Assembly (NCBI GenBank): GCA_000091205.1
Contig: AP006488.2
Direction: 5' to 3' (one strand)
From: Cyanidioschyzon merolae
Lineage: Eukaryota
Length of the DNA stretch: 64,000 nt
The position numbers were made by a program, and so were the translations under genes. Within the stretch, counting starts at the first letter, position 1. Every line of letters begins with the position of its first letter. The notes below the pieces were generated by a model. It did not search any database, was not told where the DNA came from, and saw only the letters and a list, made by a program, of their open reading frames with translations. Positions 1 to 64,000 of the stretch are shown piece after piece.

Positions 1-3000
1 GGGCGATGGGATGATCAAAAATGAAGTGCGGTAATCCAAATGGCGCTAGACTCAGTACACTGAGGATCAACGATGACGCATTGCCCAGAGACAGCTGCTC
101 GCGTTTTTGCTTTCGCAACGCCGCTTGCCAGCACCGAAGTACATCTCGAGGCGGCAGAGCACCGGAGGAAATGGGGCTGTTCCAAGCAAGCGCGTTATGA
201 GACTCGGAGGAAGGGTCGTCTTCCCTCAAATTTAAGTACTGCACAGCGTCATGAACACTTAGAAAGCGAAGAAACGGTGTCGGCGTTGCCCTCGAGTCTT
301 CCGACCCTGCCTTCGAGAGATTCGTTTGTTTATCGGTTTCCGTCAAGGAGACACCAAAGATTCGCGGTGCAGCCTGAACTGCAAGCTCAGCAATAGAAAC
401 ACTGCCCAATGAACGCGCATCGACAAGCTCATTTCTCTGAAACAGCTCGGCGAAAAGCCTCTCAAGCAGAGTTTCCACGCCTGGCGTTGCAGCGACCAGA
501 ACCAAGGGCGCTGTGCGGAGCTTGAGAAAGCTCTGCAGAGATTCGGACAACATTAGGTGCTCGAATTTCAAGAAATAATTCACTTCATGAAGGAGCACAA
601 CAACGTATTCTATAGCTTTGCTAGGAACAGTTTGACTATGTTTGGTTAACGGCACCGGTGGCGCTTGAATCCCATGGATTAAAGTGGTATATGGCCGCTA
701 CACCCATCTCCGACTTTAATGGGACACTGCAGAGTTCGTTTTGTTCCTGCCTTTTGGTTTTGCTCAGAATATTTTTAGAAGAGCAGCCTCTAAATTCCAA
801 ATGCAGCAATGTAGGTGTAGAGGTTTATGCGAATGTATTAAGATTCTTTGTGGTCTTTTCGGAATGGCTTCTTCAACATATTTGCGGTGGATTTCGTTGC
901 GCTACAGGGAACAAGATGATTTGGGACGCACTCGAATAGGAGTTTCCAGAATAATAGATATCCCTGTTCAAAACATAAGCATAAGTCTCTAGTTTCTCTG
1001 ATCCGTAAGCGTAGGACGCTCAAATCACGCATTCTTCAAGTTTTCGATCATTCTGTCCCTATGACAACTCGCGGGCGCTGCAAATGTGAACGCTGAATTT
1101 ATGAGGAAACAGAGACTCGACGACGCCCCATGAGAAGTTGTTCGCAAATTCGTGCCGAACCTTCACTGCATTTGTTATGTCAATAATCCATTTCAAATGA
1201 AAGACGAAATCTTACGCCCTTTTTGGCCCTTAACGCCACGGAATTCGACGGCAACATGACAACAATCACAGGATGTGCTTCCAGAGGCTACCGTCCCTTC
1301 TGTTTGAATAAAAAAGCGCCATTGACTCGGACTTGGGTCATCGCGGCAATCGTTTTCAGTGGAGATAGCGACAGCGTTTGCATGAAGGAAACGTATACAG
1401 ATAGATATTTTTCGACTTATCTGCGCTCTATTTTCATTCCGGTTTTCGTTTCATTTAGGGTGACGTCGCGCTCCTAGAATACTTTTCCGAGTGTGAAATC
1501 GCGCGTTTGCGTCTGCGGCCAAGAGAGTTCCTGCGGAGAGCATCGCCCAGAAGAAGCGCGTGCTCGTAAAGTACGCTATCGGGCCTGGAAACAGAGGGAG
1601 CGTTGAGGCAATCCTCATGCACCCCTCAAGAGCAAATACGGAACAATGAAGCCAGCCTTGATGCTCTGCGGGGCGGTGCTCTGACGAAAGCTGTGGTGAA
1701 TCTGTGGGATAACCTCACCGCAGACATCAATCATCGCTGCGAAAGGCGCATCGAGGGTGTGTTCGCGGAATATGAACAAGGCCAGCGAAGCAGAGATCGC
1801 CATTCCCGCTTGTGCGTGAAGCGCATCGGCGAAAGCCGCTAGCTTCGAAATCGGTAATTAAACGCTGCTATCAACATCCTTCGACTACGGACATTAGATG
1901 TGGAAAGACGGAAAAAGCCAAAGTATTCAGAGCAAGAGTTCTGTGTTGAATAAAACCAAAAAGCGTTCTACGAGCAAAGAATTCAAATAAACACCCTGTC
2001 GCAGACGCCTCCAAGCCCTTTTTCCATCGGCCGCCTGCTATAAGTTCCAGTTTTTTCCCAAGCGCACCTCGAGCCTGAGAGGTTGCCCCTTGAAGCGGGA
2101 TCGCGTCAGCTCTGCGGGTCTCGTCTTCAGCACCGAAAATCATCTGATATTGACGCGGCGCTGATGTCTCGGTTCACGAACTCCTCGCGTTTATTGCCGT
2201 TGATGAAACGAGCCAATGCAAAGATTGCGCATATTCGTGCCTTCTGTCCGAAAACAGTCTCGTCATCATTCCGTCAGGCAAGCACCTTCTTTCGTCTATC
2301 TCTTCTCCTCTTATTTGCCTCGTCACTTGCCCTGCTTCGCTCGATGATCAGCGACGGAAGCACTGTTTTCGTTTTTTGTCGAATCCGGGAAGGAGGGGAC
2401 TCCAGAATTCTCGACCTCACTGTCCATACCTCCCACCTGGCTTTATAATTCTCAAAGTGAGCACTTTGAAGGCCCATGCTTTAAACCGCGAAAAAGCATT
2501 TTTTTCAACACACATTGGGGCGGGGCACGATTGAGGTCAAAGTCTTTAAGAGGTAGCTCCGAGTTCGCAAAGGGGGAACTCGGTGGATTCTTTGCCAAGC
2601 GATGCACAGTGCTCTGTGGTCGGAGCACGATGCCTTGCTGCTAGCAAAATTTCCGGCCACAGCAAAACCAAGATCATTTCAGCTCCTCTCCGAACACTTT
2701 TGCACTCTCAAAAGATCACCGATTCTTTCAATCTTTGTAACAGGTGAGAATCTATTACGAAATTAAATATTACTAATAGGGTAAAAGATATTCTGGAAGC
2801 TCGGCCCACACGTCTAATCACATCGATCGCTCATTGTGTCACAATCGAGTTGTCCTAGCGAAGCTAATGAGGGATATTCGAGAATGTCTCACGCTGAAAC
2901 ATCTTCGAGTTCAAGTTCTTCAGGAGCCGAGGGCATTCGGCATTCAACAAAAGCGGTTCTGAGCGAAGAATATATTTAAGTTGCTTTTCAACGTGCGACG

Positions 3001-4385
3001 GGGGCTATGCTCGAACAAAAATCGGACTCGTCTAGACTGTACGAAACTCGCCAAGGGTATGCGTTATCTATCGAGTCTTTCGTTTCTCGGGCATCTTCTA
3101 GTGGCGGATACATCGCGAAACTGCATCTATCTGGAGCATGTAGCAATATCCTCACTTTTCAAGCAAACAAAACTGGCTATTGTCTCATTTCCTATATTCT
3201 GAACTGGCTGAGCTCGCTCGTGAGTTGCAGTTAGACATGAACTGATTTCCGTAAAGCTGTTGCGCCATGAGTACAAGCGTCATAGGACGCGACGCGAAGC
3301 GGAATAGAGCTTTTACTCCTGTAGAGCTCTGCGTCGTCATGAAAGGAGTTTCGAGAAGCTTTCGATGACGAAAATCTCGAAACGACTTCCCGGAAGTGCT
3401 CTTTCGCGTCCGCCCGAAGTAGTGTGATTAAGCACGTGGCCGTTCTGTGAGTTATTTGGAACGTCGGACTCTTCGAACAAGTTTGCTAGCCAGTCTGCAC
3501 CAACAGATACGCTTAAATATATATTTCGCTGAAGAAGTGCACCTAAGCGTTTTGCTAGCCTGCGAGAAGCATCACTGCACAGGGAGTAGTCCAGCTGAGG
3601 CAGAAGCAGCGTGGGTTCTATTATAGTATTCGCGTTTCTTCTGTCACCTGAGAATAGTTGCAACGCTGTCGAACTCAAAGCAAGCCTGGAAGCTTCTCCG
3701 GAACGAATGTCTCTTCCAAGCCAAAGCCACAAAGTTTCTGGTCCGATACTCACTGACTGAAAGCAGAAGACGGAACCTTCGAACTCCTCCGTTGTGAACC
3801 TAACGTCCATACTTCTAAACAGAAAGGTATCGATTTCTGTTTTTGTTATGGCCTGCTACACGCCAAACAGATAACGCGCAATCCTCACGTTAACGCTAGA
3901 AAGACTAAATTTCAAATCCATTCAATATGAATGGCTTGAAGCATCCAACATAGAGCTTACCGAGTTGCGCGTCAAATAGTCCTTCTTTGTACCAAGCTGA
4001 TTGAGATGTTGGACAAGAGCCTAGTACTAATATAGCCAAAGACTCGATATTTCCAGATATCATAGTGAGGCAAGTTATATTGGTTGCGCAATTTCCGACA
4101 TTGTTTACGGATATGATAAAATAGACCGAGATGAATCGCTTCATGTGGTCAAAAATTAGAAAGCTCGCTGGATTTTAATCTGCAGACGGCAAGGCATTTT
4201 GATGCGGATCTTCGAATTTCCTCGAGTGCGCTGCCGACAAATTGTGGGCGCTGCTAATGGGATTTCTGATCGAACTTAGCGTTACAGGTTCCCCAGAGGA
4301 ATACGAAAAAGTCATTGAAACCTTTACAATTTTTCCTATGGATCGCCGACGCAGGTCCGGCGGAGCTCCGGAAAAAGTCTTTTAT

Positions 4386-5609
4386 TTACAGTGGATTCTT
4401 TTCAACGAGCTCGGCCGGGAGACTACGGATTCGAATCTTCAAGAACTGTTCGATTTGCTGTAATTGAAGTTTGTTTTCCTTGGTGATAATAGTGATTCCA
4501 ATGCCCCTTCGGCCAAATCTTCCACACCTTCCGACTCGGTGCACATAGATGCTCGGTTTCAACGGCACATCGAAGTTGATGACGAGTACAACCCCAGGAA
4601 TATCCAAGCCCCTGCTTGCAACATCAGTTGCCACGAGAACGTTCGTCGTTCCCGAACGAAACTTATCAATCGCTGCGACCCGCTTGTCCTGAGGCTTTCC
4701 CCCATGAATGCCCTGAACTTCAAAGCCACGGAGTGAGATTTTCTTCTCTAACCAATCTGCTTTCTTCGACTCGTTCGTGAATATTATGCACTGAGATCTG
4801 ACCAGGTATCGTGAAAAAATATCGAAGACTGCACTGAGCTTCCATTTTTCTTCAGGAACTTCAACACGATAGTGCTGAATGCCAGCGTGCCAGTATGCTT
4901 CCGTGCTGCCTGTTGTAATGAAGTGCATGTCCCTTCGAAGGAAATCATGCAGACTCTCCATACCTGACATTGATGCAGTTGCAGATACGACAACGACTTG
5001 ACAAGTTTCTGGCATTATTCTGCAAATACGGGACACTTGTTTCTCAAGGCCAGCCGAAAGCATCTCGTCAATTTCATCTATGACCAGCAAGCGCACCGTG
5101 TTAGCACTCATCGTTCCTGTATTTGAGAACTGTTGCAGAATTTTCCCAGGTGTGCCGCTCCATACGTGCGCGGCTCCTTTGACCTGGACTGCACCATGGC
5201 ATACCGAGCAACGCAGGCACACGTATTTAGAACCAATACGCTCGATCAAAACTGCTGTTTGCTGCGCAAGCTCTTTAGTCGGTGAAAGCAGAACAGCTTG
5301 GAGGCAGTTTTCTGCTGGGTTCACAACGTGGTTTACTGCTATGGCCAGCAGTGTGGTTTTCCCGCTTCCGCTGTGATCCTGCAATATAATATTCTCTTCT
5401 TTTATGATAAAAGGAAGGGCTTTGGCCTGGATTCCTGAAGGAATAAAAAAGGAGCACCGTAGTAGGCCACACTGAACTGCTGGTTTTAAGCCGAAATCAA
5501 GAAAAGATTGCTGCATGTCAGCAGACTGCGGAGGCAAATCGTCCCGCCACCACCTCTCCACAAATATGAGCACGCTTTCGCTTCTGGCAGAGGCAGCCCC
5601 AGGTTTCAC
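4386..5609 (-). CDS. ATP-dependent DEAD-box RNA helicase, eIF4A-like. The true start is probably the Met at about 5519; the ORF-track N-terminal extension (5520-5609) lies inside repeat R1 copy A.
   Basis: Read from the ORF translation: a Walker A-like DHSGSGKT, SPTKELA (motif Ia), VIDEIDEM (DEAD-box position, DEID variant), SAT motif (VVVSATAS) and motif VI HRVGRCGRFGRRG. Length of about 380 aa fits eIF4A. Confidence 0.8.
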   Translation of the reverse strand: MKPGAASARSESVLIFVERWWRDDLPPQSADMQQSFLDFGLKPAVQCGLLRCSFFIPSGIQAKALPFIIKEENIILQDHSGSGKTTLLAIAVNHVVNPAENCLQAVLLSPTKELAQQTAVLIERIGSKYVCLRCSVCHGAVQVKGAAHVWSGTPGKILQQFSNTGTMSANTVRLLVIDEIDEMLSAGLEKQVSRICRIMPETCQVVVVSATASMSGMESLHDFLRRDMHFITTGSTEAYWHAGIQHYRVEVPEEKWKLSAVFDIFSRYLVRSQCIIFTNESKKADWLEKKISLRGFEVQGIHGGKPQDKRVAAIDKFRSGTTNVLVATDVASRGLDIPGVVLVINFDVPLKPSIYVHRVGRCGRFGRRGIGITIITKENKLQLQQIEQFLKIRIRSLPAELVEKNPL

Positions 5610-7660
5610 ACACTACTCAAGCTCCGGCGTTGTCCGAAACACACTATCCTACACACTGCTCCCCAGCAGCAGGCGCGGAGACTGATGATCGTCTGGTCGG
5701 CCGCACGGCGCGCGGTGCCATGCACTGGAATCGGTAGGCAGCAGGTACCACAGCCTGCAGCGTATACGATTAGAAACGGCTATACTGAGCTATGGAAAAC
5801 GAGGTCTATGTTTTGTTGCAGCGAACCTCAGCCATAAATTGAGTATTCCCCATGAAAACCAGGAACGACCGTTCCAGGCAGAGCTTGCAGACGTTTGTTG
5901 TTTCGACGGTAGGTTTACCACGACGCGCATAAAAGTATTCCGCTCAGGTGCGGGCCACAAACACAGCCTCGAGCACAGTGCTCCTGCGAGCCGCGAGCGC
6001 CTTGATAACGTGTTGAGTAACGGGAGCAACGCGAACACAGCGGCGATGTGAACAGAACGTGCAGTCCTGCGGCCTGTCGCGCGCGAGATAGCGCTGTAAG
6101 AGTCGCGGTGTCGGGCTTTTTCGCGGACGCTCGCGTGAGGCCGAGTCTCGTGCAGCGCCCAGCGACAGACCACGTGCACTCGTGCACTCGACTGCGCGCT
6201 GCTGCCTGCATGTGCAGCACCAGCTCGGATACCAGCGTCAATGCCAGAGCTATCGAAACGCCAGGCTAGGATGGGCCAGTGAAGCGCTCGCTCTGTGCCT
6301 GCCTTTTGAACATTTCCCCGACTTTTCCTCGATACACGGCCTCGACATTCAATGTGCGGCTCTAACTGCTACTCGACTCAATGTTAGAGTTAGAATCCTC
6401 GGTCGTGTGTTCAGGGCGGCTCGTTTGACTCCTTTCTCCTGGCATTCGTGGCGCCAACGGAATCAAGATGACTCGGGGCGCCGTCGAACACGCGTTGGTG
6501 GCATATCCGAAAATATGGTTTTCCGGTTCGAGCGCCCAAGCGTCCACGCTTGTCCTTGCCTAAAATGTAGCCTGCCCGGATCACGCATGCTTCGCGTACT
6601 CAATGGACCTGCTTGGAGGCCACCCGTGGGCACTGCAATTTGTGCAGATGGATTTGCGAGGCGGACAACTCGACGTCGTGCCCTGGCGACATGCTCGCAG
6701 GCTCATGCCGGGCGTTCACTTTACTTGACACGCCGAATGGTGGATTCGGTTCGAGAGACCGATCGTGCGCTGCTTGCGGCCGTCGACGACTCGGCATTCG
6801 ACAGCAGCATGGTACCACTCAGGGCTGGTACGCTCGCAGATGTTCCTGTCTCCCCTGTTCGGACTGCAACGAGACATGCACCGGGCCTCGAGGCACCGCA
6901 TGGATCGCTCTCAGCAGAGCGTGCGTCACTGCTGAGCACGAAGCGAGTGCAGAGGGGTCGACACTTCTGGATCGACAGTTCTTGATCGAGCTCGTCTGTA
7001 CTGATATCCCAGAACTTGCATCGTCATCGACAACATTGCGTTCCGCAAATGCTTTGTCGAACGGAGCAACGAACGCATTCGTATGCAGCGGTTAGCGTAC
7101 TCGCCGAGTGATCGCCAAGAAGAAGCGGATCATCATCGCAGGGTCCGGCATCTGAAGCTGAGCCCGAGGGGGGCATTGACGGGTGTCGTCTGTAGCCATA
7201 GAAGGCATGCACTGAGCGACGGAGCTGGTGTCCTCGTCCCCCAGAGCAGCCCACGGAGGGGCAGGCGCAGTGGACACACAGGAATCGCGGATCACGGTGA
7301 TGGGTCCGCGCTGCAAAGCGCTTACCTGGGCTGTTTATAGAAGAGGTGCACGAATCGAGTGCGGCATGGACCCGAACTGCTGCCTGATGATGAAATGCGT
7401 TCGCGAGAGCGGGAAGCAGTAGAATCGGGGCTTGCGCGTTGCTATCAGCAGACCTCGACTGCTGAGACTGAACCATGAGGCACCGGAGAGACCTGCTCAT
7501 TTCAGGCGGGGGATGAGATAGAGAGCGATGAAAAGGTATCGGTTGCTGGAAAGCCCGGAGAGACTTGTAATGATGACAGTGGGAACTGACCGATTGTTTA
7601 TGGTGCACACCTGCTTTAGCGAAGTGGGACGCGTTCCACTTGAGTCTGACATGGGTATAG
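5535..7660 (+). repeat. R1 repeat copy A. GC-rich, about 2.1 kb, non-coding dispersed repeat; probably a non-autonomous mobile element.
   Basis: Near-identical to 22999-25095 and 27719-29105; the ORF track shows the same ORFs in all copies. Every frame on both strands is open (a GC-rich artefact), and no conserved protein domain was recognised. Confidence 0.85.
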
Positions 7661-8914
7661 CTGCAAACCCATGAACGATTCAAGCTTTTGCCCGATCGAC
7701 GCACAAATGCCAGTATTTTAGACCTCATCGGTCAAGTGGCTTGCCTTACCTGTGGGGAGATACCCAGGGGAACGCGACGCGGATACACTCGCAGGTGCTC
7801 AGACAGCCGGTATTCTAGCGTCAATTCGAGTTCCCGGAATCGCTACGAGCTTTGGGGGTTGTAATTTTCTTCCAGCGTCGCTTATGACTGTTCGATTTGT
7901 ACCATCTCCAGGCATCGCTGCGGAGGGAGCATAAAATGCAGCCAAACGAGTTGCAAGATGTGCGAAACTGGCGGGCTTCGTTCCTGGCGTTGGCGCCTGA
8001 TGGTGCTAACGCACTCCCGTCAGAGATGCCCGAGCATATTCTTAATTTTGTCTTTTTCGGCTCTATTCGCCGCTCAAAACTGGATCGCGCGTTTGGAGGA
8101 AGTCACCGCATCGGTTGTACCATTGCCATGAAGGTTGCGACAGCGGTTTAGGGAGCACTTTCCACGGCTCGTGGCGGTGCAGTTGCTACCCAAGCTCCCG
8201 GGACTGTTTCATTGAAAACTGTTATCTGCGCTGAAGGCGCTGTTGCTTTGAAATGGGAGGACTTCCGCTGCAGTTACAGCCGCTTCGGTTTTGGTGTACA
8301 ACGAAGACGTAGGCAAAACCACCTCGCTGAAACTTGCTGTGGCAGCGAACCCTGCGAGCTAAGCATAAACGAAAGCTGTTTTGAAAATACGTCGCCGCGT
8401 CTTGTCTAAGACGCAGGGGATAGGCGGATGTCCGAGGGACGTATTCGAAGGACTTGCACGTTCACGAATGAGTGCATAGTATCGAATAATTGTGTCTTTG
8501 TAACCAGTATTATGAGTAATCTTCCGCCTGACCGTCAAACGTATCCAAAACAAACGAGGCGGATCCTCAGGTATAATACGTATCTTCGAAAGCGTATTAG
8601 AAGTCTTAACGCAGTAACAAGCCTTAACCGGTGCGCTGGTGAATTACTACAGAGTTTTCGTACCTTACCGGCTTTCTTACTATTTGAATAGATCCATAGT
8701 GGCCGCCTTTCGTTTCTTTGTCATATGGCGGCTTTCTCGCACACTGCGTGCATTCTCTCTGGAACCAATTAAAAATGGCGCCTTCGCTTGACCGCACGCG
8801 ACTGTTTTGGACCACTCGAAGTAAGAAGAAATCTCCACAAGTCCCAGAGCAGAGATTCTGCCAATGAATTGCCGATTCGTATGCCATAATCTCCACCTGC
8901 AGCGTTCCGTAACT

Positions 8915-10768
8915 TCATCTGTTGTCGCGTCCAGGCATGGCGCCTCCGTTTCCAAATAGTACGTGCCAAGCTTCCTCAGCGTCGCCGGAGACAAGATCGA
9001 CGATTGCAAACTCGGTCGGACTGGTACGATTGCAAAATTTTCCAGGGCATACGATGCAACATCCATGCGCCTCGCAAGCGAAATTGCTTTCAGATCCACC
9101 AATAACTAAAAGATCAGGACGCATTGGTTTCAGTTCTTGAACAAGACTATAATCTATAGGAATCTTCGAGCCAGAGGGATCATATGGGAATAAGGTGTCC
9201 TGCCGTATGATTTCTGCGCTGCATTCTTCCATACGTGGAATCTTGCTCCCTCCACAGAGGCACGAAAGGCGCATTTCATCCAGAATAGGCAAGTTCATGA
9301 TAGCGACTCTCATAGAGTCTCGTCGGTCGAGTTCGATGCGGAACGAAGTCGGGTTACCAATTTTGACTATCGGATCCGCAGAAAATTCGTATGGTTTTTG
9401 AGGAAAGACCGGTAAATGATGCATCAAGTCATCAATCGCTGGAGAGATCAGGAAGGTAGTTGACCGCATTTCTCGTGCAATATTTTGCAGCGCTTGGAGC
9501 ACCCTTTCTCCTTGCACGAATTTGTCCACAAGATTCAGTGTTGCGTCGCCCGCATCTGGATTCTCCTCAACAAGTGGGCCCATTATGCATACTGCATCAG
9601 GTTCCAGTTCCGCAACCTTTTTCTTCAAGAAATCGAATATGTCCCAGTCCGGGTCTTCAGGTTGAATATAGGGGCCTACCATGAGGAGAATCCTCCATTT
9701 CGGTCGTAAGCTGCTTGGTTTCATAGATACTACCCGCTTTCTCTGTCGAGGCACCTCTTCCGTTACAAACATATCATCTACAATTTGATGGACCTCAAAG
9801 ATATGCCCGGGTAGATCGAGGCCAACGAAACCGGCGACTTTGCCTGGATATAGCAAGTATGTATGCAGCTTTGACAGTTCAAGCTGCACCATCACACCTT
9901 CGTCGTCTTCAAGAAACACCTCTCGGTTACGTTCATGCCCTTGAATCGAAAACAACACTTGTCCGACAATGAAACGCCCATCAACAGGTTCTCCCGATGT
10001 TTCCATAAGACTCTCAATGCGTCCGGAACTTTGGAGGGCGTCAAAGGCGTCATGAATTCGCTTTCGTTGTGATTCCTTTCTTTTCTCTAGACAATCGAAC
10101 ATCAGCTTTTCAGGCCACACCTCAAGATCAAGCCCCGGCGGCGGACGAGTGATACGGAAGGATGGTCGCAGGTTTGCGCGAGAGGAATTTACGACAACCC
10201 CATCAACGCCATGCGAAGAAAGATCAACAAAAGGGTCCCGATGTGGAAACAGATCTAGAAACTCCTCCTGGGACTGCGTGCTTTCGGGCATGAATCCATG
10301 TTTTGGATGGGAACTCTCCGTCAGTGTGTCGCTCGAAAGATACGGATTTTCAGGTGAAACTGGGGCAGTTTGACGCTGCACCTCTGGGAGCGAGTGCTCC
10401 TCCGGCTTATCGACTGGCAGCGGTGCTCTCCGGCGAACCGCCTCCGCGATAAGTTCAGTAGACTCGGAAACTCTTGCCCGAGAGCACTTGCTCTTTTTGG
10501 CAGAGGCAGCGAGTTTCGAAGTGAACTCTTCAACTGTGTCCTCAGAAAGCTCCTTCCTCGTGTTCAAAAGGTACAGTTCGAGCTTCGCCGCAGTCGCTTC
10601 CAGGTCGATTCCGAGCTCTGAGCAGGTGCTCGCGAGCCTCGAGAGTGCAGCCCTAGCGCTCGAGACCGAGGCGTTCGCTAAGGAAGGATACCTTCTGAGC
10701 AGAAACTCCACAGCAACCGAAGTAGCCATGAGGTGAAAACAAGCCGAAAGTTTCGCACTTCTTGACAC
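8915..10768 (-). CDS. DNA polymerase alpha subunit B (Pol alpha/epsilon B-subunit family, POLA2-like)
   Basis: The C-terminal calcineurin-like phosphoesterase region matches the POLA2 pattern (LMVGPY..., IDYSLV...PDLLVIGGSESNFACEAHGCCIVCPGKF, compare human IDYESFY...PDVLIIPSELRYF...GCVCVNPGRL). Length of 617 aa fits. Confidence 0.6.
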   Translation of the reverse strand: MSRSAKLSACFHLMATSVAVEFLLRRYPSLANASVSSARAALSRLASTCSELGIDLEATAAKLELYLLNTRKELSEDTVEEFTSKLAASAKKSKCSRARVSESTELIAEAVRRRAPLPVDKPEEHSLPEVQRQTAPVSPENPYLSSDTLTESSHPKHGFMPESTQSQEEFLDLFPHRDPFVDLSSHGVDGVVVNSSRANLRPSFRITRPPPGLDLEVWPEKLMFDCLEKRKESQRKRIHDAFDALQSSGRIESLMETSGEPVDGRFIVGQVLFSIQGHERNREVFLEDDEGVMVQLELSKLHTYLLYPGKVAGFVGLDLPGHIFEVHQIVDDMFVTEEVPRQRKRVVSMKPSSLRPKWRILLMVGPYIQPEDPDWDIFDFLKKKVAELEPDAVCIMGPLVEENPDAGDATLNLVDKFVQGERVLQALQNIAREMRSTTFLISPAIDDLMHHLPVFPQKPYEFSADPIVKIGNPTSFRIELDRRDSMRVAIMNLPILDEMRLSCLCGGSKIPRMEECSAEIIRQDTLFPYDPSGSKIPIDYSLVQELKPMRPDLLVIGGSESNFACEAHGCCIVCPGKFCNRTSPTEFAIVDLVSGDAEEAWHVLFGNGGAMPGRDNR

Positions 10769-11193
10769 GCCTCATCCAATATCTTTCGCGCCATTATTGA
10801 TTTCGAGATCCAGTTTACGCGCAAAGAGTGCATGCGATCGATGGACGATTCCACGAGACTTGAAGCAATCTGCTTCAAACAATTTTTGCTGATCGAAAAT
10901 GTTTAGCCACTTTCGACCCCTGCATTCCACTGCTCACACTTTGAGACTCCACACATGCAGCACTATCCCGCATCCAAGAAATGAGTGTATAAATTACTCC
11001 GCGACTTTTACGCAATCTCCAGTATCCATTGGTTTTGCAAGATGGCTGCGAGCAACAAAAGCAAAATCAATGGGGCGTTCTGGGGCAGATGCTCGGGAAC
11101 TGACTGCTCCGAGTACAACCGCCACAGCATTTATTCGCAGCGAGGAAAGCCATTATTGTGGTGGGAGATACCTCGTTCTCTACCGTTTAGAAT

Positions 11194-12645
11194 TCAGGGA
11201 ATGCTGGTTAGGCGAACGAGAGCACGCACGAACGAGTGCACATCGCTAAAGGAGTTGTACAGAGGAACCGGGGCAACGCGCAAAATATTCGGTTCACGTG
11301 CATCGCAGATGAATCCCTCGTTCGCGAGCCTTTCGCACAGCTCCTTGGCAGTGGCGGAGCAGTTCAACTTGAGGGAAAGTTGGCACCCACGGCTGTTTGG
11401 GTCCTGAGGTGTGATGATCAAAACTTTTTCTTTCACTAGTTGCTCCAACAAAAGCTCCAAATATCCTGTAAGCAGCACGGACTTTTGGCGAATTGCTTGC
11501 ATTCCACCGGCCATCCGAAAAATCTCCAACGAGGCCACAACAGGGGCAAGTGCGAGGATCGGTGGATTACTCAACTGAAAGCTCTTCGCGCCGCTCGGCA
11601 GTGAGAGTGCACGCGGCGTTTCAAAGCGACACGAGCGCTCGAGGCCCCACCATCCGCACAAGCGAGGCAATCGCTCTAAATCCGTGGCACAGGTATGCTT
11701 TTCGTTCACGAAGCATCCGGCTACCGCACCGGGTCCACCATTCATGTACTTGTAGCAACACCAGCAGGCAAAGTCTGGCGCCCACTCATGCAATTTCAGG
11801 ACGACGTTCCCGACTGCATGGGCCAGATCAAATCCAATCTTTATATCTTTTGATGTCTTTCGCACGATGTTCACAAGCTCCTCCATCGGTAGCAGCTGAC
11901 CGGTCAAGTACTGCACGCCAGGGAGCAAGACCAGAGCAATTTCATCTGAATATTCGTTCAAAACAGACTCGAGTTGATTCAAATCGATAAGCCCGGCGTC
12001 CTCAGAGCCCGCTCCTACCTCTAGTATTGCCGTTGCCGGATCATAACCGTGGTAGGCGACCTGTGACAGCACAACACATCGATCTGATGGAAAAGAATGC
12101 TTCTCGATGAGGATGCGATGACGCTTAGCCGTTGGGCGATAGAAAGCAATCATCATTAGATGAAGGTTAACTGTTAGCGAGTTCATGTACACAACCTCAT
12201 GAGGTAGCGCGCCAACGATCTCCGCACCGCCTACATTTAGTGGCCTCTCGTCGAAAGTGTACCATGGGTCCGGCCCTTCGAAGTGTCCCCGAACGCCCAG
12301 ACGGGCCCACAGCTCAAGGTGTTCAGAAACAAGTCTATAAGCACGCTTGGGTAAAAGGCCTAAAGAGTGACCACAGAGGTAAACGGCCGCTTTTTCGTCG
12401 TGCTGATCGCAGATTCCGCCACGTAGGTGGTTCTTTGGTGCATCACTTGCCAATTCTAAAGAAGGACAACTTGAAGAAAGTGTACCTGTCGGTCCCCGGC
12501 CTGGACAGTAGAACTCCTGCCTGAAGACTGCGAGCACGTCGTTCTCGTCCAGACTCTCAGCGCCTTTTTCGTCCACTAGCTCTGCTACTGTCTTGCAGCT
12601 CTCCCGCGTTGCTGCGAAAAGCTGCTGCAAAACAGAGGCGTGCAT
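11194..12645 (-). CDS. Kynureninase (PLP-dependent class V aminotransferase fold)
   Basis: Conserved along the whole length with kynureninase: VYLCGHSLGLLP, GHFEG...PW, and the PLP-Lys region DFACWCCYKYMNGGPGAVAGCFVNEKH (compare [21 protein letters not shown].HEKH). 483 aa. Confidence 0.9.
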   Translation of the reverse strand: MHASVLQQLFAATRESCKTVAELVDEKGAESLDENDVLAVFRQEFYCPGRGPTGTLSSSCPSLELASDAPKNHLRGGICDQHDEKAAVYLCGHSLGLLPKRAYRLVSEHLELWARLGVRGHFEGPDPWYTFDERPLNVGGAEIVGALPHEVVYMNSLTVNLHLMMIAFYRPTAKRHRILIEKHSFPSDRCVVLSQVAYHGYDPATAILEVGAGSEDAGLIDLNQLESVLNEYSDEIALVLLPGVQYLTGQLLPMEELVNIVRKTSKDIKIGFDLAHAVGNVVLKLHEWAPDFACWCCYKYMNGGPGAVAGCFVNEKHTCATDLERLPRLCGWWGLERSCRFETPRALSLPSGAKSFQLSNPPILALAPVVASLEIFRMAGGMQAIRQKSVLLTGYLELLLEQLVKEKVLIITPQDPNSRGCQLSLKLNCSATAKELCERLANEGFICDAREPNILRVAPVPLYNSFSDVHSFVRALVRLTSIP

Positions 12646-14313
12646 TTTGTTTAAAATGAAGAGCTTCCTGGGAAAGCTCCAGGAACGGTCTGAAGTACGC
12701 GCAGTGCGCGTTCAAACAGCCAACTAAACGTCATTATTTGCGAGATGAGGAATTCATGTCGAAAATTAAGCGTCTCTCCATAGGCCTCAGATTGGAACGG
12801 AATACTGAACTCTTCATTCTGTTTCCAGTATTCGTTTTTTCGATTTTTTGATGTACAGTCGCGACCTTCGAAGTGCAGCATTTAAACCCGACGGACTGAA
12901 GCTCACATTTAGTTTTCTGGGCTTTTTTTCTGGAATGGCTTTTTCGACTCTGTGTGGCTAGAGCTCGTTTCGCGGCCGTCACAAAGATAATTCGCGAATC
13001 CCTCGAACACGGGTTCGTAAAACATACAATGTAATCATCCAATTCATTCGTATAAGCCTCTTATCTTCGCATTTAGATGTAGCGCTCCTTAATCACAAAT
13101 TCTTCAAGATTTTATTTTTTTTGTTTCGAGGCAACTCTTGCGTGCGGCAAATCTCATAGATGCATTGGGAACTAACACATCTCGAAGTTGCACCCCAAAG
13201 ACTTCTTCACAAGCTTATGCCGGAAGCTCAATGAACCTGTCGAGTATAATCATTGATTTCGTCCGAAACACAAGTCCTCCTCATTTCGTTGCCGTCGGCG
13301 AGACTGCATTCGACTGCAGTATGATATCTCTGTCGAGATGTGCTCCCAGAAGCTCCTATGTCTTCCGTTTGCATGGAAAAGAATGTTGGACCCGAGCTTT
13401 TCTCATTGCAGCGATCGCCTCCACTTGAGAGGGCGTTACAGCTTTGAACGAAAGGAGCGTACCTGGATCGAAATTTCTCGATTTGTTCTCCAGCATTTAG
13501 TGCGCATTCGGTCCCTTTTCATAACAAGCATCACCGCTTTCTACAAATCCTCTGTCGAATGGAACAATGCGTGCTTCGGCATGCAGCGGTCAGAGTACTC
13601 GCGAAGCAGATCGCACGGAATAAGCCCAAAATCGTAGGTACAGCACCTGACTCGGCAACGGAGGATGGCATCGACGGGAGCCCTCTACTACCGTCATAGA
13701 TATATACTGGGCGATGAGGCAAGCGTTCGCACGCCAGACGCCGGCCACCGGAGAAGAGCCGTGGTGGACTTATGTGAACAACTGACCACGGTCAAATGAA
13801 ACCGCTGCGATGGGCGCTCAGAGGCCGCATATGAAAAAGATAAAAATGGCAAGTAATTCTCAGATGGCAACTTCCATCTGCATAGGAAGTGCGTTAGCAG
13901 CAGCCGTAGGCAGCAAAATCGAGGCTTTGACACTGCCATCTACATGCCCCCAATGCTGGAAACCGAGCAGGAGGAACAGGAGTGGCCAGTTCGTTCAAAG
14001 ACGGAGGTAAGGGAGTGGAAAGGAAATCTATCGCGGAAAAATATCCGCAAAAGGCTCATGGCACGCCACTGGAAACACACCAAACCATTAGTCTATGCGT
14101 CCGCCGTAGAAAAGCGGACCCCTTCCGTTTCATTCTAATATAGGTGAGGCGAGTTCCGCCGGGCGGCGAGGTGCGTCAAGCTTCGTGAACTCGAACAGTC
14201 GCCCCGCAGAATTGCAATAACGTCTACGAGTTGCCCGAGTCCATATAATCATAATCGAATAACAGCAGATCCTCCGTTTATGTCAACAACCTAAAACTCC
14301 TAAACGTCCTTTG

Positions 14314-14619
14314 CTATTCGAGCTTGGCCAGAATTTCATCATCACGATAGATCATGAAGTCTTTGCCGTCAAGCTTGATCTGCGTGCCGCCAAACTCAGG
14401 AAGAAGTACAGTATCACCAACCTTACAAGACACGGGCAACACCTGGCCCTCTCGGGTGTAGGATCCAGGCCCAACTGCAACCACTTTGCCCTCGTTCAGC
14501 GCCTTTGCCGTCGCGCTCTCCGGAAGGAGAACACCAGCCGGTGTTGTCTTCTTCGGTACTATTTTTTCTACAAGCACGCGATCTAGAAGTGGAAGAATGC
14601 GTCTAGAGAGCGCTGACAT
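14314..14619 (-). CDS. 10 kDa chaperonin (Hsp10/GroES, mitochondrial Cpn10)
   Basis: 101 aa. LPLLDRVLVEK start, mobile-loop region TTPAGVLLPE, and GKVVAVGPG...KVGDTVLLPEFGGTQI are the classic GroES family signature. Confidence 0.9.
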   Translation of the reverse strand: MSALSRRILPLLDRVLVEKIVPKKTTPAGVLLPESATAKALNEGKVVAVGPGSYTREGQVLPVSCKVGDTVLLPEFGGTQIKLDGKDFMIYRDDEILAKLE

Positions 14620-15721
14620 TCCTCAACAATCTACTTTGAACTTTATCTTCCACTTGATAGAGTAGAAACACCCTGGCAACGCAGAGTGCACCGAAGAAGC
14701 TCCTGAAGTGCAGCGTTCGCGAACCTTCCTGATCGCCACGGGGGTGTTCTGTGCCTGGCAGGGAGCCCGAGCGGCTCCGCGGGCACCTCCTTTTTGCACA
14801 TCGACGCTTGCTGCCGTATTTTGCCTGGACAGGCGTCGCAAGGTACATAAAATTGGATTATGGACATCGACGAACAATACAGATCTTGAGATCTACTCGA
14901 AATCCTGACAACAGTTTCCTAAGGCTCTGATCTGCTCACTTGATCGAACCGCTGTGCGGCGTAAGCTCACAATGAACTGTAATGGGAAAACAAGATACCG
15001 AAAGAAGAACGGTACGAGCGTGCGCAAGAGAGAGATTCAGGTGTCTAGACACATGAAACCGTTGTATCGGATGTACCGCGGAGAGCTCTCGATATCAAGC
15101 TCTCCATATAGACAGGGTGCAAACGCTTGATACGTTTCCTATTGACTGCGCGTTCACATCGATTGGCGCTGAAAGCTCGTCGGGCCGTTTTCAGCGGCAT
15201 GCGCTCTTGGATGTATGGGAACACAGCATGCGACGACGGTTTGATGATGGAAAGAGGCATCTGGTAAAGATCCGATGACTGAAATGGAACACGCTGGAGA
15301 TCTTTTATAAACTTAGAAGACTGCTGCACGAGCGAGTATTCGAAGCCATGCTCACAAACACGAAATTTAGACTTGATTATATTGAACGGTGGAAAGCCAA
15401 TAAAGATCACCAATTGCCTAGAAATATCGTTTCTAACGGATATGTTGGGCGCAGCAGCTTTCTGGATCGCCTGACGGTACCGTAAAAGTGCCGTGCTCCA
15501 GGCGGGAATCCATGCTGCTGCTTCCTGGACATTGATTGTCTCTCACTGCAAACATCTCGCATTTCAGCGAAATGCTCACTTCTTGTGGCAAACGATTCTC
15601 TCATAAATCCGTCTCACGCAAAGCCGCTGGACGCTTCGGAAGTGCGAGTCATTTCCGAATGTTGATCGAGACGCTCAAGTCCCCGTGCACAGAGTGCTCG
15701 CGGGCCCTGCTGCTGGTGGAA

Positions 15722-16042
15722 TCACAACATACCAAGCCTTTTGCCTTCGATTGCAACGTCGTTTTGCGCTCGTGCACCTCCCCGTATCCCTTCTGTTGCG
15801 TATGTGTCTGTTTCACCAGCCGCTCCTCTACTAGCTTTGAGCACGTGCCCGTGTTCGTTAGGTGCGAATGTCATGAAGCCTTTATCAATGGGTATTCTTC
15901 GGACCCGGTTCTTGCGCTCGTAGTACGCGTTCACCCGAGGAGCAAAAGAGTAGCGTCTGTGCCCGACAGCTGCTCCAGCACTATTGGCGAGCACCAAGTG
16001 ATATGGCCTGCCGGTCACTTCCTTTCCCATCTCATTGAACAT
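15722..16042 (-). CDS. Possible 3' exon of a ribosomal protein L21e-like gene. The multi-exon structure is unresolved and the upstream exon was not found.
   Basis: GKEVTGRPYHLVLANSAGAAV...RVNAYYERKNRV resembles RPL21e [20 protein letters not shown]...RINVRIEHIKHS. An in-frame TAG 5 codons upstream of the ATG suggests an AG acceptor. The match is weak. Confidence 0.25.
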   Translation of the reverse strand: MFNEMGKEVTGRPYHLVLANSAGAAVGHRRYSFAPRVNAYYERKNRVRRIPIDKGFMTFAPNEHGHVLKASRGAAGETDTYATEGIRGGARAQNDVAIEGKRLGML

Positions 16043-18147
16043 GTTGGGGCATGCACGCTACCCGCGTCACTGCGACCAAAACTCTCGCCGCCCCGGCACG
16101 GTCTCATCTGCTCGTTCCAAATATCGTCCGCTGGAGACATTTGGACGCTCATCTGATCGCTGAATGAGGCGCTGAAAGCATCCACCTCTGCTCGATATCA
16201 ATGCCAGAGCGTCCAGGTGGGTCCCGATGTGCACATTCCATTTGATGGTACTTATTCTGACCTCCATCATGCATGGGTCCCGATTATACAGAACCCCTGG
16301 AAAAGTGAGTGGCCGCATCTGCTTTCCGTTCAGGTCCTTGACCTAGTACTATTGGTGAAGATACGTGGCGGCAACCGTGAGTATTTAAAACCCGATATAC
16401 TCACCCTCTTTGAAATCTTTCTTTTCTTATACCTTGAACAGTTGCAAGTGTGTCTCGTTGCTCGATTGCGGCCTAGATTTCACATAGTCCATGCAGAATG
16501 GCATTCCGTCGATCCCTGTCTTCAATGTGAATCCCATTAAATTTTCTCCCCGTAGGAGCGAAAACTTGAAGGAGCTCCGCCCGTGCTTTGCGCGAAGCTG
16601 TTCGAATGCTGCAGACTTGGTTGCAGAGAACATACATGGCGCCTTTGGGAGGGCATGAAGCACACTACAAAACTGGTTGCGGGCATAGAATGGTCCTCGA
16701 TGCGACTTATGCGACGTACACCGACAAAACCCGTGAGGAAGTGATGCCGCTCGGATTCGAGGCTAAAGACTGGTATGCCACGAAAAGCTCTGTTTATGAA
16801 ATCGATTTGGCGCAAGAAGCTTGGAGGGCCGGCATCACCTTTCAACCATCCTTAAAGATACAACATCCTAAGTGAAGAGATCTGATGCAACACGATGGGC
16901 GTCGGAGTTCTGGTTTGACGCTCACTTTCTTAGCGACACCCCCCACGGATACGCTCGAAAGCTGAATACATACGCAACTGCCAGCCCGCCATTCGCTTCC
17001 ATCGACATCCAAGGCACTTCTTCCATTAGCTCCCTGTTTCCGCTACCAGTGAGATTAGTATATTGCGCGCAAACGATGAGCAGCATGAAGCGCTCGGAAA
17101 TGACTCGGATCTGCCATTGGGTTCGAAGGATGGCTTTACATGTTAGGGTACCCGCGCTGAAGATGTTCAGAACGCCGGCGTCTCGCAGCTTCGTGCCAAA
17201 GTATTGCAGGGAGCGCGCGTACAAACTTTTGGTCCGAAGATCATGCTCTTTTGCATCCTCAGTCGCAAGGATCAGTTGCTATGTCGCGCGAATCTTTGAT
17301 CCGAAAATTTCCAGGGGAATATGGACTGCTGGTAGCCCGCGCCCGGGACTCGAACGAGCAGTTGCCAGACCAGGTGCGTCGAGGCGACGGAAACTTGCCG
17401 ATCCTTCTCCGGAAAAGAAGCATCGCGATCAACAGCCGAAACACAAAACTTACGCAAAGATTTAAACTTATTTCAGTGCTGGAATAGACTCAACTAAAAT
17501 GCAGGAAGGCATATTGAACGTTCTCGGAAATCTGCTCGCCAAACTCTCCATCATTCGCGGAAGACAGGTAGCATTCAAGCTTTTCTGGGCAGTTGAATTC
17601 TCCAAATATATTCCATCGCTTCCAAGAGTGACGATCAACCAAGTACGTGCCCTGCTAGGTCCTACGGCTTCTCGCAAGGAACGCGTCAAATCGAAAGCGA
17701 CTGGAAAGTTCTGGAGCCCCAGCGGCTGCCCGCTGCTTCACATTTATCGACGGGCCTCTAGGAACCCGAGTCGCAGATGAGCCGACAATTCTCGAAGGAT
17801 TGGCACGTCCGGAGCACGCGCCCTTGCGCTATCTGACGAGGATAGCGCAGGCCCTCTGCAGTAAATGTATGAACCACCCCTGTCTCTCACACGCTGCTTT
17901 TGATTTTCATAAGCACGTGAACAATCCACCAAGTTCTTCAAATATGGATCGTAGACAAAACGTGAAGTCCTACGTTGTCTAATAAAGTTCCATTCTAAAT
18001 GTTGGTCTTAAACATTCCGCGCGATCTTTTGAATTCCCCATCGAATGCGATGGCGCCATCCAAAACGAAGAGGTACCGATCGTCGCTGAGCCTATGCCTA
18101 GGACGTGAAGCGGTACCTAGCAACACTGTGCGACACGCGCCAGTATA

Positions 18148-20025
18148 TTGCTCGTGTATATTGAAGACTTCAAAAAGCCCCACAAACATTTTGGAATGAG
18201 CAGCTTGTACACCCGAAGCGTGACACCCAGTGAAGCGAGTACGAAGGATCATATGACCGAATTGGATAGCGAACGTCCGGTGGAAGACTACTCCCTGGGA
18301 TCTTTCGGGCGCCGAACGCTCGCAGAGCGGAACGAAGAAGGGACTAGCGCCTCTTACTCGGGACGTTATGATTCTCCCGAGACGGATAACGAGTGGCTCG
18401 AGTCGCAGCGTCTCGCCGAGGCCGTAACGGAACGGTCTCCAATACGGTTTCGGGTGCGCAACGCGAACTTGCTTCAAACGGCGCTGTCTCTGAAACCTGA
18501 GTCCGAGTCACAAACAGACAGGGTTGCTTTAGATCCTCCCGCTTTCTCAGACGGACAAGAGAACACTCATGCAGCTGAGCGCCCGAAGCAAAGCACATAC
18601 GCGCTTGGCAGCTGCGGTCGAGATTTGGGCGGCCTTGCCGGGCGAAACTCGACGTCTGCAGACGAGCCCTCGTTGGACGAAGCGTCCGATAAGACAAACA
18701 GGGAAGATGATCCGGACTCACTGCACTTGCAGGTCTCTGATGGTTCCAACCCCCAGCCGCTTTTGTCGAAAATGACGGTACTTTCGGATGAAGAGCCACA
18801 GCCTCGACGTATTACCAGCGAAGCGACGTCGCTCTCGATAGCCGGCACAGCAGCTGATGAACATCGTGGCATTGCACCACCTCTGATGGGCTCAAATTCC
18901 GTAGTTGCCAGTGCGGTAATGTCGAAGTCGTCGACAGTTTCCACATCAAGCACCCCCGTGAGCAGCAATTCCAACAACCGGCTCTCGTCGCGGCGGACTC
19001 TTTCTTGTGGTGAATGCGACAATTCACGGGAACAGCACAGTGAACGTGTTCGAAACTCGGCAAAATTGCAGGCGGATTCCTCCGATACGCCTGGATCGAG
19101 GCACGCAGACCTCCTTTGCGAAGAAGACGAGATTCTATCAGCTGTTCATGTAGATTGCTCCTCCACAGCGAACGTTGCCTGGCGAACGCTAACTCAGGCG
19201 GATGCTCATCAGCGTACCGCGAATGACGATCCACACTTAGACGCAGAGAATACGTCTCTCTCAACGATATTTCCGGATATACGCTCAGCAGAAGCAGTAG
19301 AATCGCTGCGGCAACAAATTCAAGATCTAGAGGCTCAACGAGCTCGTCTGTTGAGTGAACTCGATCTGATGCGTCTGAACATGGAACGTCGTTTCAGCGT
19401 AGTCGAGAGGGAAATCGCGGAGACAAAACTGAGCATTATTCGTTCTCTTTCCTCCGAGGGACGCTCCGAAAGGTTAGAGGTTTCCGAGTCTGCCGTTTCA
19501 GAGTTCCCAGCCGCGACGCAGATTGCGGTTCACGCGGATGGGTCTCGAATCGGGATACCCCACGAAAAATCCTGCGACGATCAAATTGCCGCCAATTCTT
19601 CGATGGAGCGTAACTGCATTCGAGAGCACCTTCTAGAGAGTAATTACTCGTTGACAGCAGCCCAAGTATCGTCGCTGGCTCCATCGAGGGTTTCTGATGG
19701 AGCAAAAAACCTGCGCATGACCATTGTCCAAGAGCTGCATAAGACGGATATATATGGAAACATGCTCAAAGCGTGGCAGACTGTCTTCAAGCCGGCAGGA
19801 AAGCATGTGGACTGGAACCTCTTTCGGATCGCAGTAATCAAGATATTGCGGAATCACTGGTTGGCCGATCGAAAGGTTAGCGACGCCGAAAAGCTCATGA
19901 CAACGTTCACTGAGCCTCCCGACGAAATCATTTATGCCGTATGGAAGGATATTGTCGGCGAACAAATGGGTGCAACGATGCAGTGGAAGCACTTTGTCGA
20001 TTTGTACGGAAGCATGGGAGTATGA
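18148..20025 (+). CDS. Hypothetical protein of 625 aa, with a Ser-rich disordered N-terminal half, a coiled-coil segment and a conserved-looking globular C-terminus
   Basis: Long uninterrupted ORF with a coiled-coil heptad pattern (LRQQIQDLEAQRARLLSELDLMRLNMERR). No family was recognised. Confidence 0.4.
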   Translation: MLVYIEDFKKPHKHFGMSSLYTRSVTPSEASTKDHMTELDSERPVEDYSLGSFGRRTLAERNEEGTSASYSGRYDSPETDNEWLESQRLAEAVTERSPIRFRVRNANLLQTALSLKPESESQTDRVALDPPAFSDGQENTHAAERPKQSTYALGSCGRDLGGLAGRNSTSADEPSLDEASDKTNREDDPDSLHLQVSDGSNPQPLLSKMTVLSDEEPQPRRITSEATSLSIAGTAADEHRGIAPPLMGSNSVVASAVMSKSSTVSTSSTPVSSNSNNRLSSRRTLSCGECDNSREQHSERVRNSAKLQADSSDTPGSRHADLLCEEDEILSAVHVDCSSTANVAWRTLTQADAHQRTANDDPHLDAENTSLSTIFPDIRSAEAVESLRQQIQDLEAQRARLLSELDLMRLNMERRFSVVEREIAETKLSIIRSLSSEGRSERLEVSESAVSEFPAATQIAVHADGSRIGIPHEKSCDDQIAANSSMERNCIREHLLESNYSLTAAQVSSLAPSRVSDGAKNLRMTIVQELHKTDIYGNMLKAWQTVFKPAGKHVDWNLFRIAVIKILRNHWLADRKVSDAEKLMTTFTEPPDEIIYAVWKDIVGEQMGATMQWKHFVDLYGSMGV

Positions 20026-20575
20026 GCAGCACTTTTTCATAAGTTGAATGGCAACATCAGAGCGGCATCTCAGGAAATGCCTTTCTGGTGAGGCGAGGCA
20101 AAGCAGTTTGCGCACATGGTCTCGGCGCTCAGGAACCACGCATCAGCAGGTTTTTGCAGGTGCGTGCCGTTGCTTCGCATCAGGACTGTATGCAAACATT
20201 CATGCCGTCCCCCATCTGAGGACATCGCAGGTTTCCATGAACGAAGCCCCTCCCGGCCGCTTCAAGGTGCCTTTGCGTGGCTTCCAGAATCGGGCGGACA
20301 TCCTCATGTTCACATTTACGTAGAAAGGGTAACCAGTGAATCGATAGAAGAGTGCTGCTGTGCTCTAGAGCAAGTATGACAATGTACGGCTTTCGGGGAA
20401 TCGTTTAGACGACCCAAAAAGAAGAGAGCTTGGCTGGCATGTGCAACCTGGGTACATGAGCTATATGCAGCCGCCCACCGGCGACCAAGTTATCCCTCTC
20501 GGACGCTGATCCAGAGGTACCGATGCTAACTTTTAGATCCATCCCAGATACGTTTGCAGATTTGGCCAAAAGTCC

Positions 20576-22906
20576 CTATTCAGGGTCACGTCGGATTCCC
20601 AAGGCTCTATCGATTGCAGCAAGCAGATCTACGTCACTCCGATGACGGCCTTGAGCGCCCTTACCAGGCTTACCGTGCAGGGGCTCTGCATCGGTATCTG
20701 CTTTTGAACCATTGCTGGCCTCTCTTGGGGCATCTAAGCGCTGCAACGGGCGTGCATCCAGCCCCTGCCTTTGTGTTCGCGATGCAAATGATGCCGGGCT
20801 CGGAATGCTCGATGAGGAATGCTCAGAGGCAACCGCTTCTGTAATCCGATCTGGAGGACGCGGCGGTTGCGTGGACGCCCTTTGAGTGATCAAGAGTTGC
20901 CGAACCATCTCGCCCAGTGCCTTGCGCTGGCTCTCGTTCATCGGATGGAGGGTGCTCAACAGCGACGTTGCCGACATTCTTGCCCGTGAATTCTGTGGCA
21001 TCTCACGAGCGAATACGACAGCTTGCGCAATGGCTCTCAGGCGCTCTTGCATGAGACGTTGCTCCAGGGCCTCGAGTGCTTGCTGCTGCATCTCTGGAGT
21101 TAGGTTCGGCATCACGAGTACTCGTTCCTTAGCAGCTTCGGTCATTTGTAAGAAGAACGGGTCCCGTCGCAGCCACTCTACAAGGTCAGGAGCAATCCGA
21201 TGTCGCATAGTTTCCTGAACCACCTCCCGGCCTGGAGTCAAAAGTCCCGTTCCATGCCCCGCATTCGCTCCACTAGCGGGCTGTGCGCTCTGCCTGGAAA
21301 CAGCACCGAGAGGGCTCGGCATGCTTGCACGATACTGGAGGGAGCTCAACCGCTGTGGGATTCCCGCAGAGGCTTGACTCGATTTGCTCTCAGCAGCCGC
21401 GTTCGCCACCTGATTTCGTTCTGTGGAAGCTGCGTTGGAGGCCTCGTCCGGCACACTGTTTCGCCGTTGCACAAGATCAGAGAGTTGGCTTCGAATCGAT
21501 GATGGCCCGTTGGACGCCGAGGAAAGCGACGCGGCGACTGCTCTCTGCGTGCTCGTAGGCGCTTGATGGAGACGCGGTAGCAACTGGCGACTTGGGTCAG
21601 TCCAAAATGTGCCGGGCTGAGCAAAAAAGCTTTGACCGTGGAAGATCCCATTCGTGGTTCTGTTCTGCGAGAGCTGCCGAGGGTCTATGAGCCATGATGA
21701 GCCGAAAGAACGTTTGCTCTGTAACCGCAAAATCGCATGGGCAATCGTATTCGTTGATGCTGGCAGAAGCTCCTCTTTTGTAGAGAGCTGCTCTTTGGCG
21801 GGGTGCACGTAGCCTCTCGCACTGGTTACCTTTTTCTTCATAGCCGGCGGTAAAGTCATCTGCATGATTCTCTCCCAAGACATGTTCAGATACAGAAGAC
21901 GCGCAAGGGGATCCAACCGATCCGGCATGCTCTCTGTCTCAGCGCTATTCGGTTTTGACGCATATGGTATCCGCGGCCAAAAATACTTGCGGTGAAAGGC
22001 TCGGCATTTGGCGGCCTCTGTGGCAACATTGCCCGCCGTGATCCGGGAGTTGGTCTCAGCGATACCAGCGTTCCTCGTCACTTTGACAGTTGAAAGTGCA
22101 GCAAAGCTCCGATACAAGCTCAAATCTGCGTCTACCGGAGCAGTGTGATGCTGCTGATCACGATTGCCGCTGATCGCACGCGCAGACTGCATTCCGTGCA
22201 TGAAGAGCAACTGCGAGTCGTACACTTTCCCTACACGCTTTGCATGTCTGCCGAAACGCGTTTTTGGTGCACCATCCTCGTCATCCAGAAGCTGAGAGAA
22301 ATAGATTTCAGGAAACTCAAACGAAAGCACGACATTATGCAGATCGCTGTCGCACATATTGCGCTGGAACTGCGTGGCGACGTTCGTCACCTGCTTGGCA
22401 CACTCATTGAGGAGCGGAACCCATCGATCTGGGCAGCAGCGTAATATATGCTCATAGACCCGGGACTCGATTACAGGGCGGCGGCAGTTTTTGCACACAT
22501 ACAATACAGGGCTGCGAGTCATAAAAATGTCGACATCCTCCAGCGCAACGCTGGGAGGCATGGATAGCTTCTGCGCGAGCTTCGCATCGTCTACGCTATC
22601 TCCCTCGACGGTGCTATCCAAGTACCAAGAATCGAGTCTATCCTTCAGAAACCCAACAAAATCCACGTTTATCTCTTGTCCACACGGAAGTGTTGCACAC
22701 AGTTCCTCAGAGAGGAAACTTATCCTCCTTTTCTTCTCAAGCGGGTACTCGTGGCTTTTCGAAATTTGTGGCGGAGGAGGACGTTTCCGCTGTACTTTAT
22801 CAGCAAAGCAGCGAGCAAGCGCACGGGCAGAAACGCAAACATCGGCTTCATCGGACAGTTCTAGGAGCTCGTGCATGATTTGCTTTTCTGAAGCGTCAAA
22901 ACCCAT
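20576..22906 (-). CDS. Hypothetical protein of 776 aa with an N-terminal C-x2-C...H-x4-C zinc-finger-like motif and a Gln/Ser-rich low-complexity C-terminal half
   Basis: Long ORF containing VYVCKNCRRPVIESRVYEHILRCCPDRW. No confident family assignment. R1 copy B lies about 90 bp upstream of its start. Confidence 0.4.
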   Translation of the reverse strand: MGFDASEKQIMHELLELSDEADVCVSARALARCFADKVQRKRPPPPQISKSHEYPLEKKRRISFLSEELCATLPCGQEINVDFVGFLKDRLDSWYLDSTVEGDSVDDAKLAQKLSMPPSVALEDVDIFMTRSPVLYVCKNCRRPVIESRVYEHILRCCPDRWVPLLNECAKQVTNVATQFQRNMCDSDLHNVVLSFEFPEIYFSQLLDDEDGAPKTRFGRHAKRVGKVYDSQLLFMHGMQSARAISGNRDQQHHTAPVDADLSLYRSFAALSTVKVTRNAGIAETNSRITAGNVATEAAKCRAFHRKYFWPRIPYASKPNSAETESMPDRLDPLARLLYLNMSWERIMQMTLPPAMKKKVTSARGYVHPAKEQLSTKEELLPASTNTIAHAILRLQSKRSFGSSWLIDPRQLSQNRTTNGIFHGQSFFAQPGTFWTDPSRQLLPRLHQAPTSTQRAVAASLSSASNGPSSIRSQLSDLVQRRNSVPDEASNAASTERNQVANAAAESKSSQASAGIPQRLSSLQYRASMPSPLGAVSRQSAQPASGANAGHGTGLLTPGREVVQETMRHRIAPDLVEWLRRDPFFLQMTEAAKERVLVMPNLTPEMQQQALEALEQRLMQERLRAIAQAVVFAREMPQNSRARMSATSLLSTLHPMNESQRKALGEMVRQLLITQRASTQPPRPPDRITEAVASEHSSSSIPSPASFASRTQRQGLDARPLQRLDAPREASNGSKADTDAEPLHGKPGKGAQGRHRSDVDLLAAIDRALGIRRDPE

Positions 22907-22998
22907 TGGACACTAACAACGCGATTGCGCTAGGAAACGAGCGCTTCCCGCGCCGCGGCGGGCCTCCCGACAGTGCCCCGTTGCTGCCCAGTTCGAGG

Positions 22999-25095
22999 CA
23001 AATCGTCCCGCCACCACCTCTCCACAAATATGAGCACGCTTTCGCTTCTGGCAGAGGCAGCCCCAGGTTTCACACACTACTCAAGCTCCGGCGTTGTCCG
23101 AAACACACTATCCTACACACTGCTCCCCAGCAGCAGGCGCGGAGACTGATGATCGTCTGGTCGGCCGCACGGCGCGCGGTGCCATGCACTGGAATCGGTA
23201 GGCAGCAGGTACCACAGCCTGCAGCGTATACGATTAGAAGCGGCTATACTGAGCTATGGAAAACGAGGTCTATGTTTTGTTGCAGCGAACCTCAGCCATA
23301 AATTGAGTATTCCCCATGAAAACCAGGAACGTCCGTTCCAGGCAGAGCTTGCAGACGTTTGTTGTTTCGACGGTAGGTTTACCACGACGCGCATAAAAGT
23401 ATTCCGCTCAGGTGCGGGCCACAAACACAGCCTCGAGCACAGTGCTCCTGCGAGCCGCGAGCGCCTTGATAACGTGTTGAGTAACGGGAGCAACGCGAAC
23501 ACAGCGGCGATGTGAACAGAACGTGCAGTCCTGCGGCCTGTCGCGCGCGAGATAGCGCTGTAAGAGTCGCGGTGTCGGGCTTTTTCGCGGACGCTCGCGT
23601 GAGGCCGAGTCTCGTGCAGCGCCCAGCGACAGACCACGTGCACTCGTGCACTCGACTGCGCGCTGCTGCCTGCATGTGCAGCACCAGCTCGGATACCAGC
23701 GTCAATGCCAGAGCTATCGAAACGCCAGGCTAGGATGGGCCAGTGAAGCGCTCGCTCTGTGCCTGCCTTTTGAACATTTCCCCGACTTTTCCTCGATACA
23801 CGGCCTCGACATTCAATGTGCGGCTCTAACTGCTACTCGACTCAATGTTAGAGTTAGAATCCTCGGTCGTGTGTTCAGGGCGGCTCGTTTGACTCCTTTC
23901 TCCTGGCATTCGTGGCGCCAACGGAATCAAGATGACTCGGGGCGCCGTCGAACACGCGTTGGTGGCATATCCGAAAATATGGTTTTCCGGTTCGAGCGCC
24001 CAAGCGTCCACGCTTGTCCTTGCCTAAAATGTAGCCTGCCCGGATCACGCATGCTTCGCGTACTCAATGGACCTGCTTGGAGGCCACCCGTGGGCACGGC
24101 AATTTGTGCAGATGGATTTGCGAGGCGGACAACTCGACGTCGTGCCCTGGCGACATGCTCGCAGGCTCATGCCGGGCGTTCACTTTACTTGACACGCCGA
24201 ATGGTGGATTCGGTTCGAGAGACCGATCGTGCGCTGCTTGCGGCCGTCGACGACTCGGCATTCGACAGCAGCATGGTACCTCTCAGGGCTGGTACGCTCG
24301 CAGATGTTCCTGTCTCCCCTGTTCGGACTGCAACGAGACTTGCACCGGGCCTCGAGGCACCGCATGGATCGCTCTCAGCAGAGCGTGCGTCACTGCTGAG
24401 CACGAAGCGAGTGCAGAGGGGTCGACACTTCTGGATCGACAGTTCTTAATCGAGCTCGTCTGTACTGATATCCCAGAACTTGCATCGTCATCGACAACAT
24501 TGCGTTCCGCAAATGCTTTGTCGAACGGAGCAACGAACGCATTCGTATGCAGCGGTTAGCGTACTCGCCGAGTGATCGCCAAGAAGAAGCGGATCATCAT
24601 CGCAGGGTCCGGCATCTGAAGCTGAGCCCGAGGAGGGCATTGACGGGTGTCGTCTGTAGCCATAGAAGGCATGCACTGAGCGACGGAGCTGGTGTCCTCG
24701 TCCCCCAGAGCAGCCCACGGAGGGGCAGGCACAGTGGACACACAGGAATCGCGGATCACGGTGATGGGTCCGCGCTGCAAAGCGCTTACCTGGGCTGTTT
24801 ATAGAAGAGGTGCACGAATCGAGTGCGGCATGGACCCGAACTGCTGCCTGATGATGAAATGCGTTCGCGAGAGCGGGAAGCAGTAGAATCGGGGCATGCG
24901 CGTTGCTATCAGCAGACCTCGACTGCTGAGACTGAACCATGAGGCACCGGAGAGACCTGCTCATTTCAGGCGGGGGATGAGTTAGAGAGCGATGAAAAGG
25001 TATCGGTTGCTGGAAAGCCCGGAGAGACTTGTAATGATGACAGTGGGAACTGACCGATTGTTTATGGTGCACACCTGCTTTAGCGTAGTTGGACG
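22999..25095 (+). repeat. R1 repeat copy B. Its right end is about 30 bp shorter than in copies A and C.
   Basis: Collinear with 5535-7660 at near-identity. Diverges from A and C after ...TTGGACG at about 25095. Confidence 0.85.
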
Positions 25096-25305
25096 TCTCT
25101 AATTTTGTCTCATATAGATATAAATCAAGTTTACCCATTTCGGAGACAAGATTTGCTTGCGGATCGCAGCCGCCGCTCCCTATTCGTTGACACCGGGCCA
25201 TACGCTGCCCACTAGAGTTTGCGAAAAGCTAGTTCGAGCCCGTACGTCTGCTAGGAACTGACTCAAACAGGCAGTTGATATCGGTTTCCTAGATCTCGCA
25301 GGGCT

Positions 25306-26970
25306 ATGTCACCTGCGTTGTCTAAAGACGCACATAGTCCGGTGCGACGGGTGCGCAAAGTGGCGGGCAAGTTCTGGAACAAGGGAACATATGGGGCTTG
25401 CTCGGATCAAGTGGAGCAGGAGCGCCGGCGCTCGCAGCTCGAGCATCGCGGACGGCAAATACCACGAAAGCGTTGTCTTAGAGACAGAAAAGGCAGAATA
25501 GGGAGGTTTCGGAAACACTATTTGTCAACTGAAGAGCTTTCACGACTTGCTGCTTACCAAAACTCCGGAACTGATCTTAGTATCACGTATCGTTATGTCC
25601 TGTCACCGATCTACGCGCGGTTGGTAGAGCTGCTACCAAAGAGCATCGCGCCCAATTCCGTGACGCTCGCTGGGTTGGTTTTTACAGTAACAGGGCATCT
25701 CGCGGTCGTCTTCCTTGCCTGCGATGGAGGTATACGAGATATCAAATCTCTTGCACAGTGGGTGCTGCACGCAAAACTTGGATTAACTGGCGAACCAAGC
25801 AATATTTTGAAACGCTCCCCGAACGATTCGTATGTCGTTTCTTCGCTGCTGAGTATGCCGGAATCATGCGCCAGTGGTAGCTCAGCGAGAATCGCATATG
25901 GATTCAGTGCGTTCTGTCTCGGCATGTATCAGCTTCTTGACAATCTGGATGGTAGGCAAGCCCGCCGGACGGGTTCCTCTTCCCCTCTAGGCCATTTTTT
26001 TGATCATGGATGTGATGCACTGAATGTTACATTTGCCGGCCTCACGTTCGCGCTGACTGCTCAATTTGGTTGGTCTCTTTGGACGACAGTGCTGCTTCTC
26101 TTCGTTGGAATGATGCCTTTTTTCTTCGCTACTTTGGAGGAATATTTTAGTGGTGCGCTTGTGCTACGCGAGATTAACGGCCCAAACGAAGGCTTGCTTC
26201 TCATGCAGCTTCTCACGTGGCTGACGGCTATATGGGGCCCGGCGTTCTGGAAAAGATTAGTGGTGGTTCCAGTCTTTCCGAGCAGCATTTTCTCCAAGCA
26301 TATATGCTTGCCGTCGGCTGTGATTTCTATCCTAAGCAGTGGCGGTTACCTGGAAATTGCTCTAAGTCGCTCCGAATGGTCCATGTATCATGAGATGCTC
26401 CGAAATAGACGAGCGGTTGCCTTACCGCTCAATCGTCTGTTTTTTCTTTTCACATTGCTTCCAGTGCTACCCACAGTAATCTCGAATTTTATCACAATCT
26501 TTAGGAACGGCAGTCAACTCTCAGAGTCTCAAAGAAAACTTCGACGGAGGCATCTCGTTCGTCTCGCGGTGGCCTATTCTTTTCCATTTTTTACGCTAGC
26601 CATTGCGATGATTGGCTGGCCATTGTGCTCGCCCGCTGTGGTGCTTGCCAATGGACTATTGTATCATTGGCTCTGCGGGTTGACCTTTTTTTACATCTGT
26701 AGCAGACTGATACTGGCACATTTAACAAGTTCAGTGTATGGAAGTGCTTTCCCTGCTCTGATCCCCTTGTGGGCTGGTTTTCTGAACGCTTTACTTGGCC
26801 GACCTCTGCCAGAGTTCCTAGTGCTCCTGACGTCATTTCTCTTCATTCTGTTCATAGTGTCGCGTCGCGTTGTTGGGGTGGTCCGCGAAATAAGCACGTT
26901 CTTGGGAATCCGACCGTTCTCGATTGTTGGCGCCTCTTCTGAAAGGATGCACGGTACGGATAGCCGCTAA
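25306..26970 (+). CDS. Choline/ethanolamine phosphotransferase (CDP-alcohol phosphatidyltransferase family, EPT1/CEPT1-like)
   Basis: CDP-OH phosphotransferase motif DNLDGRQARRTGSSSPLGHFFDHGCDALN. The N-terminal region LSTEELSRLAAYQNSGTDLSITYRYVLSPIY...APNSVTLAGL is collinear with EPT1 (LSxEQL..YKYS..D.S..S.YVM.PFW...APN.IT..G). Multiple TM segments. The upstream N-terminal extension is of uncertain reality. Confidence 0.85.
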   Translation: MSPALSKDAHSPVRRVRKVAGKFWNKGTYGACSDQVEQERRRSQLEHRGRQIPRKRCLRDRKGRIGRFRKHYLSTEELSRLAAYQNSGTDLSITYRYVLSPIYARLVELLPKSIAPNSVTLAGLVFTVTGHLAVVFLACDGGIRDIKSLAQWVLHAKLGLTGEPSNILKRSPNDSYVVSSLLSMPESCASGSSARIAYGFSAFCLGMYQLLDNLDGRQARRTGSSSPLGHFFDHGCDALNVTFAGLTFALTAQFGWSLWTTVLLLFVGMMPFFFATLEEYFSGALVLREINGPNEGLLLMQLLTWLTAIWGPAFWKRLVVVPVFPSSIFSKHICLPSAVISILSSGGYLEIALSRSEWSMYHEMLRNRRAVALPLNRLFFLFTLLPVLPTVISNFITIFRNGSQLSESQRKLRRRHLVRLAVAYSFPFFTLAIAMIGWPLCSPAVVLANGLLYHWLCGLTFFYICSRLILAHLTSSVYGSAFPALIPLWAGFLNALLGRPLPEFLVLLTSFLFILFIVSRRVVGVVREISTFLGIRPFSIVGASSERMHGTDSR

Positions 26971-27718
26971 GAACAGTGCTGGCACTTGGTTTAAGTTCTG
27001 GCTTTGGATTCAGATGAGAAGCCGTCACTGTTTGTAATGAAACAGGATTGCAGGCTCGCACATCTACGCGAGCGGAAAGCCCGCGACGAATGCGGAGAAG
27101 GCTCAAATTTCCGTTACTTGTTTGAGAGTGCTCTGACAGGGACGGAAATGGGTGTTTGAAGGGAGGTCATACATTCTGAGCTGCGCATCATGATGTGAAA
27201 CAGCGGATCCCGTGGTTGTTCTCGGCAAAGCATCTGCATCCCTGAGGGTGCAAACGCTTCCAAGGACCAAGCGGAAACTGTACTCTCGCTTACCGCTGCA
27301 TGCTACGATTGAAACCTTGAAGTGCATACAATGAGGTGCCTAGCATAAAAGGAATATACTTTATTGGATGATGTGCGTCTGCGCCAGGTTGTTCTGCAGA
27401 ACGCCTTGTGCTGGGCTGCCGATACGCCTGGAGTGTGCAGCGCTTTGAGCCGCTTTGCTCTATCCTTATCCATAGCAAGCGCCCAGCTGAGACTTTGGTG
27501 AGGATAGTATTCAAACAGCTCCCACGGATTCCTCATTCGCAGTTCGAAAGTATCCTGCTCCATGTCAGAGCCAAGTCAGCGCCGTTTGAATATATCTAAT
27601 GCCAGAGAACTCTAGGTGCCTGAGCTGAATCGCGGAGTCGGTATCTGCTGCGCTTGCCTGCTATGCATGTCTTTGAGGCCGTGGTATCATGCTGGCATTC
27701 TAAATCCCTAAATTACTG

Positions 27719-29105
27719 GAATGGGCCAGTGAAGCGCTCGCTCTGTGCCTGCCTTTTGAACATTTCCCCGACTTTTCCTCGATACACGGCCTCGACATTC
27801 AATGTGCGGCTCTAACTGCTACTCGACTCAATGTTAGAGTTAGAATCCTCGGTCGTGTGTTCAGGGCGGCTCGTTTGACTCCTTTCTCCTGGCATTCGTG
27901 GCGCCAACGGAATCAAGATGACTCGGGGCGCCGTCGAACACGCGTTGGTGGCATATCCGAAAATATGGTTTTCCGGTTCGAGCGCCCAAGCGTCCACGCT
28001 TGTCCTTGCCTAAAATGTAGCCTGCCCGGATCACGCATGCTTCGCGTACTCAATGGACCTGCTTGGAGGCCACCCGTGGGCACGGCAATTTGTGCAGATG
28101 GATTTGCGAGGCGGACAACTCGACGTCGTGCCCTGGCGACATGCTCGCAGGCTCATGCCGGGCGTTCACTTTACTTGACACGCCGAATGGTGGATTCGGT
28201 TCGAGAGACCGATCGTGCGCTGCTTGCGGCCGTCGACGACTCGGCATTCGACAGCAGCATGGTACCTCTCAGGGCTGGTACGCTCGCAGATGTTCCTGTC
28301 TCCCCTGTTCGGACTGCAACGAGACTTGCACCGGGCCTCGAGGCACCGCATGGATCGCTCTCAGCAGAGCGTGCGTCACTGCTGAGCACGAAGCGAGTGC
28401 AGAGGGGTCGACACTTCTGGATCGACAGTTCTTAATCGAGCTCGTCTGTACTGATATCCCAGAACTTGCATCGTCATCGACAACATTGCGTTCCGCAAAT
28501 GCTTTGTCGAACGGAGCAACGAACGCATTCGTATGCAGCGGTTAGCGTACTCGCCGAGTGATCGCCAAGAAGAAGCGGATCATCATCGCAGGGTCCGGCA
28601 TCTGAAGCTGAGCCCGAGGAGGGCATTGACGGGTGTCGTCTGTAGCCATAGAAGGCATGCACTGAGCGACGGAGCTGGTGTCCTCGTCCCCCAGAGCAGC
28701 CCACGGAGGGGCAGGCACAGTGGACACACAGGAATCGCGGATCACGGTGATGGGTCCGCGCTGCAAAGCGCTTACCTGGGCTGTTTATAGAAGAGGTGCA
28801 CGAATCGAGTGCGGCATGGACCCGAACTGCTGCCTGATGATGAAATGCGTTCGCGAGAGCGGGAAGCAGTAGAATCGGGGCTTGCGCGTTGCTATCAGCA
28901 GACCTCGACTGCTGAGACTGAACCATGAGGCACCGGAGAGACCTGCTCATTTCAGGCGGGGGATGAGATAGAGAGCGATGAAAAGGTATCGTGTGCTGGA
29001 AAGCCCGGAGAGACTTGTAATGATGACAGTGGGAACTGGCCGATTGTTTATGGTGCACACCTGCTTTAGCGTAGTTGGACGCGTTCCACTTGAGTCTGAC
29101 ATGGG
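27719..29105 (+). repeat. R1 repeat copy C. It is 5'-truncated, begins at element position of about 733, and has a full right end.
   Basis: Identical ORF set to A and B (ORF track 27857-28435 and 28474-29058). Its right end matches copy A (...GAGTCTGACATGGGTAT). Confidence 0.85.
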
Positions 29106-29202
29106 TATCTCGGTCGCGTCAATGGCGTTCTCCGCTAAATTGCGTAGCGTTTCCGCCGTGGATGATTCGTCGCAAAACAAGTAACCGTTCTCAGGACACA
29201 AT

Positions 29203-29469
29203 ATGCACCCTGCCGGACAGCAGTTGTCAGAGCGCTTATTTTACTGCTTCATGTTTCTGACTTCTTTGGTTTGTCTGATCGAAACCTGGCGAACAGACGA
29301 TCTCCGCAGATTCGCGCTCTTTTTCGCTATTGGTAGCACGCTAGCGCTCTTAGCCTGTGTCCCTGACTGGCCAGTCTATCGAAAAAAAGCTATCACTTGG
29401 AGAGAAATCCCAGCAGCAGTGAGCGTACCGACGAGCTCTTCCGCTTCAAAAGCGTCGACGCCGCGATGA
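29203..29469 (+). CDS. Signal peptidase complex subunit 1 (SPC12/SPCS1)-like small two-TM protein
   Basis: GQQLSERLF...two hydrophobic spans...VPDWPVYRKKAITW is collinear with human SPCS1 GQKLAEQMF...LPPWPIYRRHPLKW. Confidence 0.6.
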   Translation: MHPAGQQLSERLFYCFMFLTSLVCLIETWRTDDLRRFALFFAIGSTLALLACVPDWPVYRKKAITWREIPAAVSVPTSSSASKASTPR

Positions 29470-31274
29470 AAATAGGGCGAGAACGCTCGGCTCTGTGCCG
29501 TTCAAGGAAGCGTGCCCGTATGGAAAGGTTCACGTCTTTGGTCACGGGTATCTGCGGCCGTTACGGCAAAATAAACCAACACGTACATACGCGGGGACTC
29601 CAACACCATAAGGCAGCGCTACATTTTTCACCTGCATACGAGCCCAATTTGTAAGCAGTACGTCACGAGAACCATTTGCTCGATGACATGCTAGAAATGC
29701 GAAGCGATGCATGGATGGGGATGCCTTAGAAATATCAGAAAAAAGCGCTTTAATCCAGTCATCCTGCATGTACAGTACGAGCAGCGTCAACGCAACGTCA
29801 ATGCGTGCGGACAACCTATGTTGTGGGAGGCATTTGCGCGCCTGATGCTCTGCACCGGTAACCTCAGCAACATGTACACAATGACATAGCGACTACGGAG
29901 CCGTGCCTCCGGTTCCGTGTGTGCGCTAGGGTCTCCGTCTCCTCTTGGTTCTGAAGTTCCGACAGACACCCTCATTAGTGACGCGTAGTCTGTAAAGGCG
30001 ATCATTGATAGACAACGCACTGTGCTGAAGGACCTCGGGGGACGCGATGCTCATCTGCGTGGCCAAATTAGAAGCGATAAAGCTGAGGCCTATGAAAGGT
30101 CCCGGAGCTCAGTGAACCCCTTGTGATCATCACGCGCTAATACGAATCCGCTCTCCTGGAGATGAAAGCTCCCTTACACAGTAAAGCATCGAAGGTGCTG
30201 TCTCGCTTTCTGAGGCCCGCTCTACTCGGGGCTCCAATCCCAATAAGAAAAACCAAGTCTCACGCTCGGGCAGCAAATGCAACGTTGTTGTAAATGCTTC
30301 TATATGATGCAGGGCCTGCAATTTGATGGTATCAGATTGGGATCACCGTCACTGCAGCTGCCAGAGAACGTGAGATATATGCGCTCAAAAAGATTATTCA
30401 GGAATGTAGAAGGTTTCCAGCGGCTTCTGGGCATCTGCGCTTGATCTGTTGCCGCAAAATGGAGCAGAGCACTGCTCACTAAGCTGGAGCATACCATGAT
30501 AATACCCAGCAATGCGGCCGAGAGTAGCCAAGAATACATATGGATGAGAGCAGTCGAGCGTCTGTCCGCACTTCCAGCTCAAGAGAGCGGTGTCGCCAGG
30601 CACACCTCGAGTCAGAAATTCTTGCAGCTGCACGGGCATCTGATTTGAACGTAGGCATCTGCAGCGAGAGTCTAAAAAAAAAATTTTCAAATATCACATA
30701 CCACGCAGCTCCGTGATCCTCGGACTCGATGCTCTGCACGATGCACGCTGCTTGTTGTAAATGCAAGGTGGGCATCTCGTTTGAGCTCTTTGGGGCTGCC
30801 TAGCACTCTTATTTCCAGACGGATTCCCAGTTTTCCTTGTTACGTTTCTCACAATTTCGCCGAATAGTTCGAAGATCATGCCAAGGCAGACATTCACATG
30901 CTATATAGCGCTTTTCGTTGGGACGGAAGCGACAAATACCACCTCCCCATGGTGGGTATCCAGGAGTGCGCTTTTCCTTCAAGCTCCATGCCTTTTAGAG
31001 CATGCGCGTAAGAGACGCAGGCTGTCGAGGCCCATGTGAACGTGCGCTTCAGAGGGAGACTATTTGGCACGGGTCGGCGTGGTGATCCGCTTCGAAACGT
31101 CGTTTATTGGAGTTATTGACTTCACGCCCGAATCTGACCGAAAGTCTCCGCGCGGTACGTTTGAGCGAAAAACCGCCCCCTGGAGCACTTTCCGGAACCT
31201 GCTGCACTAACATACTCGTGGTTCTAGTGTAGAGGAGAACGCGCTCGAAAAGAGCGAGACCGCGTTTCTCGAAT

Positions 31275-31595
31275 ATGTATGAGGCAAGCCCCAAACGACT
31301 GCCCTTGAGTGAGGTTGTGAAGCAGGCGCCGCAGCAACTAGGTCATAAGCGTCTCGTGTGCAAGCCCCAAGAGCAGCAAGTTGCAGTTGTCCTTGCTGCA
31401 GGAAGTGGCACGCGTTTCCATTCAGAGACTCCAAAGGTGATCTACCCTTTAGATGGTAAACCGCTTGTCCGACACGTCGTTGAGGCCGTCGAACAGGTGG
31501 ACGTGCCCACCGTGGTTATCATCGGTCACGAAGGTAGTCGGGTGATGAAAGCTTTGGCGGATAAAAACGTAATATTCATAGAGCAAACTGAACGC
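31275..31595 (+). CDS. GlmU-type nucleotidyltransferase (UDP-GlcNAc pyrophosphorylase N-terminal domain), exon 1
   Basis: VVLAAGSGTRF...PKVIYPLDGKPLVRHVV matches bacterial GlmU (ILAAGKGTRM..PKVLH.LAGK.M..HV). The exon ends at a canonical GTAAGT donor at 31596. Confidence 0.65.
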
Positions 31596-31777
31596 GTAAG
31601 TTTTAACCACTGCAACTCTATGAACGGAGCGTGTGCTCGTTCAAGTCGCCCTATCAGGCCAGCAAGGCTTGCGCTGCGACAGCAGCTTTTGCTCTTCTAA
31701 CAAACACTTATTGCTCACGCTGTAGATTGGAATACTAACCATGCGCGTTAACACATGCACTTCGCACGCCGAGTCAG
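31596..31777 (+). other. Spliceosomal intron (GTAAGT...CAG, 182 bp) of the GlmU-like gene
   Basis: Splicing 31595 to 31778 restores the continuous GlmU motif FIEQTER|LGTAHAV (GlmU: V.Q.EQLGTGHA). The upstream frame is closed by TAA at 31736. Confidence 0.6.
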
Positions 31778-32377
31778 CTTGGCACCGCTCATGCTGTATA
31801 CCTTGCTCAGTACGCACTTCCGGAGCAATTTGACGGAGATATCATCGTTCTCTATGCTGACGTTCCCGGAGTCGATAAGGATCTGCTGCAGGCAGTCCTG
31901 GAGCGCAAACAAAACCATCGCCGTGCTGACCCCACCTTTGGTGCGCTGGTTGTTACCGGCAGCCGTTCACTCTCTCTCATGTCTGCATCAGGAAACTATG
32001 GTCGAATCGTGCGTGACGAGCAGGATCCTTTATGCATTCGTGAAATCGTAGAAAAGAAACAGATCGATAGCATGCCAGAAACGAATCCTCGAAAGCGCAT
32101 GCTCGCCGATTGCGATGAATTCAACTCTGGTATTTTCGTTGCCCGAGCCCCGGCACTGTTCAGAGCTCTCGGGAGTGTGCTTCCGCACAGAGTAGGTCAA
32201 CATCGTTGTGAGTACTATGCCACAGACTTTGTGGAGCACATGGTTGCATATGGCCTTCACGTTTATGCATGGCAGGTACCAGCTGCACTACAGTTCAAGA
32301 TAGAGGGTGCGAACACGTTGGAAGAGGCTCAAGAGCTCGAGCGGCGCTTGCGAACGCAGTCATCGAGCGGTAGATAG
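31778..32377 (+). CDS. GlmU-type nucleotidyltransferase, exon 2. It ends right after the linker helix; no left-handed-beta-helix acetyltransferase domain follows.
   Basis: LGTAHA, LVLYADVPGV, GYGRIVRD, EYYATD and EGANTLEEAQELERR parallel GlmU LGTGHA, LVLYGDVPLI, GYGRI.R, EYY.TD and EGVNNR.QL..LER. Confidence 0.65.
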   Translation, partial: LGTAHAVYLAQYALPEQFDGDIIVLYADVPGVDKDLLQAVLERKQNHRRADPTFGALVVTGSRSLSLMSASGNYGRIVRDEQDPLCIREIVEKKQIDSMPETNPRKRMLADCDEFNSGIFVARAPALFRALGSVLPHRVGQHRCEYYATDFVEHMVAYGLHVYAWQVPAALQFKIEGANTLEEAQELERRLRTQSSSGR

Positions 32378-32545
32378 ACGCATGCGGTACCGTTGTCAAA
32401 ATTTAAAACGGTAACGAATGTCGGCTCAACTTCCCGTGAGGAGTGCCGCTGCGTGTGGGTACGCTGTCATTCCAGGGGTAGAGAACCTGTTGCAAGCGGA
32501 CGAAACCAGCGCGGTTGCCTCAAATGCTTACCTCGCTTTTTTTCG

Positions 32546-34798
32546 GTTATACTCAAAGCACTGAATTTTGGAACAGCTGTGCTGGCTCACCTTTTATGTT
32601 TTTGTTTGTCTTTCTCTCAGGTCCCTCATAAAAGCAATCCATCCTTTGGGTGCGAGAACGCTCGCGGAAACACCAAAGGCCCTCACTGCCAGCTTGCGAG
32701 CACAACGGCTTCAGTTCTACGAGTGAGTCACTCAGTGGGTTCATCAAGCGAATGAGCTACACGTCGCCTGGCCCTGATCCTGGGGCTCGGGAGCCCAAAA
32801 CAGAACTTATCCAGCGCTACCCCAACGATTGCCTCTTCTTCAGCGCATTCCACTCCATGCGTACGCTGACAATGACTCCAAAACATGCCGCAGGATGTCG
32901 GGTTTCGACACCCTTCATACGAATGGTGATGAAGAGTCACCGATGGAATACGCAGAAGCACGCGGCTATGGGAGGCCTTTGCGCGTCGCATACCTGGTCA
33001 TCGATTCCGTATGGAAACACGAGCTCGTATTCCGCGGGCAACGGACGTTTGCCGCTCTCGATGAGACACGTCCAGCTACGGACGCTCGACATGTGGCTAG
33101 GTACGCCACGAAGGGCATATTGCCGTCCTACACGACGACACAAGCGAGCATGAAGCCACCATGTGCTCCAGTGGCGACCACATCCCGCAGTTGCCACCGA
33201 GCCGCCAAACAGACATGTCCCTTCGACACACCTGATCGTTCGTCGACGCACTTTTGGCTTCTTGGTCCCACTCTCATCTGCCGCGATCTCAGAAGAGATC
33301 GCTGTCCAGTACGCCGTAGGTGCCATCGAGTACACACGCGAGGGCGGCGTTGAGCGGCTCGGCGATCCTGCATACTGGTTCAGGTTCAGAGCAGTCATAG
33401 GCCCCTTGTCGGTTGTCAACCGCCATACAAGCGCTCGCGGATCTATAGACGACGAGTCGTTCGCATCCGTGGACCCGAAAGCCGCAGAACGCCTTCAGAG
33501 CTCGCGCAGCTTCGTTCCTGGCGGATGCTCGCGCAGCTTCTCTAGCTTTGGTGCACCTCGTCCAGCAGCAGCTGTTCAGAGCAGCTGCGCATGCAGAGGA
33601 GCCAGCTGTGCGCATTCCTCGGGGCGTGCTCGAGCGAGCCTTTCCGAGGCACAGTACAGCTGATGCTCTGCACAGAGGATACGATACGGCGTGCTCGTGA
33701 ACTAGCGGAATTGCAAACAAACACATAAACACACTTACTCACATACACATAAACACAAACACACGTTCTAGCGTACCTTGACCTGCACGCTACCGCATCA
33801 GCGAACGCAAGTGCTACAGTATAGGTCCCTGAAGGAATCGAATGAGCACCACTATCCTAGAGCAGCTGCAGTTCCGCGCTGAGCGCTCCATGAGGCGCAC
33901 GCTTTTGATGCCGCATCCTACACTCAGTGGCCGAGAAAAGCGTGACTGATGCAGCGGATTCATGGCGCGTCGATAGAGCTAAACTGCGGAATAGTGGCGG
34001 AGACTGCAGTGGCAGCGGACTCGGAAGCGCTGCCCCAACGCCAGCCAGAGTCGCCCTCGCACCGAGCCAACAAGCTGGCTTTCGCTAGCGCGTTCCGCGA
34101 GTCGGAGAACAAAGTGGCCGATCAACTGCGTCGTTTGGAGGGAGCGTACGGCGTGGAGCACGCTACAGCGCACAGGCGCTTCTCTCCATTTCGCTTGACA
34201 CGAGCGTACGTCGAGTGCAGCGATCGGCTCTGCAGGACGCTCACCGACGCGTTCAGCACACCGTACGCACAGCACGAGCACGAGCACGAGCACGAACTCA
34301 CAACGAAACAGGTAGCGTGGACGAGTGTGAAGCAGTGCCGGACGCTCTAGACGGTGTACGGCAAGCTTGCCGGACGTCCGACGGCGATGCAACTGGACGC
34401 GGCAGGCTCTCTGGGGCGTGACCCCACCCCCCCGGCAGCGACGTACTGTAGGGCTCTCACTCTCCCCGAAACTCGAACGCCAGGCTCAGCGTCTGGAAAT
34501 ATGTCGGGCGTGTGGAGCGTCCAGCGAGTTTGTGCCGAACGAGTTCGCCAACGAATCCACGAGGTCTCAGTGTGGGCGTTGCGGTGAAACGCGACAGACT
34601 ACCGATGCAGCACTATCAGAGGCGAGTTGCCAGGAGAGCGTGTCCAACGGGTTTCCACCTGGAGTTAGACACCGAAATGGTACGTTTCAGGAAACCAGCG
34701 AGTTTGGTGTGTCGTTTATATACACCGGGATCGGTTCTTCTTCGCGGATACTGAACGATAATGGTTTTCAGCTATTCGATGCTAATGAGTACTGGCGT
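32546..34798 (+). repeat. R2 repeat copy 1 (about 2.25 kb, GC-rich, non-coding). Termini are GGTTATACTCAAAG... and ...GATGCTAATGAGTA.
   Basis: Collinear with 39879-42145 and 46168-48423; the ORF track repeats identical ORF sets. Contains a CA-rich low-complexity tract near 33715-33765 and a (CACGAG)n microsatellite. Confidence 0.85.
34272..34296. repeat. (CACGAG)n hexanucleotide microsatellite, about 4 units, inside R2 copy 1
   Basis: Direct reading: cacgagcacgagcacgagcacgaac. The unit count differs among the three R2 copies (4, 7 and 5). Confidence 0.8.
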
Positions 34799-35228
34799 AC
34801 CACCCAAAAGCTGTACCTAGAAAGAATTCGTTTAAAATGTTTCATTCATAGAGAGGGATTCATGCAAGCTGAGGCAACCGGTTCCGAGGGGTCTAACAAT
34901 GAAGCCTCGTGGGCTGCACCCGGGCACTTGTCTTTTGTCTCGCAAAAGCATAAGTCACGTGTTTGTTCGGCTTTTCGTTTGCTTTGTGAGGTCGCACACG
35001 TGGGGCAAACTGTGATGCTATGGCCGGTAGGCCCTTTCTCAAACATCCGACAAGGGGAGTGTGCACGGTTATGCTGTCCACAAGCAGTTGAAAACGCTTT
35101 CTTGATATTCGCCCATCCTGTGTGTAGGTGGTCACGCCTCTGATTAGAGACGCCGGTAGCGCCGAAAGCAACAGCTCGCAAAACGTTCGCACCTTTTTCG
35201 GGAGCAGTCAGCACCCACATGTCTACTT

Positions 35229-37136
35229 CTAGACATTAAGAATTCCTAGGAACAGGGTCAAAAGAATACACAGAGGTATCAGAGACAGCAGATACGTCAC
35301 AAGAAGCTGACGGCCTGCATACGCTGCCTCGTCTGCGTCACCTTCGAGTTGGAGGCCAACCACGATATTCTGCGCGGGTGGCATCACTGCTTGGAGAATC
35401 ATTACGAAACGCATCAGGGTACCCGTTGGTCCCGCGGGAATCAATCCGAAAGCGTCCGCAAGTGGAAATATGAGTGCAAACGTCAAACATGGGAGAAGAA
35501 TACAGCGTGTTATCAACGCTGGAACCACAATTTCGAAATCTGCTGAGCCAAGAAGCCGCAGAGCCCGCTGATACAGTCCAACGATAAAGCTCAGCGGCAG
35601 AAACAGCTTGGTTGGGTGCGATGCAGTCGTTGATGATCCATTCCGTGCGACAAAACTGTATCTGGCGGAGGAGCCGTGCCCAGGTCTGCTCGCCAACGAG
35701 GCTGCTAAAACGAGCATAGCACATGCCCCGTTCGCTGCAGCCAAAGATTTCACTGTAAGGACGAGCCCAACCGAGAGCACGTGATTGTTCTGGAAGAGGA
35801 GGTTTCGCAGCGGAGCAACGAGTCCGCAGAGCAGACCGATAATCGATGCAAACGCGGGCGGTGTCCCGAGAGCATAGATCAGTGACCCTATTCGACGAAT
35901 GGCTACAGTGTAGAGGCCGCTGTGCAGTATCTTTGAAGTCGCTTCATACTTCGGTGGATCCCCCGATCGCTGTGGATCCATATCAGGGGCGCCCGTTTTC
36001 GTGCCTTCCAACTGCTGAGCGTTTTCAACATTTGGTGCACCGAAATTTGCATGAAGATAAGGCCAAAAAGCTGCAGTCCAAGTAATACAGTAGATCGACA
36101 TCAATCCTAAGCTGCTCGTCGCCCGACTTGGATCGGATGCAAAGATGCTACTATAAAAGAGTCCAGGCAAAGAGGTAGAGTTTCCAAAACCGCAAGCAAT
36201 TCTGATGAACCGGCGCTTATTCGAGGAAACTTGCAGGAGAGCAGATAGCAGCTCACCAGCGGCAATGCCTGCAATGATATGCAGGAACGCTGCAAAAAAG
36301 AGTGGCAACATGGATGTGTGCCCGCTTGAAGCCACATGTGCGGAAATATTCACAAAACACAGCGCCGGAAGAAAAATATGGTACACAGCTTTGGATAGAC
36401 CTTGAACGGTTTGAGGGTCCAATATATGTGTGCGATGAAGCAAATATCCAGTCATAAGAAACAGGGACATCTCCCAAACCGCAATGAGCGACGCACGGAC
36501 TACTTCAAGTCGGAAGACATATTCCATGGAGCGCCTATGTTTTGATACCTGTGCAGAAGAGAATCTGGCAGTGTCGGATGCAGCAGCGCACAGTTTCAGG
36601 CTTCGATGGCGTCCTAGTGCCGTTCCCATGGACCGCACACGACTTTCTGGAAACTCCTGCAGTCCCATCGACCATGGTCGATGCAATGGGGCAATGGTCG
36701 AAACCCGACACTGCAGCTTGACGCTCAACGGGGACTTTTTTCGAGTCTCGACGGAGACGCTTTCCCGCGTACTCCTGGTTGCCGCAACCGGCACGGGCAG
36801 TGTTGGTACCGGACTTTCCCCGAGATGCATTCGGGAACGCCGCACTAGACGAGCTGATCTTTTTGTCCAGTTGGATCCTCGTGCACCACATCTTCGCGAA
36901 TATGCAGCTTCCGGCGCATGCTTGGAGTTAATCAAGCCCTGCGCAGAAACCCCACAGAACGATAGACAGCGAGCACCCAGGGCGTCGCCAATCTCACAAG
37001 CTCCACCAGCGACGAGGCCTCGCGCTCGCGATAGGCAAACGTCATCTTTGGTTCCACATGCGAAGACATAAGGCATCATGAATGTTTCAGAAGCAAATTG
37101 GCTGTGCAGTTGCCAGCGTGCAAAGCACGACCCCAA
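35229..37136 (-). CDS. Auxin-efflux-carrier (AEC/Mem_trans) family membrane transporter. The real start is probably an internal Met near 36520; the N-terminal 200 aa of the ORF are doubtful.
   Basis: The N-terminal block LFLMTGYLLHRTHILDPQTVQGLSKAVYHIFLPALCF and C-terminal block MRFVMILQAVMPPAQNIVV fit the Mem_trans (PF03547-type) pattern, with about 10 hydrophobic segments. Confidence 0.6.
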   Translation of the reverse strand: MGSCFARWQLHSQFASETFMMPYVFACGTKDDVCLSRARGLVAGGACEIGDALGARCLSFCGVSAQGLINSKHAPEAAYSRRCGARGSNWTKRSARLVRRSRMHLGESPVPTLPVPVAATRSTRESVSVETRKKSPLSVKLQCRVSTIAPLHRPWSMGLQEFPESRVRSMGTALGRHRSLKLCAAASDTARFSSAQVSKHRRSMEYVFRLEVVRASLIAVWEMSLFLMTGYLLHRTHILDPQTVQGLSKAVYHIFLPALCFVNISAHVASSGHTSMLPLFFAAFLHIIAGIAAGELLSALLQVSSNKRRFIRIACGFGNSTSLPGLFYSSIFASDPSRATSSLGLMSIYCITWTAAFWPYLHANFGAPNVENAQQLEGTKTGAPDMDPQRSGDPPKYEATSKILHSGLYTVAIRRIGSLIYALGTPPAFASIIGLLCGLVAPLRNLLFQNNHVLSVGLVLTVKSLAAANGACAMLVLAASLASRPGHGSSARYSFVARNGSSTTASHPTKLFLPLSFIVGLYQRALRLLGSADFEIVVPALITRCILLPCLTFALIFPLADAFGLIPAGPTGTLMRFVMILQAVMPPAQNIVVGLQLEGDADEAAYAGRQLLVTYLLSLIPLCILLTLFLGILNV

Positions 37137-37642
37137 GCGTGCACGGGAACGAGTGTTCGCCGCTCCCTATCAGGTCTCTCCAGACGCTTCCAAATAAAAG
37201 TACACCGAAATCAAAACCACCTCTGCCTATATCCTTCGAGTGTTGCCAACTTAACAGCTTACTGTAAACAAGCAAGAAATAGCACTGCAGCACAATGTAC
37301 CGGTGCCTGCACACCTCGCCAGGCAAAACTGCAACGCCAAGCCGCACCTTCACGCAGGCAAACGTGGTCGGAGGGAAAGCTCCTACCCGATTTCCAGTGC
37401 ACTCAATAAGCTTAGAGAGAGCAACTGGGAATGGAAGCGTTGAATTGAACAGAAGCTGCTACTGAGTTGCAACGAATCCTCTACGCATACGGGCACCGCT
37501 TCGTCTGCCCTGTATCGTATGACGCAACAGAATCGCGTCAGCGCTCTAGAGCGATTCCGCCACCGCTCATAGACGGTGTCGAACGTCGAAGCGAGGGATT
37601 CTCCGAGAGGCTCGGAAGCTCCCCGTGGGAACACGTTGACGT

Positions 37643-39337
37643 TTGGAAAGTTTCCGAGGCTGTTTGGTGACAGGCAGGGGCGAGCTACAGCGCAGCTTAC
37701 AGGACTGCTTTGTTGGCCTGCTGCTTCGGATGTCCTCGCGGCCTGGCCCCGAGTTCAGCGGGGCACCGTTTCGAAGTCAGGAGTCGAATATTGTGGCGGC
37801 GGTCCCGCCGGGGAGCTCTCCTCCGGTCAAGATAGGGTCCTATGTGCTCGGAAAAACGCTTGGTGTCGGATCTTTTGGTAAAGTCAAGGAAGGCTATCAC
37901 GAGCTATGTGGTCAGAAGGTTGCCGTGAAGATTCTGAATAGAAGTAAGGTGCACGTCATGGATATGACGCCGAAAGTGCGTCGAGAGATCATGATTCTTC
38001 GCCTTCTGAATCATAAGCACCTCATCAAACTCTATGAGGTGATTGAGTGCCCCAGCGATATTTTTGTGGTCACTGAGTACATAAGCGGTGGCGAGCTCTT
38101 CGACTTTATCGTTGAGCGCGGACGGCTGCCGGAGAATGAGGCCCGGCGCTTCTTTCAACAGCTCATCGGTGGCGTAGAATATTGCCACCGACACATGATC
38201 ATACACCGAGATCTGAAACCAGAGAACTTGCTCTTGGACGAGAATTTGAACATCAAAATTGCCGACTTGGGCCTGGCGAACATCGCTCGAGATGGAGAGT
38301 TTTTACGCACCTCGTGCGGCTCCCCGAACTACGCGGCACCAGAGGTCATTAGCGGAAAGCCATATGCAGGCCCAGAAGTAGACATATGGTCCTGTGGTGT
38401 TATTCTGTACGCACTTCTGTGTGGCTCGTTGCCTTTTGATGATGAATCCATTGCGGCACTGTTTCGACGCATTAAGAGCGGTCAGTACCAGATGCCATCC
38501 TACTTGTCGCCGGGCGCCCGAGATTTGATCAGCAGAATGCTCATTGTGGATCCGCTCGCCCGAATTACGATAGAACAGATTCGCAAGCACCCTTGGTTTG
38601 TTGAGAACCTTCCACGGTATTTGTCGCTTCCACCGCCGACGGGGTGTGCGAGAAGCCGCTCTATCAATGTTGAGGTTCTGCGGGAATGCATTCGACGAAC
38701 AGGGTTTCCCGAGGAAAAAATTGTCTGGTCCTTGAAGCATGGGAAGCGAAATGCGTACACGGTGGCGTACGAGTTAATTCATGATGCAATGAATCGGATG
38801 GACGATTCTATGCTTCAGCCAGTGGATATTCGTTCACTGTTCAGCTTTCCCGGTATCGGCACTGGATCTCGGGAGAAGAATGTTCCCGAGAGCATAGATA
38901 CCGGAGCTCATGGTGATGCAGCTTCGCGAGCGGCAGTGTTGCCAAGTAGCGCAACAAGCGCTGCATCCGCATCTCCGTTGCAATATCTTGATGAGCTAGA
39001 CGAAGACGACATCATGCCATGCTTCGTCTTCGGGTCAGCATCTCGTCGAATCCAGCTCGGAATCGTCAATAGCTATCTTTCGGCTTCTGAAATTATGATG
39101 GAGCTGTACCGAGCGCTCTCCGTATTGCAGTGGAGATGGAAATCACCATCGGTTTACCATATTCGAGTGATAGCTGCGAGCATCGAGTCAGCGTTACCCG
39201 GTGCGAAACAGGTGCGATTGGTAATTCAGTTGTACAGAACGACAAGCCGCTTTGTCGTGGATATAGCACTTCACGATGGTGACCTTTTCAGCTTTATCCT
39301 CGCCTGTCATATGATCGTATGCGAGCTGCGGATCTAG
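37643..39337 (+). CDS. SNF1/AMPK alpha-type serine/threonine protein kinase catalytic subunit
   Basis: Complete kinase domain: GVGSFGKV, VAVK, HRDLKPENLLLD, DLGLA (DFG variant), GSPNYAAPE and DIWSCGVILYALLCG. A KA1/AMPK-C-terminal-like domain is at the C-terminus. 564 aa. Confidence 0.9.
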   Translation: MESFRGCLVTGRGELQRSLQDCFVGLLLRMSSRPGPEFSGAPFRSQESNIVAAVPPGSSPPVKIGSYVLGKTLGVGSFGKVKEGYHELCGQKVAVKILNRSKVHVMDMTPKVRREIMILRLLNHKHLIKLYEVIECPSDIFVVTEYISGGELFDFIVERGRLPENEARRFFQQLIGGVEYCHRHMIIHRDLKPENLLLDENLNIKIADLGLANIARDGEFLRTSCGSPNYAAPEVISGKPYAGPEVDIWSCGVILYALLCGSLPFDDESIAALFRRIKSGQYQMPSYLSPGARDLISRMLIVDPLARITIEQIRKHPWFVENLPRYLSLPPPTGCARSRSINVEVLRECIRRTGFPEEKIVWSLKHGKRNAYTVAYELIHDAMNRMDDSMLQPVDIRSLFSFPGIGTGSREKNVPESIDTGAHGDAASRAAVLPSSATSAASASPLQYLDELDEDDIMPCFVFGSASRRIQLGIVNSYLSASEIMMELYRALSVLQWRWKSPSVYHIRVIAASIESALPGAKQVRLVIQLYRTTSRFVVDIALHDGDLFSFILACHMIVCELRI

Positions 39338-39878
39338 ACGGGCCGTGCTTCATTTGGCTCCTTCCTTCGCTCATGTAGCGCGAACGCAACACCGCTCTAA
39401 ACGCCGGACGCAAAGCGCGTACTCACCGCTTCATCTGCCCTGGACTGAACCTGTCCAAGAAAGCGAAGAGTTCTGATAGTCAACAGAACGTCCCTTTCCT
39501 GAAGAATAGGTGGTTGCTCGAATGTCTGTTATGCAGCAAATGCATTGCAGGTGCTGTCGGCATATCTCGACGACTACTGGTGTTATCATCTTTAATGGTT
39601 TCTTTTGGCCATTCCATAGGTGTTGGCTAGACACAACGACCTACCATTGTAAAAGAGCTATTCGCTCGATTCGCACAAGAGGCTGTTCAGGAACATGGAG
39701 CACAGAATCAGTGGCGCATTCGCAACCGCCTCAGTACACTGTTCCGTTTGGAGGCGCTAAACTGCAAGTCGCTGATGTGGCTTTGTCGTCGGCGCGTCTG
39801 TTCAATCGTCACCTAGGTGCTCAGAAGCCACGACCCGTTATCTCTGGAATGCACGCTGAAGAACGACCTCGAGCACGA

Positions 39879-41605
39879 GGGTTATAATCAAAGCACTGAA
39901 TTTTGGAACAGCTGTGCTGGCTCACCTTTTATGTTTTTGTTTGTCTTTCTCTCAGGTCCCTCATAAAAGCAATCCATCCTTTGGGTGCGAGAACGCTCGC
40001 GGAAACACCAAAGGCCCTCACTGCCAGCTTGCGAGCATAACGGCTTCAGTTCTACGAGTGAGTCACTCTGTGGGTTTACCAAGCGAATGAGCTGCACGTC
40101 GCCTGGCCCTGATCCTGGGGCTCGGGAGCCCAAAACAGAACTTATCCAGCGCTACCCCAACGATTGCCTCTTCTTCTGCGCATTCCACTCCATGCGTACG
40201 CTGACAATGACTCCAAAACATGCCGCAGGGTGTCGAGTTTCCACACCCTTCATACGAATGGTGATGAAGAGTCACCGATGGAATACGCAGAAGCACGCGG
40301 CTATGGGAGGCCTTTGCGCGTCGCATACCTGGTCATCGATTCCGTATGGAAACACGAGCTCGTATTCCGCGGGCAACGGACGTTTGCCGCTCTCGATGAG
40401 ACACGTCCAGCTACGGACGCTCGACATGTGGCTAGGTACGCCACGAAGGGCATATTGCCGTCCTACACGACGACACAAGCGAGCATGAAGCCACCATGTG
40501 CTCCAATGGCGACCACATCCATCAGTTGCCACCGAGCCGCCAAACAGACATGTCCCTTCGACACACCTGATCGTTCGTCGACGCACTTTTGGCTTCTTGG
40601 TCCCACTCTCATCTGCCGCGATCTCAGAAGAGATCGCTGTCCAGTACGCGGTAGGTGCCATCGAGTACACACGCGAGGGCGGCGTTGAGCGGCTCGGCGA
40701 TCCTGCATACTGGTTCAGGTTCAGAGCAGTCATAGGCCCCTTGTCGGTTGTCAACCGCCATACAAGCGCTCGCGGATCTATAGACGACGAGTCGTTCGCA
40801 TCCGTGGACCCGAAAGCCGCAGAACGCCTTCAGAGCTCGCGCAGCTTCGTTCCCGGCGGATGCTCGCGCAGCTTCTCTAGCTTTGGTGCACCTCGTCCAG
40901 CAGCAGCTGTTCAGAGCAGCTGCGCATGCAGAGGAGCCAGCTGTGCGCATTCCTCGGGGCGTGCTCGAGCGAGCCTTTCCGAGGCACAGTACAGCTGATG
41001 CTCTGCACAGAGGATACGATACGGCGTGCTCGTGAACTAGCGGAATTGCAAACAAACACATAAACACACTTACTCACATACACATAAACACAAACACACG
41101 TTCTAGCGTACCTTGACCTGCACGCTACCGCATCAGCGAACGCAAGTGCTACAGTATAGGTCCCTGAAGGAATCGAATGAGCACCACTATCCTAGAGCAG
41201 CTGCAGTTCCGCGCTGAGCGCTCCATGAGGCGCACGCTTTTGATGCCGCATCCTACACTCAGTGGCCGAGAAAAGCGTGACTGATGCAGCGGATTCATGG
41301 CGCGTCGATAGAGCTAAACTGCGGAATAGTGGCGGAGACTGCAGTGGCAGCGGACTCGGAAGCGCTGCCCCAACGCCAGCCAGAGTCGCTCTCGCACCGA
41401 GCCGACAAGCTGGCTTTCGCTAGCGCGTTCCGTGAGTCGGAGAACAAAGTGGCCGATCAACTGCGTCGTTTGGAGGGAGCGTACGGCGTGGAGCACGCTA
41501 CAGCGCACAGGCGCTTCTCTCCATTTCGCTTGACACGAGCGTACGTCGAGTGCAGTGATCGGCTCTGCAGGACGCTCACCGACGCGTTCAGCACACCGTA
41601 CGCAC

Positions 41606-41648
<43 letters not shown>

Positions 41649-42145
41649 ACTCACAACGAAACAGGTAGCGTGGACGAGTGTGAAGCAGTGCCGGACGCTC
41701 TAGACGGTGTACGGCAAGCTTGCCGGACGTCCGACGGCGATGCAACTGGACGCGGCAGGCTCTCTGGGGCGTGACCCCCACCCCCCCGGCAGCGACGTAC
41801 TGTAGGGCTCTCTCTCTCCCCGAAACTCGAACGCCAGGCTCAGCGTCTGGAAATATGTCGGGCGTGTGGAGCGTCCAGCGAGTTTGTGCCGAACGAGTTC
41901 GCCAACGAATCCACGAGGTCTCAGTGTGGGCGTTGCGGTGAAACGCGACAGACTACCGATGCAGCACTATCAGAGGCGAGTTGCCAGGAGAGCGTGTCCA
42001 ACGGGTTTCCACCTGGAGTTAGACACCGAAATGGTACGTTTCAGGAAACCAGCGAGTTTGGTGTGTCGTTTATATACACCGGGATCGGTTCTTCTTCGCG
42101 GATACTGAACGATAATGGTTTTCAGCTATTCGATGCTAATGAGTA
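39879..42145 (+). repeat. R2 repeat copy 2
   Basis: Collinear with copies 1 and 3. (CACGAG)7 at about 41607-41650 and a poly-C tract ccccc(a)ccccccc at about 41774. Confidence 0.85.
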
Positions 42146-43890
42146 TGAATGGTTTTGGACTGTCTCTTGTGGCGTGAGGAGTATCGAAAAATTATGAACA
42201 TGTCCTCGGAGGCCCACTCGATAAGTTTGTCTGCGATAGGTGTCCACGCCCACGTGGATTTGGCTCAAGAAACCCCAAATATCTTTAATACTGCACCGGC
42301 GGGTATTTTGCACCTGTGATGCAACTTTGCGAGGCCTGCGTTCGGATATGCCCTCTGTGTGGCGTACAAGATCTTCATGTACGCCGGATACGCTGCAATA
42401 TTGACATGGGAGTTTGAGGCTACGTTGCGCTGCGTTCGTGCAGATGTAGATGCATTTGATCTGGATGCGTTGCTTTCGTTGTTTGCGCTGCCAGCTTGAG
42501 CAGCCTCGTCAGTCATAACAGGCAGTGATCCCTCGACATAAAGTGCTTTGGCGTGATTCTGGAACACTTGGTTGACGCGGAACGATCCGTATGCTTGATG
42601 CCGTTTCTCTTAATCAACCAATATTGTAGTCCGGCATTTTCTTTTGCAAATCTGTGCATTTTTGAATCCAAAGAAACGTTCAATGCTGAGCATGGACCGC
42701 ACAGCTGTAGTCGCGCTGCTTCCCCGTCGCGAGAAAGCTTTCGCTCTGCGGGCGCTCATGGGGCACTTCATGTAAGTATGTTTGGGCGGGGTCGCGGGTG
42801 CCCCGCTTCCTAGGCAGCTGTGCCGATGAAGGCACACTTTTTCCATGTTGGAGTCTATTGGAGACCAATAGGCTTGACGCTTTTGCCCGAGCAGTGCGCT
42901 TCATAGCTGGCACGGCGTCGGCTACTCCATAGCCATGAATTGTGGCATGCCAGCGCTTTATCCCTTTGTTCTTCGATGGGATCTCCACCGTCTACGAGTG
43001 AACGTGCGCCAGCAGGAGCCTTTCCGGAGGGAGCAGTCGTTACATGCGCGCAACATCGGACCCAAGCGTTTGGCAGTTCCAATTAGGTGCTGTAAGATAA
43101 GGAATACAATCCATCTCGTTGCTCTCTTTTACTCTAAATCGACCAGACGTTTGTCAGCTGCACCACTTTCATACATGAGTCAGACGGCAGCTGGATTAGT
43201 TGATGTGTCACATGCGATGCCTCCGCCGTCCTGTGAGCACATAAACATCTTCATTGCTTCTGCTTTCGAGTCCAAGCAGGTCCTAGCCTCGCTCAGCAGA
43301 TGCAGGATTAAGGTTTTAGGAATTAACTTCCAAGCTGTTGGAGAATCTGTCGATGGCAATTGAAACTCAAAGAAGTTTGTGGGGTATCCCTCTCTTTCAA
43401 CGGCACGTCAGCATGAGAAATCTTCAAACAGTGAATGCAATGCAGGCGAGAGTGTTCATTACCAGGTTACGCCCGTCTTCGCGAGAGGACTCTCTTTTCT
43501 GGAGAGGCGTTATTGAAACGCATCCTATGCGAGCAGCTCCTCGTTACACTGGGTCGTTCTCATCACAGGCACATAAAATTTTAGATGAGCTCATCCATTC
43601 ATTACGAATCCGTGGAGTACACGCTGAGCACCGTGCGCTCCAGCTGCGGAGAATCACTCGGAATTCAAGTGCAGTGCCTCCCAATTTGCACGATCTGCAC
43701 TCCAAGTCCAACGACTTGCATCGCTTGAATCTGGTTCCCTGTCCAAAGGACCCTGTCTTGCTGGCAGAAGCTGGGTGAATATTACGGACATTGGCGTTTG
43801 GAGCCCTGCCAACTCCAGCTGGTGGAACAGCAGTTTATGTTCTGCAATCCCCGCTTTTCCTTATACCTCCAAGATCCATGGTAAACGTGA

Positions 43891-44154
43891 TCAGTAAAAC
43901 GAACGAAATCCCGCGACCATGGAGGGTAAACTGAAACCTACTGACAGACGCCTCTCAGCCTTTTTCGACGCGCCGCCTGCTATCGGTTTCAGGTTATGCA
44001 GACGAGCCTCGACCCTCAGAGTCTTTCCCAAGAAGCTGGATCGTTTCAGATCCTCGGATCTTATCGTCAACACCGCACATCTTCTGATACTGATGGCGGT
44101 GTTGAAGTCTCGATTCAGAAACTCCTTGCGTGCATTACCGTTGGTTGAACACAC
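43891..44154 (-). pseudogene. Fanzor/TnpB-like 3' fragment (RuvC-III motif) inside the short element on the minus strand
   Basis: FLNRDFNTAISIRRCAVL...LKPIAGGASKKAERRL parallels the master copy FVNRDFNAAINICRCAVL...LEPIIGGRSKKAGRRL. No upstream RuvC-I or RuvC-II is present. Confidence 0.7.
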
Positions 44155-45410
44155 CGATGCAAGAATTGCTAGAACTCATGCCCTCTGCGATATCATAGTC
44201 TTGTCATCATCGCGTCGCGCACACAATTTTTGTCGACTGTCTCCCTTGTTCTTCGTCTTCTTCGTTACGTGCCCTTCTTTGTTCGATTGTCGGCGGGATG
44301 ACGATTTTTCCGTTTGTTTTCGGCAGCTGGCGATGACGGCCCGCCAGGATCTTGGACTTCCATGTCCTTAACGTGCCCTTGGATATTTTATTTTTCCGAA
44401 TGTACTCGCTCCTGTATGCCCTTAGGTGAGGATCTTCCTGGATGGAATCGATTTTGCGGAAGAAGGATGATACGTGCGTCGGTGTCACCGCCCAGAACGC
44501 TACAGCGATTTGCCCTGTGGAGCGATTATTACATTCCATTACAAAAAAACAGTCAGACGATATGGTAGAACAACAAAAAGTTCTATGCAATGAAAAGCGG
44601 ATCTAGCCCAACAAAATGGGCAAACGCTTGGGCGTAACGAGAATGGTGAAATATCACGTTGTCCAGCAGAAGGACGTCGCCAGGCGTCAGCCAAAATTCT
44701 TCAATGATTCAACGCAGGGTGTGGTATTGTGTAAGCGATCTCTATGAGCGAATTTGAGGCTTCAAGATCAAACCATTCCAACTACCAAAGATGATGGTGT
44801 CGTCGTTCTCTTCCAGTTCGATTGTGTAAACAACGGGTGCCCCGTCCGCGAAAAAGACATGTACGCTCCGAGCGTCTCATCCGAAGCAAGTCCGATCGAC
44901 TGGAAAGAACCTGCGGATGTCGGTGTGCTTCATATCGTCCGCTGAGTTCCAGGAATTCTGCAGCTGAGATTTCAGTGGAAAATGGCCGCGCGTGAAATTC
45001 GGCTCTTTACGACTGTATCCCTGTGTTATCAGGACTACGTGAATCAGCTTGTGGGACAGAGAAACGCCTGTGGCGGCTATTACGGCTGCTTTTGCTTTTG
45101 GTAAGATGACCAACGGGTCGTTGTCTACCATTAACCGCAAGCAGTCTTTAAAAGTATCGGTTTTTGTTGGCACGTGGCACAATTGCTTTCTTTCATTGCT
45201 CCTTAAGTATTAGAGTGCTGTTGTATGACTGATCTGTAGGAGGAATACAGTCCTCCTTGCACTATGCAATAGAGAATATATCCGATAGTCAATTCGTCTA
45301 CGATCTGTACATGACTTTGCGTAGTGATTTCGACCGCTTACTAGAAACTGCGAAAATCCAGGCGGAAACACACAGAGGGACAGGAACCCAATGAAGTTGA
45401 AACTCTTTAA
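43943..45410 (-). mobile_element. Short, internally deleted Fanzor-family element, copy 1 (minus orientation)
   Basis: Nucleotide homology to the 56.4-57.8 kb and 61.8-63.25 kb elements along its entire length. It shares the left-end region (aac ttc att ggg ttc ctg tcc ctc tg...) and the right end GGCTGAGAGGCGTCTG. Its left end abuts the prefoldin start codon. Confidence 0.7.
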
Positions 45411-46044
45411 TGCAACGGCGCACTTGCGACCGGCAATCTGCCGACAATGCAGACGTGATGTTTCCAACTACGCTGTTCCAACACATTTCAGGGTTGTACT
45501 TCTAGACGGTATGGCATCTCAGGTGCCTGTCCTAGAGCCGCAAACCTTGCTAGAGGATCCGACTGGTCTGGTGAAGTCGTCACCACAAGGAGCGCGTCCC
45601 TATCTGGAACAACTCGAACTTCAGATTCGATATCGAAGAGCTTTAGAGCTTCGACTAAACTCGCGGCTCCAGGGACTGGAGTCGAAGGTTTCCGATCTCG
45701 AATCTGCGCTGGAGACGCTTGAATTTCTGCACACTGATAACACCGGTGAGCTGCAGCTGCTGGGGGAACTCGAGACCCGCTTCGAACTGTGCGACGGCGT
45801 CTACGCTCGCGCGGTGATTGATCGACAGTCCCTCAAAACAGTGTTTCTGTGGCTTGGGGCGAAGACTATGGTTGAGTTTTCCTGCGAAGAGGCGAAAGCC
45901 CTTCTTGAGAGGAATCTGGATCTGGCTCGAAAGTCAGTGAGGGAGCTGAAAGAGCAGCTCAATACGGTCCGTTCTGAAATAGTGACTGCGGAAGTGAACA
46001 TGTCACGTTTGTACAACGCGGAAGTTGAATTGCGAAGAAAATAA
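45391..46044 (+). CDS. Prefoldin subunit 3 (prefoldin alpha-type, VBP1-like)
   Basis: Coiled-coil, beta-hairpin, coiled-coil layout with VFLWLGAKTMVEF...EEAKALLERNL...EQLNTVRSEIVTAEVNMSRLYN, matching the PFD3 pattern VFLWLGANVMLEY...EDLDFLRDQITT.EVN.ARVYN. Confidence 0.75.
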   Translation: MKLKLFNATAHLRPAICRQCRRDVSNYAVPTHFRVVLLDGMASQVPVLEPQTLLEDPTGLVKSSPQGARPYLEQLELQIRYRRALELRLNSRLQGLESKVSDLESALETLEFLHTDNTGELQLLGELETRFELCDGVYARAVIDRQSLKTVFLWLGAKTMVEFSCEEAKALLERNLDLARKSVRELKEQLNTVRSEIVTAEVNMSRLYNAEVELRRK

Positions 46045-46167
46045 TGACTTAGAATGAGGCGAGAAAGGAAACCGTCTAGAAGAGTGTCTCGGTCTCGACA
46101 AGATGCTGGTTCTTGTCAACGGTTGCTTTGGTATCGATTTCCTCAAGGATGTTTCTGTGTGTAATGA

Positions 46168-48423
46168 TCGGTTATACTCAAAGCACTGAATTTTGGAACA
46201 GCTGTGCTGGCTCACCTTTTATGTTTTTGTTTGTCTTTCTCTCAGGTCCCTCATAAAAGCAATCCATCCTTTGGGTGCGAGAACGCTCGCGGAAACACCA
46301 AAGGCCCTCACTGCCAGCTTGCGAGCATAAGGGCTTCAGTTCTACGAGTGAGTCACTCTGTGGGTTCACCAAGCGAATGAGCTACACGTCGCCTGGCCCT
46401 GATCCTGGGGCTCGGGAGCCCAAAACAGAACTTATCCAGCGCTACCCCAACGATTGCCTCTTCTTCTGCGCATTCCACTCCATGCGTACGCTGACAATGA
46501 CTCCAAAACATGCGGCAGGGTGTCGAGTTTCCACACCCTTCATACGAATGGTGATGAAGAGTCACCGATGGAATACGCAGAAGCACGCGGCTATGGGAGG
46601 CCTTTGCGCGTCGCATACCTGGTCATCGATTCCGTATGGAAACACGAGCTCGTATTCCGCGGGCAACGGACGTTTGCCGCTCTCGATGAGACACGTCCAG
46701 CTACGGACGCTCGACATGTGGCTAGGTACGCCACGAAGGGCATATTGCCGTCCTACACGACGACACAAGCGAGCATGAAGCCACCATGTGCTCCAGTGGC
46801 GACCACATCCCGCAGTTGCCACCGAGCCGCCAAACAGACATGTCCCTTCGACACACCTGATCGTTCGTCGACGCACTTTTGGCTTCTTGGTCCCACTCTC
46901 ATCTGCCGCGATCTCAGAAGAGATCGCTGTCCAGTACGCCGTAGGTGCCATCGAGTACACACGCGAGGGCGGCGTTGAGCGGCTCGGCGATCCTGCATAC
47001 TGGTTCAGGTTCAGAGCAGTCAAAGGCCCCTTGTCGGTTGTCAACCGCCATACAAGCGCTCGCGGATCTATAGACGACGAGTCGTTCGCATCCGTGGACC
47101 CGAAAGCCGCAGAACGCCTTCAGAGCTCGCGCAGCTTCGTTCCCGGCGGATGCTCGCGCAGCTTCTCTAGCTTTGGTGCACCTCGTCCAGCAGCAGCTGT
47201 TCAGAGCAGCTGCGCATGCAGAGGAGCCAGCTGTGCGCATTCCTCGGGGCGTGCTCGAGCGAGCCTTTCCGAGGCACAGTACAGCTGATGCTCTGCACAG
47301 AGGATGCGATACGGCGTGCTCGTGAACTAGCGGAATTGCAAACAAACACATAAACACGCTTACTCACATACACATAAACACAAACACACATTCTAGCGTA
47401 CCTTGACCTGCACGCTACCGCATCAGCGAACGCAAGTGCTACAGTATAGGTCCCTGAAGGAATCGAATGAGCACCACTATCCTCGAGCAGCTGCAGTTCC
47501 GCGCTGAGCGCTCCATGAGGCGCACGCTTTTGATGCCGCATCCTACACTCAGTGGCCGAGAAAAGCGTGACTGATGCAGCGGATTCATGGCGCGTCGATA
47601 GAGCTAAACTGCGGAATAGTGGCGGAGACTGCACTGGCAGCGGACTCGGAAGCGCTGCCCCAACGCCAGCCAGAGTCGCCCTCGCACCGAGCCGACAAGC
47701 TGGCTTTCGCTAGCGCGTTCCGTGAGTCGGAGAACAAAGTGGCCGATCAACTGCGTCGTTTGGAGGGAGCGTACGGCGTGGAGCACGCTACAGCGCACAG
47801 GCGCTTCTCTCCATTTCGCTTGACACGAGCGTACGTCGAGTGCAGTGATCGGCTCTGCAGGACGCTCACCGACGCGTTCAGCACACCGTACGCACAGCGC
47901 GAGCACGAGCACGAGCACGAGCACGAACTCACAACGAAACAGGTAGCGTGGACGAGTGTGAAGCAGTGCCGGACGCTCTAGACGGTGTACGGCAAGCTTG
48001 CCGGACGTCCGACGGCGATGCAACTGGACGCGGCAGGCTCTCTGGGGCGTGACCCCCACCCCCCCGGCAGCGACGTACTGTAGGGCTCTCACTCTCCCCG
48101 AAACTCGAACGCCAGGCTCAGCGTCTGGAAATATGTCGGGCGTGTGGAGCGTCCAGCGAGTTTGTGCCGAACGAGTTCGCCAACGAATCCACGAGGTCTC
48201 AGTGTGGGCGTTGCGGTGAAACGCGACAGACTACCGATGCAGCACTATCAGAGGCGAGTTGCCAGGAGAGCGAGTCCAACGGGTTTCCGCCTGGAGTTAG
48301 ACACCGAAATGGTACGTTTCAGGAAACCAGCGAGTTTGGTGTGTCGTTTATATACACCGGGATCGGTTCTTCTTCGCGGATACTGAACGATAATGGTTTT
48401 CAGCTATTCGATGCTAATGAGTA
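46168..48423 (+). repeat. R2 repeat copy 3
   Basis: Collinear with copies 1 and 2. (CACGAG)5 at about 47899-47926. Confidence 0.85.
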
Positions 48424-48440
48424 CAGCCTCCGTCACTCTT

Positions 48441-49472
48441 TCAGATAAAGAAACCAAAGCGCCCAATTTTCACTTCGAAACTGAGTTCACCCAATGCGCC
48501 AGTCACAAACCGGTACGAGCCTTCCATTGACCCAACCAACTCGCCCGCCGCAGCAGGCCTCTTGAGTTTTATGGGGCATGCCGAAGTGTAAGTGAACTCC
48601 TCACCGCGCTCCAGCACGGGTTGCTTGCCAATCACGCCGGGGCCGCGAACCTCGGAAACGAGGCCCTCCTTTGTCTGAATACGCCAATAGCGGGCAACGA
48701 GCTGGATGGTCTTCGACGTCTCATTCACAATGCGGACGTTATACCCGAAGAGATACTCCCCTGCCTCAGGTTTGGAGTCTTCGAGACGATAGAATGTTTC
48801 CACGCGAACGCGGACACCATTGTCCACCGTGTCGGTAACGTTTGTTAGTCTCTGCTCCGCCTCTTGTGAAGAAGCAGGCGCTGGATTCGGCGTCGAACCG
48901 AAGGCTGCTTCAAGTCGCTTCAAGGCAGCCGAGAGCTCCGGCGAGGGTTTCGGATGCCTTGAGCCCCGCTTTCGACCCGCCTCCGGGAACGCGCTCCTTC
49001 TCGTGTCGGACGCCTTGCGACCAGTGTCTTTTTTCTGTGGTCCGGTACGTTTTTCCACAGCATGTTCCACTGGCGGCGGCGACTCCTTCGACAGCGCCTC
49101 ACGGAGCGCTTGAATCTCCTCTTCGCGCTTTGCCTCCTCAGCTTTCAGCAACGCCTGCTTGAGGTAGACGAAGCGGTCCGTTTGACGCGCTTCGTGCGCT
49201 TCATCTCGCAAACGTGCCGCATCCTCGAAACGCTCTTCTTCCACAGCACGTCGAACTTCCTCTTCGAGATGAAAGATGCGTTTCCAGAGAGCTCTGCGCG
49301 AGTTTTCGTCAAGTCGTGGCGGTGCTCTTTGAAGCGAATCCAGGCCGTTCACACACATTCGCGGACGTCGACCACGAGCCGTGGCAGTCGGAAACCGCAC
49401 ATGACCCACACGAACGCACTTGTAGCTCGCCCTGGGTGCCTTGGGTAAGAAAAAACTCACGTTTGCAAACAT
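48441..49472 (-). CDS. ApaG (DUF525) domain protein with an N-terminal UVR-like helical motif (FBXO3 C-terminus / POLDIP2-like)
   Basis: The C-terminal 125 aa (GVRVRVETFY...YLFGYNVRIVNETSKTIQLVARYWRIQTKEGLVSEVRGPGVIGKQPVL.RGEEFTYTSACP) fit the ApaG fold signature. The N-terminal WKRIFHLEEEVRRAVEEERFEDAARLRDEAHE resembles a UvrB/C motif. Confidence 0.7.
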   Translation of the reverse strand: MFANVSFFLPKAPRASYKCVRVGHVRFPTATARGRRPRMCVNGLDSLQRAPPRLDENSRRALWKRIFHLEEEVRRAVEEERFEDAARLRDEAHEARQTDRFVYLKQALLKAEEAKREEEIQALREALSKESPPPVEHAVEKRTGPQKKDTGRKASDTRRSAFPEAGRKRGSRHPKPSPELSAALKRLEAAFGSTPNPAPASSQEAEQRLTNVTDTVDNGVRVRVETFYRLEDSKPEAGEYLFGYNVRIVNETSKTIQLVARYWRIQTKEGLVSEVRGPGVIGKQPVLERGEEFTYTSACPIKLKRPAAAGELVGSMEGSYRFVTGALGELSFEVKIGRFGFFI

Positions 49473-52269
49473 TTGTTTGGAGGTACACAGAGCACTTCAC
49501 GTTATCACACAGTTGTTCCCCAGGCAGGGGGTTCACCAGATCACAACGGATTCGCGAAGCAGCATCCACGCTCGAATCGGGAGCTCCGTGCGCCCTCGCC
49601 TGGGGCGAAGGCGCTCCCTGGGCTTTCTCTGACAAGCGAAGCTGACTCCGTGCCGGAACACCGGCCGGCAATGGGGTTGCCTCTGGGTGCCTGTGTCCCT
49701 GTGTGCATAGGATTCTGGAAGGAAAAAAACTTCGACTCTGGGGCGTACGCTCTCCTTGGCCAGAGAAGGTTTGGAAGCGGGGGCCTCTGATGTCGTCCTT
49801 ATCAGCTAGGTGGGAAATCTTTCGAAAATCGATTTGTCTATGAGCATCGATGTTCGTACTGAATCATGCCCATGTCAGACGGAAATGGAATAAGTCTCGC
49901 CTGGCTAGCTCGGACGTACACACTAACGTTTGTATCTCTTCCCACTGCCTTCAATACCAGACGTCGTGAGTTTTTTTCTGTGATTGCGTTCTTTTCCTCG
50001 CTCTTATTCCCTGTTTAGAACACGCCAGTCTCTCTTGGCCAACAAGATCCGTTCTTAGTAGTCGATGTATGTTGATGACGGCTTCAGAGTTCCGATTATT
50101 TCTCTTTCGGCAGCTGCCGACGCGCTGCATGCACAGATGATAGATATGAGTCACGATTCGCTTACAAGATTCATATTATTTTAATGTAGCCTCGAAGCGC
50201 CCTTCGCAGCGGTGACACTTGACCATGGTCAGGTTTTCACATATGCCTACCACCTCACCTACTCGTTCAAGGGCCGCCCTACGCCCTGTAAACGCATACT
50301 CTGTTGCTCGGCTCACGTCCTTGGCTGTTACAGAAGGCTCCGATCGATAACCCGCTCCGATTACGGACCCGGTGCCATACCCTGTGATCAGGGGCTTCAT
50401 CCGCGCGATCCCCTCGGCGGGAACGCTCTCCGCTGCACGTACTCCCTGTTCTGTGCTATAGAGGATTTGTGGAATGCCACGTTGTCCATGATGAAACAAG
50501 TCCCGAAACGAAGGTCGACGCTACAGACCAGATCCAGGAATTTCGATCTGTATATGCTGCTTTCGTGCAAACCGCTGTCGCACATTCCATTAAAAACGAT
50601 TGCTCCGATGGTTAAATTCCGAGTCCGAGACAGGTTCCCATACAAAACAAAGAGTCAGGAACCTTTCGGAGCGTACCCGTTGAGACGCATCACGCTGCTG
50701 TCGACTGCCGTTTCGTCGCTGGCGAAAGGACTGGAGGATTTGTCTTTCCAGTGGACTTGATGACATGTCTTGGCAAGTTCAATGAATACTCAGCATGAGC
50801 TTGTGCACAAGCCATCAGCGGGCATTGTATTATTCCCCCGTCAATGCAGCTGGCAAATTCGCTTCGCCTACTGGTCGCCTTGAAATAGGAAAACCGAAGC
50901 TTGAAGAATGCGTGGTTTGAACGCGTCGTTCGTTGGAGAAGGAGCACTGCGGAGGCCTCTAAGTATGAATGGCATGATGGAATCGGCTGTTTGTCAACTG
51001 CCGCTCATGGTTGTCGAGAAGCATCCCAATTCTCGTGATGTAACAAATTTCAGCGATAGCGAATCGAAGGATCCACAACAGAAAGACGACCGAGAATCCT
51101 AAAACTACACAAGAATCCCTTAGCTCCTACTTCTGCATCTTAAGTGTAGAGGCTGTACGCCTGGAAGAAAGTTCGGAAAAATCTATAGGCAGGAGTATAG
51201 CAAATGGTTCTACTCCTTTTGTTAATCTGATACGGGCTCGGTCCCGACGCACGTTCACGAACGTTGCAGCATTCTCAAGCAGTGCTGCCTTGCGGAACGC
51301 GTGTAGCACGTATTGCCGCTCAATTCCATAAAAAACATAATTGTCTTATTTATGTAGGCGTGTTTTGCCTTGTCCAGAATGACGCACTTGCACGCTGTTT
51401 GCCAACGTGGACAAAGATCGATTTGGACGTGCACGCTATCCAGCGGTCTTTGGAGCTTCGCGCACTGTTTCGGGGGTTTTTCTCAATGACAAAACGTTTA
51501 CATTTACCATGGATTTCAGATTGCGGGATGCATCATGGCTTTTAGGTTAGCATCCATCATGAAGCACCTACCACCAAGCTCCATTACCCATACTTCCTCT
51601 CGGATATTCTGGTCGTTTCGCACGCTCCATCGTGTGCCGAGTGCCTGCCGTGAGCACCCGCCATCGCGCTTAGACCGCTGAAGCAGATGCTGCGCGGAGA
51701 CAGAACGGTTTTGCCATACTACTGTGGGCGTCGGCTCGCGGAATCCTGTATCTGATACGCAATCTCGGCGAATTATCATTCTGGGAGCCTGCAAGCTGCG
51801 CAGTCAGAGGCGCTGTTTGCGACAGCGCAAAGCGATGTAGAAGGGTCCACTAGGACCCGGTCGACGCCCCAATGCGGCATACCTTCTACGAGTCCCAGAT
51901 TAAACTGCATTTCGGACGAGTCGCTCAGACCTTGCAGCGGCATATGTCACTTAAGAAACACGTAGCACCAGCCTACCAGACTAGTCCGGCTCGCGGTGCC
52001 TTCTGCCTAGAAGGTAAACTTTAGACAATACGGGAACATTTGTCCCCTTTGAACGTTAATCGTAGAGGAGGAAAAATATATAAAGAGTCGCAGGTGAATC
52101 CAGAGTCTCTGCTTTTTATTCTAAATAGCGCACTCGATACGCGCACATAGGACATCTGACAGTCACCGGATACGACGTCCATGTCGCCGTTGAAGGGAAA
52201 CGCGATCGTGATCAACAGCGTGTTGTACTGCCGGTAAAGTTGGACTTGCGTTAGAGTCATAGCAATGTA

Positions 52270-54704
52270 TAGTTCTTCAATTCAATTTTGTTTCAGCCTT
52301 CAAGTAAGTATATTCAAGTGATTTTTCGCGAGTTCTGGTAGAAGCGTTCCATGAACGTTCTTTTCCAAAAAAATAAAAAAGGAAAGTTATGGAAGAGCAC
52401 GTCGACAATTGTGGAAGCCTGGTGTCGCCGGCTGGCAGAAAAAAACGAAAAACAGAGCCTATCCCGCAGGAACAGGAGAGGACGAAGAAGCGAAGGCAGG
52501 AGGCCCTACGTGGAAGGCTCCAAAAAAGACAACTGTACGACGAGATGGTGGTGAAATCCTGTCTTCGTAAACGTATCAGGGATCCATACAAGGAAAGGTT
52601 GCGAGACGCTATCAGAAACCTTGTCGATTCGTACTCCAAGAAGGATGTAAAGACATCGTCAGGACTAGCGCATTTGGCGAAGGAGATGTACGAAGATGTG
52701 GCGCATATGGAAACAGTCGAGGGTCTGGGCTAGTTCTTCAACATGACCATGATTCGTCGTCTGATGCTTGGTACAGGGGAATCTTCGACGAAAAAAGAGC
52801 TATTGCAAGCCCTCCGCGAAAACTTCGCGGAATTCCACTTCGAGGGTACTCGATACAGGGGTGACCGGGATATTTACACATGCGGGGCGATGAAGTTCAT
52901 CATGAACGTAAAGAACCATTTGACGATGAACCTCGAAAGTTTCATGATGAGCGCCGTGTTTGCGCTATACCTGGGCATCTCTCGCAAAGGAAAATGAGCG
53001 ATTATCAATGGCATCACGAACGATCGCCAGCATGAAAATGAGGTATAATTTGTCGACAAGAGGGCGTCAAAAGAGAGCACGGATGAAGCTTCTGTGATCC
53101 GTGCGGCTATTCAAGAGCACCGTGCAGTCTTAGGGTTGGTGAATCTAGCAGAAAAGATATCAGCGTTGAAAAAAGATAAGGAAAGATACTATCGCCTCGT
53201 CCTGCGCTATTTTGTGTTTCCGGACCGTGAACTCGAACGCAAGGCAGAGATGAAGCTGAGTGAGGAGACAAAAAAAGAGTGGTAGAGACGGAAGGCTTTT
53301 CTAATGGGGAAGCGCTTCAACGTCGTTCCAATGTGCAACATCAAGTCACATTTCGTGACTATCGACTAAAGAATCCTTCACGGCATCATGAAGGAGATGT
53401 GTCCGGAGTTCGATGTTAGCAGGGAGGAGTTCTCCGGTGAAAACCGGGAGACGTACTGGAAGAATATCTTCAGTTTCAAACGTCTGAGAGTGAGCAAGCA
53501 AAAGTTGTTTACTGGGATGATTGAAACCGATGGAGTAGCCTTGTGTATACACTATCGGCGGTTGAAGAGAGATCGTCCAGTTCCCCCCTCGGCGAACCAT
53601 GAAGATGAGAAAGAGGCGGATCTTGCGACGCAGGAGGTAGAGGATAACGACCTCGTCGTTGGCGTGACGAAGGATGAAGATGAGAAGAAGGAGGATCCTG
53701 CGACGCAGGAGATGCAGGATAACGACCTTGTCGTTGGCGCGACGAAGCATGAAGAAAAGAAGTAGGCGTGCCTTGAGACGAAGAAATTGCAGGATAACGA
53801 CTTTGTCGTTGGCGCGGACCCCGGAAACACAAATATCATCACCATCGCAGCACCGAAGCGTGCAGAAGAATGTACTGACGGCAACTTGCGTCCGAAAGAC
53901 ATGCGTCTTTTGAGGTTCTCGAGAGCGAGATACTATCAAGAATCCGGTATAATGAATGCAAGGAAGAAAATCGTTACGTAGAATGCAGGAATGAAGGATC
54001 ACCTGGAAGCTTTGAGCTAGGTGACAAGTCGAGGAGCGGACTTTGAAGCTTTTCGGAAATTCATGGAAGTTCGCATTGCGCATTGGGATGCGCTGTGGGA
54101 GGAGTATACAAAGCCCCGGCGGGCTCGTTTGCGAATGAATTTGTATTGTGGGAAGCAGCGGGCGTTCGCGAACTTTTTCAGTCAGTTGAGTGCCCTCAAA
54201 GAGGATGAAACTCAGCGGCTAGTAGTGGCGTACGGAGCAGGGCGCTAGATGACCCAAAAAGGGACTACGCCAGCTCCAACGACAAGAACATTCAAAGAGT
54301 GTGCACGGCGTTTTGTTACAATACCGATAGATGAGTTCCGAACGTCCTATACACACCATGAACTGGGATGTACACTTCAGCGAGTGGAGATGGAAAAGTG
54401 TCAGCGGAGCCCTGAGGAAATAGCAAAGTACGGACCACTGACGGAAGAGCAAATGGAAAGGAGGGTGAAAGTTCGTGGACTCCTTGCACTAGTAAGTACA
54501 ACGTCTAATGGCAAGAAACGAACGGAGTTTGTGAACCGTGACTTTAATGCCGCTATCAATATATGCAGATGTGCGGTGCTGGAGAGTAGACCTCCAAGGT
54601 CGACAAGAGTGAACTTTGTTGGACAACCCGTCAAAGTCGAACTATATGAGAATAAATTGGAACCAATAATAGGTGGCCGGTCCAAAAAGGCTGGGAGGCG
54701 TCTG
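52270..54704 (+). mobile_element. Fanzor-bearing transposon, master copy of about 2.4 kb
   Basis: Its left end (ttcaattcaattttgtttcagcc) resembles the left ends of the three short elements (ttcaacttgattttgtttcatcc and similar). Its right end ...GGCTGGGAGGCGTCTG is the exact point where all four copies lose homology. Confidence 0.7.
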
Positions 54705-54842
54705 CACATCAGCTGGAGAGTTCTTCTCCAGGGCCCCGGTCGCCACTACTGTACACTGCTGCCGGTAGCAACAAGTAGCAAAAGTTCAACCGACGAGTCC
54801 ACGGATGGATACTCGGCCAAAAGGTTCAGGTCACCGTTTTAG
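52389..54842 (+). pseudogene. Fanzor/TnpB-like RNA-guided endonuclease gene. It is an 818-codon single frame with nine in-frame stops (TAG at 52731, 53283, 53763, 53979, 54018 and 54246; TGA at 52995; TAA at 53046 and 53367) and no frameshift.
   Basis: All seven ORF-track pieces start at coordinates divisible by 3, checked by hand. KKRK/KKRR NLS-like N-terminus, Ruv[18 protein letters not shown]...C ZnF remnant (IDEFRTSYTHHELGC), RuvC-III VNRDFNAAINICRCAVL. The tail after the right end is read from flanking DNA, as in TnpB. Confidence 0.75.
53616..53830 (+). repeat. 3 x 72-bp in-frame tandem duplication inside the Fanzor ORF (the segment just upstream of RuvC-I)
   Basis: [22 protein letters not shown] / [21 protein letters not shown] / (TAG)[20 protein letters not shown]. 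Only the third unit keeps the GADPG catalytic motif. Confidence 0.75.
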
Positions 54843-56088
54843 GGCTGCAGGGGCCTTCGTGGTGTGGACGGTCATCAGTGTCTTGCACCTCTACGTGACG
54901 CGGGAGTTGTTAGCGCGCTTCTTTGTCTCTGAGGTCCTACTGACGTTTATTCAGACACTTCTTAGCGCCATCTACGGCATCATTTTACTCCGCTTTGTTC
55001 GCGGTGCGGACTCGTTGCGCAAACTTTTTCGCAAAAAGCTATTGGTGAAGCTGTTGCCGGTTGCCGCTGTCGCCGTTTTCCGTGACGTGTCAAAGTTCGG
55101 GGGACTTGCGCGCATATCAGTCAACCTGACGGTCACGATACGCTCGCTCTCGCCGGTAGCGAGCGTCGTGCTGCAAAAGTTGTTCTGGGGCGAGGATTTT
55201 CCTTTGGAGACTGTCATCACTCTGATTCCAATCGTGGGAGGTGTCTCGCTCGCCTCGGCTGGTGACCTGCTCGAGGCAAGCGCTGCGTCAATGGAGCGCC
55301 TTCAAGACGTGCAGAGTGAACCTGCGTTACACTCTCTTTTGGGTCAAGGATTAGGTGACCTCAGTCGTTTTCTGGTCGGCTGCTTGTCCTGTATATTTTC
55401 TGTTTTCTTGGGTGTTGGTCATTCAATGCTCACGAAGCGACAATTTGCCGGGGCGCAGGACCGCTTGGATCCGCTCAGCATGCAGATTGCCCAGTCTGTA
55501 CTGTCCCTGGCATTCTTGGCTCCGTACTTTGGGCTAAGATTTTTTGTGGGCTGTTTTGGTGTGAGTCGAGGGAAGAATACTTTTGTACAAATCTTGACAG
55601 GGAGAGCCGTTCGTTTGTTTCAAGAATGCACAGCTTCCGGTTCAAGATTTCGGGCGTCAAAAATGGTTCTCCAATCACTGGTAGGGGCGTCCGGCGACCC
55701 TGAAATCATCCAACGGCGGAAGAGCCTGTTCTGCATGCTAGCGTTGAAAGGACTTGTGAATTTTGTGCAGTCGTTGTTCTCTCTGATTTCCCTGAACGAG
55801 CTCAACAATGTGAGTTTTACCATAGCTAGCTCGATGCGCAGAATGATCAGTGGGATGATCACCGTTGTGCTTTTTTATCGGGCAAGCGTCAGCTCTTACG
55901 GTATCCTGGGGATCGCCATGAGCATTGCCGGCTGCGTCTTGTATGAACGTACATCCTCTCTTGGACATCGAAACCCTTGGGGAAAGACTCTTAAATGGGA
56001 GCGAGATACGCATGAGCGAGCTCCAGAGAGGTCTTCCCGAGTATGCGAGACACATCAGGTGAGCATCTCTGATAAATCGCTGCCATGA
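54805..56088 (+). CDS. SLC35/TPT-family (nucleotide-sugar or triose-phosphate transporter-like) membrane protein
   Basis: About 10 TM segments. LPVAAVAVFRDVSKFGGLARISVNLTVTIRSLSPVASVVLQ...LIPIVGGVSLAS matches the TPT pattern (N.SL...VSF.Q..KA..P.FT...PI.GGV.LAS). The first 37 nt overlap the tail of the Fanzor ORF. Confidence 0.65.
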   Translation: MDTRPKGSGHRFRAAGAFVVWTVISVLHLYVTRELLARFFVSEVLLTFIQTLLSAIYGIILLRFVRGADSLRKLFRKKLLVKLLPVAAVAVFRDVSKFGGLARISVNLTVTIRSLSPVASVVLQKLFWGEDFPLETVITLIPIVGGVSLASAGDLLEASAASMERLQDVQSEPALHSLLGQGLGDLSRFLVGCLSCIFSVFLGVGHSMLTKRQFAGAQDRLDPLSMQIAQSVLSLAFLAPYFGLRFFVGCFGVSRGKNTFVQILTGRAVRLFQECTASGSRFRASKMVLQSLVGASGDPEIIQRRKSLFCMLALKGLVNFVQSLFSLISLNELNNVSFTIASSMRRMISGMITVVLFYRASVSSYGILGIAMSIAGCVLYERTSSLGHRNPWGKTLKWERDTHERAPERSSRVCETHQVSISDKSLP

Positions 56089-56369
56089 TAGGAACTTTCC
56101 TCCAATGATCGTGGTTCCTCTCTGAATTGAATACTGATTCACGATCTTCGGGTTCCAGGTCTTTGCTTTGCCAGTTCAGGAAGTACGTAGCATCAAAAAC
56201 TACTGAAGCAACCCACAAACCAGCAAGGAGTGTATATCTCATGCAAGGAACCGGGTGCAGCTATGTGGCTTGTAAACCGAAAATACATGGAGCGTCTTGT
56301 AATGGAGTTACTCCGGTGATATTTTCTATCACGAGCTACGTGTGCGGGCATAAGATTTCGACAAGTCCG

Positions 56370-57775
56370 GATCTTATAATCTTTTAACTTGTTTCTGGTC
56401 CACTCCCTCTGAGTCCAGTCGAATGCGTTCTCGCGGTGAAGAGCAAGCGACCGAAATCACTCTAGGATGTACGTTATAGATCGGAGACGAATTGCTTACG
56501 GGATATGTATGCTTTACTGAGTAGTGCAAGGGGGACAGCACCCCCCGCCCTGCGGCTCATTCGTATCGCAGTTCTCAGATGGTCGGGGGTCATTGAAAGA
56601 AACAAGTAGATGCTCTCAGCGCCAAGAGCTGATACTCTCCAAAGAGCTCTCGGTCTATGGTAGAAAACGACCCATTGATTAGCTTACGGAACGCAGAAGC
56701 GACGATAGTAGTCGCTGTGGGCGTCTCTGTTTCTCAACAGCTTGTTCAATGGTCCTGAAAACACCGGGATACAGTAGCAAAAAACTTTCCACTTCAGTCA
56801 CGACAATATTCCACGGCATTCGCTACTACAATCGAATTCCTGTAACGTCGCGATCTGTATGAAGCACAGGACGTTGATTTGTATTTTCAGCCGATGGGAC
56901 TTCCGTCGGACGAGAAGGTCGTGGGAAATATGGCCATTCGCGGAGCAGGGAGCTCGTTGTATTTAACATCGAATCTGGGGAGAAAGATGACATCATTATC
57001 TGTTCTGATTGCAATGGATTCATTCGACGGCGTCATTTCCACTCGCAGAGCAGGCGCATACAACAGCACCAATCACTTCGTCGAACCACTGAAGACTTTT
57101 TCCCTGAAGTCTGGCGAAGACCCTCTGCTGCACAACGTTGTAATTCACCATTCCGGTTGCGTTCGAGCTTTTGCTGATTCAATCGGGCTAGAGCTGCGTT
57201 TCATTCCATTGTACGCAACGTTGTTTTACCCCATCAAAGGACTGTTTTCTATTGTGAATCGTAATGATCGCTCCACTAGGCGAATCGCTGAAGCGTTCGA
57301 CACACGGTGACACAACGGGGCACATTTCGTCTTTCTTCAGCACGTCCTTCTCCCTCCGGGGAGGTCTCCACCCATGGGTATACACAAGTAGGTTCATTTA
57401 AAAAAATAAAAAATCCAAGGGAGAGTCATGGGCATGGAAGTCGAGGATCCTTGAGGAGCTTTGTTGCCGGCTTCGAAAAAACAAGGAACAAAAATCCTCT
57501 TCTCGCCAACCATCGAGAGAAGAAGAACAAGTGAAGAAGAGGAAGAAGAGGGAGACAGGCAAGAAAATGTGTTTGCTCGACCGTACGACAACGAGATTTC
57601 AGTGGCAGAGAGGGTATGCGTTCTAGGAATCCTCGCATTGATGAGTTCCACCAGCTGCAGTAACCGAGGAATTGACGAGATACGATTTTGTGGAGCAGCC
57701 TCTCAGGCACGAGGTGTGCCTTGATAACCTGGAACCGATAGCGGGCTGCTAGTCAAAGAGGGCTGGGAGGCGTCC
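56370..57775 (+). mobile_element. Short, internally deleted Fanzor-family element, copy 2
   Basis: Collinear at about 75-80% identity with 61800-63253 and with the reverse complement of 43943-45410. Its right end is GGCTGGGAGGCGTCCG. The RuvC-III segment is deleted; remnants are SPTIERRRTSEEEEEEGDRQ and LEPIAGC*SKRAGRR. Confidence 0.7.
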
Positions 57776-58586
57776 GTGACTGGGATTATAAATGCGCTCT
57801 ATTGTTGCGAAACGTTTTCGTGTCACTGACGATACAAGAAATTCGCAATTTCCAGTGCTTCGATGACTGCGTTGTGTATTTGGCAAGCTGCTGCTTGTCA
57901 GTTCCACGCGTTTACTTCTGAAGCGATCGTTGCGTCAGCTGCGAATCCCGTTGAACACATTTTTTGTGCTGCTGAGAACATGTCGCTCCTAAAAAGGAAA
58001 CTTGTTTTCGTTCTTGAGGAACTCCGAACCCAGCGGAGCCAAAAGTTTCCTACCGCCATTCATGTCGAATAAGCCTAAAAAACAGACGACTTCGGTACGG
58101 GTGCCAAGGAGCGGATACCCTTACCGATTTGATCAGACTCGACTACCTGACGCATACGTCGAAGAATGCAGTCAGCCTGCACAGTTCAACTCGGGGACGG
58201 CGAAGGGTTCCGAGGCGTCAGCGCCTCTCCATCGGTTAGCACACAACAGGGGACCTCTCTATCAATTCCAGCATTTATGAGCGATCTCAGAATCAGCGCA
58301 TCAATTCCATTTCGAGACTGAGCGAGAGCGGCAGTAAACCGTTCTTGAGTCGCCCCATTTCGCCAAAATCGCATGCTTGCGCATGCGCGCGAAGCCCTGA
58401 AAAGACAGTACCGAAACTCACGCTCGTCTGTTCCATTGGGCCGTATGAACACGTTATTGAGAAACCGCTAGATAGCAGGATTTTCTGCACCATAAAGCAA
58501 AACAAGTTTTTTCATTAAATAGCCAGTACGCTCACTCGTTCTACGGGTCACTGCGTAGCGCCTGCCCCCGGCGATGCACGGGTGCC

Positions 58587-58621
58587 GCTGCGCCCGATGC
58601 GCGTGCAGCATCGGGCGCAGC
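58587..58621. repeat. Perfect 14-bp inverted repeat with a 7-nt spacer (gctgcgcccgatgc-gcgtgca-gcatcgggcgcagc), extendable to arms of about 20 bp with one bulge
   Basis: Direct reading of both arms: rc(gctgcgcccgatgc) = gcatcgggcgcagc. Confidence 0.8.
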
Positions 58622-59052
58622 AGGCACGCATTGAGGATAGAAATGTCCATTGTATAGTTATGTCCCTAATTTTTATACCCGCGCCTCGTTACCGCGCGAC
58701 GCCGGTATTTCGAAATCGGAGGCATCGACTCGGTACGCTGAGAGCTTGACGTGTGCTGAGTCGGGGCGACGACGTTTCCGAGAGTATTCACTTTTCCGCG
58801 TTGTAATCAGCTTGCTTCCTATTGCTTACGTGGCAGTTGGGTGTCAAGTTGGAGCCCTTTGCCGTCGGGCCTGGAGAAGAGGTTCGTTTTCCGAACAGGA
58901 ATTCTGTCTTAAAGAATATGCTTCTATAAAACCGGCACAGCGCAAGTAGCGACTCTTTCTGTGGGTGAACTCTGGTACACGCACACGATTCCAAGTTCGC
59001 CTTGCGAGGTTGATGTTCTGAGAGATCCAACGGTGAACTCTTCTGAGCAAGT

Positions 59053-59940
59053 ATGGAGCGGTCGGGAGGAAGAGGCGACGGCGCTGCACCGCCGCACGAG
59101 CAGCCCGGAGTGCCCTGCCCCGGAGATTCACTGGCCGGGCAGGCACTATCTCGTGCCTTGAGTGGCTCTCCAGCGGAATCAAGCCCCGAGAGCAGCCAAT
59201 CGACATCAAGAGGGATCCTGTCCACTAGCGGTGGCTTCATGCAATCGGAACCATCAGCAGGGGCTGGAAGTTCCATGTCCAGAGCTCCGACACGTGCAGG
59301 CCTGAGCCCGCTCTCTGCATCGCCGGTTCTCCTGGAAATTCCATACGGCTACACAGCCCAGCAACCGTTCGTAGGAACTGCGGGGATGATAGCTCGCCAT
59401 GGACATTTTTTCCATGCAGTTTCTGGAATCCGCCATGAGCTGCGGACACCAGTGCTGGCACCCTTTCCGATGCAGAACATTTCCTCGATCGATGCAGCCG
59501 GTCGTATTTGGCTGCCTTATATTCAAACCATGTGTTCGGGAGCTGGCAATACCGCTTCGATGGGATATTTCGTTGACCCCCGGCGGTATTATCGGATTGT
59601 CAGCCGAAGAGAACGGCGTTTTCTCCAGTGGATGCGCATTCGAGGTCGCGAGACAAGCGTCCAGCAATCGTTTCATGACATGCATGTAATGAGCCACGCT
59701 ATGTTTGTGCAAAGGAATATGTCGTTATGTGCGGGCAGAAGAAGGCGGCGGCATGAGTCGCGAAGGGCTCATGCCCTCCGTCGCCGCCGCGATAACTCTG
59801 GAAGGTTCCTGTCTGGTCCTGCGACGCGCCCGCACTCAACAGTATCCCAGCAAAGTCATTCAACAGCGTCGATGGAGCCACGGACGGGCACCGAAAGCGT
59901 CGAAAAGAACGACCAGGCATCGTTCCATGGTGAGTCATAA
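59053..59940 (+). CDS. NF-YA/HAP2-type CCAAT-binding factor subunit, with an unusually long A1-A2 linker
   Basis: A1 subunit-interaction motif YFVDPRRYYRIVSRRERRFLQW (compare YVNAKQYHRILKRRQARAKLE) and A2 DNA-binding motif RRRHESRRAHALRRRRDNSGRFLS (compare YLHESRHRHAMARKRGEGGRFFS). Confidence 0.55.
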   Translation: MERSGGRGDGAAPPHEQPGVPCPGDSLAGQALSRALSGSPAESSPESSQSTSRGILSTSGGFMQSEPSAGAGSSMSRAPTRAGLSPLSASPVLLEIPYGYTAQQPFVGTAGMIARHGHFFHAVSGIRHELRTPVLAPFPMQNISSIDAAGRIWLPYIQTMCSGAGNTASMGYFVDPRRYYRIVSRRERRFLQWMRIRGRETSVQQSFHDMHVMSHAMFVQRNMSLCAGRRRRRHESRRAHALRRRRDNSGRFLSGPATRPHSTVSQQSHSTASMEPRTGTESVEKNDQASFHGES

Positions 59941-61121
59941 TTGAATTCGTGAAGCTCCGGCCCTGTTCATTGCAATTGTACAGCGGCAACTGGGGAACCC
60001 TATTCATTTTTATGCTGTTCTACATCAACATTTGATAGGATTCGCGCGAACTTTCCTTTTTGGAAAAGCAGATGCCTCGCTTATGAAGGCTCAAACTGTT
60101 CAAGCCCTGTCCATTGTCTATTTTGGTCGTAAAGGAGTCGTCACATATTGAAGCTTTCCGCGTCAAAACACAGAACTCAGACGGTAGTGAAGGGTAGCTT
60201 GCTTTTTCGTGATGTCGTGTGCGGCATGCGCCCACAGAGCGCACTGATGTTTATGAGCAGGCGCTGCGGTGGCCGTTAACACTACTGGACGGCGCCATCT
60301 CTCAGGTGCTGCTTCGTACTGCGTCATCGGCGGATCTGGAGACCCTTCGGACCTGGTTCCTTCGGCAGTCGTCAACTAAGGAACCTGGAAAGTGCTCCAC
60401 CCGAGGGTGCGCTCATCGAAATACAGAACGACAAGCAGCCGCAGGATCGGCGTTGCACACAGTTGACACCGGCCTTCGCCTGATGCGTTTCATGACACGG
60501 GTGCTTACGGGACAGCACCGAATTTTATGAGCACTCCTTTGGGTGGTCATGGAGCGAGTCCGAGTGGCAAAGCGCGCTGCGCAGATCATGCTCGGAGAGC
60601 TTGCGGACAACAGGTTTGCATTGATATATTGAACATCTGCATGCGAACGCTCTATAGGATAGCGACAATAACATTACGACCGGCTGATGTTGCTGCCAAA
60701 AATCGCTCAGGCAAGTTTGAGTCTCAGTGAATACAGATTCGGAGACGGAATTTCTCAGGTCTACGTTGCAAGCTGGTAAAATTGTTGCCCGGAGCTGCGC
60801 TTCAATGCTTGTCCTTTGATTGTTCAGGCCGACCAAATATTTTCTCGCATCGTACCTGTATCATAAAAGGTACAAAAATTCTCGTTCCAGTGCCTCATGA
60901 CCTTTGTCTTAACGATAAAGAATCGCTGTAGTTTGTTTCTCTAGCATGCACTGGGATGCGCATACCTTGTCGCTGCCGCGGACACGATTAAACGTTCGAT
61001 AAACTTCAGCTGAGACGCGCTACAGCATAACGATCATCGATTGCATCCGCTCTCGTTTGCCTCTGCCGTACATTGAAGTTCTGGTACATTCCAGTCGTAG
61101 ACTTTTAAAGGTGGATACAAG

Positions 61122-61652
61122 TCATCGGCTCTGAAACTTCTGAAGTAGCTGATCAAGCAGTTTTTCGAGACGCAAAAACCGCGGTGCGAACTGGAATGGT
61201 ACCCAGAACCCAATAGGAACGTAGCCGTTTCCGATACCGGTAACAAGCCCGGCACTGAAACCGATACCGCAGACAGCTCCAGCTCCGAAACCACCTCCAA
61301 AGACGGCAATCGGTCGAGGTAAAACGAGTCCGCCCACAGCGCCTGGTGCTGAAAGCGCATACCCTGCACCAATGCCGAGAAACGGGCCACCGACGGCACA
61401 GCCGAATCCGAAAACCCAACCCAGTCCCCCGAAGAGATAGCTTTTTGGTGGAGGCGGGGCCCCGTAGGGATAGCTTTTCTCCTGCAAAATTTTGTGAAGT
61501 TCCTCAAGCTCCGAAAGCTTTCTATCAGTTGCGACGATACGAGTTATGCTTAAACGTGTTGCGAGCGACTTGCTCCGCGGCGGCTGCACGCAGGGCATAG
61601 TCGCTGGATGTCGTGACTGAAGCAGTGCTTCCTTAACAGCGCCCCGTTTCAT
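61122..61652 (-). CDS. Glycine-zipper-rich small membrane protein (hypothetical)
   Basis: Repeated GxxxG/A motifs across about 80 aa (FGGLGWVFGFGCAVGGPFLGIGAGYALSAPGAVGG...GGGFGAGAVCGIGFSAGLVTGIGNG). Family not assigned. Confidence 0.3.
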   Translation of the reverse strand: MKRGAVKEALLQSRHPATMPCVQPPRSKSLATRLSITRIVATDRKLSELEELHKILQEKSYPYGAPPPPKSYLFGGLGWVFGFGCAVGGPFLGIGAGYALSAPGAVGGLVLPRPIAVFGGGFGAGAVCGIGFSAGLVTGIGNGYVPIGFWVPFQFAPRFLRLEKLLDQLLQKFQSR

Positions 61653-61799
61653 GACTCTCTACCATTGTCGACGCGTTGGAGCTTTTCCCGCTCCCAGGCG
61701 TAACGAAAGGACGCACGCAAGTATTGTGTCAACTCGATGCCCCGTAAAGACCGTGAAAAATCGGGATTGGTTGCTCAGGCAGCAGAGCGCCCGGGACTG

Positions 61800-63253
61800 T
61801 GAACCTAATCTTGTGTTTCAACTTGATTTTGTTTCATCCGCACTGTGGTGTATAGAAGGAGACAGAAACCACGATGCAATGTATCGCATATATTGTAGAC
61901 GAATGCCTGTGGGATATACTCTGTACTGAACAGTACAGGGAGGACTGCATTCCTCCTTCAGGTCAGTCATGCCGTCGTACGCAGATGGTTGCGGAACACT
62001 GCAAGAACAACGTATATGCGGTCTGCGCTAAAAACCCCATATTTTAGAAGACTTCTTGCCGTCAATGAAAGGAACCGAACCGTTGATCACCGTACGGAAC
62101 GCAGAAGCGACGAAAGTAGTCGCCACGGGCATCTCTTTTTCTCAACAGCTTGTTCGAGTCGTCCGGAAAACACTGGGATACGGTCGCGAAAAATGTTCTA
62201 GTCGAATCACGAACACTTTCTACCAAAATAGCGACGACAGCGTTCATAGAACGTCACAATCCGTGTAAAGCCGAGGGAGGTCGGTTTGTATCTTCAGTCG
62301 ATGAGACTTTATTCTGACGAAACCGTCGAAGCGTACAGGGGTATTCGAGGTGAAGGATCCCGTTGTACGTACGCTTGAACTCGAATAGAACGAGGACATT
62401 ATCTGTTCTAGCTTTAGTGGATATGTTTGGTGGCCTCAGTTTCGCTCGTAGAGAAGGCGCATAGAATAGCACCAATTTTGCCGAATCATTGAAGGCTTTT
62501 CCCCAGACGTCTGGCGACTTCCTTTAGCTGGACAACATGGCATTTCCCCCTTTCGGTTACGTTCAAGCTTTTGCACATCGTATCGGGCTAGAGCTGCTTT
62601 TCATTACTTAGTAATTTCCGTTGTTTTACCGCATCGGAGGAGTCTTTTCCATCGTGAATCGTAATGATCGCTCCACTGGGCGAATCGCTGAACCGTTCAG
62701 CACACAGTGAAACAACGGGGCACATGTCGCCTCTCTTCCGCAAGTCCATCTCACTCCAGGAAGGTCCTGACCCAGGAACATAAACAAGTGCGTTCGTTTG
62801 AAGCAACAGAGATCCAAGGGAAAGGTATGGGCGTACAAGTTGAGGATCCTGGTGTACCGTCATTGCCAGGTTCTCCAAAACAACGAAGAAAATCATCTTC
62901 TCGCCGATAATCGAGCGATGGAGAGCAACGCACGACGAAGAGGAGGATGACAATGAGTAAGGCGAGAAGAGGTGTTTACCCCACAGGACGACAACGAGAC
63001 TGTAGTGGCGTATAGGGCACGAGTTCGAGGAATCCCGGCAAAGATGAGTTTCACCATCGCCGGTAAATGCAGGGAATACGTAAATCGAGAATTCAACGCT
63101 GCTATAAGCACCAGACGATGTGCGATGCTGAAGAATAGACCTGAGGCGCTGACATGATCTAATTTTGTAGGGCAGCCTCTCAGGGTCGAAGTGCACAAGG
63201 AGCGGCTGACGCCGATAGCAGGATACCGGTCGAAACAAACTGGGAGGCGTCTG
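61800..63253 (+). mobile_element. Short, internally deleted Fanzor-family element, copy 3. It retains a RuvC-III remnant.
   Basis: Shares the left-end region and the subterminal hairpin with the other copies. The 3' coding remnant is EYVNREFNAAISTRRCAML...NFVGQPLRVEVHKERLTPIAGYRSKQTGRRL. Its right end is GGGAGGCGTCTG at 63242-63253. Confidence 0.7.
62972..63253 (+). pseudogene. Fanzor/TnpB-like 3' fragment (RuvC-III and C-terminal tail) inside short element copy 3
   Basis: VNREFNAAISTRRCAML followed by an in-frame stop, then NFVGQPLRVEVHKERLTPIAGYRSKQTGRRL. Collinear with the master copy 54530-54704. Confidence 0.7.
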
Positions 63254-64000
63254 CGGATGGATAGTGATTCGCCCTGTGATCGCGAGGCTTTTCCGCACCA
63301 CTTATCACACTTGAATCATGATCGAAGAGTGGTAAATCGCATTGTTTCCCGAAAGACGAGTCATCAGTACCTGCGAAACATCTTCTCTACCATGTGAATG
63401 ACCATCTCCTGCGGTATTTTGAAAATGGAGTGCAATAAGTGATTTTTTTCGTTCGTATAGCTCAAAGAATTCCGCTCTTAGACGTGATTACTTGCGGCTG
63501 GCAAGCAATATGCACCGTCGCATTGCATGGTGCGAATCGTGACCGGGCAACGCAGTCATCGAAAACAAGAATGTGATGAGGTCCGACTAACTTTGCAGAT
63601 GCATCTCGAGAGACGCGTGCTTCCAAACGCCCCGAAATTAGGCTCAGCGTGCGCTTTCGAACAAGCTTCGCATGCAGACATGCTCAGCAATCGCACCCCT
63701 GGTCCATCTGATACGCGCTTCGGATTGGCGTACGGTGCGCTTTCAGAAAGGCCGTACTCGAAGCGAACATGCCGAGCAACTTTGCCAAGTAGCGATATAC
63801 CGCGGATCCGGAGCGCAGCCAGTCGCACGACGAAGCTGCCCACTATCTACAGAGTATACTGGGCATACGGACTTGGCAACATCCATTCATCGGGCGATCT
63901 GTGGCCTGCATGGGGTTTTCACTTGGTCCGCTCTGAAGCTGCTCGTAAACAACAACATGCCGTCCAAAACGCGGTTCCTATGTTGAACGCTGCATGGTGA

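Follow-up and report, generated by a model that had tools for sequence, protein, structure and literature searches.

A GlmU-type uridylyltransferase domain without an acetyltransferase domain, predicted from the genome of the red alga Cyanidioschyzon merolae

To our knowledge, every eukaryote needs UDP-GlcNAc for N-glycosylation and GPI anchors. The textbook enzyme for the last step of UDP-GlcNAc synthesis in eukaryotes is UAP1/AGX, and the eukaryote-type phosphoacetylglucosamine mutase AGM1 makes GlcNAc-1-P. The uridyltransferase domain of GlmU works alone, trimerisation being unnecessary (PMC10087520). In bifunctional E. coli GlmU (P0ACC7; PDB 1hv9/1fwy), the helical arm comprises Leu230-Ala250 (PMC10087520) and the LbH acetyltransferase domain occupies residues 250-456. 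Monofunctional GlmU-N proteins are widespread in Bacteroidetes, and one of them, GlmUCc (Ccan_15070) of Capnocytophaga canimorsus, has been demonstrated to convert GlcNAc-1-P and UTP into UDP-GlcNAc (PMC4358021). UAP1 itself is structurally, if distantly, related to the GlmU N-domain (PMC10087520), contrary to the initial annotation of the locus described here, which took the two to be unrelated.

We analyzed a gene within a 64-kb stretch of DNA (the window) from C. merolae, which lives in hot springs. Its predicted product has the fold of E. coli GlmU (Foldseek TM ~0.7 over ~272 columns), with collinear motifs, 31% identity, and an end in the same helical arm. Unlike E. coli GlmU, it lacks the LbH acetyltransferase domain, and its gene is nuclear and predicted to bear an intron. 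It further differs in an N-terminal extension of ~30 aa, in residues inserted ahead of YGRIVR and from E154 to N169 (E. coli numbering), and in the substitutions M19→F, G104→A, L108→G, and I198→A. Database relatives of the protein already carry automatic annotation. In the searchable literature on GlmU in red algae, on AGM1 fusions, and on UAP1 in Cyanidioschyzon, we found no account of this family, nor of its evolutionary context.

Gene model and genomic setting

The gene is modeled as two exons on the plus strand (31275-32377) with a spliced product of 306 aa. Its features are as follows.

31275..31595, + strand: exon 1, comprising codons 1-107; encodes the N-terminal extension, the first Rossmann strand, and the nucleotide-binding signature, ending ...IEQTER
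31275..31379, + strand: N-terminal extension, aa 1-35; precedes the GlmU-like fold and aligns with the extensions of red-algal homologues
31392..31418, + strand: loop bearing the signature LAAGSGTRF, aa 40-48; corresponds to L11-M19 of E. coli GlmU and includes G43 (G14) and the catalytic residue R47 (R18)
31596..31777, + strand: predicted spliceosomal intron, 182 nt, phase 0; 5' end GTAAGT, CAG at 31775-31777
31733..31740, + strand: putative branch-site motif TACTAACC; ACTAACC at 31734-31740, branch A at 31738, 39 nt 5' of the 3' splice site
31778..32377, + strand: exon 2, comprising codons 108-306 and the stop; contains the uracil-binding loop LGTAHA, the motifs YADVPG, NYGRIVR, IVEKK, EFNSG, EYYATD, and EGANT, and the terminal helix
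32318..32368, + strand: C-terminal alpha-helix of the AF2 model, aa 288-304; corresponds to where the helical arm of GlmU begins, with the protein ending here and lacking LbH

An in-frame stop lies 16 codons upstream of the ATG at 31275, which is the first ATG to follow it. In tblastn searches with GlmU and red-algal homologues, matches in the exon 1 region span 31287-31613, and exon 1 is syntenic with positions 9439-9759 of a cyanidiophycean contig (L001). The region of exon 2 (31775-32359) matches the Cyanidiococcus protein P0121 with 67% identity (tblastn, E = 6e-87). Among proteins searched with the product, there was no identical sequence, and the best match stood at 66%. Removal of the intron joins ...IEQTER to LGTAHAV..., and without splicing the reading frame ends after 141 aa at a stop that is the intron's 35th codon. 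The intron signals follow the cyanidiophycean pattern of a GUAAGU 5' splice site, an ACUAACC branch site, and an AG 3' splice site; ACUAACC is the reported consensus of introns in Cyanidioschyzon, Cyanidiococcus, and Cyanidium (bioRxiv 10.64898/2026.05.17.725761), and ACTAACC occurs once in the window, both strands counted. The splice-signal pattern by itself is not significant, with one instance in the window and ~1 expected by chance; the intron call draws on the restoration of frame and motif and on orthologous introns. Introns of 181 nt (L001) and 193 nt (contig L007) lie at the same phase-0 codon boundary before LGT[AG]HA in two related algae, with nucleotide identity of ~52% for the intron versus 64% for exon 2. 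Furthermore, the annotated Cyanidiococcus protein KAK4530879.1 (NCBI model) is spliced at the same site and is continuous across the junction. We conclude that the gene model is one of two exons with a canonical, position-conserved intron whose splicing is predicted. The 182-bp GTAAGT...CAG intron rejoining EQTER and LGTAHA had been proposed in the initial annotation, with coordinates that proved exact. For three relatives, 39-54 introns per genome have been reported.

Around the gene, synteny with four cyanidiophycean contigs (L001-L004) takes in, in this order, CDP-OH_P_transf, SPC12, the uridylyltransferase gene itself, Mem_trans, Pkinase, prefoldin, and DUF525. With these eukaryotic neighbors and an intron at the identical site in two related algae, the earlier argument against bacterial contamination holds: the locus is a genuine eukaryotic nuclear gene of the Cyanidioschyzon/Cyanidiococcus group of cyanidiophycean red algae.

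A 2.25-kb dispersed repeat starts at 32543, 166 nt past the stop codon. The repeats lack terminal repeats of at least 18 nt, and Pfam recognized no domain in either of the two long ORFs that belong to repeat family A. No tRNA or Rfam family was detected in the window.

Domain identity and active site

The protein resembles GlmU far more closely than chance would allow. It matches the NCBIfam profile TIGR01173 (glmU) with E = 1e-44, over profile positions 3-240 of 452 only. Because its whole-protein score of 153.2 bits lies below the curated TIGR01173 cut-off of 366.85 bits, it is not an equivalog of bifunctional GlmU. In a PDB sequence search the top 17 matches were GlmU (E = 2e-29 to 1e-17), the next dropping to E = 8e-5, and the alignment stopped at GlmU residue ~243-248. 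A Foldseek search of the PDB with the AF2 model (pLDDT 86.7) likewise returned GlmU for the top 37 matches (E = 6e-24 to 1e-15), other nucleotidyltransferases beginning at ~4e-13. We rejected an identity as RmlA or GDP-mannose pyrophosphorylase, since GlmU was better by profile, PDB sequence, and fold: TIGR01208 (rmlA_long) gave a partial match at 2.9e-10 versus 1e-44 for glmU, and GMPP chains gave sequence E values of at least 1.6e-3 versus 2e-29 and fold E values of ~3e-12 versus 6e-24. The window protein would be expected to catalyze the same reaction as UAP1/AGX1, which has a distantly related nucleotidyltransferase fold (PMC10087520). UAP1/AGX1 nevertheless belongs to a different family (Pfam UDPGP, PF01704); the window protein has no UDPGP match at E <= 0.1, and UAP1/AGX chains were absent both from the PDB sequence matches and from the top 50 fold matches. 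Profile, PDB sequence, and predicted fold thus agree with the initial annotation, which had read the gene as a GlmU uridyltransferase domain alone, and the best matches are GlmU rather than generic NTP-transferases such as GDP-mannose pyrophosphorylase. Three motifs on which that reading was based are present as given, namely, LAAGSGTRF (aa 40-48), LGTAHA (108-113), and EYYATD (252-257); the fourth, listed as GYGRIVRD, is actually G-N-YGRIVRD (179-187).

All 13 active-site residues checked against E. coli GlmU, with numbering confirmed against PDB 1fwy/1hv9, are kept. The signature LAAGSGTRFHSETPK is present, including R47 and, downstream of the loop, K54 (E. coli K25), and its sole deviation from L-x2-G-x-G-T-x-M-x4-P-K is M→F. 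The remaining equivalences are Q104, G109, T110, Y133, and D135 with E. coli Q76, G81, T82, Y103, and D105, and G182, E199, N223, T256, and N286 with E. coli G140, E154, N169, T199, and N227. Judged by their counterparts in E. coli GlmU, R47 and K54 would handle phosphate, Q104 and G109 would recognize uracil, D135 and N286 would bind metal, and T110, Y133, G182, E199, and N223 would bind GlcNAc. K15 is replaced by S, at a position also variable among bacteria.

The initial annotation had placed the end of the ORF where the acetyltransferase beta-helix would start, and the protein does end at the helical arm. Two full-length GlmU queries gave no tblastn match to the LbH domain anywhere in the 64-kb window (E <= 10), a result that also led us to reject a downstream LbH exon. 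No Hexapep match was detected by Pfam in the protein. In Pfam annotation, LbH is absent from every member of the eukaryotic clade described below. Truncation of a longer GlmU was rejected, since the monofunctional form is common to the whole clade and has bacterial examples too (PMC4358021). Truncation by the repeat at 32543 was rejected as well, because orthologues without the repeat stop at the same place.

A eukaryotic clade and its fused relatives

The window protein carries the motifs EYYATDFV and DEFNSGI and falls into a eukaryotic clade together with sequences from red algae, Rhodelphis, and Cyanophora. In an NJ tree with Kimura distances, this clade was monophyletic with respect to the nearest bacterial sequences in 200/200 bootstraps. 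Its named members are red algae, Rhodelphis, and Cyanophora only, and every sampled red-algal class is represented. Branching within the clade is unreliable in this tree, with Rhodelphis plus Cyanophora recovered in 36/200 bootstraps and a cyanidiophycean trio on a long branch. Full-length clade members score E <= 2e-42 against the profile and bacterial sequences start at ~7e-40 in one search or 1e-36 in another, so that the profile gap is narrow. A search for the clade motifs in 185,579 prokaryotic genomes gave 73 pattern matches, 0 of them homologous. Insertions specific to the clade adjoin the sugar-binding lobe: one, of ~6 aa, precedes YGRIVR, and another, of 10-40 aa, lies between E199 and N223. 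The clade also has the M19→F and PL→PG changes.

The top non-eukaryotic profile matches are dominated by ~250-aa monofunctional bacterial forms, a type present in Bacteroidetes and other FCB-group bacteria. Like GlmUCc, the window protein consists of the uridylyltransferase domain alone and ends after a ...G-x-N-T-L-E-E-L helix. At ~32-35% identity, however, it is no closer to the short bacterial forms compared (Ccan_15070 not among them) than to bifunctional GlmU (mean identity 32.1% versus 32.9%), and the extension and insertions of the eukaryotic proteins are missing from those forms; in the NJ tree, the sister group mixes both types. The initial annotation had suggested an old horizontal acquisition. 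That suggestion is supported by a clade with members in red algae, Rhodelphis, and Cyanophora that stands as a monophyletic group apart from the nearest bacteria, and the clade probably reflects one bacterium-to-eukaryote transfer before the divergence of red algae, Rhodelphis, and glaucophytes.

Part of the clade carries this domain on the C-terminal side of AGM1 (PF21404/PF21405), the two being fused in uninterrupted ORFs. Such fusions occur in Rhodelphis marinus (EP00736_P000065), Cyanophora paradoxa (EP00741_P007748), Cyanidiococcus (CCYA12G3272), Cyanidium caldarium (CDCA12G3462), and two metagenomic algae. They share with the window protein the derived motifs LAAGxGxRF, DNPG, EF[NY]SG, E[YF]YATD, and LEGxNT; unlike it, they have a complete N-terminal phosphoacetylglucosamine mutase, and their identity to it is 30-41%. 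Cyanidiococcus has two paralogues, one stand-alone (P0121) and one fused (P0379), as does the organism represented by contigs L001 and L005; in both fused copies, the residue equivalent to N169 is Y. Some red-algal classes yielded stand-alone forms but no fused copy. The second, AGM1-fused copy of the lineage had been missed by the initial annotation, and we infer that the source genome also carries an AGM1-fused paralogue.

Predicted function and alternative readings

We predict that the gene encodes a cytosolic, monofunctional GlcNAc-1-P uridylyltransferase of the GlmU N-domain type, acquired from bacteria early in the non-green Archaeplastida (probability roughly 70%). The reaction would most likely be GlcNAc-1-P + UTP → UDP-GlcNAc + PPi with Mg2+. 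Because the acetyltransferase domain is missing, the enzyme would depend on the pathway running in its eukaryotic order, in which GNA1 would acetylate GlcN-6-P and AGM1 would then yield GlcNAc-1-P. The AGM1 fusions within the clade are indirect support for a role in UDP-GlcNAc synthesis, and among red algae, GNA1 expression is known from Porphyridium (PMC12843361). Since LbH is missing, the protein is probably without the LbH-mediated trimer of GlmU. The site of action is probably the cytosol, judging by N-terminal composition.

The coexistence of fused and stand-alone copies in the Cyanidiales means that one of them may have changed specificity. It could be that the AGM1-fused copy makes UDP-GlcNAc while the stand-alone copy uses another sugar-1-phosphate (GalNAc-1-P, Glc-1-P, or GlcN-1-P) or another NTP, as might be suggested by the two sets of paralogues, by the clade-specific insertions near the sugar lobe together with K15→S, and by specificity drift within GlmU-like folds, ST0452, MurU, and GalU among them. 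We consider this unlikely, as all E. coli GlmU uracil- and GlcNAc-contacting residues are kept in the window protein, the copies that have lost N169 are instead the fused ones, and red-algal classes with no detected fused copy have stand-alone forms. A different location for the enzyme is less probable still. The ~30 residues that it has in addition to bacterial GlmU carry a net charge of +3, and bacterial ancestry would suit an endosymbiont-derived pathway, so that aa 1-30/35 might act as a transit peptide into the plastid or mitochondrion, with UDP-sugar being supplied there by the enzyme, as had been raised in the initial annotation. That idea finds no support, however, given the acidic N-termini of the orthologues (6-10 acidic residues, net charge -4 to +1). 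Moreover, the extension is short (in the AF2 model, pLDDT 54-71 with one short helix at aa 11-16), it aligns with a lineage-specific extension conserved across the red-algal family rather than free to vary, and fused relatives place the domain behind a cytosolic-type AGM1. We also know of no peptidoglycan wall in red-algal plastids that would require UDP-GlcNAc.

A further alternative could be that the gene is an artifact or dead, whether through contamination, very recent transfer, or truncation of a GlmU by the downstream repeat, given its bacterial type of sequence and the 2.25-kb element adjoining its stop codon. This is effectively refuted by the conserved eukaryotic synteny and orthologous introns, the intact active site, nearest bacterial sequences only ~33-35% identical, clade motifs missing from the 185,579 prokaryotic genomes, and the end of all clade members at the same helix without LbH, repeat-free loci included.

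We tentatively propose a broader scenario, which we regard as speculative. A GlmU-derived enzyme acquired near the base of the Archaeplastida may have replaced UAP1 in red algae, Rhodelphis, and glaucophytes, originally fused to AGM1 for a two-step conversion of GlcNAc-6-P to UDP-GlcNAc, with the stand-alone copy arising in red algae. In Cyanidioschyzon/Cyanidiococcus, with the GlcNAc-binding Asn lost from the fused copy, the intron-bearing stand-alone gene would have become the essential one, and its output may be controlled by splicing that is inefficient and depends on light.

C. merolae is amenable to genetics, and this gene, one of the very few in such algae to contain an intron, may be a handy substrate for studies of their reduced, U1-less spliceosome. 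A whole branch of the Archaeplastida has a GlmU-derived enzyme, sometimes fused to AGM1, in the predicted role of the last step to UDP-GlcNAc. If UAP1 is absent there, this would be a non-orthologous displacement of an essential enzyme, and the clade would be a useful shared marker for the relationship of red algae, Rhodelphis, and glaucophytes.

Gene structure and identity of the encoded protein

The initial annotation placed a GlmU-domain gene at 31275-32377; frame and splice positions read from the window agree exactly. An in-frame stop lies 16 codons upstream of the ATG at 31275. The spliced product is 306 aa, while unspliced translation stops after 141 aa, within the intron.

31275-31595 (+), exon 1, 107 codons, ending …IEQTER
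31596-31777 (+), intron, 182 nt, phase 0, GTAAGT at 31596, CAG ending 31777
31733-31740 (+), branch-site motif TACTAACC, 39 nt upstream of the 3' splice site
31778-32377 (+), exon 2, opening LGTAHAV…, stop codon 32375-32377

Three of the four GlmU motifs originally quoted occur literally; the fourth, GYGRIVRD, actually reads G-N-YGRIVRD. Pfam went no further than generic nucleotidyltransferase domains (NTP_transf_3, 4e-19), with no match to UDPGP or Hexapep. The 10 best NCBIfam matches were GlmU models, led by TIGR01173 (E = 1e-44), a match covering only profile positions 3-240 of 452 (153 bits versus a cut-off of 367). In a PDB sequence search the 17 best matches were GlmU (2e-29 to 1e-17), followed by YngB, IspD, and mannose-1-P guanylyltransferases, none of them better than 8e-5. 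When an AlphaFold2 model (alignment of 20 sequences; mean pLDDT 86.7) was compared with the PDB by Foldseek, ranks 1 to 37 were all GlmU (6e-24 to 1e-15, TM ~0.7), with ST0452, GalU, MurU, and GDP-mannose pyrophosphorylases below, from ~4e-13. The identification as GlmU is thus upheld against generic eukaryotic NTP-transferases.

The last element of the protein is a helix (aa 288 to 304) matching the first part of the GlmU helical arm, and tblastn with two full-length GlmU proteins found no left-handed beta-helix segment anywhere in the 64-kb window, bearing out the proposal that the ORF ends where the acetyltransferase domain would begin. Alignment to the E. coli GlmU reference sequence, checked against 1fwy/1hv9, showed 13/13 active-site residues to be kept (E. 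coli/window: G14/G43, R18/R47, K25/K54, Q76/Q104, G81/G109, T82/T110, Y103/Y133, D105/D135, G140/G182, E154/E199, N169/N223, T199/T256, and N227/N286). The only replacement, K15 to S44, falls at a position that is variable among bacterial sequences too.

The intron and its chromosomal setting

The GlmU-N intron is the single match to the composite pattern GTAAGT…ACTAAC…YAG on both strands of the 64 kb; since ~1 match is expected by chance, splice signals alone prove nothing. Orthologues on two contigs of related algae, L001 and L007, have an intron at the identical codon boundary.

Orthologous introns: source; length; splice signals; protein junction
Window; 182 nt; GTAAGT / ACTAACC / CAG; …EQTER / LGTAHA
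L001; 181 nt; GTAAGT / ACTAACC / TAG; …EQSQR / LGTGHA
L007 (Cyanidiococcus-like); 193 nt; GTAAGT / ACTAACC / TAG; …EQDER / LGTAHA

The deposited Cyanidiococcus protein is contiguous across the splice site (…VEQVERLGTAHAV…). Window and L001 DNAs are 64% identical in exon 2 and ~52%, near noise, in the introns. The same three signals are the consensus in Cyanidioschyzon, Cyanidiococcus, and Cyanidium (bioRxiv 10.64898/2026.05.17.725761). Given this lineage consensus and the orthologous introns, the predicted intron is very probably real. It is an unusual possession for a gene of this lineage, since that preprint counts only 39, 40, and 54 introns in these three genomes, respectively (splicing efficiency, 42 to 50%).

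The closest relatives of the protein are Cyanidiococcus yangmingshanensis KAK4530879.1 ("hypothetical protein"; 66% identity locally, 62% full length) and the metagenomic protein P0002. Contigs bearing P0002 (L001 to L004) are collinear with window 19-49 kb, sharing the order CDP-alcohol phosphatidyltransferase, SPC12 (signal-peptidase subunit), GlmU-N gene, Mem_trans transporter (opposite strand), protein kinase (81% identical), prefoldin, and DUF525. This segment is therefore eukaryotic chromosome and no contaminant. Pairwise GlmU-N identities among window, L001, and Cyanidiococcus (~60 to 63%) are in line with the genome-wide amino-acid identity of 65% reported for C. merolae and Cyanidiococcus (bioRxiv 10.64898/2026.05.17.725761). 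Synteny, the orthologous intron, and the family-wide architecture together exclude bacterial contamination, which the initial annotation had argued against, as well as a pseudogene or a gene cut short by the repeat that follows it.

Gene order is kept across eight genes between window 19000-49500 and L001 1-20540, the former being ~1.5 times longer, largely through intergenic repeats. DUF525 (48441-49472), at the end of the series, has the opposite orientation in L001.

32543-34792, 39880-42145, and 46168-48424, dispersed ~2.25-kb repeat, three copies, 98.3-98.8% identical
5531-7631 and 22995-25095, second repeat family, 2.1-kb copies, 99.4% identical
27721-29108, second repeat family, 1.39-kb partial copy, 99.2-99.6% identity

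Copies of the ~2.25-kb repeat begin 124 to 543 nt past the stop codons of + strand genes (GlmU-N, protein kinase, and prefoldin). They lack long ORFs, as well as terminal repeats, direct or inverted, of at least 18 nt, and the repeat is not present at the syntenic, more compact L001 locus. The second family has two opposite-strand ORFs (267 aa and 234 to 237 aa), neither with a Pfam match. Across window 1-64000, neither a tRNA gene nor an Rfam family reached threshold.

A eukaryotic GlmU-N family and its AGM1 fusions

A profile built from the 20 closest sequences, used in word-indexed and exhaustive searches, retrieved a discrete protein set. Full-length members scored E ≤ 1e-54 (word-indexed); in the exhaustive search the AGM1 fusion P0238 scored 1e-44 and a 132-aa fragment 6e-42, with bacterial sequences close behind, from 7e-40 (word-indexed) or ~1e-36 (exhaustive). 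The named nonfused members are all red algal (Cyanidiococcus, Galdieria phlegrea, G. yellowstonensis, Timspurckia, Pyropia, Porphyra, Agarophyton, Porphyridium purpureum ["Bifunctional protein GlmU"], and Gracilaria ["UDP-N-acetylglucosamine pyrophosphorylase"]), and a hexapeptide domain is absent from every one. In a neighbor-joining tree of 224 domain sequences, including ~165 of the most similar bacterial monofunctional and bifunctional ones, the eukaryotic set was monophyletic, as was the grouping of window, L001, and Cyanidiococcus (each 200/200 bootstraps); the tree settles no bacterial sister group. A scan of 185,579 prokaryotic genomes for the clade motifs EYYATDFV and DEFNSGI gave no homologous match. 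Public databases already contain automatically annotated homologues, and bacteria are known to have this type of enzyme; the literature searched, which covered part of the journals, yielded no description of the eukaryotic clade or its fusions.

The exhaustive search also found long proteins with the clade's GlmU-N domain as C-terminal part and a eukaryote-type phosphoacetylglucosamine mutase (AGM1; Pfam AMG1_II/III, PGM_PMM_I/IV) as N-terminal part. Carriers are Rhodelphis marinus, Cyanophora paradoxa, Cyanidiococcus (CCYA12G3272 = P0379), Cyanidium caldarium (CDCA12G3462), and two metagenomic algae; the proteins include P0238 (L005), P0379, P0381, P0226, P0227, and P0234. At L005 7442-10705 and L006 1724-4987 the 1087-aa fusion is a single uninterrupted ORF and therefore no gene-model artifact. 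P0238 and the contigs L002 and L004 share their two samples of origin. P0238 and the Cyanidiococcus fusion are ~65% identical and so are no further apart, and no closer, than the stand-alone copies; cyanidiophycean algae thus have both forms, and we infer a fused copy in the source genome of the window as well.

Stand-alone copies and the Cyanidium, Rhodelphis, and Cyanophora fusions keep the sugar-binding N169, which is Tyr (motif REFYSGIM) in the fused copies of Cyanidiococcus (P0379) and L005 (P0238); in P0238 the Y103 equivalent is His. The uridylyltransferase domain of the fusions may therefore be decaying in this lineage, or its specificity may be changing.

Predicted function and location

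Truncated GlmU retains uridyltransferase activity, and trimerization is not needed (PMC10087520); Ccan_15070, a natural monofunctional GlmU-N enzyme widespread in Bacteroidetes, makes UDP-GlcNAc (PMC4358021). The eukaryotic acetylation step is present in red algae, with GNA1 expressed in Porphyridium (PMC12843361). GNA1 would supply that step, making an acetyltransferase domain dispensable in the GlmU-N protein, and AGM1 would feed it GlcNAc-1-P. The protein is best interpreted as a monofunctional, Mg2+-dependent GlcNAc-1-P uridylyltransferase that takes its substrate from AGM1. Insertions near the sugar lobe leave room for altered sugar specificity after duplication, but the intact GlcNAc contacts make this less likely.

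The N-terminal 35 aa, initially considered a possible transit peptide, align with a family-specific extension that in orthologues has 6 to 10 acidic residues and a net charge of -4 to +1. Such an acidic extension bears little resemblance to a transit peptide and points to a probably cytosolic enzyme; organelle targeting appears doubtful.

Among the proteins P0272, P0289, and P0322, which score in the bacterial range of the exhaustive search, GlmU-N-like domains are joined to an APH-type kinase, to a phosphoglucomutase domain of generic type, and to a PP-loop ATPase, suggesting repeated fusion to upstream pathway steps. AGM1 produces GlcNAc-1-P, which the uridylyltransferase reaction of GlmU consumes. 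The AGM1 fusions are therefore a strong contextual argument for the clade's function, and the fused protein would be a two-step enzyme converting GlcNAc-6-P to UDP-GlcNAc.

Follow-up and report, generated by a model that had tools for sequence, protein, structure and literature searches.

The window, a 64,000-nucleotide stretch of Cyanidioschyzon merolae DNA (AP006488.2), contains one copy of the published Fanzor1 element CMe-1A, here called M, together with four older relatives, A, B, C and D (Table 1), the last of which adds a fifth copy to the four members counted in a previous sequence-only reading. All five copies are non-functional. Their assignment to one broader family is supported, and the window has exactly five occurrences of the sequence CTGGGAGGCGTCTG when up to two mismatches are allowed, one per family member, where chance alone would give 0.59. 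Exact protein matches to BAM79506-08 / CMF147C identify the window as part of C. merolae 10D chromosome 6. Two sets of 2.1-2.3-kb duplications, 98-99% identical, are also present in the window.

Table 1. Positions of the Fanzor-related copies and their components, counted from the first nucleotide of the window
Copy	Feature	Position	Strand	Basis or similarity
M	Full-length pseudogenised copy of Fanzor1 element CMe-1A	51486-54769	+	blastn with CMe-1A consensus
M	5' arm, TE-N2_CMe (first ~635 bp of CMe-1A consensus)	51486-52120	+	
M	Left motif TTCTTCAATTCAATTTTGTTTCAGCC, inside CMe-1A at consensus ~790-815; homologue of the genuine left end of A/B/C	52271-52298	+	
M	Fanzor1 pseudogene, single frame, 9 in-frame stops, zero frameshifts	52389-54731	+	frame translation
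M	Right-end, omega-RNA-like region overlapping the final Fanzor codons	54650-54756	+	
A	S-type element: transposase relic, Fanzor 5' remnant, Fanzor 3' remnant, right end	43887-45409	-	80.4% to S consensus
A	Decayed DDE_3 (Tc1/mariner/IS630-type) transposase, at least 4 stops and a frameshift	44423-45284	-	tblastn with P0034, residues 4-289, E=1.6e-28
A	Internally deleted Fanzor gene: start codon region 44369-44203; last ~85 codons 44202-43945, including NRDFNTAISI	43945-44369	-	
B	S-type element	56375-57833	+	77.0% to S consensus
B	Decayed DDE_3 transposase, stops and a frameshift	56505-57307	+	tblastn with P0034; Pfam DDE_3
B	Internally deleted Fanzor gene, additional ~80-bp deletion removing the NRDFNAA motif	57428-57776	+	
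C	S-type element	61809-63308	+	80.3% to S consensus
C	Decayed DDE_3 transposase, at least 6 stops and frameshifts	61905-62768	+	tblastn with P0034, residues 2-287, E=1.4e-28
C	Internally deleted Fanzor gene: 5' remnant 62827-62995; 3' remnant 62996-63253, including NREFNAAIST	62827-63253	+	
D	Fifth family member, outside the interval of the sequence-only reading	1930-2548	-	73.5% to S consensus over 528 bp

On the window, blastn with the 3169-bp CMe-1A consensus (PMC3627910, supplementary file 2) gave a single 3291-bp alignment to M with 80.8% identity, covering consensus positions 3-3150, so that the extent of M had to be revised from the 52270-54704 proposed earlier. The right ends of ~60 metagenome CMe-1A-type copies map to positions 54756-54772 of M, and its degenerate tail is likely to extend as far as about 54790. 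CMe-1A was published as a family of ~150 copies with ~80% identity to their consensus, which encodes a 734-aa Fanzor1, is devoid of terminal inverted repeats (TIRs) and was left unclassified; the 5' 635 bp of the element was described as a separate repeat, TE-N2_CMe (Bao & Jurka 2013, PMC3627910). In the metagenome loci, the TE-N2_CMe segment was found attached to the element, solo, or inverted. The Fanzor translation of M shows 73.6% identity to the Fanzor1 consensus protein published for CMe-1 and 70% amino-acid identity to an intact 752-aa protein (P0001), and the RuvC motifs D...E...D occur in order and in one frame (VGADPG, PIDEFRTS, VNRDFNAAINI). Furthermore, a profile of nine CMe-1 family members matched Parasitella parasitica Fanzor 1 (PDB 9cf0) with E=1.5e-13. 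Judged by its significant similarity to established Fanzor1 proteins and the ordered RuvC motifs, M can be assigned to Fanzor1, as the sequence-only reading had it. That reading also took M for a master copy, which it is not, because nine in-frame stops make it a pseudogene, one that belongs to an old published family. The stop codon of its Fanzor gene is itself mutated, leaving the frame open to 54842. An intact Fanzor ORF was found neither in M nor in A, B, C and D, which are without codons ~50-640.

The 3' 109 nt of the CMe-1A consensus folds at -44.3 kcal/mol (z=-3.4, equalled by 0 of 200 shuffles) with the closing stem GCAGUAGUGGGUGGC/GCCGCCACUACUGU, which is nearly invariant in 31 copies and shows no compensatory changes. 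The corresponding fold of M itself is degraded (z=-1.5). No omega-RNA-like fold was found at the 3' ends of A, B and C, where folding is no better than that of shuffled sequence (z~0), and the suggestion that these copies retain an omega-RNA scaffold is thus not borne out. An Rfam search of the omega-RNA-like region returned no match.

The three S-type copies A, B and C are 1459-1523 bp long, and further S-type copies sit in unrelated metagenome loci. Their previously noted alignment to each other was confirmed by sensitive blastn (word 7, +1/-1), which showed collinearity between A and B over 1288 bp (67.2%, E=1e-162), between A and C over 1479 bp (66.4%, E=3e-180) and between B and C over 1239 bp (71.3%, E=0); default blastn detects B-C alone (1011 bp, 73.6%). 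A ~240-bp 3' coding remnant is common to A, B, C and M, with nucleotide identities of 62.9-65.9% for A and C and tblastn E-values of 1e-19 for C, 5e-17 for A and 8e-5 for B. The CMe-1A consensus is matched by A, B and C only at ~787-875, 869-1007 and 2831-3084, and the individual A, B, C and D copies are 63-71% identical to CMe-1A in the matching segments, without the collinearity that M displays. At the consensus level, S and CMe-1A share 74% identity in the 3' part and 79% in the 5' part, and their differences are distributed over the codon positions as 19/13/30, an excess at the third position.

The interior of A, B and C had been interpreted as a Fanzor gene that lost its catalytic core. 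Instead, ~1.05 kb in these copies is without a counterpart in M, and ~0.95 kb thereof is another gene, a decayed Tc1/mariner/IS630-type DDE transposase, of which a coding remnant of ~0.8-0.9 kb is detectable. The consensus translation of the interior matched Pfam DDE_3 with 45.1 bits (gathering cut-off 28.6, E=1.2e-11), and the translation of the S consensus matched the intact 294-aa DDE_3 transposase P0034 with E=6e-58, 45% identity and 99% coverage; the single-copy ORF of B at 56879-57310 scored 21.5 bits (E=2.3e-4), below the DDE_3 cut-off. The catalytic D, D, E triad is present in the S consensus (VDETCF, LLLDNVVFHHS, YPIEGVF) with DD35E spacing and is partly mutated in the window copies, B having H and K (LLHNV, YPIKG) and C having G (YRIGG). 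No transposase gene was found in M or in the CMe-1A consensus by tblastn and consensus comparison. Because of this additional transposase sequence, the consensus-level divergence and the third-position excess, A, B and C belong to a sister lineage of CMe-1A that once had its own working Fanzor, and are not derivatives of M.

Downstream of the transposase relic, the Fanzor gene of A, B and C is reduced to the first ~35-50 codons and the last ~85 codons; the 5'UTR is preserved as well. The proposal that the short copies kept only the 3' end of Fanzor therefore stands with regard to the internal deletion and the 3' remnant but fails with regard to the 5' part, which is also retained. Likewise, a 60-codon remnant with the N-R-D/E-F-N motif was attributed to all three copies, of which B has lost NRDFNAA through its additional deletion; only the last RuvC motif is left in A and C, and none in B. 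The Fanzor deletion junction is identical in A, B, C and the metagenome copies L056/58 and L013. D combines a CMe-1A-type 5'UTR (consensus 786-975) with the A/B/C-type Fanzor internal deletion and an S-type right end, and contains no transposase. The transposase-less leader junction is common to D and CMe-1A and needs to be explained either by deletion having recurred at a short direct repeat or by the lineages having recombined.

Both ends had been considered to be shared between M and the short copies. In fact, 790 bp separate the left motif from the left end of CMe-1A, and ~60 bp separate the right motif from the right end of every copy: homology among A, B, C and D, and likewise among ~60 CMe-1A-type copies, extends ~55-65 bp past GAGGCGTCTG, to ...ACTG(A/T)(T/A)CAC. 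Agreement between copies in the left motif is only 16-17/21, and a 21-mer search with 3 mismatches retrieves C alone. Among the metagenome loci, no CMe-1A-type copy starting at the left motif, that is, at the S-type left end, was found, and CMe-1A was therefore not mobilised via that end. Comparison of the left end of the S consensus with its reverse-complemented right end gave no significant TIRs (1876 of 2000 shuffles reach the score), and significant TIRs are also absent from the CMe-1A consensus. TA can be read at both ends only for B and L056/58; some other copies have it at one end, and A and C at neither, the ends being too decayed for exact placement. Support for a Tc1/mariner mechanism therefore comes from the transposase gene and from distant intact relatives, and not from the ends.

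Such relatives are found on two metagenome contigs, L078 and L080, which carry intact transposase and Fanzor1 pairs with spacers of 45-52 bp. Identity to CMe-1 is 30-31% for their Fanzor proteins (E~1e-80), and identity to P0034 is 39-42% for their transposases. L080 has a terminal inverted repeat of 36 nt, which was matched by 1 of 2000 shuffles, and the left terminus of the S-type copies aligns in register with its left inverted repeat. These pairs likely show the ancestral layout. No intact transposase and Fanzor element of the A/B/C/CMe-1A lineage was found in C. merolae-like sequence.

From the homologies, boundaries, gene content and decay described above, we infer how the ancestor was built, in which order the events took place, and that the encoded transposase once moved the elements. 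The interval most probably (about 0.78) holds the fossils of one ancient C. merolae DNA-transposon lineage, in which a transposase and Fanzor1 ancestor gave rise to two reciprocal deletion lineages. The ancestor would have been a Tc1/mariner/IS630-type element with two genes on the same strand ~50 bp apart. The first would encode a DDE transposase of ~295 aa as the cut-and-paste mover of the element, and the second a Fanzor1 RNA-guided nuclease of ~620-750 aa, with a guide RNA encoded by the last part of its ORF together with the element's right end. The lineage of CMe-1A and M may then have lost the transposase, retained a complete Fanzor1 gene, and acquired additional sequence at the left end (~790 bp, made up of TE-N2_CMe and ~150 bp) and at the right end (~35 bp). 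In the A/B/C lineage, the transposase would have been kept, and Fanzor codons ~50-640 could have been lost in a single event preceding its spread. In D, a CMe-1A-type leader is found together with the A/B/C-type Fanzor deletion.

An improbable alternative is that a D-like, transposase-less CMe-1 derivative with the Fanzor deletion came first, that an unrelated DDE_3 transposon or gene then entered its 5' leader, and that the chimera spread as the S-type. The structure of D, with its CMe-1A leader junction, is what this order of events would leave, and Fanzor elements are often chimeric (Bao & Jurka 2013, PMC3627910). However, L078 and L080, although very divergent, agree in gene order, strand and ~50-bp spacing, which argues for a long-standing linkage of transposase and Fanzor. 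The register with the L080 repeat also speaks against an insertion, and inspection by eye of the borders of the transposase segment reveals neither inverted repeats nor a TA duplication.

The sequence-only reading, in which M is an autonomous master transposon and A, B and C are MITE-like internal-deletion derivatives that kept both cis-acting ends and were mobilised in trans, is very unlikely and, in our judgement, already refuted by the transposase content and the consensus divergence. It accommodates the internal deletion of Fanzor in A, B and C and the sequences that they have in common with M, namely the 3' remnant, CTGGGAGGCGTCTG and the left motif. Nevertheless, Fanzor nucleases are not transposases, and no transposase is encoded by M, itself a pseudogene; the transposase sequence in A, B and C is absent from both M and the CMe-1A consensus, the consensus sequences diverge by 21-26%, and the shared motifs are not termini, with no TIRs found. 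Segmental duplication of one locus is least likely of all: four or five copies do lie within 64 kb, in a window that has other duplications, but the flanks of A, B and C share no similarity, even immediately next to the element; A and D lie in the opposite orientation to B and C; and the copies are no closer to each other (66-71%) than to copies on unrelated metagenome contigs (67-71%).

A more specific scenario is a long shot. The S-type would be the missing link that places CMe-1A as a Tc1/mariner-derived Fanzor1, which lost its transposase, was captured in a TE-N2-related repeat and was amplified by some other mechanism, with ~35 bp of old flank carried after the omega-RNA scaffold as the same "frozen" guide in each copy. 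If so, the fixed guide could steer Fanzor cleavage to one recurrent genomic sequence, and such cleavage might account for the left ends of CMe-1A repeatedly abutting TE-N2 in either orientation.

The elements in the window are ordinary transposon fossils, and none constitutes a usable or active Fanzor system. A, B and C resemble MITEs in being shortened compared with a longer related element and in occurring in several copies. In contrast to MITEs, which are shorter than ~800 bp, non-coding and equipped with TIRs and TSDs, they are 1.46-1.52 kb long, encode a broken transposase and have no significant TIR, and the description of these copies as MITE-like and non-autonomous does not fit; a de novo survey reported no MITEs in C. 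merolae (PMC3964958). With respect to Parasitella parasitica Fanzor 1 (PpFz1, PDB 9cf0-9cf3), the CMe-1 profile covers WED/RuvC-I and RuvC-II/III with conserved D, E, D contexts, whereas the zinc-finger region of CMe-1, which is known from sequence alone, is atypical (THHELGC...KC), and M is unable to make the protein. M shares with CMe-1A and TE-N2_CMe the collinear consensus, the TE-N2 5' arm, the Fanzor1 ORF and the lack of TIRs, but it is dead, while A, B, C and D match three short consensus segments only and A, B and C carry a transposase. The annotation of the locus is corrected accordingly: the Fanzor element is the known CMe-1A, with boundaries 0.8 kb wider than proposed. The transposase gene carried by A, B and C is not mentioned for C. 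merolae by Bao & Jurka (2013, PMC3627910), who described PUl-1 of Pythium ultimum and PGv-1 of Phaeocystis globosa virus as Mariner-Fanzor1 composite transposons (Mob DNA 4:12). In PUl-1 and PGv-1, a Tc1/mariner-type transposase gene is followed by Fanzor1, the layout inferred for the A/B/C ancestor and intact in L078 and L080. PUl-1, compared by its description, differs in having clear 24-bp TIRs and TA duplications, whereas the C. merolae copies are TIR-less, with a truncated Fanzor and a broken transposase. The modest new point is that C. merolae also has a sister lineage with a mariner/IS630-type transposase directly upstream of Fanzor, as in intact elements elsewhere. This lineage offers a plausible superfamily assignment for CMe-1A, and the fossils of the S-type copies hint at the transposon class from which the CMe-1A Fanzor family came.

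The short elements A, B and C, which lie on either side of a large Fanzor1 copy (M) on chromosome 6 of Cyanidioschyzon merolae 10D, are decayed, once transposase-encoding relatives of M with a gutted Fanzor gene, and not the MITE-like derivatives of M that the sequence-only reading had proposed. The repeat family itself is real: sensitive blastn gives collinear alignments among A (minus strand), B, and C that span 1.25-1.48 kb at 66-71% identity (E = 1e-162 to 0), and ~240 bp at the 3' end of M is common to each of them. A default blastn self-comparison of the window gave the B-C match (56653-57653 vs 62061-63056, 73.6% over 1011 bp) and, as the other family match, a short one between 2002-2228 and 43945-44169. 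With at most two mismatches allowed, the CTGGGAGGCGTCTG motif was found at five sites in the 64 kb (0.59 expected), one in each family member, the fifth being element D. The assignment to Fanzor was also right, as a nine-member family profile matches Parasitella parasitica Fanzor 1 (PDB 9cf0, E=1.5e-13); the RuvC contexts GADPG, DEFRTS, and NRDFNAAINI are present in M. Pfam searches of M and the CMe-1 consensus protein and single-sequence PDB searches gave no match, the Fanzor similarity being found by profile search only.

Features in the window, in the CMe-1A consensus, and in related metagenome loci
Feature	Sequence	Coordinates	Strand	Description
M	window	51486-54769	+	large Fanzor1 copy
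A	window	45409-43887	-	short-type (S-type) element
B	window	56375-57833	+	S-type element
C	window	61809-63308	+	S-type element
D	window	~2548-1930	-	fifth family member, outside the interval first delimited
Match 1 to A/B/C	CMe-1A consensus	~787-875		first ~80-90 bp of A/B/C
Match 2 to A/B/C	CMe-1A consensus	869-1007		leader and first ~35-50 Fanzor codons
Match 3 to A/B/C	CMe-1A consensus	2831-3084 and ~50 bp beyond		last ~85 codons and right end
2.26-kb repeats (three)	window	32543-34792, 39880-42145, 46168-48424		mutual identity 98.3-98.8%
Second near-identical repeat set	window	5531-7631, 22995-25095, 27721-29108		99.4% over 2.1 kb; third copy 1.39 kb
Distant second Fanzor1-like relic	window	15550-16663	-	24-31% aa identity to CMe-1 residues 329-707, E=6e-16
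Different DDE_3 transposase relic	window	50448-50717	-	DETAVD…FIMDNVAFHKS; 30% to P0034 residues 133-222, E=8.6e-8
Two-gene element	L078	454-3270		296-aa DDE_3 transposase; 52 bp downstream, same strand, 624-aa Fanzor1 homologue
Two-gene element	L080	383-3438		296-aa DDE_3 transposase and 620-aa Fanzor1 homologue, same arrangement, 45-bp spacer

M belongs to an already published family, CMe-1A, for which ~150 copies were reported in C. merolae, each with ~80% identity to the 3169-bp consensus, and which encodes a 734-aa protein; the first 635 bp (5') are identical to the separate repeat TE-N2_CMe, and the family was published as lacking terminal inverted repeats, with target duplications undetermined and classification unknown (Bao & Jurka 2013, PMC3627910). 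Positions 3-3150 of this consensus, taken from the supplementary file of PMC3627910, align to M as a single block with 80.8% identity, and M is therefore a typical, dead, full-length copy, extending 784 bp further left and at least 65 bp further right than the 52270-54704 first assigned to it. Its coding sequence stays in a single frame from 52389 onwards, interrupted by nine internal stops and free of frameshifts, so that M is a pseudogene and not the master copy it had been taken for. TAA, TAG, and TGA all occur among the stops, which face V, W, E, S, and K residues of the JGI metagenome protein P0001, an intact homologue of 752 aa with 70% identity to M. This mix points to ordinary nonsense mutations and rules out an alternative genetic code; RIP or purely transition-type decay was ruled out because transversions are included. 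The M frame also contains a 75-bp tandem duplication (53593-53816) encoding the acidic repeat ATQE(V/M)(E/Q)DNDLVVG.TK…, whose unit number varies among copies, from a single unit in the published consensus to a higher number in P0001. Three ORFs neighbouring the family are exact matches to BAM79506-08, CMF147C, which places the window on chromosome 6 of C. merolae 10D.

A, B, and C match CMe-1A in three places only, and their other ~0.95 kb is missing from M. The five-copy majority consensus of this interior is almost wholly one plus-strand frame, with a helix-turn-helix-like segment at its N terminus and the motifs VDETCF, LLLDNVVFHHS, and YPIEGVF. Its translation matches Pfam DDE_3 at 45.1 bits (cut-off 28.6) and P0034, an intact 294-aa DDE_3/HTH_Tnp_Tc3 transposase, with E=6e-58 and 45% identity over 99% of the length. 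A minus-strand gene was rejected, the semi-open consensus frame there giving no Pfam match and the transposase lying on the plus strand instead. The transposase genes of A, B, and C are each broken by several stops and frameshifts, and catalytic residues are substituted in B and C. The Fanzor deletion junction is shared by A, B, C, and copies in unrelated metagenome contigs (L056/58 and L013), which argues for one deletion event before the lineage spread; L074 is collinear with the S-type majority consensus across this junction, and B has lost a further ~80 bp together with the NRDFNAA motif.

Between the S-type and CMe-1A consensus sequences, identity is 74% in the 253-bp 3' remnant and 79% in the leader and start. 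Differences in the remnant number 19, 13, and 30 at codon positions 1, 2, and 3, and the codon changes comprise 20 purely synonymous and 24 non-synonymous ones, a pattern which suggests that the two types split when selection still acted on both Fanzor genes; A, B, and C are thus a sister lineage and not descendants of M or CMe-1A. D, which combines a CMe-1A-type leader lacking the transposase with the S-type deletion and right end, would have arisen either through another deletion, between copies of a short direct repeat, or through recombination. In a ~0.5-kb hybrid from L057/L069 (~2380-2930), the leader and deletion are S-type, the terminal hairpin is CMe-1A-type, and the end is CACTACTGTACAC, which indicates that the two lineages have recombined.

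The left boundary of A, B, C, and their relatives is sharp, sequences upstream of TATAGTC/TTTCAAC being unrelated among copies, and the right boundary of A, B, and C lies at …CGTTTTACTGATCAC, ~55-60 bp past GAGGCGTCTG. Only in B and L056/58 can a TA duplication be read at each flank, and a search of the CMe-1A and S consensus ends for terminal inverted repeats gave nothing significant. In CMe-1A, the counterpart of the S-type left end is an internal sequence ~790 bp from the start of the element, and none of the CMe-1A-type copies examined starts there, which argues that CMe-1A was not mobilised through this end; the left flanks of these copies fall into at least three upstream sequence classes, one being inverted TE-N2. 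At the right, ~60 related metagenome copies end at the same position as M, and conservation along the element is highest in their last 60 nt (…GGGAGGCGTCTGCACGTCAGTTGGAGACGTTTTGTCTAGGGCG…CGCCACTACTGTACAC). In many independent CMe-1A-type copies, ~10 variable nt separate CACTACTGTACAC from a conserved palindrome (GTCGTTCGACTTTCGAACGGCG or its variant AACGTTTTTCTTTTGAAAGGCG), past which the copies diverge (for example, the right flanks of L012, ~2026+; L039, ~6222+; L043, ~1523+). The AACGTTTTTCTTTTGAAAGGCG form is included in the published consensus, and the palindrome may belong to the element, may be old flanking DNA amplified along with it, or may be a favoured target.

The 3' 109 nt of the CMe-1A consensus folds at -44.3 kcal/mol (z=-3.4; 0/200 shuffles as good), with a predicted long stem in which GCAGUAGUGGGUGGC within the last codons pairs with GCCGCCACUACUGU at the right end. 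Across 31 copies the stem hardly varies, and RNAalifold found zero compensatory changes in it, so that an omega-RNA reading is suggestive only. The fold of M is weakened (z=-1.5), and for the 3' ends of A, B, C, and the S consensus shuffled sequences fold equally well (z of -0.5 to 0). Rfam gave no match over 30000-64000 either. Retention of an omega-RNA scaffold by the short copies is not supported.

Other repeats lie among these relics. The 2.26-kb repeats, the third of which is located between A and M, are much younger than the Fanzor relics, gave no Pfam or Rfam match, and were not found in 72 related loci, their sole similarity being a weak tblastn match to CMe-1 protein residues 546-608 (35%/63 aa, E~1e-4). 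A second near-identical repeat set and a distant second Fanzor1-like relic are also present; Bao & Jurka listed a single Fanzor family for C. merolae (PMC3627910). The different DDE_3 relic lies ~0.8 kb upstream of the left end of M.

In the simplest reading, the ancestor would have been a Tc1/mariner/IS630-type element carrying both a transposase and Fanzor1, from which CMe-1A may have arisen by loss of the transposase and A, B, and C by loss of the Fanzor core. What is new, modestly, is the physical link of a CMe-1-type Fanzor1 lineage with a DDE_3 transposase in C. merolae; it suggests that a family listed as unclassified derives from a Tc1/mariner element. This inferred ancestral layout is intact in L078 and L080, metagenome/SRA contigs from other organisms, whose Fanzor proteins have 30-31% identity to CMe-1 (E~1e-80) and contain the motifs AIDPGR/CDPGR, DEFRTT/DEHRSS, and NRDLNGAMNI/DRDVNGAMNI. 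L080 is flanked by a 36-nt imperfect inverted repeat (equal score in 1/2000 shuffles), the left arm of which can be aligned in register with the left terminus of the S-type, TATAGTCTTTCAACTGAATTTTGTTTCA (17/36). Both elements are possibly active Mariner-Fanzor1 transposons, and their layout of transposase and Fanzor1 is the architecture reported for PUl-1 and PGv-1 (Bao & Jurka, PMC3627910).

Follow-up and report, generated by a model that had tools for sequence, protein, structure and literature searches.

A truncated CMe-1A Fanzor1 copy of Cyanidioschyzon merolae whose nine in-frame stops and unbroken frame are probably the outcome of ordinary pseudogene decay

CMe-1A is the sole Fanzor1 family listed for Cyanidioschyzon merolae (Bao & Jurka 2013, PMC3627910). 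It was described as a family of about 150 copies of approximately 3 kb, each about 80% identical to the consensus and devoid of TIRs, with a 5' module of about 635 bp in common with a shorter element, TE-N2_CMe (PMC3627910). A C. merolae protein was listed as Fanzor1 by the same authors, who defined the family (PMC3627910). Individual decayed copies are not described in that study, and neither is the terminal palindrome carried by most copies. Here, we analysed one locus on chromosome 6 of C. merolae 10D, within a stretch of 64,000 nucleotides of contig AP006488.2 (hereafter the window, from whose first letter all positions are counted). By the published description, this locus is one copy of the already known CMe-1A family: it shares with CMe-1A the host, a size of about 3 kb, the lack of TIRs, a Fanzor1 ORF, the 5' module and a divergence from the consensus in the range of 11-20%. 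It differs from the described element in that it is non-functional, since it carries nine nonsense codons, has lost its natural stop and is truncated at its 3' terminus. We conclude, with a probability of about 0.87, that the locus is a dead, immobile CMe-1A copy and that its nine stops without any frameshift result from ordinary pseudogene decay.

The limits of the copy were determined from the coverage of its paralogs. At least 397 relatives were found in hot-spring metagenomes, and all paralog counts given here refer to these metagenome relatives of CMe-1A and not to the roughly 150 copies of the 10D genome itself. Paralog coverage begins at 51476-51490 and ends sharply at 54754-54764, which delimits a transposon copy of about 3.29 kb at 51476-54764 on the forward strand (as are all features below), lacking its 3' terminus. 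Six ORFs of the window match C. merolae 10D proteins exactly, and this protein look-up placed the copy in an unannotated gap extending from the host gene BAM79506 (ApaG) to the host gene BAM79507. The 5' module (51476-52140) is present in a subset of copies only: homology starts at 51476-51490 in about 20-40 of 80 loci, and only at about 52115-52150 in the remaining ones. This module measures about 660 bp and, going by the published description, probably corresponds to the 635 bp of TE-N2_CMe-like 5' sequence from the 2013 study (PMC3627910). The Fanzor1 pseudogene itself lies at 52389-54731 and consists of 780 ancestral codons followed by a mutated natural stop.

A preliminary description of this DNA, made from the sequence alone, had reported nine in-frame stops and no frameshift, and this count was borne out. 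Frame 1 of 52389-54842 contains exactly nine internal stops (six TAG, two TAA and one TGA) ahead of a terminal TAG at 54840; the remaining two forward frames contain 52 and 33 stops over the same interval. A MAFFT majority consensus of all copies lost the reading frame, and we therefore relied on pairwise alignments to the window copy. In 79 such alignments, no indel relative to the family was detected inside the natural ORF; the only gap shared by a majority, a deletion of 2 bp, falls just past the natural stop (about 54735-54740). Moreover, the family consensus matched the window as a single 780-aa HSP in one frame by tblastn.

The gene was also said to be a Fanzor/TnpB-like nuclease with RuvC landmarks and a basic N-terminus. 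Indeed, the motifs GADPG, DEFRTS and NRDFNAAIN are all found and a profile of the family matches solved Fanzor1 proteins. A profile built from 86 family sequences and compared with PDB sequences retrieved PpFz1 (9CF0, E=1.1e-26), SpuFz1 (8GKH, E=2.7e-21), GtFz1 (9CER, E=2e-15) and no others; a narrow profile of 13 sequences (A1) gave no match to PDB sequences. The three catalytic residues are intact and invariant in A1: Asp477 of RuvC-I (GADPG, 53817-53819), which aligns with DPG in PpFz1 and DP in SpuFz1, Glu649 of RuvC-II (DEFRTS, 54333-54335) and Asp718 of RuvC-III (NRDFNAAINI, 54540-54542). The spacing D-X(125-275)-[TS][TS] ... X(5-50)-RD given by Bao & Jurka (2013) is seen in D477, T652-S653 (175 residues on) and R717-D718. 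Between RuvC-II and RuvC-III the protein reads T-H656-H657-E-L-G-C661-x9-C671, which is not the canonical CxxC...CxxC; H656 and C661 are invariant and C671 nearly so, and the HH-x3-C-x9-C segment could be a degenerate His/Cys site. A Pfam scan of the read-through protein and its close relatives revealed no TnpB domain, only a chance FliL match, and PF07282 (OrfB_Zn_ribbon / Cas12f1-like TNB) was found in neither, only in three distant relatives (P0027-P0029). For comparison of folds, we used an AF2 model of an intact relative that is 70% identical to the window protein. Its best seven Foldseek matches in the PDB were all SpuFz, GtFz or PpFz structures, followed by Cas12 (E=7e-9 to 3.5e-4 and probability 1.00 for the Fanzor1 matches, with TM-scores of only 0.24-0.37); model confidence was low (pLDDT 59.8, pTM 0.42), so the model served for ranking the matches alone.

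All together, the ancestral protein resembles SpuFz1, PpFz1 and GtFz1 in the profile homology of its REC-like and RuvC parts, in the DPG, DEF/YxTS and NRD motifs, in its basic N-terminus and in the position of its ORF on the 3' side of the transposon. It departs from them in its structural-alignment identity (about 12-14%), in the HH-x3-C-x9-C segment that stands in for the zinc ribbon and in an acidic 25-aa repeat inserted before RuvC-I. With bacterial TnpB (IS200/IS605, IS607) and Cas12f-type proteins it shares the RuvC D-E-D core, as well as PF07282 in the distant relatives; unlike them, the C. merolae element resides in a eukaryotic nucleus, lacks a TnpA partner and encodes a far longer N-terminal half. 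Judging from the homology to characterised Fanzor1 enzymes, the ancestral element would have coded for a TnpB-type, RNA-guided RuvC endonuclease of 780 aa whose N-terminus was basic and NLS-like. With its nine stops, the window copy is unable to encode an active protein.

The 3' end of the gene had been misplaced. The family's natural stop is codon 781 (54729-54731), which reads TAG or TAA in 42 paralogs. All seven orthologous alleles have TAG there, and in 10D only, it has changed to CAG. The product of 818 aa ending at 54842 that was originally proposed is thus 37 codons too long: since codon 781 is the natural stop and homology with other copies ends at about 54764, these last codons consist of 3' tail and host DNA. 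The host DNA so read through (54765-54842) holds the ATG of BAM79507, a transporter gene, at 54805. This start codon lies only 41 bp past the CMe-1A copy. What remains of the conserved 3' non-coding tail (54732-54764) comprises a small hairpin and a CACTACTGTACAC motif, in addition to the 2-bp deletion, and the terminal palindrome and G/T-rich end of most copies are absent. In the small hairpin, one pair covaries (CG versus GC in 13 of 38 sequences), and RNAalifold predicted 14 pairs only over the whole 3'-end alignment, with a weak covariation term. The last 127 nt of the consensus fold with z=-2.7 and form a 12-bp terminal hairpin, which the window copy lacks. By homology, the ancestral structured 3' end presumably encoded the scaffold of a guide RNA (omega-RNA); no Rfam match was obtained in the window. 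The Helitron and IS200/605 classes were also considered owing to the terminal palindrome, and no Helitron-type ends were seen by eye.

Orthologous alleles of the locus were available from hot-spring metagenomes; one ortholog, L012/L083, is 98.6-99% identical over 8-16 kb. At four of the nine stop positions this ortholog has a sense codon, and it has a 1-bp frameshift and a 3-bp insertion of its own. Of the nine stops, four occur in 10D alone, one is polymorphic and two are found in all alleles with coverage of the site. In order, the first stop (TAG, 52731-52733) replaces GAG (Glu115) by G>T and is private to 10D, the codon being GAG in the consensus and in the ortholog L012. The second (TGA, 52995-52997), from TGG (Trp203) by G>A, is common to L012, and the same Trp codon is also a stop in three other paralogs. 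The next three are private to 10D: TAA at 53046-53048, from GAA (Glu220) by G>T, within a tandem CG>AT double substitution at 53045-53046; TAG at 53283-53285, from GAG (Glu299) by G>T; and TAA at 53367-53369, from TCC via TCA (Ser327) by C>A, L012 having TCA and the consensus TCC. The sixth (TAG, 53763-53765), from GAG (Glu459) by G>T, is found in orthologs L083-L086, and the seventh (TAG, 53979-53981), from TGG (Trp531) by G>A, in L083-L089. The eighth (TAG, 54018-54020), from GAG (Glu544) by G>T, is the polymorphic one: GAG in L084-L086, TAG in L083 and L087-L089. The ninth (TAG, 54246-54248), from TGG (Trp620) by G>A, is probably among the oldest lesions because every orthologous allele carries it; its Trp codon is also a stop in eight further paralogous loci.

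These alleles bear directly on the integrity of the reference. Misassembly was one of the readings first put forward, and the locus would lend itself to it: the element is repetitive and contains an in-frame tandem repeat (53593-53816; TRF period 75, 3.0 copies, 82% matches) that encodes acidic 25-aa units, varies in copy number among paralogs and is where metagenome contigs break. We regard misassembly or a sequencing error as very improbable, since independent assemblies from several metagenomes, 98.6-99% identical to 10D, contain this locus in the same frame and with the five older stops, and the four private stops are single-base differences in otherwise collinear sequence. The preliminary description had also aligned the TAG at 53763 with GAG in two 72-bp units of this repeat. 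The GAG at 53613 and the transversion that it implies stand, but the unit measures 75 bp and occurs 3.0 times, and the codon at 53688 is AAG (GAG in the ortholog).

The same comparison speaks against readthrough of the stops, programmed or by a suppressor tRNA, as a means to keep a functional nuclease at a low level. A frame kept over 780 codons and an intact RuvC D/E/D triad are what this explanation would lead one to expect. However, orthologous alleles do not keep the stops: four are missing from one allele, and another is polymorphic among strains; the stops stand for Glu, Trp and Ser and use all three stop types; TAG and TAA are the family's own terminator, and host genes of the window end in TAG, TAA and TGA. 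In addition, the natural stop and 3' terminus have been lost, the ortholog is frameshifted, and ARAGORN detected no tRNA gene within the window, where Rfam matches are likewise lacking. Readthrough thus appears hardly credible at this locus.

Inference of the ancestral codon at each stop, which had been proposed as a check, gave Glu five times (G>T), Trp three times (G>A) and Ser once (C>A), so that six of the nine stops arose by G:C>T:A transversion. This composition does not fit a transition-type hypermutation of repeats, whether RIP-like or driven by a deaminase, as had been suggested. It is true that the element is a repeat and that two stops, at 53979 and 54246, could as TGG>TAG changes reflect C>T at CpA in the complementary strand; but the polarised differences between orthologs amount to 30 transitions and 24 transversions (a ratio of about 1.25), element GC (47-51%) shows no depression relative to the window, and stops across the family derive from varied codons. 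We therefore give this mechanism next to no likelihood. Nor could a strong TAG bias be upheld: the share of TAG expected from the ancestral codon content is 45-49%, against which six of nine gives a binomial p of about 0.2, and the unique stops of the whole family, which arise from many codon types, number 40 TAG, 39 TAA and 31 TGA. The non-significant excess of TAG in the window copy is attributable to ancestral codons that end in G (GAG, TGG).

We next consider whether nine stops and no frameshift is too skewed an outcome for undirected decay. The preliminary description held that indels should outnumber nonsense changes several-fold in a decaying gene, which is not what we observed. Orthologs differ by 5 indels per 154 substitutions over 15.7 kb (about 1 per 31), and the probability that a substitution creates a stop is 0.045 in this Glu/Lys/Trp-rich ORF. 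With indels about 30 times rarer than substitutions and about 4.5% of the latter creating stops, nonsense changes are expected slightly above frameshifts. Consistent with this, 79 paralogous copies contain 110 nonsense versus 84 uncompensated frameshift events, that is, means of 3.2 stops and 2.3 frameshifts per copy. Frameshifts in other copies of the family are therefore of comparable density to stops, the circumstance under which the window copy had been said to be a chance survivor. Stops fall at differing codons in different paralogs. By tblastn, a single frame suffices to align 22 of the 79 copies, of which 10 have at least four stops, with nine in L010 and eight in L007; these two, the closest analogues of the window copy, contain compensated indel pairs.

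At the family ratio, the probability of nine stops before the first frameshift in one pre-chosen copy is about 0.57^9 = 0.006 (about 0.005-0.006). Written in window coordinates, the family consensus reads as an intact ORF of 780 aa, to which the window copy is 88.6% identical in nucleotides and 80.9% in amino acids; the pN/pS of 0.44 implies that the 11% divergence is neutral only in part. A separate estimate from about 130 neutral substitutions gave p of about 0.01 for nine stops without a frameshift. The 9:0 ratio is hence an unusual tail outcome, yet within reach of a family of about 150 copies.

A process that favours substitutions over indels may nevertheless have acted here. On the 10D branch, 4 nonsense changes were observed among 32 substitutions versus about 1.5 expected. 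The G:C>T:A class accounts for 10 of these 32 changes versus 1 of 22 on the sister branch, and three tandem doublets occur among the 10D changes (52949-50, 53045-46 and 53273-74). The four private stops, each a G>T or C>A change, all fall inside a hot region, 52304-53803, where substitutions reach 16-21 per 500 bp and are 2-3 times denser than elsewhere in the 15.7 kb (at most 11). This density suggests that a local or lineage-specific mutational bias may contribute. The region has a strong purine skew (GC skew +0.17, AT skew +0.16), and no gene-conversion donor for the 10D- or L012-derived alleles was found among 78 paralogs. Local or lineage-specific mutagenesis biased towards substitutions would have raised the ratio of nonsense to indels and made the pattern partly mechanistic rather than purely due to chance; candidate causes are oxidative damage to G, error-prone translesion or repair synthesis, and damage to the purine-rich coding strand in connection with transcription or R-loops. 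We consider this contribution unlikely. The changes are few (10/32 versus 1/22 gives a Fisher p of about 0.02 by rough estimate), the 30:24 spectrum is mixed and shows neither a single signature nor a strong asymmetry between strands, and such a bias is unnecessary for the five older stops. Moreover, in other ortholog-like pairs of the family the ORF is 2-7 times more divergent than its flanks, in a patchy manner, as expected for neutral pseudogenes in a compact, constrained genome. Across the family, the 5' half of the ORF does not evolve faster than the 3' half (divergence 1.1-1.6% in all bins). The broader proposal that Cyanidioschyzon Fanzor1 copies, or the 10D locus, undergo a clustered process yielding substitutions and not indels, with G:C>T:A changes and tandem doubles in the 5' 1.4 kb of the ORF, is more doubtful still. 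It might stem from a mutagenic defence directed at TEs, or else from a transcribed, purine-skewed region that is prone to R-loops and there suffers oxidative damage or error-prone repair; if true, copies would be inactivated by nonsense with their frame kept.

Ordinary decay, our preferred reading, proceeded as follows. Once selection was lost on the window copy, stops accumulated stepwise by ordinary point substitution, first at Trp codons (TGG>TAG/TGA) and then at Glu codons (GAG>TAG). The 10D lineage then gained four more nonsense changes and lost the natural stop, and the 3' terminus of the copy is deleted. The lack of a frameshift would be a chance tail (about 0.5% for one copy) of a process in which nonsense changes are slightly commoner than frameshifts.

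The finding has little significance beyond annotation: it places an unannotated, decayed CMe-1A/Fanzor1 copy in the gap between BAM79506 and BAM79507. In the C. merolae lineage, a Glu/Lys/Trp-rich pseudogene should gain nonsense changes at least as often as frameshifts, so that many stops with no frameshift are by themselves no evidence of recoding or directed silencing. The hot-spring metagenome alleles provide a clean time series of pseudogene decay, and the 780-aa consensus ORF is usable to resurrect a red-algal Fanzor1.

Read in frame 1, the segment 52389-54842 is 818 codons long and is interrupted by nine stops (TAG six times, TAA twice and TGA once), at exactly the positions listed in the preliminary description of this DNA; the remaining two forward frames hold 52 and 33 stops. 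The Fanzor-like gene sits in an unannotated gap between ApaG (BAM79506; 48441-49472, minus strand) and a phosphate-translocator-like protein (BAM79507; 54805-56088, plus strand). Both were exact protein matches, and six long ORFs of the window match annotated C. merolae 10D proteins exactly and over their full length, including these two, kynureninase BAM79496, CMF131C and CMF147C. The host genes terminate in TGA (three), TAA (two) and TAG (one), and neither tRNA genes nor Rfam families were found within the window. Upstream of ApaG, 10D and its ortholog differ by a single substitution across the ~1.3 kb of the unannotated stretch 49473-50750, far less than in the adjacent intergenic DNA; this low divergence suggests an unannotated functional element.

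The proposed Fanzor/TnpB-like identity held when the family was compared with Fanzor profiles and structures. A protein search gave 29 relatives at 46-78% identity, nearly all from JGI metagenomes, more distant relatives bearing the Cas12f1-like TNB domain PF07282. An exhaustive profile search extended this to 5,437 relatives, 86 of which were used to build a family profile. Against PDB sequences, this profile matched three sequence sets only, all Fanzor1: PpFz1 of Parasitella (E = 1.1e-26), SpuFz1 of Spizellomyces (2.7e-21) and GtFz1 of Guillardia (2e-15). These share with the C. merolae family, in alignment, the RuvC-I (DPG), RuvC-II (DEFxTS) and RuvC-III (NRD) motifs. The same three proteins provided the best seven PDB structure matches of an AF2 model of the intact relative P0001, a low-confidence model (pLDDT 59.8). 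The RuvC residues D477, E649 and D718 are all intact in the window copy. The family segment lacks the canonical C4 zinc ribbon and has HH-x3-C-x9-C instead.

The transposon family is already known, since CMe-1A is the one Fanzor1 family that Bao and Jurka (2013; PMC3627910) report from C. merolae; its roughly 150 copies each match the consensus at about 80% identity. The element was described as about 3 kb long, without TIRs and with TSDs undetermined, sharing its 5' 635 bp with TE-N2_CMe, and as including some intact copies. From 80 related metagenome loci, we place the limits of the window element at about 51476-54764, the BAM79507 ATG lying 41 bp beyond its end. Only a subset of copies has the 5' module (51476 to about 52140, plus strand). 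An internal tandem repeat has three units of 75 bp each, rather than the 72 bp first reported. Projected onto window coordinates, the copies yield a consensus ORF of 780 codons free of interruptions, with its terminator at codon 781. At this natural stop (54729-54731), 42 copies have TAG or TAA and every orthologous allele has TAG; 10D reads CAG, a stop-loss unique to it among these alleles. The ORF to 54842 and its 818-aa product are therefore too long, the last 37 codons running on past the lost stop through the 3' tail and into host DNA. Directly 3' of the natural stop, the window copy also has a 2-bp deletion.

Past the equivalent of 54764, most copies extend into a terminal palindrome followed by about 12 nt of G/T-rich tail. 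Both are absent from the window copy and its orthologs, so the window copy is 3'-truncated. The palindrome reads TCGTTCGACTTTCGAACGGCG or, alternatively, AACGTTTTTCTTTTGAAAGACGTT, different sequences forming the same hairpin (L001-L081, alignment columns ~240-290). Another small hairpin, with CG/GC covariation, immediately follows the stop codon of CMe-1A, and the 3' ends also share an almost invariant CACTACTGTACAC motif. None of these features is mentioned in the description by Bao and Jurka; the palindrome, hairpin and motif could represent an omega-RNA 3' stem, a terminator or a transposition signal.

Judged from consensus and homolog residues, the stops at 52731, 53046, 53283, 53763 and 54018 come from Glu codons (GAG or GAA) by G>T, those at 52995, 53979 and 54246 from Trp (TGG) by G>A, and that at 53367 from Ser (TCA) by C>A. 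The strong TAG bias initially perceived was not sustained. The ancestral codon content predicts a TAG share of 45-49% among nonsense mutations under any plausible spectrum, from which six of nine does not depart (p ~0.2); family-wide, stops are split into 40 TAG, 39 TAA and 31 TGA. The TAG excess is compositional.

The history of the stops is readable in orthologous alleles. A metagenome locus 98.6-99% identical to 10D across 8.4-15.7 kb (L012/L083) has sense codons at 52731, 53046, 53283 and 53367, shares the other five stops, and has two insertions of its own, one of 1 bp at 53296 that shifts the frame and one of 3 bp at 52440. Six further alleles all share TAG 54246 and TAG 53979; TAG 53763 is widespread among them, and position 54018 is polymorphic, three alleles having GAG there instead of TAG. 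The alleles form a stepwise decay series of a pseudogene, which is incompatible with the functional stop-codon readthrough considered earlier. Misassembly, likewise considered, is incompatible with the agreement of independent assemblies on this locus. A further orthologous allele (L082; ENA ERZ27247235 k141_47344) is about 99% identical downstream of ~54216 and only 75% upstream, as if its 5' part derived from another paralog by ectopic gene conversion or recombination, or as an assembly chimera at the repeat. At 53800-54800, alleles from different hot-spring metagenomes (L083-L089) fall into three groups with different variant combinations; these mosaic haplotype blocks suggest recombination among co-occurring Cyanidioschyzon strains.

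The absence of frameshifts was confirmed: pairwise alignments and tblastn revealed no indel relative to the family within the 780 codons of the window copy. The argument that this is non-random had assumed that indels outnumber nonsense changes several-fold, a premise contradicted by 154 substitutions against 5 indel events between 10D and its ortholog over 15.7 kb, with 4.5% of random substitutions in the ORF making a stop. In 79 paralogous copies we counted 110 distinct nonsense and 84 distinct uncompensated frameshift events (per-copy means 3.2 and 2.3); frameshifts are common in sister copies. Taking p(stop) = 0.57, the chance that nine stops precede any frameshift is ~0.006. Independently, the pN/pS of 0.44 against the consensus implies roughly 130 neutral substitutions and ~4.4 expected frameshifts, giving p ~0.01. 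This is a tail event for a single pre-chosen copy, but the family numbers about 150 members and its lesion counts are overdispersed: by tblastn, 22 of the 79 copies give a one-frame alignment, 10 of these with at least four in-frame stops, and two single-frame copies with nine (L010) and eight (L007) stops both have compensated indel pairs. Before the strain split, five stops and no frameshift accumulated (p ~0.06); the 10D branch added four stops and no indel in 32 substitutions, against ~1.5 stops and ~1 indel expected. The pattern is unremarkable once the lesions are separated by age.

Within the ORF, the A6 run at 53164-53169 (ORF position ~780), retained in the window copy, is a recurrent indel hotspot in paralogs (-1 in seven loci, +1 in five). 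Codon 738 (54600-54602) is TCG in the window and TAG in 16 paralogous loci of several sub-lineages, and the predicted protein P0013 terminates there. This TAG may mark a subfamily whose C-terminus is naturally shorter, rather than independent lesions; if so, the nonsense count is slightly inflated.

Substitutions between 10D and the ortholog cluster in 52304-53803 (3.2-4.2%, against at most 2.2% elsewhere), a density two to three times that of any other part of the 15.7 kb, and the last 1.1 kb of the pseudogene diverges by only ~1%. The excess comes from both branches, and no paralog resembled a gene-conversion donor. A modest mutational bias adding to the stop excess would fit the G:C>T:A changes, 10/32 on the 10D branch versus 1/22 on the sister branch, and three tandem double substitutions on the 10D branch (52949-50, 53045-46 and 53273-74). 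We consider it improbable, however, as other ortholog-like pairs diverge in the same patchy way, with ORF divergence two to seven times that of the flanks. The pattern is most simply explained by neutral pseudogene DNA within a compact, constrained genome; the 3' part of the pseudogene may be constrained as the BAM79507 promoter region.

Fanzor debris is unusually abundant in this 64-kb window. Five further remnants similar to the CMe-1A consensus lie at 63014-63253 and 57669-57773 (plus strand) and at 43879-44193, 15565-16384 and 2015-2261 (minus strand). They are more divergent (27-59% amino acid identity) and mostly cover the RuvC-II/III region; one example, ORF 62972-63157, contains YVNREFNAAISTRRC. 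Two paralogous segments, ~56440-57780 and ~61850-63250, are ~72% identical. In each, a Fanzor-like fragment closely follows a short ORF that weakly matches the DDE_3 transposase domain (PF13358; orthologous ORF at ~56879-57310), and the two segments may be what is left of a Tc1/mariner-type element bearing a Fanzor gene. A 2.26-kb repeat (32543-34792, 39880-42145 and 46168-48424, plus strand) is young, because its three copies are 98-99% identical. Each copy is weakly similar to Fanzor residues 592-655 (~32% over 64 aa), and the first 121 bases of metagenome contig Ga0078972_1000969 are identical to the repeat end.

The locus thus appears, by sequence comparison and by its fit to the published description, to be a dead copy of CMe-1A. 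Its stops arose singly, as Glu, Trp and Ser codons underwent ordinary substitution; the natural stop was lost in 10D only, and the 3' terminus is missing from this copy and its orthologs alike. This nine-stop pseudogene with its frame kept is an ordinary finding.

Follow-up and report, generated by a model that had tools for sequence, protein, structure and literature searches.

Position 54704 of the window, the 64,000-nucleotide stretch of Cyanidioschyzon merolae 10D DNA analysed here, probably marks the point in a decayed CMe-1A Fanzor1 transposon at which one kind of constraint gives way to another, with a tail and the right end of the element lying further 3' (a reading to which we assign a probability of roughly 0.6). 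Upstream of this position, the sequence would have been kept by selection on the Fanzor protein. Downstream, a tail of ~85-100 nt would have been kept as structure, not as sequence, and would comprise three hairpins, the first of which (H1) overlaps the last nine codons and the stop; CACUACUGUACAC would lie unpaired between the second (H2) and the long third (H3). Distant subfamilies would be alignable only where protein constraint and a 16-nt motif act, and the apparent 'break' of the subfamilies at this motif would follow from that limited alignability. The tail is the best omega-RNA candidate of the element, placed where Fanzor omega-RNA scaffolds are known, and a guide would be read from the DNA past H3 (~54788-54799) and not from 54705.

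By its sequence, the element is a TnpB-like Fanzor (Fanzor1), an assignment that the original prediction had also made and that is borne out by the match of its profile to a solved Fanzor 1. The master copy is a decayed transposon, CMe-1A, that occupies ~51478-54798. Its protein-constrained part is a pseudogene on the plus strand (52335..54704), delimited by translation, homologues, profile and codon conservation, which translates in one frameshift-free reading frame with ~10 in-frame stops. The motifs GADPGNTN (RuvC-I), DEFRTS and VNRDFNAAINI (RuvC-III) occur in this order, their columns being invariant in the family alignment A8, and the last constrained Fanzor residues are ...GRSKKxGRRL. 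The master protein has 35 homologues, of which the close ones are 60-79% identical; P0028, used as a tblastn query, spans 52335-53582 of the master, and at the nucleotide level the master is 79-85% identical to related loci. The family profile matches Parasitella parasitica Fanzor 1 (PDB 9cf0-9cf3) with E = 1.5e-14, the match being split into a RuvC-I stretch and another over the C-terminal RuvC/Zn region. Fanzor 1 was reached by this profile only; P0001 alone gave no match in the PDB (phmmer). Similarly, Pfam returned no match for the master conceptual protein and its close homologues; PF07282 is present in distant homologues.

No intact Fanzor ORF is present in the window. In addition to its ~10 stops, the master has lost the family stop codon, and the other four window copies are rich in stops and frameshifts. 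All of the window copies are dead: four are deletion derivatives, and the master is a pseudogene in which H3, too, is damaged. Metagenome relatives carry far fewer stops and have open frames of up to 752 aa. The master and its tail are an ordinary member of an already known system. Exact matches at the protein level tie the window to C. merolae 10D. CMe-1A was described from C. merolae as an element of ~3 kb with a single Fanzor1 ORF, ~80% identity between copies, a separate 5' part of ~635 bp and no visible terminal inverted repeats (TIRs) (PMC3627910), all of which agree with the master, which was matched by this description and not by consensus sequence. The ends, target-site duplications and class of CMe-1A were left undetermined in 2013, before omega-RNA was known; here, in contrast, the element is followed at its 3' side into 85-100 nt of structured tail that finishes in a hairpin, and a TE-N2-like module is found after T-runs and in either orientation.

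This module forms the 5' part of the master (TE-N2_CMe-like, 51478..52113, plus strand), where it directly follows a T-run, and is delimited by metagenome homology and a left-end HMM. In several independent copies from metagenomes, homology with the master begins at 51478-51498, and the HMM matches 51477-51643 (E = 8e-48). In many others, the shared sequence sets in only at 52115-52150, which places the module junction at ~52113-52150. Both the junction and the extent of the module fit the statement of Bao & Jurka that the 5' 635 bp of CMe-1A is TE-N2_CMe (PMC3627910). A run of T5-9 precedes the TE-N2-like module in 12 of 13 independent copies, and the Fanzor core carries at least 3-4 alternative 5' modules. 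A blastn search of the window with the master 5' region found no other match. An arrangement of head-to-tail units, with left-end-like sequence after the B-type deletion copies described below, was considered and rejected, as the sole match of the left-end HMM in the window is the left end of the master itself.

The last codons under protein constraint (A-G-R-R-L) lie in the 16-nt motif GGCTGGGAGGCGTCTG (54689..54704, plus strand), which is conserved between the two subfamilies better than any other stretch. The original prediction was correct that the motif is shared, and its frequency is far above chance: allowing up to 3 mismatches, the window contains 6 matches against 1.98 expected, a count reached by none of 100 shuffles. 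Five of these are real copies (54690+, 57762+, 63239+, 43945- and 2002-), one more than the four first reported, the additional copy being that at 2002-. The copies had been described as identical or nearly so. Their identity to the master is in fact 67-68%, over the last 140-200 nt only, and near-invariance among the window copies is confined to the last 14-16 nt. Conservation at the third codon positions of AGG CGT CTG within the motif is 0.86-0.93 in family A, and between subfamilies these positions hardly vary; the motif can pair with an upstream AGACG to form a small hairpin or, in many copies, with a downstream AGACGYYUC. Weak tblastn matches at 34.1, 41.4 and 47.7 kb belong to an unrelated 2.25-kb triple repeat and are not Fanzor.

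The alignments identify the four non-master copies as old internal-deletion derivatives of the B type, three of which have ~1.4 kb in common. The copy at 56337..57776 (plus strand), ending GGCTGGGAGGCGTCCG, retains the 5' module, the beginning of the ORF and its final ~85 codons and has lost a further 70 nt. The copy at 61813..63253 (plus strand), ending AACTGGGAGGCGTCTG, was delimited by alignment to the full-length copy L069, its positions -1437..-429 aligning to the 5' module and ORF start and -257..0 to the Fanzor C-terminus. A third, ending GGCTGAGAGGCGTCTG, was placed by alignment at 43945..45385 (minus strand), and the fifth window copy is a 3' fragment (2002..2432, minus strand) ending GGCTTGGAGGCGTCTG, found by motif match and alignment.

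In the original prediction, the transposon would end at ...GGAGGCGTCTG, the scaffold would lie in the last ~200 nt of the ORF and the guide would come from unique flanking DNA at +1. Several features of the B-type copies favour this quite improbable reading. Local alignment among the window copies falls from z = 10-25 before the motif to z ~0 after it, and the same collapse right after the motif is seen at three more B-type ends, taken from metagenome loci; moreover, no stretch is more conserved than the motif, a common trait of transposon termini, and the deletion derivatives all retain the last ~250 nt up to it. However, all of eight B-type ends share (T/A)GG at +5..+8, with copy-specific hairpins just after the motif, and under permissive scoring some pairs of B ends reach z = 3-4 in this region, whereas stringent local alignment of the B tails found no similarity after the motif. 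Furthermore, the B-like copy L026 (at 1270) carries a full tail. In the alignments, the deletion copies thus lose nearly all similarity at the motif and keep faint traces beyond it, and they may yet end at the motif or very near it.

For the master, the same reading is refuted. The copies had been said to diverge completely after the motif, which holds for the window copies but not for the element itself: independent-copy homology does not stop at 54704/54705 and continues for 83-100 nt in the master family. Among 44 independent relatives from hot-spring metagenomes, per-column conservation is 80-98% to ~+57 past the motif and ~0.8 to +83..+88, and then drops to ~0.35; homology past the motif is also present in three loci. 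The final nine codons, the family stop and H1-H3 all lie within this tail of ~85-100 nt. Hence ...GGCGTCTG, proposed as the right end of the master, is followed by homology, the family stop codon and the hairpins, and the end lies ~83-95 nt further on, probably at the foot of H3 (~54787-54798). A pair of copies that are 99.6% identical diverges right after GGCGTT, and approximately half of the copies extend the stem by 7-18 nt. Support for a copy-specific extension is modest, with own pairing at -8.7 kcal/mol and cross pairing at -7.9 kcal/mol (p = 0.015), and the distribution is bimodal. Beyond ...GGCGTT or the stem extension, conservation falls to background. Asymmetric terminal inverted repeats were suspected by eye only (GTTTACA versus GTGTACA).

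This position of the right end changes what would be read as guide. The sequence proposed as the master guide, CACATCAGCTGG..., is internal to the element, consisting of the last ORF codons and the 5' arm of H1. The ORF that was described as reading through the right end is real (54249..54842). However, it does not cross that end at the motif; it reads on because CAG has replaced the family TAG at 54729-54731, a secondary change in a pseudogene already interrupted by ~10 in-frame stops. Within the window, neither the guides first proposed nor the revised ones have a second match (up to 4 mismatches in 18 nt).

Codon-position conservation defines the nature of the breakpoint. Conservation at the three positions is 0.93/0.94/0.83 before the boundary and 0.81/0.84/0.83 after it, and positions 1 and 2 exceed position 3 up to 54704 but not beyond. 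Because the codon-type pattern ends at precisely 54704, the breakpoint represents a change from protein constraint to structure-only constraint. The last nine codons (54705..54731, plus strand) therefore lack protein-type constraint and contain H1, in which 54713-54719 pairs with 54725-54731. The stems of H1 differ by copy (AGACG/CGTCT, GGAGA/TCTCC, GGACA/TGTCC, AAA/TTT), with 82-84% of cells paired. Covariance-model alignment places next a remnant of H2 (GGC...GCC; GGCG...CGCC in the family), followed by the conserved unpaired CACTACTGTACAC (54732..54756, plus strand). The family H3 is a hairpin of 11-19 bp ending ...GAAAGGCGTT, often with 7-18 nt more of closing stem. In the master, H3 is degenerate (54757..54798, plus strand, including the probable right end at 54787-54798), as judged from the family H3 and the alignment to the covariance model R1. 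This model covers the master as far as 54779, the inner 21 H3 positions being deleted, and the master was aligned by eye with ends of the L069/L070 type (GCAGCAAC...AAAACGTT).

The R1 model matches the master tail at 54689-54779 with 62.6 bits (E = 5e-16), and in 323 kb it finds 48 full-length tails, each directly after a Fanzor 3' end and none solo. The possibility that the tail is a separate target repeat hit by Fanzor insertion was rejected on this ground, with 48/48 matches directly following a Fanzor 3' end. Across H1-H3, 70-73% of cells are paired against 38-49% with slid partners. Changes on both sides occur in 18-21 pairs of H1-H3, a count reached by 0-1 of 500 shuffles, whilst shuffles give only moderate support for the share of paired cells and for the covariation score (12-42/500), and the structure was picked by eye from the same, related sequences on which it was evaluated. 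The excess of G.U over A.C cells (138 versus 41) indicates that the fold forms on the sense strand. Individually, 10 of 12 tails fold with z of -1.9 to -4.2; the master's own tail, with z = +0.36, is not more stable than shuffles. When the complete MAFFT alignment (-129..+100) was given to RNAalifold, the consensus was poor (-6 kcal/mol), since the hairpin registers and indels are not aligned there, and the helices were therefore set by hand. Rfam gave no match, either for the window at the gathering threshold or for two good loci at an E-value threshold.

The original prediction had placed the scaffold in the ORF 3' end, with a constant part ending ...GGCGUCUG. In the ~130 nt of ORF upstream of the motif, RNAalifold found only invariant short stems with 0-1 compensatory changes, and third-position conservation over the last 130 nt of the ORF rises slightly, from ~0.80 to 0.85-0.87. 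Conserved hairpins with compensatory changes do exist at the 3' end of the element, as was expected there, but they lie downstream of the proposed boundary and not upstream of it.

A guide-free alternative, in which the tail would be no more than a Fanzor mRNA 3' UTR with hairpins for termination, processing or stability, appears very improbable indeed. The tail does begin at the stop codon, on the sense strand, and has a conserved single strand that contains UGUA. Nevertheless, the conserved region ends exactly where the homology of independent insertions ends, which ties the tail to the transposon terminus, and it is found at the 3' end of 48/48 copies. Moreover, known Fanzors use exactly the same segment as guide-RNA scaffold. 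In these systems, the omega-RNA or fRNA is placed downstream of the ORF and up to the right end, beyond which it continues (PMC10432273, PMC10530073). SpuFz1 of Spizellomyces punctatus (PMC10432273) and viral and eukaryotic fRNAs (PMC10530073) likewise have a conserved structured segment of ~75-200 nt from stop codon to right end on the sense strand, and at Fanzor1 omega-RNA loci ORF-less or deleted copies keep the 3' segment ('ghost' loci), as they do here. The present tail differs from these loci in that 30-nt TIRs are absent, the element ends in a long hairpin and the candidate scaffold, known here from sequence alone, overlaps the last nine codons. In IS200/IS605 TnpB (as in ISDra2), a RuvC nuclease similarly lies beside the right end, with a guide expected beyond that end and a subterminal hairpin. 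However, the IS605 scaffold lies largely in the tnpB 3' coding region, as the original prediction assumed, whereas the structured part here is downstream of the protein-constrained region.

It is possible, if on the unlikely side, that the tail hairpins are signals for single-stranded-DNA transposition of the Helitron2 or IS200/IS605 type, with a transposase acting in trans and no RNA scaffold. In support of such a role, a long hairpin lies at the extreme 3' end, G.T pairs are tolerated on one strand and near-identical copies exchange terminal modules. The preference of the TE-N2-like module for T-runs, together with deletion derivatives that keep their 3' ends, also recalls the non-autonomous Chlamydomonas Helitron2-type elements CRe-1/2/3, in which Fanzor1 occurs with a 3'-terminal hairpin, frequent 5' or internal deletions with intact 3' ends and a T-run preference (PMC3627910). 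Unlike in those elements, a RepHel gene, asymmetric TIRs and variable target-site duplications were not demonstrated here, and the T-run link concerns the TE-N2-like module and not the Fanzor core. In addition, a CTRR-type end is absent, neither Rep/helicase nor Y1 transposase was seen in the examined loci, and H1 and H2 lie well inside the element beside the stop codon, where solved Fanzors have omega-RNA. The two roles are not mutually exclusive: in the preferred reading of the tail as an omega-RNA candidate, the terminal hairpin may double as a DNA signal for the enzyme that moves the element. A more elaborate proposal, which we regard as unlikely though conceivable, is that the motif and three-hairpin tail represent a new, TIR-less Fanzor1 omega-RNA type, whose last stem also acts as the terminal hairpin of a transposon that moves as a single strand (rolling-circle or HUH-type) and is accompanied by a TE-N2-like partner targeting T-runs. 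In this proposal, the invariant GGAGGCGUCUG would be a processing or anchoring site between mRNA and guide RNA, and the T-run would be the TAM.

The junction at 54704 corrects the position at which guides are to be sought in the only described red-alga Fanzor family; in the case of the master, if not of the other copies, experiments on the four guides first proposed would be aimed at sequence inside the transposon. CMe-1A also gains a defined 3' architecture, open since 2013, of stop codon, H1, H2, conserved single strand and terminal hairpin. The tail is a biologically expected feature of a known system and provides an omega-RNA candidate from a thermo-acidophilic alga, whose intact relatives are abundant in hot-spring metagenomes and may be of interest for heat-tolerant compact nucleases.

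Sequence comparison identifies the master copy (~51478-54798, plus strand) as a Fanzor1 transposon. On translation, it presents a single continuous reading frame from ~52335 to 54704, containing ~10 in-frame stop codons and no frameshifts, that retains Fanzor/TnpB hallmarks including VNRDFNAAINI. A large protein collection contains 35 homologues of the encoded protein, with identities of 60-79% for the close members and Pfam PF07282 in the distant members, and the family profile matches the solved Parasitella Fanzor 1 (PDB 9cf0; E = 1.5e-14). This transposon family is already catalogued as CMe-1A (Bao & Jurka 2013), with ~150 copies, ~3 kb long and ~80% identical to the consensus, lacking TIRs and of undetermined TSDs and unknown class; the first 635 bp, at the 5' end, correspond to another element, TE-N2_CMe (PMC3627910). 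The nonsense codons of the master derive from Trp, Glu and Ser codons. That 2.4 kb of sequence, in a copy differing by ~20% from its relatives, has acquired stops but no frameshift can be reconciled with neutral decay in which indels are rare. Just upstream of RuvC-I, the ORF also contains a tandem array (53590-53816) of three ~75-nt units, 76-84% identical, which encodes acidic sequence and varies in unit number among relatives (proteins P0006 vs P0007). Another Fanzor-like remnant, heavily decayed and belonging to a different subfamily, lies at 15628-16663 (minus strand; 25-33% amino acid identity to the master, tblastn E ~1e-9). A 2.25-kb segment occurring three times at 98-99% identity (32543-34792, 39880-42145 and 46168-48424; 6.3-7.3 kb spacing) bears no relation to Fanzor, and the weak matches that tblastn gives within it are spurious.

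The original prediction placed the right end of the element directly after a 16-base motif (54689-54704), at a breakpoint common to four near-identical copies. The motif is real and non-random, but occurs in five copies, the fifth lying with a Fanzor C-terminal fragment at 2002-2432 (minus strand). Near-invariance is restricted to the final 14-16 nt, and identity to the master is 67-68%, over the final 140-200 nt only. Within the window the breakpoint stands, with local-alignment z among copies dropping from 10-25 in the 110 nt that precede the motif to ~0 in the 110 nt that follow it; as the right end of the master it does not. Three contigs encoding close homologues align with the master beyond the motif, to 54756-54764. 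A scan of metagenome sequence, using the last 82 aa of the protein as query, yielded 79 loci, reduced to 44 independent insertion sites, whose column conservation is 0.8-1.0 through +57 (nt past the motif), ~0.8 to +83..+88, where the consensus reads ...GAAAGGCGTT, and ~0.35 further out. By comparison with ends of the L069/L070 type, from metagenome relatives, the master probably ends at about 54787-54798, and the 'guide' predicted from 54705 is internal transposon sequence.

Conservation at codon positions 1/2/3 is 0.93/0.94/0.83 in the last 45 nt before the boundary and flat thereafter (0.81/0.84/0.83), so that 54704 marks the end of protein-level constraint and the motif, on these alignments, is the last protein-constrained segment. 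In the family, nine more codons follow the motif before the ORF stops at a TAG (+25..+27). Because this triplet is CAG in the master (54729-54731), the master ORF runs to 54842, overlapping the start of the translocator gene. The predicted read-through exists, but it results from a mutation secondarily acquired by a pseudogene. Four ORF products in the window exactly match Cyanidioschyzon merolae 10D proteins (BAM79496-BAM79507), including the triose-phosphate/phosphate-translocator-like protein BAM79507.1 (54805..56088). The probable right end lies ~7-18 nt upstream of its annotated start codon (54787-54805), and the element hence occupies the immediate 5' region of this gene.

Alignments of family members reveal a structured tail beyond the motif. 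Its first hairpin, H1, overlaps the stop codon and reads AGACG-UUU-CGUCU in most copies, GGAGA/UCUCC in the master and GGACA/UGUCC or AAA/UUU in others; H2 has a GGCG...CGCC base and a variable top; an unpaired, highly conserved strand, CACUACUGUACAC, and a long terminal hairpin, H3, complete the tail. H3 takes one of two forms, ACGUCGUUCGA-cuu-UCGAACGGCGU or AACGUUUUU-cuuuu-GAAAGGCGUU, and its stem is extended in about half of the copies by 7-18 nt after GGCGUU, often ending GGUG. With helices specified by hand, the paired fraction of cells is 70-73%, and it falls to 38-49% if partners are displaced by 1-3 columns. Both sides change in 18-21 of 30 pairs, equalled by 0-1 of 500 shuffles; the remaining shuffle measures are moderate (5-42/500). 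G.U cells outnumber A.C cells (138 vs 41), so the fold is sense-strand-specific. Of 12 tails folded individually, ten gave z-scores from -1.9 to -4.2, while the master's own tail folds no better than its shuffles (z = +0.36). R1, a covariance model of motif and tail, was run on 323 kb of loci and on the window; it gave 48 full-length matches in the loci, each directly after a Fanzor 3' end and none solo, and matched the master at 54689-54779 (62.6 bits) with the inner 21 H3 positions deleted. These comparisons show a sense-strand structured tail joining the motif to the point at which independent insertions diverge. A conserved 3' structure, as predicted, is therefore found across the family, with compensatory changes in H1-H3, but downstream of the boundary; upstream of the motif, where the scaffold had been placed, all the stems that RNAalifold proposed were short and invariant, with 0-1 compensatory changes.

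Three further copies (56337..57776 and 61813..63253, plus strand; 43945..45385, minus strand) have ~1.4 kb in common. In alignments with L069, a full-length metagenome copy, their first 1 kb (5' end) corresponds to the 5' module plus the start of the ORF, and their last ~250 nt match the Fanzor C-terminus, which identifies them as internal-deletion derivatives of an older subfamily, 'B'. In the four B copies of the window R1 recognises the motif alone (9-13 bits, E = 0.03-0.3), and stringent alignment past the motif finds no similarity, even to L026 at 1270, a B-like metagenome copy with a complete tail; three further B-type ends from metagenome loci lose similarity at the same point. Traces nevertheless persist beyond it: (T/A)GG is present at +5..+8 in each of the eight B-type ends, and in several of them a copy-specific hairpin comes next (GGGTA/TACCC, GGCTG/CAGCC, GTCTA/TAGAC). 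An ACTGATC-like motif recurs near +46..+58, and when scoring is made permissive some of the pairs attain z = 3-4 (control mean 0.24). These traces are read as those of a structure-only tail turned over in old copies, although the B copies could instead end within a few nt of the motif.

The terminal hairpin may also, or alternatively, serve as a signal for transposition in single-strand DNA. Consistent with this, its type differs between near-identical copies, an associated TE-N2-like module, present in both orientations, follows T5-9 runs, and several of these traits are common to Helitron2-borne Fanzor1 elements in Chlamydomonas. The module (ATGACAAAACGTTTAC...) is preceded by the run in 12 of 13 independent copies (window ~51470-51480; L003, L007, L011, L015, L019, L020, L031, L042, L043, L054, L073, L074) and abuts, in either orientation, the point where the Fanzor core begins at its 5' side (TTCTAAAAAT joined to CGCGCTC). 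The module thus resembles an independent element that targets T-runs, in a manner recalling how Helitron2 chooses its targets. L039:3800 and L045:916 are 94.6% identical upstream and carry different hairpin versions after CCACTACTG, which suggests that 3'-terminal modules have been exchanged. In alignment A7 the alternative 5' modules number at least three or four. The 'class 3' 5' module (L072, L009, L024, L044, L080, L035, L082; A7 columns ~185-196) also contains, ~45 nt before the shared core, the 9-mer GAGGCGTCT of the 3' motif, which could be chance or a recognition sequence repeated at both ends.

Fanzor fRNAs run downstream of the ORF, reading out past the right end (PMC10530073). By analogy with this established biology, the motif and H1-H3 would constitute the omega-RNA scaffold, with the guide beginning beyond H3. 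The prediction of a Fanzor with a structured 3' RNA candidate holds in kind and not in placement. The motif is conserved at synonymous sites and can pair with AGACG on either side, which suggests that it functions at the RNA level, perhaps as an anchor or switch. The omega-RNA candidate would represent a further case of a known system, in a family that is itself already catalogued.
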